From contig OZ336885.1 of the NCBI GenBank assembly GCA_965287045.1, forward strand, positions 61,132,001 to 61,196,000: a stretch of DNA of 64,000 nucleotides. The letters run 5' to 3'. Within the stretch, counting starts at the first letter, position 1. Each line of letters starts with the position of its first letter. Below the pieces are notes generated by a model. The model saw only the letters and a list, made by a program, of their open reading frames with translations. It made no database searches and was not told the DNA's origin. The stretch is from Carcharhinus amblyrhynchos (lineage: Eukaryota). Of this stretch, positions 1 through 64,000 are shown in pieces. The position numbers and the translations under genes were made by a program.

Positions 1-388
1 TGTTGCGCTCCAAATTCCACAGTTGTGTTTTGATGAACCTTCAGTGAATTCGATTACAAACAGTTTCACATTCAATCTGCGATTGAGGCCCCAGTCCAAG
101 AAACGTTTGATGATGCGATTTCAGGAAGTCCACGGCATTTTACATGTTCAGTATCATTGATGGCGCCACGTCTGAACGAGTTTTGCCCGCCTTTGTTTCT
201 CGTGTTCGGAAGTGTTTCATCATTGGAATTAATCTATCCATATCTTGAGCAAATCTTCTACGTTAAATACCTACATTTGTTATCTTTATGTGGCGGAATT
301 CGAACTAATTCTATTCAATCATCGAAAAAGTTGCAAAATTTGAACGGGAGCTTTGAATCTGATTAACCAGAGTTTCGTTCCAACCAGA

Positions 389-2114
389 ATAAGAACATAA
401 GAAATAGGAGCAGTAGTAGGCCAACTAGCCCTTCGAGCCTGCCCCGCCATTCAATAAGATCATGGCTGATCTGTCGTGGCTCAGTTCCACATTCCCGCCC
501 TCTCCCCATAACCCTTAATCCCCTCTCTCATCAAAAACCCATCAACCCGCGTCTTAAAAATATTTAGCGAGGCAGCCTCCACCACTTCAACGGGCAGAGA
601 ATTCCAGAGATTCACCACCCTTTGAGTGAAGAAGTTCCTCCTCAACTCCGTTCTAAACCGCCCCCCCCCTTTATCTTGAGGCTATGCCCCCTAGTCCTAC
701 TATCCTTTCTGAGCGGGAAGAGTCTCTCCACCTCTATCCTATCCATTCCATTCATCATCTTATACGTCTCAATGAGATCACCCCTCATTCTTCTAAACTC
801 TAACGAGTACAAGCCTAATCTATTCAGCCTCCCCTCATAACTCAACCCCCTCAACTCCGGCATCAGCCTAGTAAACCTCCTCTGCACTCCCTCCAAGGCT
901 AAAATATCCTTGCGTAAGTACGGCGCCCAAAACTGCACACAGTACTCCAGCTGCGGCCTCACCAATGCCCTATACAGCCGCAGCAAGACCTCCCTACTTT
1001 TATATTCAATCCCCCTCGCGATGAAGGCCAGCATCCCATTCGCCTTCCTGACCACCTGCTGCACCTGCAAGCTGGGTTTTTGCGACTCATGCACAAGGAC
1101 CCCGAGGTCCCTCTGCACCGTCGCCTGCTGCAGTTTTTCTCCACGTAAGTAATAATCCTTCCTACCATTATTCCTACCAAAGTGGACCACCTCGCACTTG
1201 CCAACACTAAATTCCATTTACCATTTCCTGGCCCATTCGCCCAGCATATCTAAATCCTTCTGTAGACTCTCCCCACCCTCCGCACAATTTGCCTTTCCAC
1301 CAATTTTGGTGTCATCAGCAAATTTCGACACCCTACACTCGGTTCCCTCCTCCAGATCATCTATATAAATGGTAAATAGCTGAGGCCCCAGCACCGACCC
1401 CTGGGGCACTCCACTAGTCACCATCCGCCAATCCGAATAGCACCCATTGACCCCCACTCTCTGCCTCCTATTTGACAACCAGTCCTCTATCCACGCTAAC
1501 ACCCTGCCCCCAACTCCATGCCCCCTGACCTTCTGTAATAACCTCTTGTGAGGTACCTTGTCAAACGCCTTCTGAAAATCCAGACAGACCACATCCACCG
1601 GCTCTCCTCTATCCACCGCCCTAGACACATCCTCATAGAACTCCAGTAAATTTGTCAGACACGACTTCCCTTTAAGGAAACCGTGCTGCGTCTGCTCTAT
1701 CAAGCAGTTCCCTTCAAGATGCCTCGCTATTTCCTCCTTGATGACGGATTCTAACATTTTACCTACAACAGACGTTAAACTAACAGGCCTGTAATTCCCC
1801 GCCTTTTGCCTGCCACCCTTCTTAAACAACAGCGTAACATTAGCCGTTTTCCAATCTTCCGGCACTTCCCCGGAATCCAGCGACGTCTGGAAAATAACCA
1901 CCAAGGCATCCACTATCACCTCCGCCATTTCTTTCAGGACCCTCGGATGCATTCCATCCGGTCCTGGGGACTTGTCCACAATCAGCCCCTGCAGTCTGTC
2001 GAGCACCACCTCTCTAGTAACAGTAATGTCATCAAGACCCTCCAGTCCTACCACCTTTCCATCTCTAACATCCGGCAAATTATTCACGTCCTCCTCCGTG
2101 AAGACCGAAACAAA
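389..2114 (-). mobile_element. Young 5'-truncated CR1 LINE (ORF2 reverse transcriptase C-terminal part plus 3' tail), defective
   Basis: ORFs 1218-2135 and 642-1217 carry CR1 motifs [43 protein letters not shown] and LGLYSLE. There is a premature TAA at ~1218, a poly-G frameshift at ~665 and a (TTCTTATG)-type tail. The paralogous site at ~30272 is empty. Confidence 0.97.
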
Positions 2115-2349
2115 ATGATAGTTCGTTTTCAACATTTCTTATTAGTTACAGCAAACGGGTCCTACGTCTTTTTTTTCAGAGACATCAGGCTTCATTGTGA
2201 ATTTATGTTTCACATTTAGGATGAAGCAAATTGAATAAACTGAACCCTTCCAAACGCACGCTTTATACAACAACAGCAAATCTTCACTATAAACACTGTA
2301 GTATAGTTTAAAAAATAGAACTGAAAACAGCGCTTAAGAATATACTTAC

Positions 2350-2376
2350 CTTTCGTTTTGTCTTTTATTTCCTTTT
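2350..2376 (-). CDS. 27-nt phase-1 microexon EKEIKDKTK (left copy)
   Basis: aacag|AAAAGGAAATAAAAGACAAAACGAAAG|gtaagt. The paralog at 30508-30534 differs by one synonymous change. Confidence 0.78.
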
Positions 2377-3117
2377 CTGTTCATTTAGAGCAGGTTACAG
2401 AACTTAATATGAAATGTGTGTGGCGATTACACCTAACATACCTCGGGTTTTTGATTGTGGTGAAATATGCATTGAATATGAAGTAGCATCAACGAAACTT
2501 TATATGCGTAACGGAATCCAAATGACATTTCACACGTCTGTCTGCCAAAAAGAAAATGAGATCGAGTGCAGAATGATAATATTTGAACCAATGAATACAT
2601 GTTCGTTCCTGAGGGAGTCGATTTGAAACATCTTAGATGAAAATATGATGCTTTTTTCGATAAAAAAAGATGCTAGAGAGGGTCTAGATGATCTTCAGCT
2701 TTTGGCTGCTGAAGGCAAAACCAAGACTTTTGCAGCATTTAAAAGGCGAAATTATGAAAATCCCAGAATTTAAAACATGCTCACAATTCAATGTATTGTG
2801 AAGCAGAAAAAAGTCAGAGGTATGCAGAGATGAAGGCTTTGGGAAGAAAAAGAAAACATCTAAATTCATAGGTGTTGATGGACCAGGTGACAGTTTTACT
2901 ATTGAAGACAGAAAAAGTGGTGAAGCCGTGAGACTAGCAATCTTTCAAAACACCGACTGCGTCACAAGCATGATAGTGGTTGTTCTAGTTCACTCCACAG
3001 TTGGCATATATGAGAGTCTCAGCAGCCCAGTATCTCAGAATATGGCCAAAGTCATAAGCATGGAAATTAGCGGTATGACTTTGGTGGCTGACTCCTCCTA
3101 CTGAGTCACTATTTAAA

Positions 3118-3433
3118 GGCGGCACGGTAGCACGGCGTTTATCAGTGCTGCCTCACAGTGCCAGGGACACGGGTTCAACTCCAGCCTCGGGTCAGAGCCT
3201 GCCTGGATTTTACAAATTCTCCCCGTATCTGCATGGGTTTCCACCAGGTGCTCCGGTTTCCTCCCGCAGTCCAAAAATATGCGGGTTAGATTGACTGATA
3301 ATGCTGGATTGACACAAGTGTCAAGGGATTAGCAGGGCCAATCAGGGTCACGGGGATAGGAATTGGGTGGATTGTGGGGATGCAGACACGACGGGCCGAA
3401 CGGCCTCTTCTGTGCTGCAGCGATTCTTTGATT
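3118..3433 (+). mobile_element. tRNA-derived HE1/V-SINE-type SINE
   Basis: GGCGGCACGGTAGCAC head, GGGTTCAACTCC B-box, V-domain core GGTGCTCCGGTTTCCTCCC, and a CR1-like 3' end GGGCCGAACGGCCT. Confidence 0.88.
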
Positions 3434-3919
3434 GATGCCAGAACAAATTTATTATTGATGCCTCATCTTGCCATTAAGAATAATACAATTTTGCCAATGT
3501 TGCCTTGAAATGATTGGACTTCCAAAAGTTGTAGGGTTGGAATGTAGTCAGTTACTCATGATTGCTTTTGTCCAAAATCATTCGAAGATCTATTGGACGA
3601 CATTTCTTCCCATACAAGAACAGATGTCTGAAAAACAGTTTGATCAGCCTACAGATGAGATAGATAGATATTGACGTTGCAATTACGTAGAACATGTCTT
3701 TATGATGTTGGCATTACAATGCTGGCTAAAACCATACTGTGTGGATATATTCAGATATAGGTGCTATCTCTGTTTCCATCGATAATGACAATTTTACATC
3801 GAGTTTGCATATAAGAGAACATCATTTGAAGATAAATTTAGTTTCATTGTGCCAAACATTCGGTGCAACAATGGTCTGCACAGATATTTCAATAAGCCAC
3901 TCGAGGATTGCTTCCTCAC

Positions 3920-3955
3920 CTAATTCCTTCAGTGTACTCAGCTTTTCTTCATTCT
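3920..3955 (-). CDS. 36-nt phase-1 microexon ENEEKLSTLKEL (left copy)
   Basis: cttatttcag|AGAATG...GAATTAG|gtgagg. Paralog at 32060-32095. Confidence 0.8.
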
Positions 3956-6900
3956 CTGAAATAAGACGTCCATTCTTTATGATTTTCATGTATGTATTTT
4001 ACACAACCATAGCGAAAGGCAATTAACCAGTCACAGATATGTTAGCACTGTAGCTCTGGAAATGTTGGTCCAACTGAATGTTGCTCAATCTGAAGACTTT
4101 CTTTATTTCAATGCCCATCTCCTCTTTAGAGTCTGCAAACAATTCCCTGCTTATCACGATAAGTGACGTTGCTTCCAACGTAATTTCATGTCGTCACTCC
4201 AGTTAATGTCACGATAAACTTTGCTCCAACTGAGAACATTGTCACAGCTAAGTATTTCCATTTTAATAGAAATTGCAAGCATAATTAACATTTTGGCATT
4301 CGAAAAATAAAAAAAAGTTGGATTCTGATAAAAAGTCGGCATGATTTTATTCATAAATAAAGTCAGACAATTTCTTGTCCATCGACAGGATTGTCAGTAA
4401 TGTCGAAGGGCAAGTTTAATGCACTTATTAAATAACATCGTTTGAGGAGAGTGTTTCGAAGTGGAATTTATGCTGACATTAATAAGTTATGATTTTAATG
4501 AACCAAAACATAAAGCATCAAACAATTTTAGCAGAGACGACAGATATTAACGATTAATTAAATGTACTATATCAGATATGCATTTCTAACCTGCTCCGTA
4601 AATGGAATGCAGAATAAGAATTCATTGGAACAGGCTTATTTTACTGATTCACCAATTGCCTAGTAGTGTGATGCTGGTGTAGTGGTTTTTCAATTGTTTG
4701 GTCATCGACGCATGCGCTAGAGCGATATGTGATAATACAATTGTATTGCATGTTGATGTGTGTTTGTCGAGATGGGTGCTTTGCAGATAAATAAACTAAT
4801 TTCGGAGGCGAAGGCAATTCAATGAACATATGTTAGTCGTCTTCCAAAATACATTTTTGTTGGAACAATGTACACAACAAATTTCCAGGGACAGAGATGT
4901 CATGCGAAAAGTTAACGGTTGTTCCACTTCACATCCCCAATAAGCGCGATGAATATTTTGTGTCATTTGTCTTCATGTATCCATGACTAGCTTTTTTTAT
5001 TCAATTGCTTGATACAAACTCATCAGCCGGTTCGAGATCTGTGCATATAACATTAACAAAACAAAAAAAATGCAGTATAGTTAGCTATACTGCCCTTCAT
5101 GTCTGATTCATCAAACGGTGTAGTCATGATTTGGCGGGATATCTGATAATTTCTACTTTACCTACTGCGAGATTGACTGTCAGAACTAAAATTGTTGTGC
5201 GAACCTCACTTCTTGAGAACTTTGTCACAAGGTTTTAATTTCAAATTTGATCAACAGCACTGATAAATTAATGTCCATTGTCACACGCAGCAAACCAACT
5301 AATGCAGCGTCTCTCTTAATGGGAGAGCTGCGGATTTGACCAAAAATATTGCCAAAGTCCAGTGAATTAATACAGATTTTTATCACATTACACGCTTCAA
5401 CATTAAGTGATGCATCACACGTATACCAGTTGCCAAAATGTTCCGACGTATTTCAACTAATATACTCTTGAGATGCGTTATTTCCGTTTGGGCCATATGC
5501 AGTCCCTGCCAGTCTGTTGAACCACATTCGTTATTACATCGATGTGATTCTAGCTGAACTGGAGAACGTCAACAAGATTTTCCTTTACCTATCACCCAGC
5601 CAGGGGAAGGTGTCACATTAACAAAAGAGAATACACCATTTAGCGCACCTGCATTCATATGTGGAGAAGAATGCTGGCTTTATCAAAAACATTACACACT
5701 AAAATGAAATTATTTTCTAATATAACATTGAAACTTGTCTTGTGCGCTGTTGCATTGGTAGAATTGTGCATCCTCGTTCCACCTTTCCATCAAAGTAGCA
5801 GCAGATATATTTCAGTCGCTCAACAGAGAAAAGGGTCGTGGTCCCACCTCCTCTTCAAAAGGTATTCCTACTCGAGGAGAGTGGGCATTTATACTTTGGG
5901 ACCGGGTACTCTGAAAGAAAGAACAACCCTACAACATACTGAAAGGCGCTCCCAGAATTAAACATATGTCTACTCGTGATGATGAGTCGGCCCTTTAGGG
6001 TAGTATAACCTAAAACTGCAACCATAACATCTAATCGATCAACAATTATATTTTTCAAGATGAATATTTGGAATTGATACAACACTTAAGTGAGTGTTGC
6101 AGAATGCAACCCATAATCAGTCTTTTCATGAATTATGTTTAAATTATCTTGGCAAACCACAGTCAGCCCCACACCTGGAATTACATTTTTTTTTCGATTG
6201 CAATAAAGTCGGATAACCAACCCTGGGCAAACCAAGTGTCCGCAAATGCCTCGTCCGTTATTTAAATGGGTACTTGCCATGCTTTGATCCAGAGACCTTT
6301 GCTTCTGTTATTGTTTACAATAGAAGAAACATATTGCCCAATATTGAAATCTCTCGAAGCTGTTGACATTTCAGATCGCTAGGAAGCACTTTTTTATTTA
6401 AACCAAAGACAGATATGGATATGTCTGCCGATTGACATGTACGAACTTACATATTCGTGTTTTACACATGTTACGTGTTATCTATGCGTATGTCAGTAAG
6501 CAATTTTGTACACCGATACAAAGCGAAGTATCGAACAAACTAAGAGATCCAGTATTAAACAACAACTTGCACGAACACCTCATAGTCAATGGATAATTGA
6601 AATGCACCAATTAACTGTAATATTGCTGTTTCTTTGGGCATCAGAAAACACATTGTGAAGAATAAACATATCGAACGACAGGAGGAGAGGGGAGGGAGGG
6701 GAGCAAGGAATAAGAAAGAAATATAAAGAGAGAGAGAGAGCAACAACATCACGTTCCCCTTGATACTTCAGTGCACAAGTGTCAGTCGCTTGTGTACTTG
6801 CTTGTGCAAGCAATCTCGCTGGGCGGAACATAAAAAGAAATGCATCTAGGGGAGAGGAAGAGGCTTTCAGAATGTTTGCATTCTGCTTCTTGTTTTGCAG

Positions 6901-7009
6901 CATTTCTGCTGGGTCCCAAAAACTGTGTCCGCCCATTGTAACAAAGGTGTCACCATCATTTGGGAATTTGGTCGTCAAACTTGCTTTCGGTCATATGGAT
7001 CGGGTGTCA

Positions 7010-7437
7010 TGCCTTATGTGGATATTTTGAGGGAGCTAGGTTTTTTTCTCCTTAGAGATACGAAGGATGAGAGGTGACCTGATAGAATTGGATAAGATGT
7101 TGAGAGACATAGATTGGGCGGATTCTCAGAGGCTTTTTTTTTCCCCAGGGCTGCATTGGTTGCTACGAGAGGACACAGGTTTAAATGCTGGGGAGTAGGT
7201 CCAGAGGAGATATAAGGGGTATGTTTTTCAGTCAGAGGTTAGTGCGGAAGTGGAATACGCTGCCGTCGGTGGTGGTGGAGGCAAATTCGATAAGTTTTTT
7301 TCTTAAGAGACTTCTGTACGAGTACATTGGACTTAATATAATTGAGGGTTATAGGTAAACCTGGTAGATCGGGATATCATCGGCGCAACCTGTGGGCCGA
7401 ACGGCCTGTTTGTGTTGTCGATGTTTCTATGTTCTAC
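7010..7437 (+). mobile_element. Old CR1 3' fragment
   Basis: Degenerate LGLFSL..RRMRGDL / FFTQRVV region with a TTCTATGTTCTA tail. Shared with 35162-35587. Confidence 0.85.
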
Positions 7438-7837
7438 GAAAAAGTTCTACACAAACGTTTACTCATTCTTGAAAATGGCAGACCCCTTGACTAGCACTTC
7501 ACTCATGATTTCATGTGCCCACTTCTCCCAAATTTGACCGTCAGGTAATGCATTTCACAAAGCATTCTGAAGCCCTGATCTTGAAATAAGCGCATTGGAA
7601 AATCAAGATCCCTATATGGCGCCCTAAATACCGTTGCATTCTGACTTGGCAATTTTCCCCCATTCCTTCTCTGCATAGCGTAAAAATGTTCAATCTAACG
7701 AAAACCGATTTGAAAATGCACTGCATGGAATGGGACGAGTCATGTTGGCGAATCAACACTACGTTATCACTGAGTGACTGATATACTAAACAAAGTATGC
7801 ATCACGGTTATTGTTACAAGCTAGTCCTTGAACTAAC

Positions 7838-7864
7838 CAGCTCCAAGTACTCCGTTCTGTTCCG
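7838..7864 (-). CDS. 27-nt phase-1 microexon AEQNGVLGA (left copy; acceptor AAG)
   Basis: ctttccctcatttttctaag|...GGAGCTG|gttagt. The paralog has a CAG acceptor. The upstream intron is only 62 nt. Confidence 0.5.
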
Positions 7865-7926
7865 CTTAGAAAAATGAGGGAAAGTTGGATCTTAGGAAAA
7901 AAAATGTTTTATTGTTCTTGTCCGAC

Positions 7927-7962
7927 CTGCATCTTGCAGACGTTTCTTCGGAGTCGCAATTT
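7927..7962 (-). CDS. 36-nt phase-1 microexon EIATPKKRLQDA (left copy)
   Basis: tcttctccccag|AAATTG...GATGCAG|gtcgga. The paralog reads EIATLKKRLQDA. Confidence 0.7.
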
Positions 7963-8159
7963 CTGGGGAGAAGACGGATGAAACGAAACTGTTAACTAAT
8001 CCTCTGAAATGACAATAATGTTCAGCCTATCGTTGCTGCCTTGATCTTTTGTCAATTGTTTCAATTTCTTTCCGTTTCAGGAGTATACTCTATTTAATTT
8101 TTAGTCTATGGAAATTGACTTCACCAGCGTTATCCCACGTGCAGCATTTAAGGATAAAA

Positions 8160-9180
8160 AAAAACAAAGAACAAATGCAATTATAGCGCAGGAACAGGCA
8201 TTTCGGGCCTCCAAGCATGTTACCGTTGTGAACTAAAACCCCTACCCTTCCGGAAGCAATGTACCTTCATTCGCATCCTGGTCATGTATTTGTCCTGGCG
8301 CTTCTTAACAATCATTATCGTATCTGCTCCAAATTCAGGCCTGGCACGAATTCCAGTCATTCACAACCCTCCGTGTAAAATCAAACTTACACCTGCATCT
8401 CCTTTAAGCTTTGCCCCTTCACCCTTAAAATTATTACTCTGGGGAAAAAAATCGTTTTAATATCCGTACTGTCCATGTCCCTCATAATCCTATAGGCATC
8501 TGTCAGTTCGCCCATCAACCTCCATCTTTCTGGTCAGAACACATCAGTTTTTCTTGCAACATCTCCTCAGAGCTTTTGCCCTCCATACCAGGCGACATCT
8601 TGGAAAATATTTTCTGTAACTTCTCCAAAGCCTCCACAGCCTTCATGTATTGTGGCAACCAAAATTGAACACAATTTTCTATGTTTGGCCGAAATAGGGT
8701 GCTATAAAACTGCAATATGATTTGCCGATTTTTTTAACTCAATACCCCAGCCAATGAAGGCAAGCATAGGGTATGCCTTCTTGACTACCTTCTCCACCTT
8801 CGCTGCAATTCCAGTGATCTTTGTATTTGTCACCCAGACCCATTTGCTTACAAATACACTTAAGTGTTCTAACATTTACTAGATATTTCCCACCTGTATT
8901 AGACATCCCAAAACGCATTACCCCACATTTGTCCAGATTAAACTCGATCTGTCTCCTGTCCACCCAAGTTACCAATCTATCTATGTCTTGCCGTATCTTA
9001 CGACTATCCTCATTGCGAATCGCAATTCCAGCAACCTGTGTATCGTCCACAAACGTATTAATCAAGCCAGCTATATTTCCACCAAATCACTTATACATTT
9101 GTATTACAAACAGCCGTGACCCCAGCTGTGATGCATGAGAAACGCCAATAGCCATAAGCTTCCATTCCGAAATGCAATGT
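8160..9180 (-). mobile_element. Old degenerate CR1 ORF2 3' fragment
   Basis: Broken ORFs read FVDDTQV..QDIDRL..W..FNLDKC and YSTLFRPNIENCVQFW. Shared with 36207-37225. Confidence 0.9.
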
Positions 9181-9624
9181 TGGATGTCACAGAGAGATAA
9201 TCATGTTGTGGAGCAGCATAATATGTTGGTTTTATAGAACCGTCATTGGTAAGCAGGTACATATTTTTCTTACTCATCGGAATATTTTTCTACGTGTCGC
9301 CCATTAATAACAGACATTCAATTCGGTCAAATCAGTGTATTCAGATACAAATTGGTCCATTTGATAGGCTGTTGCTTGGTGGAATTTCACGTGCTGTCTT
9401 TGTAACTTATATTTGGAGCTGCCGGATATTGCGTGCACGTACATTTAAAACTGCATTTATAACGGGTATAATTGTATTGCTTGATGCTACTATATGCAAC
9501 AATTAAACGATATCTATGAATTTGAGCCTATTTATGTCAATGCAAGAGAATGAAGCAAGAGAGCATTTGATGCATTGCAACTGTACCAGCGGAGATCTCA
9601 AATCCATAGAAACCATAGAAATTA

Positions 9625-9955
9625 TCCATAGAAACCCTACACTGCAGAAAGAGCCCATTCGGCCCATCGAATCTGCACCGCCAACAATCCCACCCAGGCC
9701 CTATCTCCGCATTTTACCCACGAATCCCTCTGAACTACGCATCCCGGGACACTAGGGGGCAATTCAGACTGGCCAATCCACCTAACCCGCGCATCTTTGG
9801 ACTGTGGGAGGAAACCGGAGCACCTGGAGGAAACCCATGCAGACGTGGGGAGAATGTGCAAACTCTGCACAGACAGTGACCCGAGCTAGGAGTCGAATCC
9901 AGGTCCCTGGAGCTGTGAAACAACTGTACTAATCACTGTGCTACCGTGGCACTCC
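9625..9955 (-). mobile_element. HE1/V-SINE-type SINE
   Basis: Reverse complement of the GCCACGGTAGCACAGTG head and the GCTCCGGTTTCCTCCCACAGTCCAAAGA core. Confidence 0.9.
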
Positions 9956-12123
9956 GAATATATATAACATATATTCATACATAACAATGATCCGCGATGA
10001 CCACATTCATGCTATATGACTGCAAATCGAGAAGCCACCGTGCATAAACCAGATTCTGAGATTCTGAAATTGCAATCCAACAGCCGCATGTCTAGCATTT
10101 ATCTGAAGCAGTTACCGAACTTTGACGGGCTAAAGCGACTTGACAGTGCTAAGTGACAGATCAACATAAATGCAATGGCGGAGCGTTAGACATTCGTTCC
10201 AACGGCTGAGCTGTCGTTTAGTTTGGGTGGAGAGGTATGTTGTTCGGGTAGCTGAGTGAACAGAGTGAGAATCTGCGAATATATTGGAAGTGGGGTAAGC
10301 AAGATGAATTTGATTGCAATCCTGACGACTATAAGTTGCTCGATATAATGATATTAACGCAAGCTGAGATTGTCAGTCAGAAAATTGTATTGCATGCCAT
10401 GCCAGATAACTTGACGGTTTCGAAAAACTGCTTTCAAAATTGTTTTATCCCATATTCATGATAAACCACGATCTGCATGTTACTCCCTTAAATCTATCTG
10501 ACCTTCTAATTGTTAAGCAGAGGCCTTCTTGGTGATTCACCGGAAGAATTGCATGGACCAATTGAAGCTGCAATTTCAAGTTGTACCCATCCCTTATTTC
10601 TTTGTTGTTTTGACATCAACGTGTGATTGCATTTGTGATCATTGTCTCAGTGCGGGCAAGGCAGTAAAACAAGGAGCCCATGACATGTGTGACCAATCGG
10701 GACTCAGGACGTGCAATTGTTCCAGGGTGGGTGAAGTTCCAGGGCACATATATTTTCGGAGCACCAATGTTGCTTCTGCAAATTTGTTCCGAATGGAGAC
10801 ATGTTGTCTTCATTAAGTAATTCTTAACGGCACATGTTCAAAATATTCAGCGTCGAATACACAAAACAATTGCTGTTCATACCTTATTCTTGCTTTTCAT
10901 AAATGCACATTAGGAACTGAATCAGATATATTCCATCCATTTTTAACCCAATCAAATTCAATCTATCACAGACCTCCGATGAATTTTTGCACCATTCCAT
11001 ACCAATGAGGCGCAGCAAACATGCACGACATCAGAGATACGGAGGGAAAATATGACGTACACCATGCCGAAGCAAGATTGGCAACAGTTAAACAGCTGGA
11101 TCGTCATTTTGTTTTTTTTTACTAATGTTAAGCTCCCAACGCATGAACCTGCACATACACAGCATCCTTTTTTCTTCTTCACCAAATCTTATACAAATTT
11201 CGCAGCGCCAATACTACAGCGTGCAACAGTGAGAGTTGGGCAACTCCTTCCGCAAGCTTTAACATTTAACCAACAAATTGCAAACCTGTTATAGAAGAAA
11301 ATTGGCTTCCCATTCTCAGCCCTGAAAGACTAGATGTAAATTGTGGATGAGGCCTCTTGTGTCAGGGACTTGGAACTGGCAGTGGCGGTTTCTTTTTTTG
11401 TTTCCAAATGAACTTTTTTAAATATAACTTTCAAATCTTGAAGACGGACGCAATTTTAATTTCCCGGGATTATGAACTGTTGTTATTCTGACTTCGCAAT
11501 TTATCCTTGGGTTCCAGTTTGCCTTCTAATCATTATGTCTTTGAATGTTTTTTTTGTTAGAATAGTATCGCAAACAGGGCCGCTTTACTGGTCTACTGGC
11601 AACGAATCGTGTTGATTTTCTTATGTTCCTGATGCAAAATTGCAAATATAAACGTACGAGGCTGGCTGTGCTGTAATGTGTTAATTTAAGAAGTCATGTC
11701 ATAACTTATCTGGTGGAAAAGGCCGGCGAAGCCTTGGCATTCCTTTCATACTGGTCTCTAGAATGTCAAAGTCATGCTGTCCACTTTCAGCTGACAGCTG
11801 ATCACGGCTTGAATCATTCACCATCTCGACCTCCGAAACGGCAATCAATGGGCAGATTAAATAATAAAGATTCTACCAGGTTTTATCCATTCACATTATT
11901 CTACCTGCTTACGACATCTTCACAGTTTTCAGACATTGTTTCTTTCCAGCGTATTATAGAAATTGTTTTTATTGAAAGCGATGAATGCTAAACAATTTCT
12001 GTTTAGCTCTACGACTGGTTGCATGACGGGATGTGTCAAATCAACTGGCTGGAGTCCACAAGACAATTTTCATAAATTTGCACATACCAGACAAAGCAAA
12101 CAGGCACCGGTTTCATTGCTCAC

Positions 12124-12150
12124 CTGCATTTCTTTCACGGAGCTCATGGT
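12124..12150 (-). CDS. 27-nt phase-1 microexon DHELRERNA (left copy)
   Basis: ttttggttacgtgacag|ACCATG...AATGCAG|gtgagc. Paralog at 40212-40238. Confidence 0.78.
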
Positions 12151-12528
12151 CTGTCACGTAACCAAAACCAAAATAAAAACTATTTGGAAAAACATGTTCA
12201 CATTTCAACAACCATAAGTTATGTAAAACCTTGCAATACGCTCAATACTTTAACATTATGCACAGCTGATGCCCGTGCCTCCACCTATCGAATGGTTGAG
12301 TTTCATTTTCCGCCTAGTTAGGATACCTTTGCAGTGAGTGCATAATTTTCAACATCCAACAATGTTCTGTACTGTCGTATTATTGTCTATAAAAGGTTAT
12401 GTGATACAGAGTGGAATCTGTGAGTGATTAAAACTAAACTATCAAAAATGCACGTTTCTTTGTCAAACAATGTGCAATAGTGTTGTTATGATCATTTTCT
12501 GGAATATTTAATGTTATCAACTACTCAC

Positions 12529-12555
12529 CATCAACAGGGAGTTTACTTTCCAGCG
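12529..12555 (-). CDS. 27-nt phase-1 microexon ALESKLPVD (left copy; acceptor AAG)
   Basis: tatgtttaag|CGCTGG...GTTGATG|gtgagt. The paralog has a TAG acceptor. Confidence 0.65.
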
Positions 12556-12668
12556 CTTAAACATAGACGTAGTGGTACTTGATCATGACCGTGATTTTCA
12601 AAGCTTTATACAATTGCATATGATGAAAATCAACATAGAATGCTCGTCATTAAAGACAGATTACAGAC

Positions 12669-12695
12669 CTTTCACTTTATCTTTTAACCTTTTTT
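12669..12695 (-). CDS. 27-nt phase-1 microexon EKRLKDKVK (left copy)
   Basis: ttgttgttcccag|AAAAAAGG...GTGAAAG|gtctgt. Resembles the EKEIKDKTK exon. Confidence 0.72.
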
Positions 12696-13617
12696 CTGGG
12701 AACAACAACAATTCAATTAATTATTTTAATGGAATCTTAAACCATTCGTCGCAGTTTATTTTTCAGTTCGTTCTTATGACATTCAAGTCAATTCAAAACG
12801 CAGCTAAGATCCTGTGGTTGAATTCCCTTGCGTGCCAAGATTCTTTGTGGTACCAATTAATTCCATTGTTGCAAATAGCTGCCTGTTCATGGGCAAGGTG
12901 TTTAGAGAAACTAAGTATGTGATTTATGATTACGACCATATGAATACGAGGTAAAAGTAAAGCGTCCGATCTGTCCAGGCTGTTCCAAAAATGCAACAGT
13001 TTCGTGATTGATCAGACTGTGATCGCAACACCATAACCCACATTCACCTTAAATAAGTTGATTTACTGATCATTTGATTTTATGCTGCGGCCTAAATGTT
13101 TAATGTTGCAGACTGAACTTATGGACAGGAACAAAGAAAACTTTTAATTTCTCAATAATGGCGGGCTGTTTTTTTTATTTTAACTCGTTATTTATGTTGC
13201 TCCGACAGGAGGAGCTTGAATCATCCACCCACTTATTTCAACTAAGGGTGATACATTTTTCAGTAAGTTTACTTTTCATCCTTGATATTTGCAAAGTATC
13301 CCATCCTGTTTGGTCAATATTTGTAGGTAAGATGACAAAACCGGTTTAACTATCCGTCCAATAGCCTTGTATGAACGGCATCACATGATTGAAGGTTTTC
13401 TTCGGTCAAGAGACCAAGGTTCTGCACTCTACTCCAGATGTATTCATTCAAATGCACTGTGCAAGTATGGGTAAAATATACAGTATATTTGATGAGCATT
13501 ACAATTCCCAGGAAATAACATTGTTGCATTTGCCCCCTGAATCGCTTTGTGTTTCTCCGGAACATACATATATATACTTATATATTTCTGGTTCATGAAC
13601 GAAGGCCCCAAACCTAT

Positions 13618-14654
13618 GGTGACTAATGGAGTGCCTCAGGGGTCGGTGCTGGGGCCTCAGCTATTTACCATTTACATAGATGATCTGGAGCAGGGAACCG
13701 AGTGTAGGGTGTCGAAATTTGCTGATGACACCAAGATTGGAGGAAAGGCAATGTGCGGAGGGTGGGGAGAGTCTACAGAAGGATTTAGATAGGCTGGGTG
13801 AATGGGCCAGGAAATGGCAAATGGAATTTAATGTTGGCAAGTGCGAGGTGGTCCACTTTGGTAGGAATAATGGTAGGAAGGATTATTACTTACGTGGCGA
13901 AAAACTGCAGCAGGCGACGGTGCAGAGGGGCCTGGGGGTCCTTGTGCATGAGTCGCAAAAACCCAGCCTGCAGGTGCAGCAGGTGGTCAGGAAGGCGAAT
14001 GGGATGCTGGCCTTCATCGCGAGGGGGATTGAATATAAAAGTAGGGAGGTCTTGCTGCAGCTGTATAGGGCATTGGTGAGGCCGCAGCTGGAGTACTGTG
14101 TGCAGTTTTGGGCGCCGTACTTACGCAAGGATATTTTGGTCTTGGAGGGAGTGCAGAGGAGGTTTACGAGGCTGATGCCGGAGTTGAAGGGTTGAGCTAT
14201 GAGGAGAGGATGAATAAACTAGGCTTGTACTCGTTAGAGTTTAGAAGAATGATGGGAGATCTCATTGAGACGTATAAGATGATGAACGGGATGAATAGGA
14301 TAGAGGTGGAGAGACTCTTCCCGCTCAGAAAGGATAGTAGGACTAGGGAGCACAGCCTCAAGATAAAGGGGGGGGGGGGCGGTTTAGAACAGAGTTGAGG
14401 AGGAACTTCTTCACTCAAAGGGTGGTGAATCTCTGGAATTCTCTGCCCGTTGAAGTGGTGGAGGCTACCTCGCTAAACATTTTTAAGACGCGGGTTGATG
14501 GGTTTTTGATAAGAGAGGAGATTAAGGGTTATGGGGAGAGGGTGGGAATGTGGAACTGAGCCACGATAGATCAGCCATGATCTTATTAAATGGCGGGGCA
14601 CGCTCGAAGGGCTAGATGGCCTACTCCTGCTCCTATTTCTTATGTTCTTATGTT
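13618..14654 (+). mobile_element. Young 5'-truncated CR1 LINE, same subfamily as 389-2114
   Basis: Frameshifted [24 protein letters not shown] ORFs and a (TTCTTATG) tail. CTAT flanks both ends (13614-13617 and 14655-14658). The empty site at ~41696 reads caaacCTATcatagg. Confidence 0.97.
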
Positions 14655-17259
14655 CTATCATAGGTCTTGTCAGCGCCAGTGGGCGAAACGACCACTACGG
14701 ACTCAGGGTGAAATTCAATAAGGGCACAGCTTTATTTTCTTTTACGTCGACGGAGAAGCACAGTCAGGACATACAATCACATTGTCCCGAATGCGCTCGA
14801 ACGGTCCCTCGCAGCGGACTATACTTATACCTGAACTTCGGTGCAGTATGCGATTGAAATGCGAATACTTTATTTACAAATTCGAACTTAGCCATCCTGT
14901 CTCGGTGTTTTCAAGTGTTGAGGAAATTGTTTTCAGTGTGTGTTAATCGTTTTGTCTGATTGGTTATTAATGGTCTCGAATCTCTGGGGTTTGAACCATC
15001 GATGTGCCATTGATCTCAAAAGAGGTTTGAGGGGCCCGGAACGTTTCCTTAGCTATGCTAATTTTAGGTGTCTCCATGGGTTGTTTGACTGTTTTAGAAA
15101 TGCTGATTGTGATGGGGTGGGGATTTAGTTCCTGTAGGTGCCATCCCGTCCAGCTTCCCTTGTGTGCTAGCCCTCACTTGGATTCCAAAAGCATGGTCTT
15201 GCCTGCTTATCGGTGTCTGTTACTTTGTGATTTTTAGTGGAGAGGCTCTGAGTGTAACTTTAGTCTGCTTCCATATTGTGTGTCCAATTTTATAAAATTT
15301 GTTGACTGATAGCAGTCTGAATCTTAGAAAAGTTCTTCATTTAATGAAGCTGCCCGTTCTCTAAATATTGTTGTTGACAGGTTGACAAGTGCAAATTTGC
15401 ACAAAGTATATACCACCTCTCTTCTTCGCCAAACAATTTCAATATTTTTGTCCCTTTCAAGAAGACATGCGAGTTCTTCGAAACTAGGTTCCCCTCTGTC
15501 GCTTTTTCGTCCGTGAATGTAACAACACACTTTGTACCCCTTCATGAAATCATTCATATAAAGTGTGCATCTTTCAAGGCTCAGCATAGATCCCTGCAAT
15601 AGACCCCTGAAGTCATCATGTGAAAACAGGCATTACCAGTTTCTGCTTGATCGCTCTTTCCTGTTAGCTGAACAATACTTCTCCATTTCAAGCATGTTAC
15701 CCTTGCACTGCGATATATTATTTTGCACTTCTATTTAAGATCAGGATCTTGCTAACGATTTATGTTAATCTATTTCAATATGATTCATTGACTTCATTTT
15801 TCAAAATTGTTCATTAATTCATTTAAAGCCCCCCAAAAATGATAGAACATATTTAACATCTCACTGAATCATATTGCCTCTGACTGTTTTTCTTTAATTC
15901 TGTTAGTATCCTGCTCTGAACAGATCAATAACATAATCCTAATATTTCACAGTGACGGGTGAAAAGTTAACTGTCATGTAATTTCAAATTCTCTGGCTCT
16001 TTTTTTCTTTGCTGCGGAGATTTCATGTCCACAGTATTGCAATTTTGTGTGATTATTCCGTTGTTTTTGGAACATTTTAAAAAAGTATCACTACCTCAAT
16101 GAGTATATGCTTAGAGACTGGAAGATAGAATCCAGCAGAGAGTGTGCAATTGTCACAACTTTTTCTTTTCGGATAATCTTTTGAGTCCCATCAGCCAGGC
16201 GATTTTAAATGTTTTTTTTTCGTTCCCTTTCACATTCTGATACAGAGTTCTATGTGGAGAGTTGCATTTAGATTGCAGACAGAACCAAAGTGCCGATTTA
16301 TACCATCTGCCGGCCCCTTTTTTCAATCATTGATTCACCACTCGCATTGTTTCTCTGCTGTTATTTTCGCCCTTTTTAAAATGTTATTTTCTGTTCTGCT
16401 TTCGTTTGTATGGAATAATGCACATTTTTCCCAACTGATACTGCATGACGTTCCTTAGTTATCCACGCGTGCTGCACCCTTCGCCTAGATTATTACTTGA
16501 TCACTGAAATGTATCTGTCTTGCATTGCATATCTAATGAAATAGACATTAATACGTATTAAAGCTCATAAGTGTTCGATTTGGTCGACGGATCAAAATTA
16601 TTGACGGATATTGTGAACACTAAGGCTAAGTTCCTAAATTTGATCTATTCCGAAAGCCTTAGTCTTCCATCACGAATATTATCCATTTTAACGTTCTCGT
16701 TGAATTGTTCTCGTTCGCCAGTCCAAAATGCATTTCAGTGCCACGTCATTGACGATGCACGAGTTATTTTAATTTCGTGACTTAAACTCCTGGTCGGGGC
16801 TCTTAAGGAAAAGCTCCATGAAAGTCAAAATGTGCCATCCACCTCAATTATCCTTTAACCATTTTCGAGAAATTTGTTAAAATAACACCACCAAATTGAG
16901 TAAACGATTTAATATCTCGAAATCTGTGATGGCTATGCAGAAATGGATCATGATTACCAATTTGCTGGCAGAGCATTTTTGCATTGGCCCGTACCACCTC
17001 TACACATTTATCTAACGAATCACCCTCAATGAAGTAGCTTAGTACACAAATTGATAATTAGGAATGACCAATACACTTAGTATGAAATTATTTGGCCTAT
17101 AATTGGCATCGGAAACTACTAATGAAACCTAAGCAAACAGGTATTCTTGGACAGGCACCCCAGGAATGAATTGACCCCATGAACTATGCAGGAACAATGA
17201 CAACAACTCTTCCAAAATGCTACCATAATAACATTCATGTAATATTCTTGATAACATCG

Positions 17260-17550
17260 CGTTCAGTGCAAGGCATCCTTCGACCCATCTAGCCTGCACC
17301 GACCACAATTCCACCCAGCCCTGTTCCACGTATTTTCCCTGCTAATCTTCTGACATTATGTATCAAATTTGCATGGCCAATCAACCTAACTCTCGCATTG
17401 TTGGAGTTTGGGAGGAAATCGGAGCATCCGGTAGAAACCCGCAGTGACACAGGAAGAATGTGCAACCACCACACAGAGAGTCACCCAAGGCCGGAGCTGA
17501 AGCGTGTGCTTGGCACTGTGAGGCAGCAGTGCAAAGCAGTGCGCTGCCCA
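17260..17550 (-). mobile_element. HE1/V-SINE-type SINE, degenerate
   Basis: Contains GGAGGAAATCGGAGCATCCGG and GGCACTGTGAGGCAGCAGTGC. Shared with ~44310-44597. Confidence 0.82.
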
Positions 17551-17738
17551 CCTCATTTTGCCACAGTGGCGGACTCACATCGATAAAATAATTTAGTTTC
17601 GACTGATCAGGATGCAGTTTGAAATGCCAGCACTGAGCCAAATGCACACCTTAAGATTGTTGTGATATTCCATTAATCACGCGAGTATTCAATTAGCAAT
17701 ATCAATTCATGAACTAGATCATTTTATATGCATCTTAC

Positions 17739-17774
17739 CTAATTCATTGAACATTTGCAACTGGTTTTCGGCCT
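17739..17774 (-). CDS. 36-nt phase-1 microexon EAENQLQMFNEL (left copy)
   Basis: ttctcattcatttcag|AGGCCG...GAATTAG|gtaaga. Identical to the paralog at 44786-44821. Confidence 0.82.
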   Translation of the reverse strand, partial: RPKTSCKCSMN

Positions 17775-20700
17775 CTGAAATGAATGAGAAATCATTTTTG
17801 ATCTCACTTTGCTTGTGTTGCTGTCATTCGTTTGTACCTGTATTCACATGTGGTCAAGGACGTTTGAACGCGCACTTAAGGTAACTGATTGAGGGTCCAT
17901 TCGTCTCACTGCTATGTTAAAACAACAAAGGAGATGATCTGTCAAATCACAAACTGTACAATTGGAAATCATTGCTAAATTTTGAGGGAACTAAACAAAA
18001 AAAAACTTCCAAACGGAAGAGGATGTCTTTGTGTTTCTCTGTGTGAGCATAGGCAGCTGGGGTGGAGTGGGCGGCGGTGCGGTAACGTGAACTCGGCGGT
18101 TTTCAAATTCGTCTTCCTCCCGAGAGAAAACAATAATAAACAAAATGTGATATAATTGGCGTGGTGGTGGGTTCAGTCTTCAATCATGATTAGGTGCTGT
18201 TGTTAGCCCCGTGACTCTGAATTATATACGCAAGCCTGTCGGTGAAGGTAGTGTGTCATGAATAATTAAACGCCGCAGGTGTATCATTGTCTCTGAAATA
18301 ACGATAGACCGTCATTTACCAAATAAATTTCTGAACGAAGATATCGGTGACTCGCATGTGTGTATTTGATATGCATTAAGCCAACAATGCGTTCTTGAAG
18401 ACAAATTCTGTTTACCAAATATGATTGAAGTTCACAATAAATTACTTCGATATGTAATGGAAGCAACGTGATTCCGTTTCTATGTGAGCCGTTGCAAATA
18501 AAGTGAGGTCGACGAAACGGAGTTCCTGTCGCAAAAAAAAGATCTTGTGTGTGCACATATCTCGAGCTATTGTGAAACTGCCTGAGAAGTGTCAGTTGTA
18601 TGCATTATATCACAATTGTCTGAAGGCAGATAGAAGTCACAGAGATGAAATAATTATTATTACCTTGTACTCCGTGATTTCGCAAAAATAATGTTATTCT
18701 TTTTCGAAAAAGCTTTGGTCTTTGGTGTTATGTTTAAAAATTAGTTTATATGTAAGAGAATAGTTACGTCAAATGTTGTAGATATTAAGTCAACGGACAG
18801 CTTCAAAATATTAAAGCGGGTATCAGAAATTACCAAATTATTTCATATGCAAGAACTATTGTTGCATATCAAAGAGCTAATTTATAAATATGTATGTTTT
18901 ACAAAATATTAACATTAATAAACTTACAGCAATCAACTTGGCAACTCAAAAAATGCCCATCTGATGTTCAACCACAACTTTCCACAGCATTTCAGATAAA
19001 ACGAAGTTTTAAAGCAGTCTTTTTTTTAAGAAAAGGTCCCATCAAGAATTCCTGCCTCTTCTTCTGCGTTATCATCACTTTCAGAGATGTTGCTGTCTAC
19101 TGGGAAATTTCCTTCATCCCATCATTCTTCAGCCTCTTCTGCTTCAGATACAGAAACAATCAAACTTTGTGTTAGTCCTTCTGGAAGGAGTTTCATTGTC
19201 AACTGGTGTTTTGCTATGAAAATTCAGTGCTTTTCTCGCCTAGGTACAGTACTGAATAAGCAAAAATTAAAACTGGCTCGCTGTTCAGTCATGGTAGAAA
19301 CGCATACAAATGGCCTAATTCGCGCTGGCTCCTTCTCTGTTTCCAGCTTTCCAGTGTATAAACCCATCGCTCCTAGGTCTATGTGTTATGATATGAAAGT
19401 ATGCCTTGCCCATTTAAGTGAAAGTGTTGTTCACTCAGACGTCGTTTGTCTTTGCAAATATGTTTCTGAAATGTTTATGCCAGCCAATTCCTTGTAAACC
19501 AGTCTGGGTTTGACAGGTTCTTGGTAAGCAAAGGTGTGACGCCATATCGGGCACAAGATGAGTTCAGATGTGTGCTTGCTATCAGATCCGTGAATGTTAG
19601 TGAATTGCGGCACGGATCTGAATAGCTAAATGACCACATCCAGCCCCCTGTTCCCTTGGACTTTCGAATGACCATTTAATGGCCTTCTCCATTATAATGC
19701 ACTGTGAGACGCACGCAGCACCCTGAATGCGACAACACGCATTTCTGTTTATATTACGATTGCAGTGAGTCTTGTCTTGGATGTGCTGCCCTTGTTACAC
19801 TTCACTCTGCCTGTTCTTCTGTAGGGAAGAACGGTTTGAGTGTGGTCATTGTGCTATGAGAAAAATCAGTGCAACGTGATGTGCATCATCCAACAGTGCC
19901 TTAGTTGTAATATTTGGAGAACGATTTGACAGTTTAGCTTCCTGTGGCATAGACTTGCTTTTCTTGTTTTAGAATTCAACTAATGCCCATCAGGTTCCAT
20001 AGCATTTTTCAGCTAAGTATATATAAGGCGCTCCAAGGGAGAACAGATGCGCAAAAAGGACAAGGAAACAAAGCTGCATCAAGTAACGCCTACCATGCAA
20101 CATCGTGTTTTGAGGCAAATAACAAGAATACAACACAAATGACACAGTGGTGCAAGTAAAAATGTAAATAAAGATCGCCAGATATTTCATGAAATGGTAA
20201 CAATTAACAAATAGAAGAAGGAAGAGAAAGCTGTACATAATAAAAACAATTCTATCATTGGCTGCCAATGCATATTAAACGGAAGGGGAAATTGAAGATG
20301 TAGAAGTTGGACGTGGAAAAAATAATCTTGGAAATTGTGTGACGCATGAAATCGAACAACAAATTCCACTGATAGATACAAAAACTACACTGAGCTTTTT
20401 GTTTTCTAGGAATAAAGAAATGTATAAATGAGGCACAATGCGATGATGAGCCACGGGTATGTTTAACTGGAAACATGTAGGTATTGCGCTTTCAAATTGG
20501 AACTCAAAAAGAAAACACTTTTTAAAAAATATTTGTGTCTAGAGATACTGACATCATGATGGGGTGTTTCACGAAAAGATACGATGAGAAGGAACAACTT
20601 CCAGCGATGTTATTAAGTTGGACCTATCCTTTGCAACATATAGTAGCTTGGCTCAAATAAAACGTGAACAATACAATACGCTTGATACGATGTCAGTCGG

Positions 20701-21169
20701 TGTCAGTGATAAGGATATTAATGGTGGTTAGTGAAGAGTTTACAGCAATTTTGCAAGAAGATTGAAATGTCCTTGTTGGACACTGCACGGAGACCCATTT
20801 CTCAATCGTATTTTCCAGTGGACATCCAATTAAGTGTTCGTAGCTATTGGTGTGATAACTAAGTCAATAGAGATGGACAGAAAGGAACCCTGAAGTCACG
20901 TCGTGGTTACTGATAGAGACTGACGTCCCCTGAATGCGTTGATTCATTAACTGTATCTGCAGGAGACATTAATATTGGCGATGATGAATATTTTTGGTAC
21001 ATCAAAACGGTTAATCACGTGGCTCAAAAATTAATCCCGTAGTTGCACTTCGAAATTGTGAAACAAGGTGAAATGCGTTCCAGTGCAAAAATGGGGCGGG
21101 GCAACCATTTCGTCTCACCATTTTTACTTCGGTGGAGATTGGATAACAAGGACAGCATCAGTTTTGCTA

Positions 21170-21470
21170 GAGTGGCATTGTGCCATAGTCGTTAGCACTG
21201 CTGCTTCACAGCGCCAGTTACCGGAATTAAATTCCCGGCTTGGATTAATGCGTGGGGTTTGCACGTTCTCCCTGTGATTGCTTGGGTTTCCTCGGATGGT
21301 CCGGTTACCTCCCACGGTGCGAGATGATAGGCTGTCCATGGCAATTATTCCATTTGTGCCGGGGGACTGCTAGGGTAAATCCATGCTGTTATGATTTCGT
21401 GCCTCGGTTAGATGTGTCGTCTCAGACCCGGTAGGCCGAATGGCCTCCTGTTGCAGTGTATGATTCCATG
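21170..21470 (+). mobile_element. HE1/V-SINE-type SINE, degenerate
   Basis: GTTAGCACTGCTGCTTCACAGCGCCAG head and GGCCGAATGGCCTCC tail. Shared with ~48227-48530. Confidence 0.8.
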
Positions 21471-22014
21471 GCATAATCTCATGGCTTTGTCATTCCAAGA
21501 ACGGCAATGATATACTTCATTCTACCGACATGAAACAAGTGTTCCTGTATGACACTTGTGAATTGGACGCGATCGTGAAGGAGTTGCATGACGGACGGGA
21601 ATGGAAGAACCATGCGGTGGCAGTCCAGCCATATAGTAGCATGTCATGTTACGGGAATGGTAGCATAATGGCGAACTGTGTGCTTCCATGACTGAAGTTT
21701 CCACCAACACATCTATTGATGGTCTGTATGCCAGAACATTTGGCTCCCCCATCGTGGATGAGACAGTTTGCCTTGAAACTGAGCATTGCATCAGCTTTTG
21801 TTTCAGGGACTGCAGTATTTGAGGTGCTTACAGAGAAGGCATATCATCAAAACAAGATGGAAAAATTGTATTCCAAAATAGATTAACCTTCAGAATACAT
21901 GGACATTATCAGGACATCATGGGGAGATATTCAATCACTTCGAGCTAAGCAATATTGCCAACACAAGATAAACCACAAGGGGACAGGAACAATAGCCTGC
22001 ACAGCCAAAATACT

Positions 22015-22120
22015 GGTTCGGATTTTACCTCCCCCCACGACAGGTATCGAAAAGCGCGAGGAAAGTTTCATGGCAAGGTCTGTTGACCTGAAACGAGATT
22101 TTACGGACGTGGGGCAGTGA
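22015..22120. repeat. Short interspersed shark repeat fragment (GGATTTTAC-type)
   Basis: Resembles, from memory only, an abundant shark element 'CCGTAAAATCCCGCCCGAGGTCAAC...GGTAAAAT'. Shared with ~49070-49180. Confidence 0.45.
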
Positions 22121-24229
22121 GTGCCTCAGTTGGGAATTAACGGGAAGTCCGCAGCCATTTATTCTAATGCGTCAACCAAAGAACGTATTCACTTTTGAAG
22201 ATGGCAACGCGTTTGCTGCCAATCAATTCTGATGAGAAGAACGGGGTGTCACATTTAACATTATGAAATCACCCGCGGTTGACTGGACACGTTGAATCCT
22301 GATCCAAGGGATTTACTTTCAGATTAAGAGGCAGGCCATATTGCAATGAGTTAGCTACTCGTTTTTTAAAGAAATATATACATATAATATACCATATGAA
22401 CATTATTTCTAACATCTTGATTCCAGTGATTTATTTCCTTACCGATAAGACAATTGCATTAGTTTTTTTTTGAAGCTGCTTTTGCTTTATTGTGAAACGC
22501 TGCACCAGACTGTTCTGTTGCAGAAAGATCCAGTTCAAGAATATACAATTAGTGACGATAAGACAAGGAACAAGTATTCCAATGGAGATATGTATTTATG
22601 ACTTGGAGTAACATAGACGATTAAACGGCAACTCTCTGGGATAGGAAAAAAAAAACTCAGAGAGAATCACAAAGTACAAAATTGACATAGAATGAAAAAG
22701 AGGCATAAAATCAGCAATTATAAGTTATACATTTTTTTGTGAAATTGGCAGATGTGCAAACCTCCGTGTCGGAACATTGGCTGTCTTCATATCAAGAGTA
22801 TTCGTACTGAGAAAATGGGAGAAAAAATCAAATGAACAAAATAAATTGTGTGTGAAGTATAACCTGACACCGTCGTAAATGATGGAATGACAAAGCAAAG
22901 TTCAGAAGGGCGGGAGACAGAAGGCTGAATTGCCAGACACTTGCACATAATACCTTACAAGGATAGCAAGTTTGTGACATAAAACAGGAAGGTGTACCAA
23001 CGTATATGGAGTTTCTCCATTGTGCAGTAAAGAAGAGGGAATGCGTGCGTGCATTAACGACAGATTGAATTTGATACACCAAAATGTTTGCGACATTTTG
23101 GACGCTTAGGGACTTTTGTGATTTGCAACGAAATGTGAATTGGTAGCAAATAGAACGGTTTGATGCAATAATGTTCAAACATTTTTACTTTGGCTTTGAC
23201 TGGAAAGTTGATTTGCCTGAGTAATCTGAATATTGGCATAAATCTAAATCAAGTCTTTGGAACTGGTTCAAAAGAACGAAATGCCAGGTCTTTAGAAGAG
23301 TTAGTAAGGATCTATCTCTTGTATAAATTGTCAAAGCGTTGCTATTTGTATTGCAACAAGAAATAAAAAGAAGAAAAAAATTGTCGTTCGCAAATGATAG
23401 GACATTTTGGCAGGGAGGGTGCTTGGCAAGCATTTGACATGCATTGAAAACAAGAAAAATATATTTTAAGAAGTATGAATTGTCAATATCCATTTTCCAC
23501 ACAAACGTTTGCTGCAACGCAGACAAACTAACTAAAACGGGGCATAATTTGACATCATGAACTCTCTCAAAATGCATTCTGAACATCTGTCCGTGAAATA
23601 CATTACGCAGTTAATTTTGCGGAGTGAAATCCTTTTGGCGGACAAAGAACAGTTAACGTAATTTGGAAGATGCTATGATCCTGCACTTCTAACGCTGCAG
23701 TTGCTGGAATATGAACAACCGTTTCATAGCCGAAAATATCGTACAGTGTCATAATGTTTGTGATATTTTAGCCAACAATTGGCTGTTTAGTGACTGCAGA
23801 ACAGAAGCATAGCCTCTTCTACCTTTCTATAGACTGCGTGCCGATGTATAGCCCCGAACTTGTAAATATTCCTGCTTCACTCGTGTCGTGTTTAGCCCTT
23901 GCCGTAATAAAGCAAAGAAAACTCAGACATTCGTGTACATTTTCATTAAACAGGGCATGAGAATACCAGAAATGTGCCCAGCATTCGATTTGGATCCTAA
24001 CGCCTGTGTAGGTCGACCACATACGTGCGCATTTCACGACCGGTTGTTTGCCAAAAGTATATGCAGAGAGTTTAAATATTATACTAAGATTTGAATCTTC
24101 TTTTCAATATCAAGACATATTTTGTGCTACAAGTACAGAATGAATGTGCCACTCAAACAAGTGTTTGGTTGCTTGATGTGAAAATGACGCTCACATATCA
24201 ATGGGTAGCATTTGTTTTGCGGCGCTAAC

Positions 24230-24256
24230 CTTGTTCTGTCAGCTTTAGTTTTCTTT
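24230..24256 (-). CDS. 27-nt phase-1 microexon ERKLKLTEQ (left copy)
   Basis: gtttttcacag|AAAGAAAAC...GAACAAG|gttagc. Paralog at 51300-51326. Confidence 0.78.
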
Positions 24257-25561
24257 CTGTGAAAAACATTAATGAGGCAGACCATAGAAAATTACATACA
24301 TGTGGCGACACAATCATTTTTTTTATTATTATTACTACCCTCTTTTGGCTAAATGGAAATTAAGTTGTAGTCTGGACAATTAAGTAAAACACACTTCACC
24401 TTATATAAAATAATGAATCCACCCATCATGTTTAGAATATGCCCTGCAAACTTTCTCTATCATCCATTAAGTCTTTGGACGAAAACTTCAATATGTTTCA
24501 TATTTCGGCAATTGTCAAGTTCTGAATTACCAAACGCCAATTTTCAGCTGTTGTCTGAATAATCATTATTTGGTGGGCGGCAGGATATCAGGCAATGCAC
24601 TATGACTCGTATCAAGAATCAACATTTTCAAAAATGAAAGCCTCAACACGTCTGCATTGCCATTGCACGTTGAAGATCTAATCAAAACAATCCTGAACAA
24701 CCATTTTTATTTCAATAATTCATTGGAACGCTACGTCACCTGGAAAGGTTTGTACGCCTCACGAAATTGAGAATTATGTTTTTTTTTATTGATGGCACAT
24801 TACTTCGCCAGTTGACTTATTTCATAAAACATTTGTTATCGCTTAGTCCATTTAACTTCAGCTGCGTTAAGAATTTAACAGGTCAGTTCCTTTGTCTTAT
24901 TTCATAACGGTCGTCTGAAAGTTCACAATTCTTCAGTCTGTCATCTGCAATGTTGAACATGCCGCCTTTTCACCAGTGCCCCTGTTTACGGTTGCAAATC
25001 TAACCTGTCAAAGAATCAAAGACGCACACTCTCCGCTGTCTCTTTTCATATTCAAATGTACTCTGATTGTCCCGTGGGCTCCTGCGTGATCTGGCCGTCC
25101 ATGCACTCAGCGTTTTTCACAACCTCATAAACAGATAATGATTAACGTAATTTGGCCGATTTGCATTCCACACGATCTCCTAACAAAAAAACAATTCAAG
25201 TTACGATTAGTTATGTCCTCGAATAGTCTAAAAAATGCTTCCCATCAAGGATGTTATGCTCATTAGTATGCATGTATTATAATATTCTGCTTTAAATTAT
25301 GATATAATTTTATTGAAATATCAAATTCCCTATTATGTTGGTACTGCTGCTATTTGCATGAAAATATAAACTATGGACGTCACTTCCAGCATTTTTACCC
25401 GGACATTTATAACTTCTTTAGATAACTCTCAGCTGTGTTAATAACTTGTACCTTGTAATGCAGACAACATTGTAGCACACCTCCTTTGTCTGTGTTACAA
25501 TACATGTAGTCGGGAACAATTTAGTGCCAATTTAACATAACCAACTTGTGTTACCACTAAC

Positions 25562-25591
25562 CTGCCTCTTGTAGTTTATTTATCAAATCGT
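25562..25591 (-). CDS. 30-nt phase-1 microexon DDLINKLQEA (42 nt, AIQS-DDL..., if the upstream AG is used)
   Basis: tttttctttgcag-ctattcaatcag|ACGATT...GAGGCAG|gttagt. Paralog at 52640-52669. Confidence 0.75.
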
Positions 25592-26269
25592 CTGATTGAA
25601 TAGCTGCAAAGAAAAATGATTAATTATTCTGCCGTTTATACTTGCGTTATATTTGGGGGGAGGATGATCCACGGAATTGTGCAAGCCAGGACGACATTCC
25701 TCTATTGACCAGCATCTCAAAAACTGTGATTACCATTTCGCCATAATATTGATTATCTTTGTTTGGAGAACATTGGCTACTGCATTTCTTATTTTAAAAA
25801 AATCAAAAGATAAATACTGTCCAAAAAATAATTCCACAATGCTAGTGGTACGGAACAATCGCTGAATAAATGTAAATATTGCATTCTTAATTTTGTCTAA
25901 TTGTTTAAATAATAGCACGTAAGTTAATTTGTTTTACGTTAGCAAATCCACTCTTTACTTTCGTCCCACTCTGACTGTAAATGCCTACATTTTTATGTAA
26001 TTACATATTTATTTTTGTTTATTCTCACGGTTGCAGCCGTGAGAATTGATAAAACAACGCTGAATTTGTGAAACAATGCATATCAATCGATATCAATCGG
26101 TATCGACGGAACAAAACGTATCAGTAATTGCTGTTGAAAACGTTCTGAATTTACACAGCATTCATTCGACTCCGATAGTATTAGAAATCCCTTTTGTGAA
26201 TATCTTGTTTGTCTTAGATATATATGTACATTTTAATATATTTCAGGAAAAAGGAAAGTAAGCAATGTT

Positions 26270-26375
26270 GTCAAAGGATCTTCCAGACTCGAGGCTTTAA
26301 CTCTGTTTTCTCTCCACGGATGCTGCCAGAACTGCTGGGGTGTCCCAGCATTTTCCATTTTTGCTCCAGATTTTA
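26270..26375 (+). mobile_element. Degenerate terminal fragment of a common shark retroelement (probably Penelope-like)
   Basis: CCAGACTCGA...AACTCTGTTTTCTCTCCACGGATGCTGCCAGA...CCAGCATTTTC motif. The family assignment is from memory. Confidence 0.5.
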
Positions 26376-26844
26376 GGTGCATTATGATTGTGGACCAGCC
26401 CAAGCAACCGCGGTTTCCATGTTTTTTATATCCTCTGTAATTCCTATCATACAAATTTCCCCTGCCGAGTCATGTACCGCACTCTATCTTGAAACATTCC
26501 ATGTTTCTGCCTGGTCATTAACACCAGTTGCAGGCCCAAATCTATATCTCTCTCGCCCTTTTCTAAATCGAGAGCCAACCTGCATGATTCTCCACTTCAG
26601 TCTGGTCTCCCCACGTAGCTCTTCTCACAATATCTTCATCCTTGATTTCGATATTGGCAGGAAATGTTGTCCTTTAGAATACACACCTAACATGATGATA
26701 TAAGAACATGGAATGGAAAAAAAGTTTCAATTTTCAATCAATTTGGTTAGTGTGGCCCAAGGACTTAATCTTTGTAGCACTTGACATATTTTTGGTATCA
26801 CGGCTTGCGTTTCTTTGATATAACATGGTAAAACCATCATACAA

Positions 26845-27175
26845 CAGCTACAGCGCTGAAAGAGGCATTTACCTCATCAGGTCTGCACCCTCCCACAGAT
26901 CATCTCACCCAGGCGCAAGCCCAGCCTACCTATGAACTCCACGCATGCGCCTCGCTAATACATCAAATCCGCAGTTCCATGGACGGTAGCGGGCATTTTT
27001 GCATGGGTATTCCACCTAATCCTCCAATGTTTGGATTGTTTGACGAAAACGGGGCATCCAGATAAAACACATACAGGCAAAGGAAGAATAGGCAAAGTCC
27101 AGATTGTCACCTCAGTGTCCGAATTGAACACTGATTTCTGGCACGTGAGGAAGCAGTGCTGATAATGCGCTGCTT
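26845..27175 (-). mobile_element. HE1/V-SINE-type SINE, highly degenerate
   Basis: Contains ATCCACCTAATCC, GAAAACGGGGCATCCAGA and TGGCACGTGAGGAAGCAGTGCT. Confidence 0.7.
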
Positions 27176-27693
27176 TGTCCCCCAACTGTCCAACTGGACT
27201 GAACTGCAGTAGTGGTGTTGCGTGTTTCATAACAGATCTTCTCAGTTGTTTCCTAATAGCGCAGGATGCATTTCCCCCAGCAAGCCATCACATGCACAAC
27301 GGCACTGCAGGCATTGCCAGCTTCAAATGCTTGGCTACTCTAACATTGTATAAACAACTGCAAACGTTTAATTACAAAATTCGCTCAGTTTTCTGATCTC
27401 TTCTCACATCACAGGAGATTTTTTTTGCATTGGAGAATTCATGTTTTACGAATAATCGAAATTTACAGCAAAATGACGTCAATTCCACGCAGAAGAGAGT
27501 TTTTATTCGTTTGTTTGTTGCCTGTTTGTTCACAAATATTCCTGATACCTTGCTATGCTTGCATTATTTCTTACTGAACAGTGCCCCTAAAAGTCAGCTT
27601 GTTTGTCCAATAAGGAAGTATATTGTTTTCGCTTGACTGTAGTATCCATTGGCAGATAAGCCTGCAAGTCAATCAACGATCGGAGGTTCTTAC

Positions 27694-27720
27694 CAATACT
27701 TTTTGCTCGTAACTGTTTAT
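27694..27720 (-). CDS. 27-nt phase-1 microexon DKQLRAKSI
   Basis: attgcattttcaacag|ATAAAC...AGTATTG|gtaaga. Resembles DHELREKNA. Confidence 0.78.
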
Positions 27721-28065
27721 CTGTTGAAAATGCAATATGTTGTAGCGTACATTTGAAACAAAGAAAACGGGAAATCTTACTATTCAAATTGTATATTACC
27801 GTTCTAATACCCTGCACGTCATCAATTGGTCGATCCTGATTATTTGTTGCCACTGTTTCAGACATCGTTGAAATTCATGTTTACATAATAAACAGTTTTG
27901 GAAATTGCGAATTGGGATATTTGACGTGAATCCATTTAAAATATGGGATGCATCATTATTGGCGTAATTCCTATTTAACTAGATTAACAATGTACCCAAG
28001 GAGCAAGTAATATATATGTTTAATAGTTACAGTTGCAATACTCTGAAATACAATGCTGAAATACA

Positions 28066-28340
28066 ATACAGATTTAAGGTGCGGGGAGGGAGGTTCAGAA
28101 GTGATGTTAGGGGTAAGTTTTTCACTCAGAGGGTGGTGAGTGAATGGAATCGGCTGCCGTCAGTGGTGGTGGAGGCGAACTCGCTGGGGTCTTTTAAAAG
28201 ACTTCTGGATGAGTATATGGGGTTTAATGAGATTGAGGGTTATAGATAGGTCTGTAGGTTGGTAGGTGATGATGTGATCGGCGCAACTTGTGGGCCGAAG
28301 GGCCTGTTTGTGCTGTAGTGTTCTATGTTCTATGTTCTAA
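28066..28340 (+). mobile_element. CR1 3' end fragment
   Basis: Encodes [30 protein letters not shown] and ends in a (TTCTATG)n tail. Confidence 0.92.
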
Positions 28341-29669
28341 TGCTTGACAGCACTTTCAAAAAAGGAGAGGACATCATCGAGTCTGCAGCCGCTTTCTGTG
28401 AGTTAGTACAAGTCCCACACATCAGTGTAATCGTGGTATGATTTCCGTTTCTGTTACAATTTTAACTTCATACTGACTACTCCTTCGCTATGTGTTGAAT
28501 GTTTAACGAGGAATGAAACCATTCTTAAGCAATGGATTTGCTCATATGCAATCCCACAGTGAAGGAGTTTTGAGTAGCCGCATGTTAACACATGCAAATT
28601 GACTGATATTCTGCTGAATTTGTTTCGTTCAAACATAAAACAAACAACTTAAATATGATGTTTCTTTTTCGTGACTTCGTAGAAAGTAGTAATTTCACTT
28701 GACTACCGTTGGGCTAATGATACAGCGAATATTGCATCTCTCGATAGGAGCTGGGGATGTTCAAGTTTAATTGATAATAATGCAGAAAAAAGGGAATGTG
28801 CTATCGGTTTTACAAAATACAAAACTCCAAACGTATAGTGAAACGCGTGATCAGGAGATAAAGTATGTCAAGCTTCGTCGAATTTACCTGCATGTCATTC
28901 CGAATGCACGTTAATGTTCCTACCGCTCAACTGTTCTGAAAACTCGCACTGGCAAATGATCAATGTTTCCAAAATCTCAGCGGTGTCCGCACAATTTTGA
29001 ATATATTTACGACATGGGAAATATAGCATTTGTATTGTTTCGACGGTCAGACGTCATCCTCATTCTACGCATGACGCGCACACAGATCGCTGTTCATCAT
29101 GACTCAGCAGGGATTCGAGAAACTGACTTTGAGTGAGGGCTAGAAAATCAGGACAGTCTGAGAATGGGAAAGCACCACTGGCAGACCAGCTGTAGTAAAG
29201 CAGCACTCGGAGTTTCAGGATGAGAAATGAAGAAGGTTGTAGTTCAGAAGTGAAAGTGGTCGTCGAGCTTTTTCTGCAAGGCCATTATTTCAGTGGAAAA
29301 GCTGTGTATTTGGTAAGCCAGTACTTGAACAAAATAATAAAATATGATAACTCAGAATACATCTGGAATATGGATTTAATAGCTAGCCTTTTTTCCAAGC
29401 TACCAGCGGGAAAGTAATCCATTTTTACTGAGAGTATCGACATATTAATTATACAATGTCGTGATTTGTCATATTCCTGCATGTGAGAATTTTGTCCGAG
29501 GCTAACCGGTATCCTCCGTCACTCTGGTATAACGATATATGTAGATATTGGATTCCATGATTCAAGTAGTGATTAAAGTTTCAATCGAAATATGTTATGT
29601 CCACTTTCCCATTCGCGAATATAGTCGGGGTCTTCATTTAAAGCATTTCCTTTGGTACTTCTATCGCAC

Positions 29670-29705
29670 CTTTCTTGCTCAGCTCTTCTGATATTGAATC
29701 CAGTT
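29670..29705 (-). CDS. 36-nt phase-1 microexon ELDSISEELSKK
   Basis: tttgttttgtttgttttatcatcag|AACTGG...AAGAAAG|gtgcga. It keeps the heptad register between its neighbours. Confidence 0.75.
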
Positions 29706-30507
29706 CTGATGATAAAACAAACAAAACAAATTGTTCACATATAATCGACGGGAAATGCTCCCAGAGGAAATGCACTTTATCAACGTATAACCTCTCGAGG
29801 CAAAATTATTAAAAATGTAACCAGAAATGATCAGGAATTGATGGAGTCCAGCCAACGCCACTCGAGTATTCCAACTAACTCTCGTTGTTCTCCAACTTCC
29901 ACAGTTGTGTTTTGATGAACCTTCAGTGAACTCGATCACAAACGGTTTCACAGTCAATCTGCGATTGAGGCCCCAGTCCAAGAAACGTTTGATGATGCGA
30001 TTTTGGGAAGTCCACGGCATTTTACATGTTCAGTATCATTGATGGCGCCTTGTCTGAACGAGTTTTGCCCTCCTTTGTTTCTCGTGTTCGGAAGTGTTTC
30101 ATCATAGGAATTAATCTATCCATATCTTGGGCAAATCTTCAACGTTAATTACCTGCATTTGTCATTTTTTATGTGGGGGAATTCGAACTAGTTCCATGCA
30201 ATCAACTAACTTAGTTGCAAAATATGAACGAAAGCTTTGAATCTGATTAACCAGAGTTTCGTTCCAACCAGGATGATAGTTCGTTTTCAACATTTCTTAT
30301 TAGTTACCGCAAACGGGTCCTACGACTTTTTTATTCAGTGACATCAGGTTTCATTGTGAATTTATGTTTTACATTTAGGGTGAAGCAAATTAAGTAAATT
30401 GAACCTTTCAAACGCACGCTTTATACAACAACAGCAAATCTTCACAATAAACACTGTAGTTAAGTTTAAACAATGGAACCGAAAACAGTACTTAAGAATA
30501 TAGTTAC

Positions 30508-30534
30508 CTTTCGTTTTGTCTTTAATTTCCTTTT
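30508..30534 (-). CDS. 27-nt phase-1 microexon EKEIKDKTK (right copy)
   Basis: aacag|AAAAGGAAATTAAAGACAAAACGAAAG|gtaact. Confidence 0.75.
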
Positions 30535-31262
30535 CTGTTCATTTAGAGCAGATTACAGAAATTAATATAAAATGGGTGTGTCGATTACACCCATTTTTGA
30601 TTGTAGTGAAATATGCATTGAATATGAAGTAGCATCAACGAAACTTTATATGCGTAACGGAATCCAAATGACATTTCACATGTCTGTCTGCCAAGAAAAT
30701 TTGGATCGAGTCCCGAATGATAATGTTTGAGCCAAAGAATACATGTTTGTTCCTGAGGGAGTCGATTTGAAACATCTTAGAAGAAAATATGATGTTGTTT
30801 TCGATACAAAAGGATGCTAGAGACGGTCTAGCTAATCTTCAGGCTTTGGCTGCTGAAGGCAAAACCAAGACTGTTGCAGCATGTAAAAGGCGAGATTATG
30901 AAAATATCAGAATGTCAAACTGCACACAATTCAGTGTATTGTGAGAGCAGAAAAAAAATCAGAGGTATGCAGAGATGGAAGCATTGGGAAGAAAATGGAA
31001 GCGTCTAAATTGATAGATGTTGATGGACCAGGTGACAGTTATACTATTGAAGACATAAAAAGTGGTGAAGGCGTGAGACTAGCAATCTTTCAAAATATCG
31101 ACTGCGTCACAAGCACGATAGTGGCTGTTCTAGTTAACTCCACAGTTGGCATATATGAGAGTCTCAGCAGCCCAGTATCTCAGAATATTGCCAAAGTGGT
31201 AAGCATGGAAATTAGCGGTATGACTTTGGTGGCTGACTCCTCTTACTGAGTCACTATTTAAA

Positions 31263-31578
31263 GGCGACACGGTGGCACAGCGTTTGTCAGTGCTGCCTCA
31301 CAGTGCCAGAGACACGGGTTCAACTCCAGCCTCGGGTCATAGCCTGCGTGGATTTTACAAATTCTTCCCGTATTTGCAAGGGTTACCTCCAGGTGCTCCG
31401 GTTTCCTCCCGCAGTCCAAAAATGTTGGGGTGAGATTGACTGATGATGCTGGATTGACACAAGTGTCAAGGGATTAGCAGGGCCAATCAGGGTCACGGGG
31501 ATAGGAATTGGGTGGATTGTGGGGATGCAGACACGACGGACCGAACGGCCTCTTCTGTGATGTAGCGATTCTTTGATT
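31263..31578 (+). mobile_element. HE1/V-SINE-type SINE (paralog of 3118-3433)
   Basis: Same head, core and tail motifs at the same position in the duplicated unit. Confidence 0.88.
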
Positions 31579-32059
31579 GATACCAGAACAAATTTATTAG
31601 TGACGTCGCATCTTGCCACTAAGAATGACACAATTTCGCCAATGCTGCCTTGAAATGATTGGATTTCCAAAAGTTGCAGCGATGGAATGTAGTCAGTTAC
31701 TCATGATTGCTTTTGACCAAAATCATTCGAATACCTATTGGACAACATTTATTCCCATACAAGAACAGATGCCTGAAAAAACAGTTTGACCTGCCTGAAT
31801 CTGACTGTAGATAGATATTGATGTTGCAATTGCGTAGAACATGTCTTTTTGATGTTGTCATCACAGTGCTGGCGAAAACCATATTATGTGGACATATTCA
31901 GGGATAAGTGTTATCCCTATTTCCACCGATAATGACAATTTTACATCGAATTTGCACACAAAAGAACACCATTTGAATTAGCTTCATTGTGCAAAACATC
32001 CAGTGCAACAATGGGCTGCACAGATATTTCAATTAGCCACTCGAGGGTTGCTTCCTCAC

Positions 32060-32095
32060 CTAATTCCTTCAGGGTATTCAGCTTTTCTTCATTCT
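32060..32095 (-). CDS. 36-nt phase-1 microexon ENEEKLNTLKEL (right copy)
   Basis: cttatttcag|AGAATG...GAATTAG|gtgagg. Confidence 0.8.
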
Positions 32096-35000
32096 CTGAA
32101 ATAAGACGTTCATTCTTTATGATTTTCATGTATATTTTATACACAACCAAAGTGAAAGACAATTAACGAGCCAAGGGTATTTTAGCACTGGAGGTCTGGA
32201 AATGTTGGTCCAACTGAGTTTTGCTCAATCTAATGACTTTCCTTATTTAAATGTCCATATTCTCTTTAGAGTCTGCAAACAATTCCCTGCTTATCACGTT
32301 TAGTGACATTGCTTCCAACGTAATTTCATATAGTCACTCCAGATAATGTCACGATAAACTTTGCTCCAACTGAGAACGTTGTCACAGTAAGTATTTCCAT
32401 TTGAATAGAAATTGCAAGCAGAATTAATATTTTGCCATTCGAAAAATAAAAAAGGTTGGATTCTGATAAAAAGTCGGCATGATTTTATTCATACATAAAG
32501 TCAGACAATTTCTTGTCCATCGACAGGATTGTCAGTAATGTCAAAGGGCAAGTTTAATGCACTTTCAAATAACGTCGTTTGAGGAGCGTGTTTCTAAGTG
32601 GAATTTATGTTGAGATTGATAAGTTATGATTTTAATGAACCAAAACATAAAGCATCAAACAATTTTTGCTGAGACGACAGATATTTACGATTTATTAAAT
32701 GCACTATATCAGATATGCATTTCTAACCTGTGCCATAAATGGAATGCAGAATAAGAATTCATTGGAACAGGCTTATTTTACGAATTCCCCAATTGCCTAG
32801 TAGTGCGATGCTGGTGTAGTTGTATTTCAATTGTTTGGTCATCGACGCATGCGCTAGGGCGATATGTGATAGTACAACAGTATTGCATGTTGATGTGTGT
32901 TTGTCGAGATGGATGCTTTGCAGATAAATAAATTAATTTCGGAGGCGAAGGCAATTCAATGAACATATGTTAGTCGTCTTCCAAAATGCATTATTGTTGT
33001 CAGAATGTATACCACAAATTTCCAGGGACAGAGATGCCACGCAAAAAGTTAACCGTTGTTCCACTTCACATCCCCAATAAGCCCGATGAATATATTGTGT
33101 AATTTGTCTTCATGTATCCATGACTAGCTATTTTTTATTCAATTGCTTGATACAAACTCATCAGCCCGTTCGAGATCTGTGCATATAATGTTAACGAAAC
33201 ATAAAAAGATGCAGTATAGTTAACTATATTGTCCTTCATGTCTGATTCATCAAACGGTGTAGTCGTGATTTGCGGGATATCTGATAATTTCTCCTTTACC
33301 TACTGCGAGATTGACTGTCAGAACTAAAATTGTTGCGACAAGCTCACTTCTTGAGAACTTTGTCACAAGGTTTTAACTTCAAATTTGATCAACAGCAATG
33401 ATAAATTAATGTCCATTGTCAAACCCATGAACGCAGCGTCTATCTTAATGGGAAAGCTGCGGATTTGACCAAAAATGTTGCCAAAGTCCAGTGAATTAGT
33501 ACAGATTCTTATCACATTAGAAGCTTCAACATTAAGTAATGCGTCACACGTATACCAGTTGCCAAAATGTTACGTCGTAATTCAACAAATATACCCTTGA
33601 GGTGCGGCATTTCCGTTTGGGACATATGCACTCCCTGCCAGTCTGTTGAACCACATTCGTTTTTACGTCGATGTCATTCTAGCTGACCTGGAGAACGTCA
33701 ACAAGATTTTCCTTTACCTATCACCCAGCCAAAGGAAGGTGTCACATTCACAAAAGAGAACACAACATTTAGTGCATCTGCATTCATATGTGGAGAAGAA
33801 TGCTGGCTTTATCAAAAACATTACACACTAAAATGAAATTATTTTCTAATATAACATTGAAGTTTGTCTTGTGCGCGGTTGCATTGATAGAATTGTGCAT
33901 CCTAGTTCCACCTTTCCATCAAAGTAGCAGCAGATATATTTCAGTCGCTCAACAGAGAAAAGGGACGTGGTCCCACCTCCTCTTCAAAAGCTATTCCTAC
34001 TCGAGGTGAGTGGTCATTTATACATTGGGACCGGGTACCCTGAAAGAAAGAACAACCCTACAATACAGTGAAAACCGCTCCCAGCATTAAACATATGTCT
34101 ACTCGTGATGATGACTCGGCCCTTTAGGGTAGTATAACCTAAAATTGCAACCATAACATCTAATCGATCAACAATTATATTTTTCAAGATGAATATTTGG
34201 AATTGATACAACACTTAAGTGAGTGTTGCAGAATGCAACCCATAATCAGTCTTTTCATGACTTATGTTTAAATTATCTTGGCAAACCACAGTCAGCCCCA
34301 CACCTGGAATTACATTTTTTTTTCGATTGCAATTAAGTCGGATAACCAACCCTGGGCAAGCCAAGTGTCCGCAAATGCCTCGTCCGTTATTTAAATGGGT
34401 ACTTGCCATGCTTTGTTCCAGAGAGCTTTCCTTCTGTTATTGTTTACAATAGAAGAAACATATTGCCCAATATTGAAATCTCTTGAAGCTGTTGATGTGG
34501 TGGCTTAACATTTCAGATCGCTAGGAAGCACTTGTCTATTTAAACCAAAGACAGATATGGATATGTCTGCCGATTGACATGTACAAGCATACATCTCCGT
34601 GGTTTACAGATGTTACGTGTTATCTATGCATACGTCAGTAAGCAATTTTGTACAGAGATACAAAGCGACGTATCGAACAAACTAAGTGACCCAGTATTAA
34701 ACAACAAGATGCACGAACAGCTCATATTCAATGGATAATTGAAATGCACCAGTGAACTGTAATATTGTTGTATCATTGGGTATCAGAAAACACATTGTGA
34801 AACATAAACATATCGAACGACAGGAGGAGAGAGGAGGGAGGGGAGCAAGGGAAAGGAAAGAAATATAAAGAGAGAGAGAGCAACGGTATCCCCTTGATGC
34901 TTAAGTACACACGTGTCAGTCGCGCAAAAGTCGTTAGTATCACTGGGGCAAGTTTTGCAAGCAATCTCGCTGGTCGGAACAGAAAAAATAAATGCATCTA

Positions 35001-35161
35001 GGGGAGAGGAAGAGGCTTTCGGAATGTTTGCATTCTGCTTCTTTTTTTGCAACATTTCTGCTGGGTTCCAAAAACTGTGTCTGCCCATTGTAACAAAGGT
35101 GTCACCTCCATTTCCGAATTTGGTCGTCAAACTTGCTTTCGGTCATATGGATTGGGTGTCA

Positions 35162-35587
35162 TGCCTAATGTGGATATTTTGAGGCAGCTCGGTATTTTTC
35201 TCCTTAGAGAGACGAAGGATGAGAGGTGACCCGACACAAATGTATAAGATGTTGAGAGGTATAGATTGGATGGATTCTCAGAGGCTTTCTTCCCAGGGCT
35301 GGAATGGTTGCTACGAGAGGACACAGGTTTAAAGTGCTAGGGAGTAGGTACAGAGGAGATATAAGGGGTATGTTTTTTTCACTCAGAGGGTAGTGCGTAA
35401 GTGGAATCGGCTGCCGTCGGTGGTGGTGGAGGCAAATTCGATAAGTTTTCTTTGAAGAGACTTCTGGATGAGTACATTGGACTTAATATAAATGAGGGTC
35501 ATAAGTAAACCTGGTAGATCGGGATATCATCGGCGCAACTTGTGGGCCGAACGGCCTGTTTGTACTGCAGATGTTTCTACGTTCTAC
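35162..35587 (+). mobile_element. Old CR1 3' fragment (paralog of 7010-7437)
   Basis: Same degenerate CR1 C-terminal and 3' UTR sequence. Confidence 0.85.
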
Positions 35588-35887
35588 GAAACAATTCCAC
35601 ACACACGTTTACTCATTCGTGAAAATGGCAGACCGCTTGATTAGCACTTCACTTATCATTTCATGTGCCCACTTCTCCCAAACTTGACCGTCAGGTGATG
35701 CATTTCACAAAACATTCTGAAGCCCTGATCTTGAAATAAGCGCATTGGAAAACCAAGATCCCTACATGACGCCCTAAATACCGTTACATTCTGACTTGGC
35801 AATGTACCCCCATTCCTTCTCTGCATAGCGTAAAAATGTTCAATCTACGCAACACGATTTTTGTCACAAGCTAGTCCTTGAACTAAC

Positions 35888-35914
35888 CAGCTCCAAGTAC
35901 TCCGTTCAGTTCCG
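35888..35914 (-). CDS. 27-nt phase-1 microexon AELNGVLGA (right copy)
   Basis: ctttccctcatttttctcag|CGGAAC...GGAGCTG|gttagt. It fits the 36/27 alternation, but the upstream intron is only 61 nt. Confidence 0.58.
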
Positions 35915-35975
35915 CTGAGAAAAATGAGGGAAAGTTGGATCTTAGGAAAAAAATGTTTTATTTTTCTTGTCCGAC

Positions 35976-36011
35976 CTGCATCTTGCAGACGTTTCTTCAG
36001 AGTCGCAATTT
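35976..36011 (-). CDS. 36-nt phase-1 microexon EIATLKKRLQDA (right copy)
   Basis: tcttctccccag|AAATTG...GATGCAG|gtcgga. Confidence 0.74.
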
Positions 36012-36206
36012 CTGGGGAGAAGACGGATGAAACGAAACTGTTAACTAATCCTCTGAAATGACAATAATATTCAGCCGATCGTTGCTGCCCTGATCTTTTG
36101 TCAAACGTTTCAATGTCTTTCCGTTTCAGGAGTATACTCTATTTAATTTTCAGTCTGTCGAAACTGACTTCACCAGCGTTATCCCACGTGCAGCATTTAC
36201 GGTTAA

Positions 36207-37225
36207 AAAAAACAAAGAACAAATACAATTATAGCGCAGGAACAGACATTTCGGGCCTCCAAGCATGTTACCTGTGTGAACTAAAACCCCTACCCTTCCG
36301 GAAACAATGTACCTCCACTCGCATCTTGGTAATGTATTTGTCCTGGCGCTCCTTAACAATCACCATCGTATCTGCTTCGAATTCAGGCCCGGCACGAATT
36401 CCAGTCATTCACAACCCTCTGTGTAAAATCAAACTTACACCTACATCTCCCTTAAACTTTCCCCCCCACCCTTAAAATTATGCCTCTGGGGGAAAAAAAT
36501 CGTTTTAATATCCGTACTGCCCATGTCCCTCATAATCCTACAGACATCTGTCAGTTCGCCCATCAGCCTCCGCCTTTCTAGTAAGAACACATCAGTTTTT
36601 TTCTCAACCTCTCCTCAGAGCTATTGCCCCCCATACCAGGCGACATCTTGGAAAATATTTTCTGTAACTTCTCCAAAGCCTCCACAGCCTTCATGTATTG
36701 TGGCGACCAAAATTGAACACAATTTTCCAAGTTTGGCCTAACTAGGGTGCTGTAAAACTGCAATATGATTTGCCGATTTTTTTAACTCAATACCCCAGCC
36801 AATGAAGGCAAGCATAGGGTAAGCCATCTTGACTACCTTCTCCACCTGCGCTGCCACTTCTAGTGATCTTAGTGTTTGTCACCCAGACCCATTTGCTTAC
36901 AAATACACTTAAGTGTTCTAACATTTACTAGACATTTCCCTCCTGTATTAGACATTCCAAAACGCATTACCTCACATTTGTCCAGATTAAACTCGGTCTG
37001 CCATCTCTCCACCCAAGTCTCCAATCTATCTATATCATGCCGTATCTTATGACTATCCTCATTGCGAATCGCAATTCCAGCAACCTGTGTATTGTCCACA
37101 AACGTATCAATCAAACCAGTTTTATTTCCACCAAATCAGTTATACATTTGTATTACAAACAGCAGTGATCCCAGCAGTGATCCATGAGAAACGCCACTAG
37201 CCATAAGCTTCCATTCCGATATGCA
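36207..37225 (-). mobile_element. Old degenerate CR1 fragment (paralog of 8160-9180)
   Basis: Reads YSTLVRPNLENCVQFWSP and DIDRLETW..FNLDKCEVM. Confidence 0.9.
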
Positions 37226-37674
37226 ATACTGGGTGTCACAGAGAGATAATCATGTTGTGGAGCAGCATAATATGTTGGTTTTATAGAACCGTCATTGGTA
37301 AGCAGGTAAACATTTTTCTTAGTCATCGAAATATTTTTCGACCTGTCGCCCATGAATAACAAACATTGAATTCGGCCAAATCAGTGTATTCAGATACAAG
37401 TTGGTCCATTTGATAGGCTGTTGCTTGGTCGAATTTCACGTGCTGTCTTTGTAACTTTTATTTGGAGCTGCCGGATATTCCGTGCACGTACATTTAAAAC
37501 TACATTTATTACCGGTATAATTGTATTGCTTGATGCTGCTATATGCAACAATTAAACGATATCTATGAATTTGAGCCTATTTATGTCAATGCAAGAGAAT
37601 GAAGCAAGAGAGCATTTGATGCATTGCAACTGTACCAGCGGAGATCTCATATCCATACAAACCATAGGAATTAT

Positions 37675-38005
37675 CCATTGAAACCCTACACTGCAGAAAG
37701 AGGCCATTCGGCCCATCGAATCTGCATCGCCAACAATCCCACCCAGGCCCAATCTCCGCATTCTACCCATTACTCCCTCTGAACTACGCATCCCGGGACA
37801 CTAGGAGGCAATTCAGCCTGGCCAATCCACCTAACCCGTGTATCTTTGGACTGTGGGAGGAAACCGGAGGACCTGGAGGAAGCCCATGCAGACATGGGGA
37901 GAATGTGCAGACTCTGCACAGGCAGTGACCCGAACTGGGAATCAAACCCAGATCCCTGGAGCTGTGAAGCAACTGTGCTAACCACTGTGCTACCGTGCCG
38001 CCCCG
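37675..38005 (-). mobile_element. HE1/V-SINE-type SINE (paralog of 9625-9955)
   Basis: Reverse complement of the GGCGGCACGGTAGCACAGTGGTTAGCAC head and the V-domain core. Confidence 0.9.
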
Positions 38006-40211
38006 CATATATATAACATATATTAATGTATACAATATGTATTCATATAGAACAATGATCCGCGATTACCACATTCACGCTATATGACTGCAAATCGAGA
38101 AGTCACCGTGCATAAACCAGACTCTGAGATCCTGAAATTGCAATCCAACAGCCGTATGCTTAGCATTTCTCTGAAGCAGTTATCAAACTTTGACGGGCTA
38201 AAACGATGACAGTGCTAAGTGACAGATCAACATAAATGCAATGGCGGAGCATTAGGCATTCGTTCCAACGGCTGAGCTGTCGTTTAGTTTGGGTGGAGAG
38301 ATATGTTGTCCGGGTAGCTGAGTAAACAGAGTGAGAGTCTGCGAATATATTGGAAGTGGGGTAAGCAAGATGAATTTGATTGCAATCCTAACGACTATAA
38401 GTAGACCGATATAATGATATTAACGCGAGCTGAAATAGTGAGTCAGAAAATTGCATTGCAAGTACTGTGCCTACCCTGAAGCCAGATAACTCGATGGTTT
38501 CGAAAAACTGCTTTCAAAATTGTTTTATCCCACATTCATGATAAACCACGATCTGCATGTTACTCCCTTAAATCTATCTGACCCTCTAATTGTTAAGCAG
38601 AGGCCTTCTTGATGATTCACCGGATGAATTGCATGGACCAATTGAAGCTGCAATTTCAAGTTGTACCCATCCCTTCTTTCTTTGTTGTTTTGACATCAAC
38701 GTGTGATTGTATTTGTGATCATTGTTTCAGTGGGGGCAAGGCCGTAAAACAAGGAGCCATGGCATCTGTGACCAATCGGAACTACGAACGTGCAATCGCT
38801 CCAGGGTGGGTGAAGTCCCAGGGCACATATATTTTCGGAGCACCAATGTTGCTTCTGCAAAATTGTTCCGAATAGAGACATTTTGTCTTCATTAAGTAAT
38901 TCTTAAGGGCACATGTTCAAAATATTCAGCGTCGAATACACAAAACAATTGCTGTTCATACCTTATTCGTGTTTTTCATAAATGCAGATTAGGAACTGAA
39001 TCGGATATATTCCTTCCATTTTTAACCCAATCAAATTCAATCTATCACAGAACTCCGATGAATTTTTGCACCATTCCATACCAATGAGGCATCGCAAACA
39101 CGCACGGCATCAGAGATGGGGAGGCAAAATAAGACGTACACCACGCCGAAGCAAGATTGGCATCAGTTAAACAGCTGGATCGTCACTTTTTTTTAATCTT
39201 TTACGAATGTTAAGCACCCAACGCATGAACTTGCACATACACAGCATCCTTTTCTCTTCTTCACCACATCTTATACAAATTTGGCAGTGCCACTACTACA
39301 GCGTGCAACAGTGAGAGTTCGGCAACTCATTCCGCAAGCTTTAACATTTTCCAACAAATTGCAAATCTGTTACAGACGTAAGGAAGAAAAATGGTTTCCC
39401 ATTCTCAGCCTTGAAAGACTAGATGTAAATTGTGGATGAGGCCTCTTCTGTCAGGGATTTGGAACTGGCAGTGGCGGTTTCTTTTTTGTTTGCAAATTAA
39501 CTTTTTTAAATACAACTTTGAAATCTTCAAGACGGACGGAATTTTAATTTCCCGGGATTATAAACTGTTGTTATTCTGCCCTCGCTATTTATCCTTGGGT
39601 TCCAGTTTGCCTTCTAATCATTATGTCTTTGACGATTTTTTTTGTTAGAATAGTATCGCAAACAGCGCTGCTTTACTGATCTACTGGCAACGAATCGTGT
39701 TGATTTTGTTATGTTCCTGATGTAAAATTGCAAATATAAACGTACGAGGCTGGCTGTGCTGTAATGTGTTAATTCAAGAAGTCATGTCATAACTTATCTG
39801 GTGGAAAAGGCCGGCGAAGCCTTGGCATTCCTTTTATACTGGTCTCTAGAATATCAAAGTCATGCTGTCCACTTTCAGCTGACAGCTAATCACGGCTTGA
39901 ATCATTCACCACCTCGACCTCCGAAACGACAATCAATTTGCAGATTAAATAGTAAAGATTCTACCAGGTTTTATCCATTTGCATTATTCTGCCTGCTTAC
40001 GACATTTTCACAGTTTTCAGACATTGTTTCTTTCCAGCGCATTACATAAATTGATTTTATTGAAAGCGATGAATGCTAAACAATTTTTGTTTCGCTCTAC
40101 ACCTGGCTGCATGACGGGATGTGTCAGATCAACTGACTGGAGTCCACAAGACAATTGTCATAAATTTGCACATACCAGACAAAGCAAACAGGCACTGGTT
40201 TCGTTGCTCAC

Positions 40212-40238
40212 CTGCATTTTTTTCACGGAGCTCATGGT
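40212..40238 (-). CDS. 27-nt phase-1 microexon DHELREKNA (right copy)
   Basis: gttacgtgacag|ACCATG...AATGCAG|gtgagc. Confidence 0.8.
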
Positions 40239-40613
40239 CTGTCACGTAACCAAAACCAAAAAAAAACTATTTGGAAAAACGTGTTCACATTTCAACAACC
40301 ATAAGTTCTGTAAAACCTTGCAATACGCTCAAATCTTTAACATTATGCACAGCTGATGACCGTGCCTCCACCTATCGAATGGTTAAGTTTCATTTTCCGC
40401 CTAGTTAGGATACCTTTGCAGTGATTGCATAATTTTCAACATCCAACAATGTTCTGTACTGTCGTATTATTGTCTATAAAAGGTTATGTGATAGAGTGGA
40501 ATCTGTGAGTGATTAAAACTAAACTATCAAAAATGCACGTTTCTTTGTCAAACAATGTGCAATGCCGCTGTTATGATCATTTTCTGTAATATTTAATGTT
40601 ATCAACTACTCAC

Positions 40614-40640
40614 CATCAACAGGGGATTTACTTTCCAGCG
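40614..40640 (-). CDS. 27-nt phase-1 microexon ALESKSPVD (right copy)
   Basis: ttcgtttatgttttag|CGCTGG...GTTGATG|gtgagt. Confidence 0.78.
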
Positions 40641-40753
40641 CTAAAACATAAACGAAGTGGTATTTGATCAATACTGTGATTTTCAAAGGTTTATACAATT
40701 GCATATGATGAAAATCAACATAGAATGCTCGTCATTAAAGACAGATTACAGAC

Positions 40754-40780
40754 CATTCACTTTATCTTTTAACCTTTTTT
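40754..40780 (-). CDS. 27-nt phase-1 microexon EKRLKDKVN (right copy)
   Basis: ttgttgtttaccag|AAAAAAGG...GTGAATG|gtctgt (weak donor). Confidence 0.68.
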
Positions 40781-43700
40781 CTGGTAAACAACAACAATTC
40801 AATTAATTATTTTAATGGAATCTTAAGCCATTCGTCGCAGTTTATTTTTCAGTTCGTTCTTATGACATTCAAGTCAATTCAAAACGCAGCCAAGATCCAG
40901 TGGTTGAATTCCCTTGCGTGCCAAAATTCTTTGTCGTAACAATTAATTCTATTGTTGCAAACAGCTGCCTGTTGCTGGGCAAGGTGTTCAGAGAAACTAA
41001 CTATGTGATTTATGATTACGACCACATGAATACGAGGTAAAAGTAGAGCTTTCGATCTGTCCAGGCTGTTCCGCAAATGCAACATTTTCGTGATTGATCA
41101 GACTGTGATCGCAACACCATAACCCACATTCACCTTAAATAATTTGATTTACTGATCATATGATTTTATGCTGCAGCCTATATGTTTAATGTTGCAGTCT
41201 TAACTTATGGACAGCAACAAAGAAAACTTTTACTTTCTCTATAATGGCGGGCTTTTTTTTATTTTAACTACTTATTTACGTTGCTCCGACAGGAGGAGCT
41301 TGAATCATCCACCCACTTAATTTACCTGAGAGTTATACATTTTTCAGTATGTTTACTTTTCATCCTTTATATTTGCAAAGTATTCCATCCTGTTTGGTCA
41401 ATGTTTATAGGTAAGATGACAAACCCGGTTTAACTATCCGTCCAATAGCCTTGTATGAACTGCATCACATGATTGAAGGTTTTCTTCGGTCAAGAGCCCA
41501 AGGTTCTACACTCTACTCCAGATGTATTCACCCAAATGCACTGTGCAAGTACGGGTAAAATGTACAGTATATTTGATGAGCATGACAATTCCCAGGAAAT
41601 AACATTGTTGCAACTGCCCTCCGAATCGCTTTGTGTTTCTGCAGAACATACATATATATTTATATATTTCTGGTTCATGGACCAAGGCTCCAAACCTATC
41701 ATAGGTCTTGTCAGCGCCAGTGGGCGAAACGACCACTACGGACTCAGGGTGAAGTTCAATAACGGCACCGCTTTATTTTCTTTTACGTCGACGGAGAAGC
41801 ACAGTCAGGACATACAATCACACTGTCCCGAATTCGCTCTGACGGTCCCTCGCAGCGGGCTATAGTAACACCTGAACTTCGGTACAGTATGCGATTCAAA
41901 TGTTGATTCTTTGATTACAGTATTCGACCTCAGCCGTCCTGTCTCGATGTTTTCAAGTGTTGAGGAAATTGTTTTAAGTGTTTGTTAATTGTTTTGTCTG
42001 ATTGGTTATTAATGGTCTAGAACCTCTGGGGTTTGAACCATAGATGTGCCGTTGATCTCAAAAGAGGTTTGAGGGGCCAGGAACGTTTCCTTAGCTATGC
42101 TAATTTTAGGTGTCTCCATGGGTTGTTTGACTGTTTTTGAAGTGCTGAATTTGATGGAGTGGGGATTTAGTTCCTGTAGGTGCCATCTTGTCCAGTTTCC
42201 TTTGTGTGCTAGCCCTCACTTGCGTTCTAAAAGCATGCTCTTGCATGCTAATCGGTGTCTGTTACTTTGTGATTTTTAGTGGAGAGGCTCTGAGTGTAAC
42301 TTTAGTTTGCGTACATATTGTGCGCCCAATTTCATAAAATTTGTTGACCGATAACAGTCTGAATCTTAGGAACGTTCTTCATTTAATGAAGCTGCCCGTT
42401 CTCTAAATATTGCTGTTGACAGGTTGACAATAGCAAATTTCTACAAAGTATATGCCATCTTTCTTCTTCGCCAAACAATTTCAACATTTTTGTCCCTTTC
42501 AAGAAGACATGCGAGTTCTTCGAAACTTCGGTTCCCCTCTGTCGCTTTTTCGTCCGTGAACGTAACAACACACTTTGAACCCCTTCATGAAATCATTCAT
42601 ACAAAGTGTGCATGCTTCAAGGCTCAGCATAGATCCCTGCAATGGACCCCTAAAGTCATCATGTGAAAACAGGCATTACCAGTTTCTGCTTGATCGCTGT
42701 TTCCTGTTAGCTGAAAAATACTTTTCCATTTCAAGCATGTTACTCTTGCACTGCGATATATTATTTTGCACTTCTATTGAAGATCAGGATCTTGCGAGCG
42801 ATTTATGTTCATCTATTTCAATATTTTTCATTGACTTCATTTTTCAAAATTGTTCATTAATTCCTTTAAAGCACCCCAAACATAATAGCACATATTTAAC
42901 ATCTCACTGAATCATATTGCCTCTGACTTTTTTTTTAATTCTGTTAGTATCCTTCTCGGACCAGATCAATAACAAAATCCAAATATTTCACAGTGATAGA
43001 TGAAAAGTTAACTGTCATGTAATTTGAAATTCTCTGGCTCTTTTTTTATTTGCTGCGGAGATTTCATGTCCACAGTATTGCAATTTTGTGTGATTATTCC
43101 GTTCTTTTTGGAACATTAAAAAAAAGTAGCACTACCTCAATGACTATATGCTTACAGACGGGATGACTGAGTCCAGCAGAGAGTGTGCAATTGTCACAAC
43201 TTTTACTTTTCAGATAATCTTTTGAGTCCCATTAGCCGGCGATTTTAAATGTTTTGTTTCGTTCCCTTTCACATTGTGATACAGAGTTGTATGTGGAGAG
43301 TTGCATTTAGATTGCAGACAGAACCAAAGTGCCTATTTGTACCATCTGCCGTCGCCCCTTTTTCAATCATTGATTCACCACTCTCATCGTTTCTCTGCCG
43401 TCATTTTCGCCTCTTTTTTAATGTTTCCCGATTTTCTGTTCTGCTTTCGTTTGTAAGGAATTATGTACGTTTATCCCATCTGATACTACATGAAGTTCCT
43501 TAGTTATCAACGCGTGCTGCACCCTTCACCTAGACTATTACTTGATCACTGAAATGTGTCTGTCTTGCATTACATATCTCTTGAAATGGACATTAATACG
43601 TATTAAAGCTCGTAAGTATTCAATTTGGTCGCCAGAACAAAATTATTGATGGATATTGTGAACACTAAGGCTAAGTTCCTAAATTTGATCTATTCCGCAT

Positions 43701-44309
43701 GCCTTAGTCTTCCATCACGAATATTATCCATTTTAACGTTCTCTTTGAGTTGTTCTTGTTCGCCAATCCAACATGCATTTCAGTGCCACGGCATTGACGA
43801 TACACGAGTTATTTTAATTTCGTGACTTAAACTCCCGGTCGGGGCTTTTAAGGAAAAGCTCCATGAAAGTCAAAATGTGCTATGCACATCGATTATCCTT
43901 TTAACCATTTTCGAGAAATTTGTTAAAATAACACCAACAAATTGAGTAAACGATTTCATATCTCGAAATCGGTGCTGGCTATGCAGAAATGGATCATGAT
44001 TACCAATTTGCTGGCAGAGCATTTTTAGACTGGCCCGTACCACCCCTCTACATTTATCTGACGAATCACCCTAAATTAAGTAGCTCAGTACACAAAGTGA
44101 CAATTAGGAATGACCAATCCACTTAGTATGAAATTATTTGGCCTATAATTGGAATCGGGAACAACTAATGAAACCTAAGCAGACAGGTGTTCTTGGACAG
44201 ATACCCCAGGAATGAATTGACCCCGTGAACAATGCAGGAACAATAACAACAACTCTTCCAAAATGCGACCATAATAACATTCATGTAATATTCTTGATAA
44301 CAACGCTTT

Positions 44310-44597
44310 CAGTGAAAAGGAACCTTCGACCCATCCAGCCTGCACCGACCACAATCCCACCCAGGCCCTGTTCCACTTATTTTCCCTGCTCATCTCCTGA
44401 CATTATGTATCAAATTTGCATGGGCAATCAACCTAACTCTCGCATTGTTGGAGTTTGGGAGGAAATCGGAGCATCCAGTAGAAACTCACAGTGACACAGG
44501 AAGAATGTGCAACCACCACACAGAGAGTCACCCAAGGCAGGAACTGAACCGGGTCCATGGCACTGTGAGGCAGCAGTGCTAAGCACTGCGCTGCCTA
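44310..44597 (-). mobile_element. HE1/V-SINE-type SINE (paralog of 17260-17550)
   Basis: Same core motifs. Confidence 0.82.
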
Positions 44598-44785
44598 CCT
44601 CATTTTGCCACGGTGGCGGACTCGCATCGATAAAATAATTTAGTTTCGACTGATCAGGATGCAGTTTGAAATGCCAGCACTGAGCAAAATGCACACATTA
44701 AGATTATTGAGATATTCCATTAATCACGCGAGTATTCTATTAGCAATATCAATCTTTAAACTAGGTCATAATATATGCATCTTAC

Positions 44786-44821
44786 CTAATTCATTGAACA
44801 TTTGCAACTGGTTTTCGGCCT
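44786..44821 (-). CDS. 36-nt phase-1 microexon EAENQLQMFNEL (right copy)
   Basis: ttctcattcacttcag|AGGCCG...GAATTAG|gtaaga. Confidence 0.82.
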   Translation of the reverse strand, partial: RPKTSCKCSMN

Positions 44822-47800
44822 CTGAAGTGAATGAGAAATCATTTTTGATCTCACTTTGCTTGTGTTGCTGTCATTCGTTTGTACCTGTATGCACTTGTGG
44901 TCAAGGACGTTTGAACGCGCGCTTGAGGTAACTGATTGACGGCCCATTTGTCTCACTGCTGTGATAAAACAACAAACGAGATGATCTGTCAAGTCACAAG
45001 CTATCCAATTGGAAATCATTGCTAAATTCTGAGGGAACTTAAAAAATAAAGTCTTCCAAACGGAAGAGGATGCCTTTGTGTTTCTCTGTTTGAGCATAGG
45101 CAGCTGGGGTGGAGTGGGCGGCGGTGCGGTAACGTGAACTCGGCGGTTTTCAAATTCGTCTTCCTCCCGAGAGAAAACAATAATAAACAAAATGTGATAT
45201 TATTGGCGTGGTGGTGGGTTCAGTCTTCAATCATGATTAGGTGCTGCTGTTAGCCCTGTGATTCTTAATTACATACACAAGCCTCTCGTTGAAGCTAGTG
45301 TATTATGAATAATTAAACGCCGCAGGTAAATCATTGTCTCTGATGTAATGATAGACCGACATTTACCAAATAGATTTCTGAACGAAGATATCGGTGACTC
45401 TCATGTGTGTGTTTGAAATGCTTTAAGCCAACAATGCGTTCTTGAAGACAAATTCTGTTTACCAAATATGACGTAAATTCACAAGAAATTACTTCGATAT
45501 GTAATGGAAGCAACGTGATTCCGTTTCTATGTGGGCCGTTGCAAATAAAGGGAGTTCGACGAACCGGAGTTCCTGTCCCAAAAAAATTCTTGTGTGTGCA
45601 CATATTTCTAGCTGTGGTGAAACTGTCTAAGAAGTGTCAACATGCATACATTGTATCACAATTGTCTGAAGGCATTTAGAAGTCACAGAGATGAAATAAT
45701 TATTATTACCTTGTACTCCGTGATTTCGCAAAAATAATGTTATTTGTTGTTTTCGAAAAAGCGTTGGTCTTTCGTGTTATGTTTAACAATTAATTTATAT
45801 GGAAGAGAATAGTTGCGTCAAATAGTGTAGACATTAAGTCAACGGACAGCTTCACAATATTAAAGCGGGTATCAGAAATTACCAAATTAATTCATATGCA
45901 AGAACTGTTGTTGCATATCAAAGAGCTAATTTCTCAATATGTATGTTACAAAATATTAACCTTCATAAATTTGCCGTAATGAACTTGGCAACTCAAAAAA
46001 TGCCCATCTGATGTTCAGCCACAACTTTCCACAGCATTTCAGTTAAAACGAGGTTTTAAAGCAGTCCTTTTTTAAAAGAAAAGGTCCCATCAAGGATTCC
46101 TGCCTCTTCTTCTGCGTGATCATCACTTTCAGAGGTGTTGCTGTCTGCTAGTAAATTTCTTCCATCTCATCATTCTTCAGCCTCTTCCACTACAGATACA
46201 GAATCAATCACACTTTGTGTTATTATTTCTGGAAGGAGTTGCATTGTCAACTGGTGTTTTGCTATGAAATTGCAGTGCTTTACTCGCCTAGGTACACTAC
46301 TGAATAAGCAAAAATCAAAACTGTCTCGCTGTTCAGCCATGGTAGAACTGCATACCAAACGGCCCAATTCGCCCTGGTTCCTCCTCTGTTTCCAGCTTTC
46401 CAGTGTATAAACCCATCGCTCCTAGGTCGACGTGTAATGATATGGAAATATGCCTTGCCCATTTAAGTCATATATGAGGCGAAAGTGTTTTTCACTAAGC
46501 GGTCGTTTGTCTTTGCAAATATGTTTCTGACAAGTTTGTGCCAACCTATTCCTTGTAAACCAGTCTGAGTTTGACAGGTTCTTGGTCAGCAAAGGTGTGA
46601 CGCCATATCGGGCAGAGGCTGAGTTCAGATGTATGCTTAATATCAGATCCGTGAATGTTAGTGAATTGCGGCACGGGTCTGAATAGCTAAATGACCACAT
46701 CCAGCCCCCTGTTCCCTTGGATTTTCAAATGACCATTTAATGGCCTTCTCCATTATAATGCACTGTGAGACGCGCACAGCACCCTGAATGCGACAACACG
46801 CATTCCTGTTTTTATTACGATTGCAGTGAGTCATGTCTTGGATGTGCTGTCCTTGTTACACTTCACTCTGCGTGTTCTTCTGTAGGGAGCAACGGTTTGA
46901 GTGTGGTCATTGTGCTATGGGAAAATTCAGTGCAACGTGATGTGCATGATCTAACAGTGCCTTCGTTGTAAGAAATGGAGAACGATTTGAAAGTTTAGCT
47001 TCCTGTGGCATATGCATGCTTTTCTTGTTTTAGAATTCGACTGATGCCCACCAGGTTCCATAGCGGTTTTCAGCTAAGTACATATAAGGCGCTTTAAGGG
47101 AGAATAGGCGTGCACAAAGGACAAGGAAACAAAGTTGCACCAGGTAACGCCTACCTTGCAACATCGTGTTTTGAGGCAAATAAGAAGAATACAATGCAAA
47201 TGACACAGTGGTGCAAGTAAAAATGTAAATAATGATCGCCAAATATTTCATGAAATGGTAACAATTAACAAATAGAAGAAGCAAGAGAAAGGTGTACATA
47301 ATAAAAACAATTCCATCATTGGCTGCCAATGCATATTAAACGGAAGGGGAAATTGAAGATGTAGAAGTTGGACGTGGAAAACAAAACTTCGGAATTGTGT
47401 GACGCATGAAATCGAAGAATAAACTCCACGGATATATACAAAAACTACACTGAGCTTTTTTTTTATCGGAATAAAGACAATCTATAAATGACGCACAATG
47501 CGATGATGCGCCACGGATATGTTTCACTGGAAACATATTGGGCTTTAAATTGGGAACTCAAAAAAAAAACACACTTTTTTAAATAAATGTGTCTAGAGAT
47601 GCCAACATCATGGTGGGGTGTTTCACGAAAAGATAAGTTGAGGAGGAACAACTTCCAGCGAAGTTATCAAGTTGGACCTATCCTTTGCAACATCTAGTAG
47701 CTTGGCTCAGATAAAACGTGAACAATACAATACGCTTGATACAATATCAGTCATTGTCATTGATATGAATATTAATGGTGGTTAGTGAAGATGTTTGCAG

Positions 47801-48226
47801 CAATTTTGCGAGAAGATTGAAATGCTCTTGTTGGACACTGCACCGAGACCCATTTCTCAATCGTGTTTTCCAGTGAACATCCAATTAAGTGTTCATAGCT
47901 ATTGGTGTGACAACTCAGTCAATACAGATGGACAGAAAGGAACACTGAAGTCACGTCATGGTTACTGATAGAGACTGACGTCCCCTGAATGCATTGATTC
48001 ATTAAATGTATCTGCAGGAGACATTAATATTGGCAATGACGAATATTTTGGTACAGAATAACGGTTTCTCACGTGGCTCAAAAATTAATCCCGTAGTTGC
48101 ACATCGAAATTGTGAGACAACGTGAGATGTGTTCCAATGCAAAAACGGGGTGGGACAACCATTTCGTCTCACTATTTGTACTTCGATGGAGATTGGATAA
48201 CAAGGACAGCATCAGTATTGCTAGAG

Positions 48227-48530
48227 TGGCATTGTGCCACAGCCGCTAGTAATGCTGCCTTACAGCGCCAGTTACCCGGATTAAATTCCCGGCTTGGATT
48301 AATGCATGGTGTTTGCACGTTATCTCTGTGATTGCTTGGGTTTCCTCGGATGCTCCCGTTACCCCCCCGCCCCCGGTGCGAGATGATAGCCTGTCCATGC
48401 CAATTATTCCCTTTGTGCCGGGGGACTGCTAGGGTAAATCCATGCGGTTATGAGTTAGTACCTCCGTTCGATAGGTCGGCTCAGACCCGATAGGCCGAAT
48501 GGCCTCTTGCTGCAGTAAATGATTCTATGG
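48227..48530 (+). mobile_element. HE1/V-SINE-type SINE (paralog of 21170-21470)
   Basis: Same degenerate head and tail. Confidence 0.78.
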
Positions 48531-51299
48531 CATAATCTCATGGCTTCGGCACTTCAAGAACGGCAATGATATTCTTCATTCTACCGAAATGAAACGTGTT
48601 CCTGTAAGTACACTTGTGAATTGGACGTGATCGTGAGGGAGTTGCATGACGGACGGGAATGGAAGAACCATCCGGTGACAGTACTGCCATATAGTAGCAT
48701 GTCATGTTACGGGAATGGTAGCATAATGGTGAACTGCGTCCTTCCATGACTGAAGTTTGCTCCAACGTATCTATTGCTGGACTGTATGCCAGAACATTTG
48801 GCTCCCCCATCGTGGATGAGACAGTTTGCCGTGAAACTGAACTTTGCATCAGCTTTTGTTTCAGGGACTGCAGTATTTGATGTGCTTACAGAGAAAGCAT
48901 ATTATCAAAGCAAGATTGAAAAACTTCGTTCCAAAATATATTAACCTCCAGGATATATCGAAATTATCAGGACATCATGGGGAGATATTCAATCACTCAG
49001 AGCTAAACAATATTGCCAACCCAAGTTAAACCATGGGGGACATGGACAATATGCTGCACAGTCAAAATACTGGCTGGGGTTTTACCCCCGCCCACGACAG
49101 GAATCGAAAAGCGCGAGGAAAGCTTCATGGAAAGGTCTGTTGACCAGAAACGGGATTTTACGGACGTGGGATAGTGGGTGCCTCAGTTGGGAATTAACAG
49201 GAAGTCCGCAGCCGTTCTAATGCGTCAATCAAAGAACGTATTCACTTTTGAAGATGCCAACGCGTTTGTTCCCAGTCAATTCTGATGAGAAGAACGGGGT
49301 GTCGCATTTAACATTATGAAATCACCCGCGGTTGACCGGACGCGTTGAATCCTGATCCAAGGTATTTACTTTCAGATTCAGAGGGAGGCCATTTTGCAAT
49401 GAATTAGCTACTCCTTTTTTTGAAGAAATATAAATATTTAATACGCCATATAAACATTATTTCTAACATCTTGATTCCAGTGATTTATTTCCTTACCGAT
49501 AAGACAATTGCATTAGTTTTTTTTTGAAGCTGCTTTTGCTTTATTGTGAAATGTTGCGCCAGACTGCTCTATTGCAGAAAGATCCATTTCAAGAATGTAC
49601 AATGAGTGATGATAAGACAAGGAACAAGTATTCCAATGGAAATATGTATTTAAGACTTGGAGTAACATAGGCGATCAAACGGCAACTCTCTGGGATAGGA
49701 AAAATTCAGAGAGTATCACAAAGTACAACATTGACACAGAATGAAAAAAAAGGCATAAAGTCAGCAATTATAAATTATACATTTTTTTTTCCTGAAATTG
49801 GCAGATATGCAAACCTCCGTATGGGCACATTGGCTGTCTTAATATCAAGAGTAATCGTACTGAGAAAACGGGGAAAAAAATCAAATAAATAAAATAAGTT
49901 GTGTGTGAAGTATAACCTGACAACGTCGTAAATGATGAAATGACAAAGCAAAGTTCAGAAGGGCCGAGGCAGAACGCTGAATTGCAAGAAACTTGCACAT
50001 AATAGGTTAGTCTGTACAAGGATTGCAAGTTTGTGATATAAAACACGAAGGTGTACCAAAGTATATCGAGTTTCTCCATTGTGCAGTAAAGAAGAGGAAA
50101 TGTGTGTGTGCATTAACGACAGCTTGAATTTGACATACCAAAATGTCGCAGAACTTATAAGATTTGCAATTAGGAACTTATAAGATTTGCAACGAAATGT
50201 GAATTGGTACCAAATGGAACGGCTTGATGCAATAATGTTCAAATATTTTTACTTTGGCTTTGACTGGAAAGTTGATTTGCCTCTGAGTAATCTGAATAAT
50301 GACATAAACCTGAATCAACTGTTTGGAGCTGGTTCAAAAGAGAGACATGCCAGGTCGTTAGATGAGTTAGTAGGGATCTATCTCTTGTATAAATTGTCGA
50401 GGCGTTGCTATTTGTATTGCAACAAGAAATAAAAAGAAGAAAAATATGGTCGTTTGCAAATGATAGGACATTTTGGCAGGGAGGGTGTTTGGCAAGCATT
50501 TGACACGCACTGAAACAAGAAAATATATATTTAAAGAAGTATGAAATTGTCAACATTCATTTTCCACACAAACGTTTGCTGCAAAGCAGACAAGCTAACT
50601 GAAAAGGGACACAATTTGACATCATGAACTCTCTCAAAATGCATTCTGCACATCTGTCCGCGAAATACATTACGTAGTTAATTTTGCGGAGTGAAATCCT
50701 TGTGGAGGCGAAAGAATAGTTAACGTAATTTGGAAGATTCTGTGATCCTGCATTTTTAGCGCTACAGTACCTGGAATATGAAAAAAAAGGTTTCATAGCC
50801 TAAAATATGGTACTGTGTCATGTTTTTTTTAATAATTTAGCCAGCAATTGGCCGTTTAGTGACTGCAGAACAGACACATAGCCGCGTCTACATTTCTATA
50901 GACTGCGTGCCTATATATAGCCCCGATCTTGTAAATATTCCTGCATCACTCGTGTCGTATTTAGCCCTTGCCGTAATAAAGCAACGAAAATTCAGACATT
51001 CGTGTACATTTTGATTAAACAAGGCATGAGAATACCAGAAATGTGCCCAGCATTCGACTTGGATCCTCACGACTGTGTAGGTCGACCACAAACGTGCGCA
51101 TTACACCACCGGTTGTTTGCCAAAAGTATATGGAGACTGTTGAAATATTATACTAAGATTTGAATCTTTTTTTTCAATATCAAGACATATTTTGCGCTGC
51201 AAATACACAATGACTGTACCACTCAAACACGTGTTTGGTTGCTTGATGTGAAAATGACGCTCACATTTCAAGGGACAGCATTTGTTTTGCGGCGCTAAC

Positions 51300-51326
51300 C
51301 TTGTTCTGTCAGCATTAGTTTTCTTT
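51300..51326 (-). CDS. 27-nt phase-1 microexon ERKLMLTEQ (right copy)
   Basis: gtttttcacag|AAAGAAAAC...GAACAAG|gttagc. Confidence 0.78.
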
Positions 51327-52639
51327 CTGTGAAAAACATTAATGAGGCAGACCATAGAAAATTACATACATGTGGCGACACAATCTTTTTTATTATTATT
51401 ATAACTACCCTCTTTTGGCTAAATGGAAATTAAGTTGTACTCCTTTGTGTCTGGTCAATTCAGTAAAACCCACTTCACTTTATATAAAATAATGAATCCA
51501 CCCATCATGTTTAGAATATGCCCTGCAAACTTTCTCTATCATCCATTAAGTCTTTGGACGAAAACTTCAATATGTTTCATATTTCGGCAATTGTCAAGTT
51601 CTGAATTACCAAACGCCAATTTTCAGCTGCTGACTGAATAACCATTATTTGGTGGGATGCAGGATATCAGGCAATTCGTATCAATAATCAATATTTTCAA
51701 AAAAACAAGCCTCAACACGTTTGCATTGCCATTGCACGTTGCAGATCTAATCAAAACAATCCTGAACAACCATTTCTATTTAAATAATTCAATTGAAAGT
51801 TACGTCACCTGGAAAGGTTTGTGCGTCTCACGAAATTAAGAATAATGCTTTTTTTATTGATGGCACATTACTTCGCCAGTTGACTTATTTCATAAAACAT
51901 TTGTTATCGCTTAGTCCATTTAACTTCAGTTGTGTTAAGAAGTTAACAGGTCAGTTCAGCTGTTCTATTTCATAACGGTCGTCCGGAAGTTCACAATTCT
52001 TCAGTCTGTCATCTGCAATGTTGAACATGCCGCCTTTTCACCATTGCCCCTGTTCACGGTTGCAAATCTAACCTGTCAAAGGATCAAAGACGCACACTCG
52101 CCGCTGTCTCTTTTCATATTCCACGGACTTCAAATGTACTCTCATTGTCCCGTGGGCTTCTGCGTGATCTGGCCATCCATGCACTCAGCGTTTTTCACAA
52201 CCTCATAAACAGACAATGATTAACGTAATTTGGCCGATTTGCATTCGACACGATTTCCTAACAAAAAAAAATCCAAGTTACGATTATTTATGTCCTTGAA
52301 TAATCTAAAAAATGCTTCCCATCATTGATGGTATACTCATTAGTGTGCATGTATTATAATATTCTGCTTTATGTTATGATATAATATTATTGAAATATCA
52401 AATTCCCTATTATGTTGGCACTGCTGCTATTTGCATGAAAATATAAACTATGGACATCACTTTCAGCATTTTTTATCCGGACATTTGTAGCTTCCTTAGA
52501 TAACTCTTAGCTGTGTTAATAACTTTTACCTTGTAATGCAGACAACATTTTAGCACACCTTCTTTGTCTGTGTTACAATACACGTAGTCGGGACCAATTT
52601 AGTCCCAATTTAACATAAACAAGTTGTGTTACCACTAAC

Positions 52640-52669
52640 CTGCCTCTTGTAGTTTATTTTTCAAATCGT
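52640..52669 (-). CDS. 30-nt phase-1 microexon DDLKNKLQEA (42 nt, VIHS-DDL..., with the upstream AG)
   Basis: ttttttttgcag-ttattcactcag|ACGATT...GAGGCAG|gttagt. Confidence 0.75.
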
Positions 52670-53679
52670 CTGAGTGAATAACTGCAAAAAAAAATGAGTA
52701 AGTATTCTGTCGTTTATAGTTGAGTTATATTTGGGGGGAGATGATCAACGGAATTGTGCAAGCTTGGACTACATTCCTCTATTAACCAGCATCTCAAAAA
52801 CTGTGATTACCATGTCGCCATAATATTGATTATCTTTGTTTGGAGAACATTGGCTACTGTATTTCCTATTAAAAAAAATGCAAAAAAAAAACTGTCCTAA
52901 AAATAATTCGACAAGGCTTGTGGTACGTAACAATCGCTAAATAAACGTAAATATTGAACTTAATTTTGTCTAATTGTTTAAATAATAGTACGTAAATTAA
53001 TTTGCTTTACAGCACCACTCTTTACATTTGTCCCACTCTGACTGTAAGTGACTACATTTTTACGTAATTACATATTTATTTTTGTTTATTGTCATGTCTG
53101 CAGCAAATGTTATTAACTCTCCCTTTGCGATGCCAGAAACAATATATATTTCCACTGCACGATCACTGTCGCTAACATACCAGGCACATTTTTCAATCAA
53201 TTTTTCCAATAAATTAAATCGCCAGTTACGAGAGCACACTCGTGTAGAATTGTACCTGAGCATTTTGGATTGTGTCCTCATCAAGCGAGGTACTGTCTTA
53301 GGTGTTGCAGAACACCTTGATGGTTGTTGGAGTTGTATTCTGCAACGATTGGAGAATGTCCAATCATTCTGTCTCGTGGCATATTTGTTTTAACTTTCAT
53401 TCAATCTCAGATACGAATAATCCGATGCCGGAGAACTATTTGATAATTAAGTCGTGCAGTTTTAATGAATCTTGGATGAACAATAGGTGCACAACATGCA
53501 ATCAAGTACTCAATGTTTTCCCAGGGGCATGTCAGCGAGAACAAATACGGCAATCTGTAAATTATCTTGTTAAGGATCCGAATGCAGTTCAACAAAGCAG
53601 CTTCATTCAGTTAGCTCATTATTACACACGGGCACGTGAGCAGAAAATCAACTGACAAAATATATATTGTTGATGATGT

Positions 53680-53897
53680 TGAGATGCGGGCGTTGGACTG
53701 TGGTGAATACAGTAGACGTCTCCCAACACCAGGCTAAAGTCCAACAGAGTTATTAAATCAAGAGCTTTCGGAGCGCTGCTCCTTCATCAGTGAGTGATCA
53801 TCAGGTGACTCACGTGATGAAGGAGGAACACTTCTTAAGCTCATGTTTCCAAACGAACCAGTCGGGCTTTAACCTAGCGTTGTGAAACTCCTTACTT
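53680..53897. mobile_element. Palindromic Penelope-derived element with a minimal hammerhead-ribozyme-like core
   Basis: Arms ~53710-53795 and ~53803-53897 are imperfect inverted repeats. The minus strand reads CTGATGA-A-GGAGC-AGC-GCTCC-GAAA-GCTC. Confidence 0.7.
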
Positions 53898-53914
53898 TTT
53901 ATAGACCACGAACT

Positions 53915-54480
53915 ACCATATGGACTTCAATAAGGCATTTGACCGTATCCGTCATGGCAGGCTGGTACAGAACGTAACGTTTAACCTGTTCAGAGGTGAG
54001 CTGCCAAGATTGATACTGAACTGGCTCAGTCATTGAAGGCAGAGGGTCGCAATGCAACGGTGTGCTTCTGAAAGCAGGTGGTATTATTGGTGCTCCTTAG
54101 GAATCAGTGCTGGGTCCTTTGCAGTTTCTAAAATATATCCGAGCTTTGTGGAAAATGTACCTGGTTCGATTGGTAAGTTTGCGAATGACAAAACGTTTGC
54201 TGGCCAATAGCGATGAGAACTGTTGGAGAATACAGCATGATATAAATCAAATGGAAACGTAAGTGGAGAGATGACAGTTGGAGTTTTATCCAGCAAATGC
54301 GAAGTATTGTATCTTGGATGGTGTAATGTAGATGGAAATACATGGTAAAAGGTAGAATTAACAATATTGGTTGCACAGGTTTACAGGTGTACAGGTTAGT
54401 GAGAGTGGCAAAGCAGGAAGAGAAGGAAGTCAAGAATGCGTATAGCATGATTGCCTTCATCGACCGAGGCATTACAATAA
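53915..54480 (+). mobile_element. Old degenerate CR1 reverse transcriptase fragment
   Basis: Relics of MDFNKAFD..HGRLVQ, GSVLG, KFANDK and AYSMIAFIDRGI. Confidence 0.8.
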
Positions 54481-54809
54481 TTTCCTGCATCAGGAAATCT
54501 ACTCACTTGACCCATAACACCTTTCTTTAAGCACCAGTATTGCTACTGTAGTTTCTGACGCGCTTTTCTGATGGGTCATGAGGCACGTGTTGGAGATTCT
54601 TGATTCAATATTGTCATTTAGGGTTATATTGCGCCTTTATAAAGTGCATTTTAATCTTGCTTCTTTGAAGTTTTTTTAATAGCTTCTAGCATTTTACTGA
54701 CATTATTTTATCTGCACCCATTATTCTGCATTGCTATTGACACAACAACAGTTCCATTTTTTTTCCAACCTGATTTATACAATGTCTTGGAGTTGTATAG
54801 CCCTTTGGA

Positions 54810-55005
54810 CATTGAGCGGAGTTTGAGTCAGGATGATTGACAGGTCAGCTGATGTCTTGAAAAGATTTTTTATCCACAGAGTTCCAACTGTTCAGTTAAA
54901 TATGTTGGAATTATACTCGCAACGTTGTAGGACAGACGTGCATCGATTTCTGATAATCCACCATCGTGGTTTAAAATAAAAACAGCTACATTCTTATGGG
55001 GACAG
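54810..55005 (+). mobile_element. Probable very old CR1 3' relic
   Basis: Weak resemblance to the CR1 FF.QRV region and the GATTTCTGATAA..TTATGGGGA 3' UTR. Confidence 0.4.
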
Positions 55006-55073
55006 GATATAGACACTGAGTGCCCTTACTTCGTTCTGTATTTGTCATTTTGTGTTTTAGCCACACAAACAAT

Positions 55074-55103
55074 CACACGCGCGCGCGCGCGCGCACACAC
55101 ACA

Positions 55104-55142
<39 letters not shown>
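55074..55142. repeat. Compound (CG)n(CA)n microsatellite
   Basis: Read directly from the sequence. Confidence 0.97.
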
Positions 55143-55144
<2 letters not shown>

Positions 55145-55800
55145 ATATCCATTGTGTGCTCCTTCTATTGAAGAAGGTAATGATCATAAGATTGTAAGTC
55201 ACTAATGAAATATACTTGATCTCTTGCTGCTGTGCATTTCGTTGATAATACGCTCTGAAGAAGAACAGGAAACTAGGTCCTACTGAAGAGAGTGTTCCCC
55301 CCGCTCCCCCCCCCCCACCGCACCCCCCCCACCCCAAGTAAGTGTATGATCAATTGTTTCCAAAGAATTGTCAACCAAGCTGAATAATCTCATTTTTTTG
55401 TTCCATTCTTTCAATTAGCACACCTTTTGTGTTCGAATGTTCTGCAGAGGCAGCGACTAATAATCGTTATGAATCTTCATTTTTTTTTAATTCAGTTCGC
55501 TGCGGAATCAATACTCGTTGACTACTTGCCAATGAAAAGTCTTGATATCTCATGTCTGCGAGCCAATGCTATTAACACTACAGGCTTAGCAATACGACGG
55601 TTCACTCAATTTCAATTATCATTTTTAGATGGCGCTCCTCATCGACTTGCCAATAGGAATATAAATGGAAATCTCCCTAAACAACTTTGAAATATGCGGT
55701 CCGTTTTTGGAATTCCCTCCAATTGTCTGCGCAGTTGCGCATTCGGAAATATCAATTACAGGTGGCATACATGAGCTCAGACCTACCAAGGTAGCTTCAG

Positions 55801-55802
<2 letters not shown>

Positions 55803-55845
<43 letters not shown>
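55803..55845. repeat. Compound (GT)n(GA)n microsatellite
   Basis: Read directly from the sequence. Confidence 0.97.
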
Positions 55846-56810
55846 CATGTAGCTGTTCACTGGGGCAAAAAGATGACACTAAAGATGGACGTAGTGCCTG
55901 GCAGTTTCAACCGTAAAATGTACATTATTCATTGCGCTGTTTATTTGTATTCTTAATATCAATTGTCAATGCGAGTAAATAGCTAAATTGATGGAGATAA
56001 TGAAAGGATGAATGGAGGAACGCACAATTGGGAATGTTGCACAGTGACTACTTGTGGGAAAATTAGTCAGGTGAGAAGTTACGTGACAGATAAGTTGTTT
56101 AGGTGGATCTGAAGTCCATGGTTTTGTGATCGTTTCATTTGCCCACTTGCGGTTCCCAGTTCTGAGGCATGTTATCCTGGGTCACTGGAGCATACATTCT
56201 TGTGATGAGAGATTGTCTCGACTGCTCATCGATTTTTGGAATTGGGGATGTTTGCAGACATACATTCCAAGAGGGGAATTGTGCGGGCCACAATTCAGGC
56301 GCTTCAAAGGCCATTGTTATTATTGCCAGTGTTGGTGGATGATCCAGGGGAATTGCTTTGTGGGGGAGGTGGGGGTGGGGGGGGGGGCGAGGGCGGAAGG
56401 GTGGAGGGGATGGGGGGAGGAGGGCGGGGAGGTGGAGTTGAGTTAGGAGGAAGTGGAGCGACAATTCAACTGTATTGTCAACCAGGAGTTAAAATGCGTT
56501 TTTTTTTTCCCTGTTGCATTTCCAGGGAACCCACATAGAGAACAAGCACAGGTGTTCACATAATTGCAATGCAGCTCAGAGCCCAAGCGTTTGTGGAGCA
56601 TCGAGGAGGAAGACGTTTGATCGTTGGAAGTTCAAAGATCATCGACAATCCCTGCGCTGCACCTTACGGTGGGATTTGCAGAATGACCCAATATCCATCA
56701 TTGAGGATGTGGATGGCACAACTGTTTTTTTCTTTCGAGAAAAGACGATGAAGCAGTCTTCGTGCCAATTGATACTCACGTGTTGAATACTCAATTAAAT
56801 GTTCGCCTAC

Positions 56811-56840
56811 CTTCATTTTTGTCATGTGCTTTTTCTTCAG
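56811..56840 (-). CDS. Candidate 30-nt phase-1 microexon AEEKAHDKNE
   Basis: ttcgttctgatttgtgcacag|CTGAAG...AATGAAG|gtaggc. Same symmetric style as the other exons, but there is no paralog to cross-check. Confidence 0.5.
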
Positions 56841-57301
56841 CTGTGCACAAATCAGAACGAACGAAATCTAATTAGGTCTTCTAAGCGTCTTGCCAAAAAT
56901 GGAAGATTAAATCTGTCAGACCAAACAATTCTTCCCAGATGAAACATGGATCGCATTCTAAATGAATTGAGAGAAGCGTGATGAGAAGGCGAAAAGTCAG
57001 CTCAATGATCGTGTTGAATGTTACAACATTATTTAATACAAGACGTCACGATGTAAGTAGTTGTGGAGTAAGAAAGCAACGTCATAGCTTGTGGCCAAAA
57101 GAGGCAGGAAATGTAACGCAAACAGCAATCTCAAAGCATTAAGGTCAGAAATACCTGCTATGCTTGTGAAGTGAACGAATTCCCTGCATAACATTATGTA
57201 GCACTCTAACTTCAGTCTCCCACAGCAAGTGGACGACGTATTGGAGGCATAGAATGAAATTTACAGTAATTTACACTCAGTAAGAGAACTTTGCAATGAA
57301 G

Positions 57302-57530
57302 TTACTGTGAAATTTCCCCAGTCACCACACTCTGGCCTCTGTTCGGGTGAATGCACCTAACCTGCACGTCTGTCAGGATATGGAAGGAAAACGGAGCACC
57401 CGGAGGAGACCCACGCAGACACGGGGAAAACGTGCAAACTCCACACAGGCAGTGACCCAAGCCAGTAATCAAACCCAGGTCCCTGGTGTTCTGAAGCAGC
57501 AGCAGTAACCACTGTGCTCCAATGCCGCCG
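57302..57530 (-). mobile_element. Short V-SINE-type SINE
   Basis: Reverse complement of the GGCGGCATTGGAGCACAGTGGTTA head and the GGGTGCTCCGTTTTCCTTCC core. Confidence 0.85.
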
Positions 57531-59261
57531 CGTAATATAGACATAAACAACACTCTAATAAAAACTAAGTCTGGTCACATTATGAAAGCATCATCGAAAT
57601 TCATCAACCACTAAACTGGGACTCGGAGAAAGTGCCTTTAGTCGAGATATTTGAACGAGAACCAATGAGTCAAAATGCTTTCAAATGAAAGATTCTAAAT
57701 TGAAATGGGTAGAAACAAAATATTCATGCATATAAGAAGAATGTTTGGAATCGAGAGGAAACAGAATTGTGCAAGGATGGATTTTGATCTCCTTTTCTTA
57801 TGGAACGTGGTTATATCTGAAAAAAAAACAGGTGCAGCAAACGTTGATGGAGGAATGGACTAATGCTTCACAGAGAGAAGTGCCCTTGCAGAAAATGGAG
57901 CAGAAGGGTAAATGAAGATGTTTTTCGCTGGTGGCTTCACACACGATTCTATTTTGGCCTGTTCCAGGTTAATCCCTCTCTTTGATACCCGGTTGTGCAT
58001 TCTCCCGTCGTTAGTTCAAGCCATCCAGTAAAGAAGAGGGCAAACTCACTTATCTGTATAATCTGTTGACAAGGTATCTCGATTCGATATTTAGTTCAAC
58101 AAATTTCAAATATAACAATTGCCCTTATTTTTTTTCTCTATGAGATTGGATTTGTCTTTCTCTTTTTTGTTTTTTTTTCCCCTAGATTTGTCTCTTTTTT
58201 TTCTGTTTATTCTTCCACATTTCATTTAGGTCTCCATTGTGATGTTCCCCGTGACGCCATAGTTAGAGACAAAAAAAGTTTGTTAAAATGACAATGCTCA
58301 TTCTTTTTGACAGGTCAATCGCAACATTTTTGATTTATTTTTCTTCGTTTAATAAAACCTCATCGTAGTCTAATACCTGTTTCCTTATGCACAAATAAAG
58401 CATCGACGTTCTCTTAAAATTATTACAACCTTCGGATTTATCTTCCTGTTTGGCAAAGAATTTCTAAAGATTTACAAGCCCCTAAGTGCGAAGGATGAAG
58501 TAAAAGTCAATTCACTTTTGAATTGCGATTCACGTACAAAGACAACCTTCCGTTTTGCAGCACAGTGCTCTGCACTGCGGCACAGCTATAAAGAATCATT
58601 ATATTGCTATCAAAAAACCTTTTCAGAGGTTGCACTTCAAACTGCCTTCATTCCTTTAGAAACTTTTCAAAGCAGCTATACGACCCCTTCATGGAGATCA
58701 TTTTGACGAATGTACATAGTTGAGATGGCATACCACTCGTCACTTTATTGATATTTATGTATCCACTCCATCTCCTTCGCTAGACAGTGCACAACAATGC
58801 TCATTTTATGAAGAACTTCCATTAAATGTTTTCATGAAAGCAAAATGCATTGCATCTACCGTTAACCTGTTATCCACCACGGATGTTTCTTCCAGGCACA
58901 AAAAATTCCTTTGAATTCACTTTGTGAATCCCTTTCACACAATAGTGCTAAACTTAACCCGATTTTGTTGAATATTTCGAATCTCTCTACTACAGCTTAT
59001 TGACTGACCGTTGCCAACATATCACTTCTGGCGCGAATGGGCCCCTAAATTTTGCTTATGACTCCCTCAGAAGGAAGGTTATCCTTACTAGACAAATTGT
59101 GGGCACCCAGTTCAAATCATGCAAGTGAACAAATGCAATGGTAATTCCAACCTATCAGCAGATTTTCTTATTTGATTTATTCATAGAAGTATGAAACTGT
59201 TGAGTCATTTTGTTTTTCTTTTAATGGACATATGCATGGAGGTAAATTTTCATCCGTTTTA

Positions 59262-59760
59262 GAAACCATAGGAAATTACAGCTCAGAAACAGGCCTTTTG
59301 GCCCTTCTTGTCTGTGCTGAACCATTTTTTGCCGAGTCCCACTGACCTGCACTTGGACCATATCTCTCCGCACCCCTGTCATCCATGTACCTGTCCAAGT
59401 TTTTTTTTAATGTTAAAAGTGACCCCGCATTTTCCATTTTAACCGTCAGCTCATTCCACACTACCACCAGTCTCTGAATGAAGAAGCCCCCTCTAATTTT
59501 CCCTTTAAACTTTTCTCCTCTCACCCTTAACCCATGTCCTCTGTCTTTTTTTTTCTCCCCTAGCCTCAGTGGAAAACGCCTGCTTGCATTCACTCTATCT
59601 ATACCCATCAAAATCTTATACACCTCTATCAAATCTACCTTCATTCTTCTACGCTCCAGGGAATACAGTCCTAAACTTTTCAATCTCTCTCTGTAACTCG
59701 GCTTCTTAAGTCCAGGCAGCATCCTCGTGAACCTTTTCTGCATTCTTTCAACCTTATTTA
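59262..59760 (-). mobile_element. CR1 3' fragment (different subfamily)
   Basis: Reads ERMQKRFTRMLPGL..SYRERL..LGLYSLERRRM and RGHGLRVRG..FFIQRLVVVWNEL. Confidence 0.93.
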
Positions 59761-60366
59761 GCTCAATCCCATTTGTTGATTCAATGCTAGATTTATAATC
59801 TCTATCACTACCCTTTATTGTCATACTTATTCGTAATTTCTCATAATAGTGTTTTTCATTCCCCCTCCCCACCCTCCCCCTCCAGCCCAGGGTTCACTTT
59901 ATTATCGCTCCCTCTTAACTAATGTGATCACTTTACCATGCTGCTTATCATTACACCATTTGCACTTCACGTCGTTTGTGGTTCACAGCACCGCCGGTCT
60001 CAGGAGAACTGCCTCTAATGCTCCAATTGCTATCGCTTCTGAATGCGACAGTACCAAATTATCATAATAGTTCTTCATGTAAGCCAGAAGCTCAATGGTT
60101 ATTTGTTGACCATTAGCCGCGTGGTAAGATCTGATGTGGAACAGTAGGGAAAAAAAAATCGGGAAATGTCAACGAGACACATAAAGCAACAACAAAAAAA
60201 TGTATATCCCAGCTTTTATTGAAACCACTTTTCCATTTCACAAAGCCAGGGCATCTTAGCACTTTTGGAGTATTTTTAGAAAATTTCACAGTAACTTCAA
60301 TGCGGCATTGATGTAAGCCTCACTGTGACTAATGCATCAACTTTACTTTCTTCATTTTATTTTTAC

Positions 60367-60396
60367 CTTTAATATCGTCGATATCTGAGTGTCCCG
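60367..60396 (-). CDS. Candidate 30-nt phase-1 microexon AGHSDIDDIK
   Basis: gaatgtttcag|CGGGAC...ATTAAAG|gtaaaa. Confidence 0.4.
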
Positions 60397-60599
60397 CTGA
60401 AACATTCTCAATAATATTCAATTTTAGGCGCACGTAAGGGAAACTACGATTCACTTTATCCTCTTAGGTCTCCCTTGCTGCCCAATTTGAAGCCCGCATT
60501 GTGCAGTCTTTCAGGCTTTGAAGTGTTAAGTACTAAAGTTGATTAGATAATATTCCGGTGAGAGATAGTAGGATCCCGGGCCTTTGATATCCATTTTTC

Positions 60600-61800
60600 C
60601 AGTTTGTTCGTTTCGTGAAGAAAGATGGGAGATACGAGGCCTGATTTTCCCTTCCCGATGCGGCTTTTTTTTGGTGTGGATGGTCGCGAGATTCTCATTT
60701 CCGCCATTACGTAGCATTCGGGCTTGCCTTCCCGACGCATGCGCCTCTCTCACAGCCGGAAAGCAGATGAAGTCGGGACCATGCTGGAAACTGGTGAGAA
60801 CACAGGTAAGTGATTTACATCTGCCTTCAATCCTATTTTAATGTCAGTATCGGGCCCGCATGGAGTGCCGGGCTGGATAGCATCTTGCACCCGCCTGGAG
60901 TATTTCACTTTCGTGGGGTTCAGAGTAGTTCCGTACTTGCAGTGAACGAGCGGGACACCCCGCCCGATTGAAGGGGGCAATTGGGGCCTCTAGGGGGTCG
61001 GGCGGCGGAGAGGGCGATGGTTACTTCTGGGCAAACACTTCAGCGGTGCCAGCCTGTGCCCCGACACTAGCTAAGGGGAAAAATGTCCATGCCCAAGGAC
61101 ACCGAGTATCGAGGCGAAGGGGACAAAGCCTAGGGAAAGGGGCAAGGTGGCGAGATCTAGGGGACGAGGCCAAAAGGCGCGTCATAGGGGCGTGATCAAG
61201 GGAGTTTGAGCTATTTTCGGGGGTAGGGGGCGCTGGAGGAGGCTAGGTGAGACTGGTGTGGGTGTGAGTGCTGCTGCCACTCTGTAGATAGGATCGGTCG
61301 GAACTGCCGGGAGGCCATCAATGGGGGAGGGCTTGAGAGAGGTGGAGTGTTATTTGAGGGGAGGATGGGGGAGAGATTCTGCCTCTTGGGGGAGGCTTGC
61401 CTCCTGTGTGGCTGGTCAGCCTCCCGGTGGGAAGGAGATTAGGCGGCGGAGAGTGGGTCGAGAGGGCTCGGACAAACGTCACCCCTGAGAGGGAAGGGGG
61501 AGTGGAAATTGCGGTGCTCTGGCCGGGATGCCGGGGCTGACCGGGAATGCATGTGGGGGCCGCGACCGGGCAATGTGGGAGGTGTTTTGTGTGTTTTGTG
61601 GTGGTAGTGGGGTGGGGTGGTGAGGAGGGGCGTCGAAGACAGAACTGCGAGTGTCCCAAACAGATGGTTGACAGTTCGGAGCAGTTCGGAGTTACTGCAC
61701 AAGCGCGGAGTTCTGGAACTTTCAGATACTTGTGTGAATAGCCCCCGACCCTGTTCCCTCACCGCCCCCTCCCACCCCCCTCCCCCACCGACAGATTTTA
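60600..61800. promoter_or_regulatory. CpG-island-like, possibly bidirectional promoter
   Basis: GC and CpG content rise sharply. Clustered motifs: YY1-like CCGCCATT (60701), NRF1-like CGCATGCGC (60736) and ETS CCGGAA (60756). A perfect plus-strand donor CAG|GTAAGT sits at 60806 and a minus-strand ATGGCGG at 60707. Confidence 0.65.
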
Positions 61801-64000
61801 CTGAGATTCACGATTGAGAACTTTGAAGTGCAGACAGTTTGGGAGATTCCAGTGTGAACTTGCACTGTGGAAAAAAAAGATCGTGGACTACAGAATTTGT
61901 CTCGCCAATTCAGCACTTCGATTTTCTTTTCGGGAGAATCGTCCCACTTTTTTTTAACCAGTCACTTGTAACGTTTCTTGACCATTGTATCTAATGCAAT
62001 TGTTCTTTTGATGCAATTTCTATTCCGACACCTATATGCAGCAAATCTGAACTGCAGACGTTTCAGCCTTTACTCCAATATTCTGCTGGATTGTGTTAAT
62101 TGGCAACATTGATTTAATAACAGGACACTTTTACAATATAATTGCATTAGTTAGAGGGTTTCGGATTCCGGGATGTTTGTTTTTGCAAGGTTAACGGAAA
62201 ATAAAACAAAACACGCGGCGCTTGAAAACTGACCTGCGCGACACTGAGGCACCAATTAAATCGGCATGCAGGGCTTTAGTATGAAGACAAACACAGTCGC
62301 GAAAGGAAAACTTATTCTGCAGATGTTTCGACGCTGGTTTCCAAAAGTGTAAAAAAACAAAACGAGCTGTTTTCCAAGTTACACGTTGCTAGTATCTTCC
62401 AAATTGAACATTTCAAAGCTACTGTTTACTGTTCAAGTTTCGCTGCCAAAGTTAGCATTTGTTCTCGGCAATGAGCACCTTAACTGAGAATGCAACAGCC
62501 TCAGCATAGAAATTGGACAGCATCATTCTACTTTCTACACGTTTGACATCCATTGCTTTTGAAGGAAATGCAATAGGAGTGTAGAGGTTATATTATTTTG
62601 TTGCAGAGAGATTGCAATAACTAACAACTGCACAATAAAAAAAAACTTACAATCACAAATATCGAGTCAATAGCTCTGCATGAATGGAACTAAGTTTCTA
62701 TTTTTCGTTGAAGTGACATGAGCTTCGCTGAGCTGAGGCAAGATGCTCCTTTTGGAGAAGTTTCATTTGTTTATTTAACCGTTAAACATATGGAGAGTCT
62801 CGTACTCTCGTGGTTGCAATCTGATCCCGAGATGACTCTGAGAACATAACTCTTTTTTACCATTCCGGTTCCTCACCGTGAGCCCTGCTTGGTTTCCCGT
62901 GTGACCTGACCTTCAACTGCAGATTCACCGTTCAAGGTACAGTCGCCTAAAAATTGTAGCAAAGAGAAAATGCAGACACGATAACAATTCGGGATATGAA
63001 ACAAAATACGACTTTTTTGTGTGTGTTTCCGTGAAGACCAAGGTTATGGAGCAGCCTCCCAAGCAAACGTTTGAATTGCATGCAGGCGATATTGATAACT
63101 GACCCTCTAGCTGGCTTTATTCAAAAAAAGACTCAATTTACTAGACCCAGGTAATTAAATATTAATGTCTGCATTTAGTCAATTGTAATCAAGTCATTCA
63201 AGGGCCTGCCAAATCCTTGTGAAGCAGAAAAGCACCACTGTCATGGCCGCTTCAACAGGGTTGCTGTCAGCAGAAGTTACAATGACCGGCTCAGTTCTCT
63301 ATTTTGCCGTGGAAGCAGTTATGCCTGGTACAGAACGACCTGGAGTTTAACTAGTAAAGCAGCTGGCTACATATATTGAAGACAGCATACTTCTTGATGG
63401 CAAAACTGACTGTTGAGGCACCTCCATTTCCTCCCAAATTGTCTCTGTGTTCCCAGGCCATGCGTTCCTTTTGAGTCCACTTGAAAAAAACATGTTTCAG
63501 TTGTACAGACACTGATTCCTAGAAAACGTTCAAAAATCCCTTGAAATACGCAGTCACAGCCACTATAAAGCTCACTGATGGCAAACATAACTCATGACTT
63601 CAGTTCTGATTAACTTTAATTCTGTCAGGCAAGTGTACATTCTCAAACTGGTTTTGAGGCAATGGTTCATGAACAGTGCTGCTGGCAGTGCTGCTTTGCC
63701 CCAACTCAGTGGTCCAGTAGCAAATGCGCAATGGTAAGATTATAGAACCTAAAGTTCCTTCTGACTGATTATTATTTGTCAAAAACATAGGTTTGGGCGA
63801 CTCGCAAAGGTATTCTGTTGGATGTGTGGTGTTTGTCATTGTTGTAGTTTTCCATATCACGCTTTGTGTCTCAATGTTTTCATATTCAGCACTTGTGAAT
63901 ATTGTTTCATTTTCCGTCACTGTTAACTCAATTATTCCGTAGTTGGAAATTGCACCTTTCAAATGCAATGTAGGAGACATCATGTTAAAAACGTCCAGCT

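Follow-up and report, generated by a model that had tools for sequence, protein, structure and literature searches.

Probable minus-strand microexons and a tandem duplication in the window

The window, meaning the whole 64,000-nucleotide stretch of chromosome C16 that was analysed, lies entirely inside an array of very short candidate exons on the minus strand. All 22 segments of the original prediction were recovered on this strand, each flanked by AG and GT and each ending in G; joined by script, they gave 663 nt, or 220 codons, with no stop. Named by their higher coordinate, they comprised two single exons, 29705 and 27720, and ten duplicated pairs (52669/25591, 51326/24256, 44821/17774, 40780/12695, 40640/12555, 40238/12150, 36011/7962, 35914/7864, 32095/3955 and 30534/2376). 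The features are as follows (window coordinates).

1 to 64000, minus strand: array, covering the entire window
26043 to 53104: tandem duplication (self-BLAST), upper copy, intragenic, about 27–29 kb, holding 12 of the 22 exons
1 to 26037: tandem duplication (self-BLAST), lower copy, starting about 3 kb below the window
56811 to 56840, minus strand: additional 30-nt microexon beyond the range first described
52640 to 52669, minus strand: 30-nt microexon (42 nt via the stronger acceptor at 52681), upper copy
51300 to 51326, minus strand: 27-nt microexon, upper copy
44786 to 44821, minus strand: 36-nt microexon, upper copy
40754 to 40780, minus strand: 27-nt microexon, upper copy, weak donor
40614 to 40640, minus strand: 27-nt microexon candidate, upper copy, strong donor, outside the coil profile
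40212 to 40238, minus strand: 27-nt microexon, upper copy
35976 to 36011, minus strand: 36-nt microexon, upper copy
35888 to 35914, minus strand: 27-nt microexon candidate, upper copy, just 61 nt past the preceding exon, outside the coil profile
32060 to 32095, minus strand: 36-nt microexon, upper copy
30508 to 30534, minus strand: 27-nt microexon, upper copy
29670 to 29705, minus strand: 36-nt microexon, duplicate about 180 nt below the first base of the window
27694 to 27720, minus strand: 27-nt microexon, duplicate about 1.9 kb below the window
25562 to 25591, minus strand: 30-nt microexon (42 nt via the acceptor at 25603), lower copy
24230 to 24256, minus strand: 27-nt microexon, lower copy
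17739 to 17774, minus strand: 36-nt microexon, lower copy, same sequence as 44821
12669 to 12695, minus strand: 27-nt microexon, lower copy
12529 to 12555, minus strand: 27-nt microexon candidate, lower copy, weakened acceptor
12124 to 12150, minus strand: 27-nt microexon, lower copy
7927 to 7962, minus strand: 36-nt microexon, lower copy
7838 to 7864, minus strand: 27-nt microexon candidate, lower copy, weakened acceptor
3920 to 3955, minus strand: 36-nt microexon, lower copy
2350 to 2376, minus strand: 27-nt microexon, lower copy

Self-BLAST aligned the two duplication copies in five blocks of 87.6–92.6% identity. For both 30-nt exons of the original set, an acceptor lying 12 nt farther upstream scored higher (6.3 and 7.0, against −0.1 and −2.2) and would lengthen them to 42 nt. 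The pairs 40640/12555 and 35914/7864 scored below 2 on the coil profile, their lower copies have a weaker AAG acceptor, and exon 7962 carries a Leu-to-Pro change at a core position; these three lower-copy exons appear decayed.

Splice-site scores alone gave 18 candidates in the window with a length of 27 or 36 nt, against 4.1 ± 2.0 (maximum 10) in 100 dinucleotide shuffles; its plus strand contained four. A scan of 664 kb gave 51 minus-strand and 3 plus-strand candidates of 27 nt, 50 and 10 of 36 nt, and about nine for each remaining length. Because of the excess over shuffled sequence and over the opposite strand, the segments are judged to lie beyond chance. As originally proposed, they are probably true exons and belong to a coiled-coil protein of cartilaginous fishes that has been poorly annotated and whose length is set by the number of exons.

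The earlier argument for selection from the duplicate pairs held only in part. The ten pairs differed at 11 of 300 nt, exactly the figure given before, and the surrounding duplicate at 2012 of 25,658 aligned bases (7.8%), its alignment containing 121 gap openings, so that P = 0.0025 for the difference; these pairs had been picked for retained exon signals, and an alternative set of ten, chosen first in this analysis, differed at 16 of 312 nt (P = 0.04). Eight changed codons in the pairs were non-synonymous and two synonymous, and the low divergence is therefore not classic purifying selection at the protein level. The exons do diverge less than their surroundings, but the support for selection is weaker than was claimed.

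The megabase array and its probable terminal B30.2 exon

The profile called 183 minus-strand microexons over 1.07 Mb, mostly of 27 and 36 nt, and the array continued upstream to C16 position 62,153,633, about 0.96 Mb above the end of the window. The 22 exons first described are probably real, but they are a small part of the array, which has about eight times as many units, passes the window edges and runs to a B30.2/SPRY exon outside. It belongs to an eight-member family with database relatives. Sizes of 27 or 36 nt accounted for 157 of the 183 calls, with six of 21 nt and three of 24 nt. Over the 1.07 Mb, candidates of 27 nt numbered 69 on the minus and 14 on the plus strand, and those of 36 nt 76 and 15. 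The 145 minus-strand candidates of these two lengths were open in phase 1 in 128 cases, in phase 0 in 52 and in phase 2 in 81, and 134 ended in G. Leave-one-out profiles at threshold 4 gave 87 + 87 minus-strand calls vs 0 + 1 on the plus strand. In out-of-sample DNA the profile made 68 calls, all on the strand that carries a family B30.2 exon and none on the opposite one, and it made none in 60 kb from a genuine butyrophilin locus.

The 36- and 27-nt exons alternated in 104 of 138 adjacent pairs, and the median intron was about 3 kb. One 36 + 27 pair comprises 63 nt, or 21 residues, corresponding to three heptads, with hydrophobic residues at positions 1, 4, 8 and 11 of the longer unit and at position 3 of the shorter one. 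Hydrophobic autocorrelation of the array model peaked at 7, 14, 21 and 28, and that of a long chimaera relative at 7, 14 and 21 (also 26); the two low-complexity rods were 21–22% similar, which proves little. Glu was present at 128 of 182 junctions. The blocks of the array varied in style: in the middle part, 26 of 51 36-mers have Cys at a core position, and the six 21-nt exons occur at 62.06–62.10 Mb. N-glycosylation motifs were not enriched (6 in the 1,881 residues of the model). Ten of the 183 calls lacked the terminal G and one junction yielded a stop, so the model contains errors, and it likely also omits exons. Thirteen gaps of at least 20 kb interrupt the array, any of which could conceal a gene end. 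Provirus-like insertions were observed within and beside the 29-kb gap above the window. Neither Tandem Repeats Finder nor the list of open reading frames gave any sign of the gene, and four mapped read runs showed unspliced cover, behaving as genomic DNA and giving evidence neither for nor against expression.

An intact B30.2/PRY-SPRY exon was found 47 kb below the window (C16 about 61,084,200–61,084,720, minus strand; SPRY E 5.7e-17). It has a phase-1 acceptor, the same phase as the array exons, an open frame and a stop, with AATAAA about 235 nt later, and its best PDB sequence match was BTN3A1 (E 1.1e-21). No second B30.2 exon was detected in 1.43 Mb. The family in this genome includes six B30.2 exons on C16, all with open frames and phase-1 acceptors, and two on another chromosome. 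In the C9 paralogue, eight predicted exons were collinear with a catshark protein, in which an isoform cassette of 9 residues sits exactly between two of them; about seven more minus-strand matches to this protein (score at least 20) fell out of order, and about ten plus-strand candidates in the two C9 regions also scored at least 20 against one of two proteins.

Relatives and the search for a head domain

The B30.2 exons of this genome grouped with proteins from sharks, rays and chimaera that bear automatic names, in a clade of 14 rows (SH-aLRT 100 on a quick tree without bootstrap, from which 10 isoform or duplicate rows and lower-scoring matches were left out). The butyrophilin of this genome fell outside the clade, whose B30.2 alignment has its own Trp-Asn motif. 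Relatives included XP_042192744.1 of Callorhinchus (1,697 aa, named 'nuclear-pore anchor-like'), XP_038668997.1 and XP_038672306-10 of Scyliorhinus, XP_069775384-90 of Narcine (including XP_069775384.1), XP_055510696.1 of Leucoraja and XP_078422387.1 of Cetorhinus. Other database names in the family ('TRIM39-like', 'TRIM58', 'TRIM69-like', 'A33-like') are likewise misleading. One member is long and most have merely 130–460 aa, and most of these models look 5'-partial. In six of six scanned relatives SPRY was the sole Pfam family, and neither RING nor B-box was found. Isoforms of the relatives differ by 6, 7 or 9 residues. The model of the skate member had long helices and a B30.2 fold (mean pLDDT 65.9), with TRIM7, TRIM20 and BTN3A1 as best Foldseek matches. 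Sharing the B30.2 clade, the heptad rod and the few-residue isoform differences, these chondrichthyan coil-plus-B30.2 proteins are, judged by sequence, the family of the array gene. A literature search found no description of it; one 'A33-like' protein, a possible member, is recorded in shark skin in PMC10707392. Word-index protein searches gave no match, one unrelated fish protein and two relatives already known.

Searches for a head domain were negative on C16. The butyrophilin IgC profile (C2-set_3) gave 35 matches among 87 candidates scored and the IgV query 60 among 89, none of them on C16, and the best local tblastn match to Ig in 1.43 Mb had E 0.03. A general V-set search, in which 150 of 1,794 candidates were scored, was swamped by antigen-receptor-like genes, and a very diverged V exon beyond the 1.43 Mb is possible. 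Among 150 of the 156 open frames in two upstream gaps, Pfam gave six matches, all below the family cut-offs, and no Ig, RING or B-box family; no RING motif was found by pattern in 664 kb. A transmembrane scan that detected the transmembrane exon of the C46 butyrophilin found only a CA-repeat artefact on the minus strand of three upstream gaps (64, 49 and 90 kb), and two weak candidates on the plus strand. Because these searches gave no exon for Ig, a transmembrane segment, RING or B-box, the array gene does not count as an ordinary butyrophilin, BG or TRIM gene, and a head of the Ig, transmembrane or RING type is likely absent.

No convincing signal-peptide or start exon was found inside the array, and the few short Met-Ser starts were at chance level. 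A promising single-copy signal-peptide exon on the minus strand at C16 62,193,785 was rejected, its donor G being altered in a relative about 5% diverged (three of three runs, one sample). The plus strand holds a hydrophobic candidate exon of 96 nt at 62,168,553. The chimaera and skate models open with a hydrophobic stretch; the models from Narcine and catshark and one from chimaera have no signal-like stretch at their start. In skate, Leu-Pro just precedes the first exon-like unit, as in intron read-through at some C16 acceptors; this start, likely read-through, was set aside as proof of secretion.

A probable giant coil-plus-B30.2 gene and its alternatives

The segments are probably internal coding exons of one giant gene, in which an array of about 180 units over 1.07 Mb leads to the B30.2 exon and encodes a predicted coiled-coil rod. 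Splicing of array exons to the B30.2 exon is very likely, and the balance leans slightly towards the whole span being one gene. Alternatively, the exons could be real and the array consist of several tandem genes, those of the window lying in a shorter one (for example the last 100–330 kb) and the upstream blocks being coil-only genes without B30.2, like BG tails. Such a division would fit the large gaps, the differing block styles, the insertions at the 29-kb gap and the mostly short database models, but the single strand and phase throughout, the lack of a second B30.2 exon and of a convincing start exon within the array, and the single annotated 1,697-aa chimaera member make it somewhat unlikely. 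That the segments are pseudo-exons produced by chance, or what is left of a dead gene, is suggested by the decayed lower-copy exons but extremely unlikely in view of the shuffle and strand controls, the open frames and phase-1 acceptors of the six C16 B30.2 exons and the exon-sized isoform differences of annotated relatives.

An intracellular protein is marginally favoured. Export or membrane anchoring through a short undetected first exon, giving an extracellular fibre or stalk that is joined by disulphides and tipped with B30.2, would agree with the core Cys, the hydrophobic chimaera and skate starts and the 96-nt candidate; it is unlikely considering the lost donor G, the skate Leu-Pro, the models without signal-like starts, the transmembrane scan and the lack of enrichment in N-glycosylation motifs. 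A conventional butyrophilin or BG gene, with Ig and transmembrane exons missed or further upstream, is very improbable: the layout of short heptad exons ahead of B30.2 in butyrophilins (PMC6790196), the 33- and 27-nt exons there in the butyrophilin of this genome and the BTN3A1 match speak for it, and the Ig, RING and B-box searches against it.

Triadin has an N-terminal transmembrane anchor and a KEKE luminal tail and is not known to carry B30.2. Here the array runs to a B30.2 exon and the three upstream gaps gave no transmembrane exon, so the comparison with triadin is unsupported. TRIM coils are short and encoded by few longer exons. TRIM proteins with PRY-SPRY (TRIM21, TRIM39, pyrin) resemble the array gene in having a coiled coil followed by B30.2 and in similar PDB sequence and fold scores, but no RING or B-box was detected in the gene or its relatives. 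Chicken BG has a transmembrane segment and is not known to have B30.2. PMC4046983 describes its Ig V domain and its long coiled tail, for which the genes use differing numbers of exons, between 13 and 36, each 21 or 24 nt in length. The earlier pointer to BG and butyrophilin tails was apt. A long coil built from many tiny exons of varying number is common to BG and the array, and short heptad exons precede B30.2 in butyrophilins and, presumably joined, in the array. The array differs from BG in its B30.2, the lack of detected Ig, the 27/36-nt sizes and five times more exons, and from butyrophilins in having about 180 exons rather than few, the three-heptad unit, no detected IgV, IgC or transmembrane exon, and a B30.2 of a separate clade. 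It is likely a cartilaginous-fish relative of butyrophilin and TRIM immune proteins, with no prior study.

Under the one-gene reading, array units joined into one transcript would yield a self-associating rod of about 1,900 residues, pairing through its Leu core and perhaps locked by core Cys, with B30.2 binding domains held at its end. Its action may resemble that of a butyrophilin or TRIM protein reduced to its coil and B30.2, headless and with a stalk lengthened to about 280 nm (at 0.15 nm rise per residue), and it could serve as a spacer or scaffold for avid B30.2 binding. More tentatively, cartilaginous fishes may have an old undescribed family of headless B30.2 genes of megabase size, with up to about 200 microexons each and six filling several Mb of one chromosome, the rods reaching 300 nm, with length adjusted in heptad steps through exon duplication or skipping, as a modular ruler or fibre system. 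A single transcript would make this a gene of about 1 Mb and 190 exons, nearly all below 40 nt, of the kind that annotation pipelines fragment and misname. If so, headless B30.2 genes would be among the most exon-rich vertebrate genes, missed by standard annotation, and a natural test of splicing long microexon runs across introns of about 3 kb. They would extend the butyrophilin/BG heptad-exon design five-fold, parted from the Ig head, and cartilaginous fishes would gain, for immunity or structure, a further B30.2 subfamily common to chimaera, sharks and rays. With all exons in phase 1-1 and divisible by three in length, duplication or skipping would alter rod length with the frame intact. 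Growth of the array by tandem DNA duplication is seen in the 27–29 kb repeat of the window.

The microexons of the window and their duplication

Scanning of both strands for AG..GT units, followed by a profile trained afterwards, recovered all 22 minus-strand segments of the original prediction. Every one ended in G and, as had been claimed, their joined reading contained no stop. Two exon pairs, 40780/12695 and 36011/7962 (named by their starts), were absent from the first scan and were picked up by the trained profile. In the window 18 candidates had a length of 27 or 36 nt, where shuffled sequence gave a mean of 4.1 (maximum 10 in 100) and the plus strand gave four. Outside the coil profile there were weaker phase-1 exon candidates of 36 nt (62911-62946), 30 nt (60367-60396) and a duplicated 24 nt (42680-42703 and 15637-15660), which are possibly linker exons.

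The window includes a tandem duplication of approximately 27-29 kb, with copies at about -3047 to 26037 (lower) and 26043 to 53104 (upper). The offset between the copies shifts from 29.9 to 28.1 and then to 27.0 kb because of two fragments, of LINE type by their motifs:

389-2138, LINE-type reverse-transcriptase fragment, lower copy only
13616-14655, LINE-type reverse-transcriptase fragment, lower copy only

The ten duplicated exon pairs differed at 11 of 300 nt, the count given originally. The surrounding DNA had been described as roughly 10% diverged with many indels; the indels were borne out (121 gap openings), while substitutions amounted to 7.8%. The exon pairs were less diverged than their flanks (P = 0.0025). 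However, eight of the codon changes between them were non-synonymous and two synonymous, and in the lower copy two acceptors were weakened and one Leu had become Pro, so the duplication tells of array growth more than of selection.

Extent of the array

The analysis covered an unbroken 1.43 Mb of contig C16 (60.932-62.360 Mb), in which the window occupies 61,132,001-61,196,000, and samples beyond it. On the strand of the microexons, 47 kb below the window, was an intact B30.2/SPRY exon with a phase-1 acceptor, the sole B30.2 exon in the 1.43 Mb. Between this exon and 62.154 Mb, splice-site scores alone gave 69 minus-strand versus 14 plus-strand candidates of 27 nt, and 76 versus 15 of 36 nt. 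The minus-strand candidates were mostly open in phase 1 (128 of 145) and ended in G (134 of 145). Over the same stretch a leave-one-out profile made 183 calls (79 of 27 nt, 78 of 36 nt and 26 of other lengths), together encoding 1,881 residues, a model that is approximate because the final G is absent in ten calls and one junction contains a stop. The median spacing was 3.0 kb, with 13 gaps of at least 20 kb. The reported array is real, extends far beyond the 22 exons first described, and is a variation on a known design.

Near 62.217 Mb the array turns to the plus strand and heads towards another B30.2 exon at 63.07 Mb, the two forming a head-to-head pair. In this plus-strand paralogue, several diverged tandem copies of one unit (83-86% identity) carrying 42-45-nt exon candidates lie at 62.277-62.336 Mb (stretches L070 and L093-L098) and represent another intragenic amplification. 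Six consecutive 21-nt exons, the size of the classic single heptad of BG and butyrophilin tails, were present near the upstream end of the minus-strand array (62.059-62.098 Mb; L141-L144 and L067).

Two related insertions at window +66,000 to +98,000 (L011-L014), provirus-like by the appearance of their translations, contain frames resembling gag, pol and env and carry long direct repeats. They occupy a 29-kb gap and neighbouring gaps of the array, and a related piece lies near +377,000 to +385,000. A diverged tandem repeat with a unit of approximately 1.85 kb was found at window -81,000 to -76,500 (L002-L003), in the stretch devoid of exons that separates the B30.2 exon from the following array.

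The predicted protein and its family

A 36-nt and a 27-nt exon together encode 21 residues, or three heptads, and the two sizes alternated in 104 of 138 adjacent pairs. Hydrophobic residues occupy positions 1, 4, 8 and 11 of the 36-mers and position 3 of the 27-mers, Glu is the junction residue in 128 of 182 cases, and hydrophobic autocorrelation of the model peaks at 7, 14, 21 and 28. The predicted rod and the B30.2 domain follow from the sequence. The predicted structure of a skate member has, with moderate confidence, a B30.2 fold plus long helices. Since the phase-1 exons are symmetric, their duplication and skipping would alter rod length in frame.

Five more close B30.2 exons (37-46% identity) were found on C16 at 60.45, 63.07, 63.15, 63.74 and 66.44 Mb, every one open with a phase-1 acceptor, and contig C9 carries two more of the family. 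A profile trained on the first array only and run on untouched DNA made 68 calls; every one shared its strand with a B30.2 exon of the family, and the opposite strand had none. Two minus-strand calls in L155 (C16 64.60 Mb), 870 kb above the 63.74 Mb exon, suggest that this paralogue is also near megabase length.

Among the best 150 of 2,543 HMMER matches, automatically named relatives were found in Callorhinchus, Scyliorhinus, Cetorhinus, Leucoraja and Narcine, and all named members of the clade among these 150 were cartilaginous fishes. In a quick tree of 47 rows, the database relatives and six C16 domains formed one clade (SH-aLRT 100), with the butyrophilin of this genome outside it. One chimaera model of 1,697 residues has a long heptad rod followed by the family B30.2 domain. 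Annotated isoforms of the relatives differ by blocks of nine (three cases), seven or six residues; such isoform models generally rest on RNA reads. Eight exons predicted for the C9 paralogue align collinearly with the catshark protein, and the isoform block falls between two of them; about seven other matches at an equal cut-off were out of order. No description of a coil and B30.2 family was found in the literature searched, which took in few subscription papers.

Search for a head and alternative readings

A conventional gene of the same genome, one of a cluster of its kind on contigs C46 and C53, served as control:

C46 605,000-665,000 (L166-L171), conventional butyrophilin gene with IgV, IgC and transmembrane exons, 33- and 27-nt exons and B30.2

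The microexon profile made no calls on this 60-kb locus. Neither butyrophilin IgV nor IgC exons mapped to C16, and none were found locally. Ig, RING and B-box families were absent from the open frames of two upstream gaps, of which 150 out of 156 were scored. A minus-strand scan upstream found no credible transmembrane exon, though the control's was detected. SPRY was the only family in each of six database relatives scanned. A promising signal-peptide exon (C16 62,193,785) was rejected, its donor being lost in a related organism. A 96-nt hydrophobic phase-1 candidate with an ATG lies on the plus strand, 49 kb ahead of the array on that strand (L083:8553-8649; C16 62,168,553); its acceptor was weak, and the candidate did not rise above chance.

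Butyrophilins are described as having a few very short heptad exons between the membrane segment and B30.2 (PMC6790196), and BG tails as built from 13-36 exons, each 21 or 24 nt long (PMC4046983). The first half of a survey of jawed-vertebrate butyrophilins reports variable heptad numbers, with no mention of giant forms that lack Ig domains (PMC12841164). The array gene did not pass defining tests of the butyrophilins, the BG genes or the TRIMs, but has their stalk-plus-B30.2 logic in common.

The most likely reading is a headless, self-pairing rod with B30.2 domains. If the exons are spliced together as one gene, as is inferred, the protein would resemble a butyrophilin or TRIM reduced to its coil and B30.2 domain, and the long predicted rod would pair with itself and present the B30.2 domains. 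An ordinary butyrophilin with missed exons would share the stalk and B30.2 but should have the Ig and transmembrane exons sought here, and is improbable. That the segments are chance matches or a dead gene is more improbable still, given their excess over shuffled sequence. Several tandem genes in place of one are a real, if minority, possibility: the array has long gaps, which speak for it, and a single B30.2 exon at its end, which speaks against it. On a separate axis, the rod might be an exported, disulphide-linked fibre, a slightly less probable proposal; in its favour, core position 4 is Cys in 26 of 51 36-mers of the array's middle part, and against it, the signal-peptide candidate did not hold.

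Follow-up and report, generated by a model that had tools for sequence, protein, structure and literature searches.

In this study, we report that short segments in a 64,000-nt stretch of the Carcharhinus amblyrhynchos genome (contig OZ336885.1, positions 61,132,001 to 61,196,000; here, the window) are best explained as predicted coding microexons in the 3' part of one likely 1.1-Mb gene. Its product would start with a hydrophobic leader, continue as a coiled-coil rod ~2,000 residues long and finish in a B30.2 (PRY-SPRY) domain, and would most likely be a secreted stalk; we place the probability of this reading at about two in three. The array consists of ~200 predicted microexons over ~1.1 Mb, mostly alternating between 36 and 27 nt, and a single, same-strand B30.2 exon closes it. 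The main features are listed below in window coordinates, with negative numbers to the left of the window and plus signs to its right.

1..64000, minus strand: entire window, inside the predicted gene
-47280..-47800 (G000:C16:61084200-61084720), minus strand: terminal PRY-SPRY/B30.2 exon, 47 kb left of the window (PF00622, E 4e-17)
up to about +1051 kb, minus strand: remaining microexon array, right of the window
+1061785..1061845: tentative 20-codon leader exon, right of the window

The original prediction placed six exons of 36, 27, 36, 27, 36 and 27 nt between positions 27,694 and 36,011. All six segments lie on the minus strand with AG ahead and GT behind, end in G and are open in phase 1, and the eight peptides quoted with the prediction were all recovered. 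Five of the six hold as phase-1 microexons, and the one at 35888 is probably wrong.

35976..36011, minus strand: 36-nt phase 1-1 microexon, slot 7 of the 12-exon unit (copy B), 69% identity to slot 7 of the old copy
35888..35914, minus strand: second exon of the original prediction, doubtful, probably not the constitutive slot-8 exon (score 2.4)
34407..34433, minus strand: predicted 27-nt GC-donor microexon, the likely occupant of slot 8 (homology and register)
32060..32095, minus strand: 36-nt microexon, slot 9 (exon-model score 18.6)
30508..30534, minus strand: 27-nt microexon, slot 10 (score 15.2)
29670..29705, minus strand: 36-nt microexon, slot 11 (score 13.4)
27694..27720, minus strand: 27-nt microexon, slot 12 (score 9.7)

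As a slot-8 exon, 35888-35914 is doubtful. It is the weakest of the six in the exon model, the intron preceding it is only 61 nt, its acceptor reads AAG in the duplicate (copy A), its hydrophobic residues are out of register, and it has 19% identity to the old copy's exon of that slot; chance remains a likely reading of this segment. The segment at 34407-34433 probably fits the slot, the register and the older copy better, as judged from sequence comparison. It is kept in copy A at 6278-6304, has six of six donor bases in common with the slot-8 exon of the old copy, which also has a GC donor, and places a Leu on the heptad register. The scan for GC donors was weak region-wide (11 minus- versus 6 plus-strand candidates above 9), so the case for 34407 is one of homology and register, not of score. 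With either choice for slot 8 the six exons total 63 aa, the nine heptads originally proposed.

These exons belong to a larger repeated unit. The proposed 12-exon, 27-kb duplication was confirmed (-3047..26037 against 26043..53104, about 91%), and the suggested search for modules to the left of the window found a third, old copy of the unit.

26043..53104, unstranded: copy B of the young 27-kb tandem duplication
1..26037, unstranded: copy A, starting left of the window at -3047
25562, 24230, 17739, 12669, 12529, 12124, 7927, 6278, 3920 and 2350, with -214 and -1888 outside the window: exons of copy A
-17108..-33141: old third copy of the 12-exon unit, left of the window
56811..56840, minus strand: 30-nt (or 24-nt) microexon upstream of the duplicated unit
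52640..52681, minus strand: slot 1, 42-nt exon; an alternative acceptor gives 30 nt (52640-52669), and the old copy has 36 nt
51300..51326, minus strand: 27-nt microexon, slot 2, with a low model score (2.9), kept in copy A
44786..44821, minus strand: 36-nt microexon, slot 3
40754..40780, minus strand: 27-nt microexon, slot 4
40614..40640, minus strand: 27-nt microexon, slot 5 (36 nt expected), containing a Pro; predicted stutter
40212..40238, minus strand: 27-nt microexon, slot 6

In the two young copies every one of the 12 exons retains AG and GT/GC and is free of indels and stops, at a background identity of 92.2% with 121 indel events over 26.4 kb. Between them there are 16 non-synonymous and 3 synonymous changes (dN 0.062 versus dS 0.044); no amino-acid constraint is visible, with dN/dS near or above 1, and copy A carries one Leu-to-Pro change and a weakened acceptor. 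Purifying selection is seen in the older comparisons. Between young and old copy dN is 0.55 and dS 1.53 (11 exons), and four colinear exons common to a paralog at 66.44 Mb give a dN of 0.20 against a saturated dS; the alignment score with this paralog, 0.99, exceeds those of 200 exon-order shuffles (maximum 0.86).

The six exons preceding slot 7 had been read as a matching module, which held in part: they measure 42 (or 30), 27, 36, 27, 27 and 27 nt and total 62 (or 58) aa, not 63. At slot 1 there is no AG that would give the 36-nt form, and at slot 5 the old-copy homolog likewise lies behind a short intron (113 vs 126 nt). With the originally predicted exons, the similarity of the two six-exon blocks was not significant (rank 6 of 185 windows). 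Once 34407 was placed in slot 8 and donor bases entered the comparison, an exon set and metric both changed post hoc, the young copy scored 0.532, above 163 of 163 background windows; in the other three six-versus-six comparisons 4, 23 and 1 of 163 background windows equalled or exceeded the score. Similarity peaks at an offset of six exons (0.513; other even offsets, 0.41-0.44). The introns of the two blocks are indeed without obvious similarity, the only matches being three short ones (109-182 nt, 67-70%) that look like interspersed repeats. Of the three levels of amplification proposed, the pair and the 12-exon unit stand, and the six-exon module is probable, with moderate support.

The hydrophobic pattern agrees with the proposal that a 36+27 pair (63 nt) encodes three heptads. 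Hydrophobic residues occupy positions 1, 4, 8 and 11 of the 36-nt exons (n=58) in 66, 74, 86 and 52%, and position 3 of the 27-nt exons (n=73) in 85%, which puts a at 1/8/15 and d at 4/11/18 of the pair. Neighbouring exons alternate in 98 of 133 cases where 67 are expected, a count made before the exon set was edited by hand and reached by none of 5000 shuffles. The periodicity of 63 nt is not strict, since 34 of 144 neighbours fail to alternate, some through missed exons. Skipping in pairs, also proposed, was not seen in short relatives, whose annotated isoforms skip single exons: five internal differences measure 9, 9, 9, 6 and 7 aa, and none is 21 aa. One available sequence run consists of contigs that cover introns evenly, without splice joints, and is therefore uninformative on expression and on pair skipping. 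Cys stands at a core d position in 18 of 58 36-nt exons, and 7 of 19 intervals between Cys motifs are multiples of 21. N-glycosylation sequons are not enriched (7 versus 9.6 expected).

The exon model was cross-validated and used to score 23,120 minus- and 22,813 plus-strand candidates over 1.1 Mb. Before hand editing it gave 159 minus-strand against 2 plus-strand donors above 8. The final set of 207 exons includes several low-scoring or GC-donor exons added by hand; 14 of the 207 are of 21 nt, with a 21-nt block near the 5' end. Weak candidates at 35782-35820, 42680-42703 and 55424-55441 were excluded from this set by judgement. The model also finds paralog arrays on the correct strand, with 31 rows versus 1 upstream of C16:66.44 Mb and 22 versus 0 upstream of C16:63.74 Mb. 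Moreover, predicted microexons of a paralog on C9 match catshark XP_038672306 (RefSeq) in order, in stretches that include residues 118-129, 229-235, 241-253 and 255-270, up to a B30.2 domain at 64%, indicating that in this B30.2 family such exons are annotated as joined to B30.2. Every segment is tiny, as would be the case for chance AG..GT segments in intronic DNA; against the strand asymmetry, the out-of-sample paralog arrays, the codon-level constraint and the annotated-protein matches, we consider that explanation scarcely credible.

The 1.1-Mb array might instead represent several tandem genes or be partly decaying, with only its 3' part, including the window, joined to B30.2, and with the young duplicate perhaps skipped or relaxed. 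Gaps between predicted exons reach 31 kb, with some of 23-31 kb, and could hide gene boundaries or further exons. Exon type varies by region, with the 21-nt block and a Cys-rich block; internal leader-like candidates occur at about +887 kb and +146 kb; and the dN/dS of the young copies would also suit such a history. We nevertheless regard it as improbable, because no second B30.2 exon of the clade was found between 61.08 and 63.07 Mb, the 12 exons are intact in both young copies despite the indels around them, and the chimaera gene has a single annotated version of 1697 aa.

That chimaera gene belongs to a chondrichthyan B30.2 clade which stands apart from TRIMs and butyrophilins (100/100). 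Seven of its genes are found in the present genome, six of them within 6 Mb of one chromosome, and several have long microexon arrays. The clade lies on a long branch and the tree is midpoint-rooted only, so that the clade may derive from either BTN or TRIM. Single-sequence homolog searches gave only generic TRIM/BTN matches (8 and 5 proteins), the best for B30.2 being TRIM39/A33/BTN at about 35%, and the chondrichthyan relatives surfaced only with a 7-sequence profile. Chimaera XP_042192744 ('nuclear-pore anchor-like') has a leader, a rod and B30.2, with SPRY as its sole Pfam match, and carries the same Cys motif (multiples of 21 in 4 of 10 intervals); skate XP_055510696 ('TRIM69-like') also begins with a leader. 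Both group with the present gene (87/90, not starred). Rod similarity to XP_042192744, at 221 bits, is not clearly above exon-order shuffles (maximum 216) and thus does not demonstrate one-to-one orthology. The annotations of these two proteins are automatic and assign no function, and the TRIM-type names of the relatives are automatic labels from the SPRY domain. A two-copy complex prediction for the skate relative scored 0.01 and carries no weight either way. No description of the family was found in the literature searched, mostly the main text of papers available without subscription.

Heptad microexons followed by B30.2 recall butyrophilin architecture, as set out in PMC4046983 and PMC6790196, and the generic best matches are TRIM/BTN proteins, so that two readings had to be weighed, a genuine butyrophilin/BG gene (IgV-IgC-TM-heptads-B30.2) and a TRIM gene, in either case with upstream exons missed; a genome-wide V-set search, in addition, scored only 150 of 1794 candidates. 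This is very unlikely. None of the 35 PF22705 IgC matches is on C16 (87 of 87 candidates scored), and regex scans of 1.264 Mb on both strands found no IgV, RING or B-box, the IgC pattern giving two spurious plus-strand matches. For a genuine BTN on C46, a control splice scan picked up the IgV, IgC and TM exons. The clade is separate, all five relatives scanned have SPRY only, and no convincing internal TM exon was found right of +860 kb, the N-terminal leader being the only candidate.

Secretion of the product would have somewhat better than an even chance. The leader is present in two of five full-looking annotated relatives, and since these, from chimaera and skate, begin with it, secretion is likely, with the exon here as a candidate only. 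Chance often produces leader-like first exons (29 rows over both strands of 1.26 Mb), and one with a 7.3-bit donor lies inside the 66.44 array. In the stretches scanned immediately upstream of the paralog arrays at 60.45 and 63.07 no leader was found, and the 100 kb to the left of 63.7355 Mb yielded only weak candidates; the arrays at 66.44 and 63.74 extend beyond the 120 kb examined. The 221-nt leader region matches nothing else in the genome.

The same giant gene could also encode a cytosol-facing protein, either soluble (enterophilin-like) or tethered by an N-terminal signal anchor with B30.2 at the tip, like an Ig-less butyrophilin tail. Butyrophilin B30.2 domains are intracellular according to PMC6790196, and the leader exon here is not statistically unique. 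Three annotated relatives (catshark, electric ray and a short chimaera protein) have no leader. In chimaera the leader is followed by a basic cluster that fits the positive-inside rule and is also readable as a furin-type site. The N-terminal hydrophobic segments are short, with a best 17-residue mean of about 2.0, acidic residues come after the skate leader, and the Cys at core d positions also speak for the outside of the cell. We therefore judge a cytosolic product unlikely.

For the preferred leader-rod-B30.2 gene, the microexons would be spliced into a single mRNA, and the rod would form a parallel coiled coil ~300 nm long, a coiled coil rising 0.15 nm per residue. Cys at d positions may form interchain disulfides. 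Most likely the product would be a secreted stalk displaying a binding head. Since all exons are phase-symmetric, the frame survives any duplication or skip, and rod length can drift; selection on heptad register would favour retaining 36+27 pairs, with local stutters tolerated. On the strain model of PMC4786415, loss of a lone 27-nt exon (net insertion of 5, still helical) should be tolerated, and loss of a lone 36-nt exon (net insertion of 2, greatest strain) should be rare. More tentatively, and with rather less confidence than an even bet, we propose a cartilaginous-fish family of megabase genes, predating the shark-chimaera split, that would encode secreted, disulfide-linked coiled-coil fibres of up to ~300 nm with an extracellular B30.2 head, a collectin-like design using a domain that is ordinarily cytosolic, with rod length governed by how ~200 pair-registered microexons are duplicated and spliced.

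The analysis brings to light a seven-member, largely misannotated chondrichthyan gene family. Some 200 exons of 21-42 nt make an extreme case for vertebrate exon definition, and the two-exon, three-heptad unit makes it possible to ask directly whether the register of a coiled coil limits how exons are duplicated and alternatively spliced. Were it secreted, the product would put B30.2 to an unusual use outside the cell, on a very long stalk, with putative functions in shark innate immunity or in mucus or egg matrices.

Among known systems, guinea pig enterophilins combine an extended leucine-zipper stretch with a B30.2 domain behind it and are not known to carry Ig or RING; they are mammalian, intracellular and much shorter than the predicted shark protein. 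They are cited in a table of PMC13749957. Butyrophilin genes, as described in PMC6790196 and PMC4046983, place very short heptad exons ahead of a B30.2 exon that ends the gene. The present gene resembles BTN/BTNL in its short symmetric-phase heptad exons and terminal B30.2 exon, and differs in that no IgV, IgC or TM exon was found, in having ~200 exons rather than a few, in its 36+27 unit where theirs is one heptad per exon, and in a B30.2 clade that is not nested among BTN/TRIM. Ordinary BTN genes sit elsewhere in the present genome. Chicken BG, as described in PMC4046983, has a long coiled coil assembled from numerous small heptad exons and undergoes alternative splicing and read-through; its exons are 7 (sometimes 8) codons long, come after a single IgV and TM, are cytoplasmic and have no terminal B30.2. 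The long coiled coil from many small exons is common to both, whereas most exons here account for 9 or 12 residues, keep register only when paired, and lead to a B30.2 domain. TRIMs of the TRIM39/A33/nuclear factor 7 type have a similar C-terminal PRY-SPRY (about 35% identity), but neither RING nor B-box was found at the present locus (regex) or in the relatives. XP_042192744 and XP_055510696 have in common with the present gene both the B30.2 clade and the leader-rod-B30.2 layout and, in chimaera, the Cys-containing 21-residue unit.

The six alternating 36- and 27-nt segments of the original prediction were confirmed at their predicted places on the minus strand, flanked by AG and GT, in phase 1-1 and with a final G; the microexon feature they form is real, with one exon needing correction. 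Within the 2.92-Gb host genome, the DNA examined comprised a contiguous 1.264 Mb around the window (-100 kb to +1164 kb, counted from the window start) and stretches around the paralogs, the other B30.2 genes of the clade. An exon model based on splice flanks and composition, five-fold cross-validated, was applied from -47 kb to +1062 kb, where it scored 23,120 candidates on the minus and 22,813 on the plus strand. Donors scoring above 8 numbered 159 on the minus versus 2 on the plus strand, those above 10 numbered 130 versus 0, and a looser cut of 5.5 gave 198 minus-strand exons versus 12 plus-strand rows. The hand-edited set of this gene contains 207 exons (6198 nt, 2066 aa), including 93 of 27 nt, 75 of 36 nt and 14 of 21 nt. 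About a dozen 21-nt exons lie between +924 kb and +972 kb (minus strand), BG-like with one heptad apiece, and one has a GC donor. A Cys-rich stretch from +403 kb to +660 kb (minus strand) carries many younger internal exon duplications, its four-exon windows being 0.7-0.84 identical at offsets 2, 4, 5, 9, 13 and 18.

The proposal that a 36+27 pair encodes three heptads held, since joining the exons puts a at 1/8/15 and d at 4/11/18. Hydrophobic residues occupied positions 1, 4, 8 and 11 in 66, 74, 86 and 52% of the 36-nt exons (n=58) and position 3 in 85% of the 27-nt exons (n=73); Cys stood at position 4 in 18/58 of the 36-nt exons. As for the 63-nt periodicity, alternation (98/133 neighbouring pairs) exceeded shuffles (mean 67; 0/5000 as high) and was seen in 54/67 neighbour pairs with introns below 2.5 kb, but non-alternating neighbours also exist, a mixture of missed exons and real breaks. 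Because the Cys motif is spaced in multiples of 21 residues both in this gene (7/19 intervals) and in chimaera (4/10), these protein sequences suggest that the 21-residue unit is older than the shark-chimaera split.

Five of the six predicted exons stood, but the second, 35888-35914, is probably better replaced by a 27-nt exon at 34407-34433. The former scored 2.4, follows an intron of 61 nt, has an AAG acceptor in its counterpart in copy A (the left of two young tandem copies) and carries its hydrophobic residues off register. The latter, uncovered once GC donors were allowed, is kept in copy A, and slot 8 of the old copy, a third copy left of the window, is also a GC-donor exon matching it. 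With 34407-34433 included, hydrophobic residues fall at 2, 9, 16, 30, 37, 44, 51 and 58 of 63 aa (8/9 a positions), and the old copy has the identical eight. The six exons upstream (slots 1-6 of the 12-exon unit) measure 42 (or 30), 27, 36, 27, 27 and 27 nt, 62 or 58 aa in all; slot 5 resembles a 36-nt exon cut short and has a Pro, and losing three residues amounts to a stutter.

The 12-exon unit of 27 kb was indeed duplicated, as two tandem copies about 91% identical, in one of which the six segments sit; a 401-nt probe gave 2 matches genome-wide. The suggested search for modules left of the window located the old copy at -17108 to -33141, with exons of 36, 27, 36, 27, 27, 27, 36, 27, 36, 27, 36 and 27 nt, an agreement in length that is partly post hoc, as slot 2 is weak and four exons were found by inspecting expected gaps. 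Its similarity to the unit was 0.587 (best of 157 upstream windows, 0.47); before gap-filling, a seven-exon local alignment had already reached 0.75 (best of 156 windows, 0.40). The six-exon module, half of this unit, was not supported with the exons first predicted (rank 6/185), but with the corrected set 0, 4, 23 and 1 of 163 windows reached or exceeded the four comparisons, with a peak at offset 6, and it is moderately supported as a level of duplication. Between the young copies 20/375 exon bases differ, and dN 0.062 against dS 0.044 reveals no amino-acid constraint; between young and old copies dN is 0.55 and dS 1.53. In copy A, a Leu-to-Pro change in slot 7 (7927-7962) and a TAG-to-AAG acceptor in slot 5 (12529-12555) suggest that this copy is relaxed or partly skipped. 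Young LINE-type reverse-transcriptase fragments (389-2115 and 13616-14654) occur in copy A only, and were thus probably inserted later than the duplication. Further intronic duplications (0.6-3.5 kb, 80-99% identity) lie at +67.7 kb to +97.9 kb, near an LTR-element fragment.

Symmetric phase would leave each exon free to duplicate or be skipped in frame, and the heptad register would survive only when whole pairs are gained or skipped. According to one account, coiled coils accommodate insertions of 3 or 4, must spread those of 1 or 5 over two heptads, and are strained most by those of 2 or 6 (PMC4786415). A single 27-nt skip would equal a net insertion of 5 and a single 36-nt skip one of 2, so that the former should be better tolerated; the greater number of 27-nt exons in this gene speaks against so simple a rule. 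Internal isoform differences in annotated short relatives (paralog gene models), at 9, 9, 9, 6 and 7 aa with none of 21, argue against obligatory skipping in pairs.

The terminal exon (about 172 codons, with a SPRY match) lies 6.7 kb beyond the last microexon, and the array ends on the right near +1018 to +1051 kb. Beyond it lies:

From +1085530 (G000:C16, the contig of the window, ~62.22 Mb), plus strand: sister microexon array, head-to-head with this gene.

The B30.2 exon at C16:63.07 Mb, which pairs with catshark XP_038668997, is on this array's strand; if the array reaches that exon, it would constitute a second gene, about 850 kb long. Between the two arrays is a candidate leader exon (20 codons, 7.4-bit phase-1 donor), near the top of 29 comparable rows in the region and not unique in kind. 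An insertion within an intron (~+620 to +629 kb, minus strand) carries ORFs that resemble gag, pol and env; judged by its motifs, it is probably an endogenous retrovirus or else an LTR element with env.

Seven B30.2 exons of this kind were found in the genome, six on C16 and one on C9, and these form one clade (100/100) together with proteins from catshark, electric ray, basking shark, skate and chimaera, separate from the sampled TRIM and BTN sequences; its named members are chondrichthyan without exception. Upstream of the paralogs, the exon model gave 31 versus 1 (66.44 Mb), 22 versus 0 (63.74 Mb) and 20 versus 1 (C9) rows on the right versus the wrong strand; four colinear exons are common to this gene and the 66.44-Mb paralog, and predicted exons on C9 align in order with catshark XP_038672306. 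Two proteins that cluster with this gene (87/90), XP_042192744 of chimaera (1697 aa) and XP_055510696 of skate (295 aa), start with a hydrophobic leader; none was present in XP_038672306, the electric-ray protein or the short chimaera protein. Literature searches found no description of a chondrichthyan B30.2 microexon family. The predicted product consists of a leader, a rod and a B30.2 domain. Secretion with disulfide linkage is judged likelier than a cytosolic location, and the rod would space and multimerise a putative binding head (B30.2).

Ordinary butyrophilin genes (IgV, IgC, TM, 33-nt exon) and large TRIM/BTN-type B30.2 exon arrays occur on other contigs (G000:C46:607-657 kb; also C53, C9, C73 and C41). 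No Ig, RING or B-box exon was found for this gene in the DNA scanned, whereas the splice scan recovered the real BTN on C46. The gene differs from TRIM genes in RING and B-box, and from butyrophilins and chicken BG in Ig and TM exons; their heptad-exon tails, as described in PMC4046983, PMC6790196 and PMC12841164, work alike.
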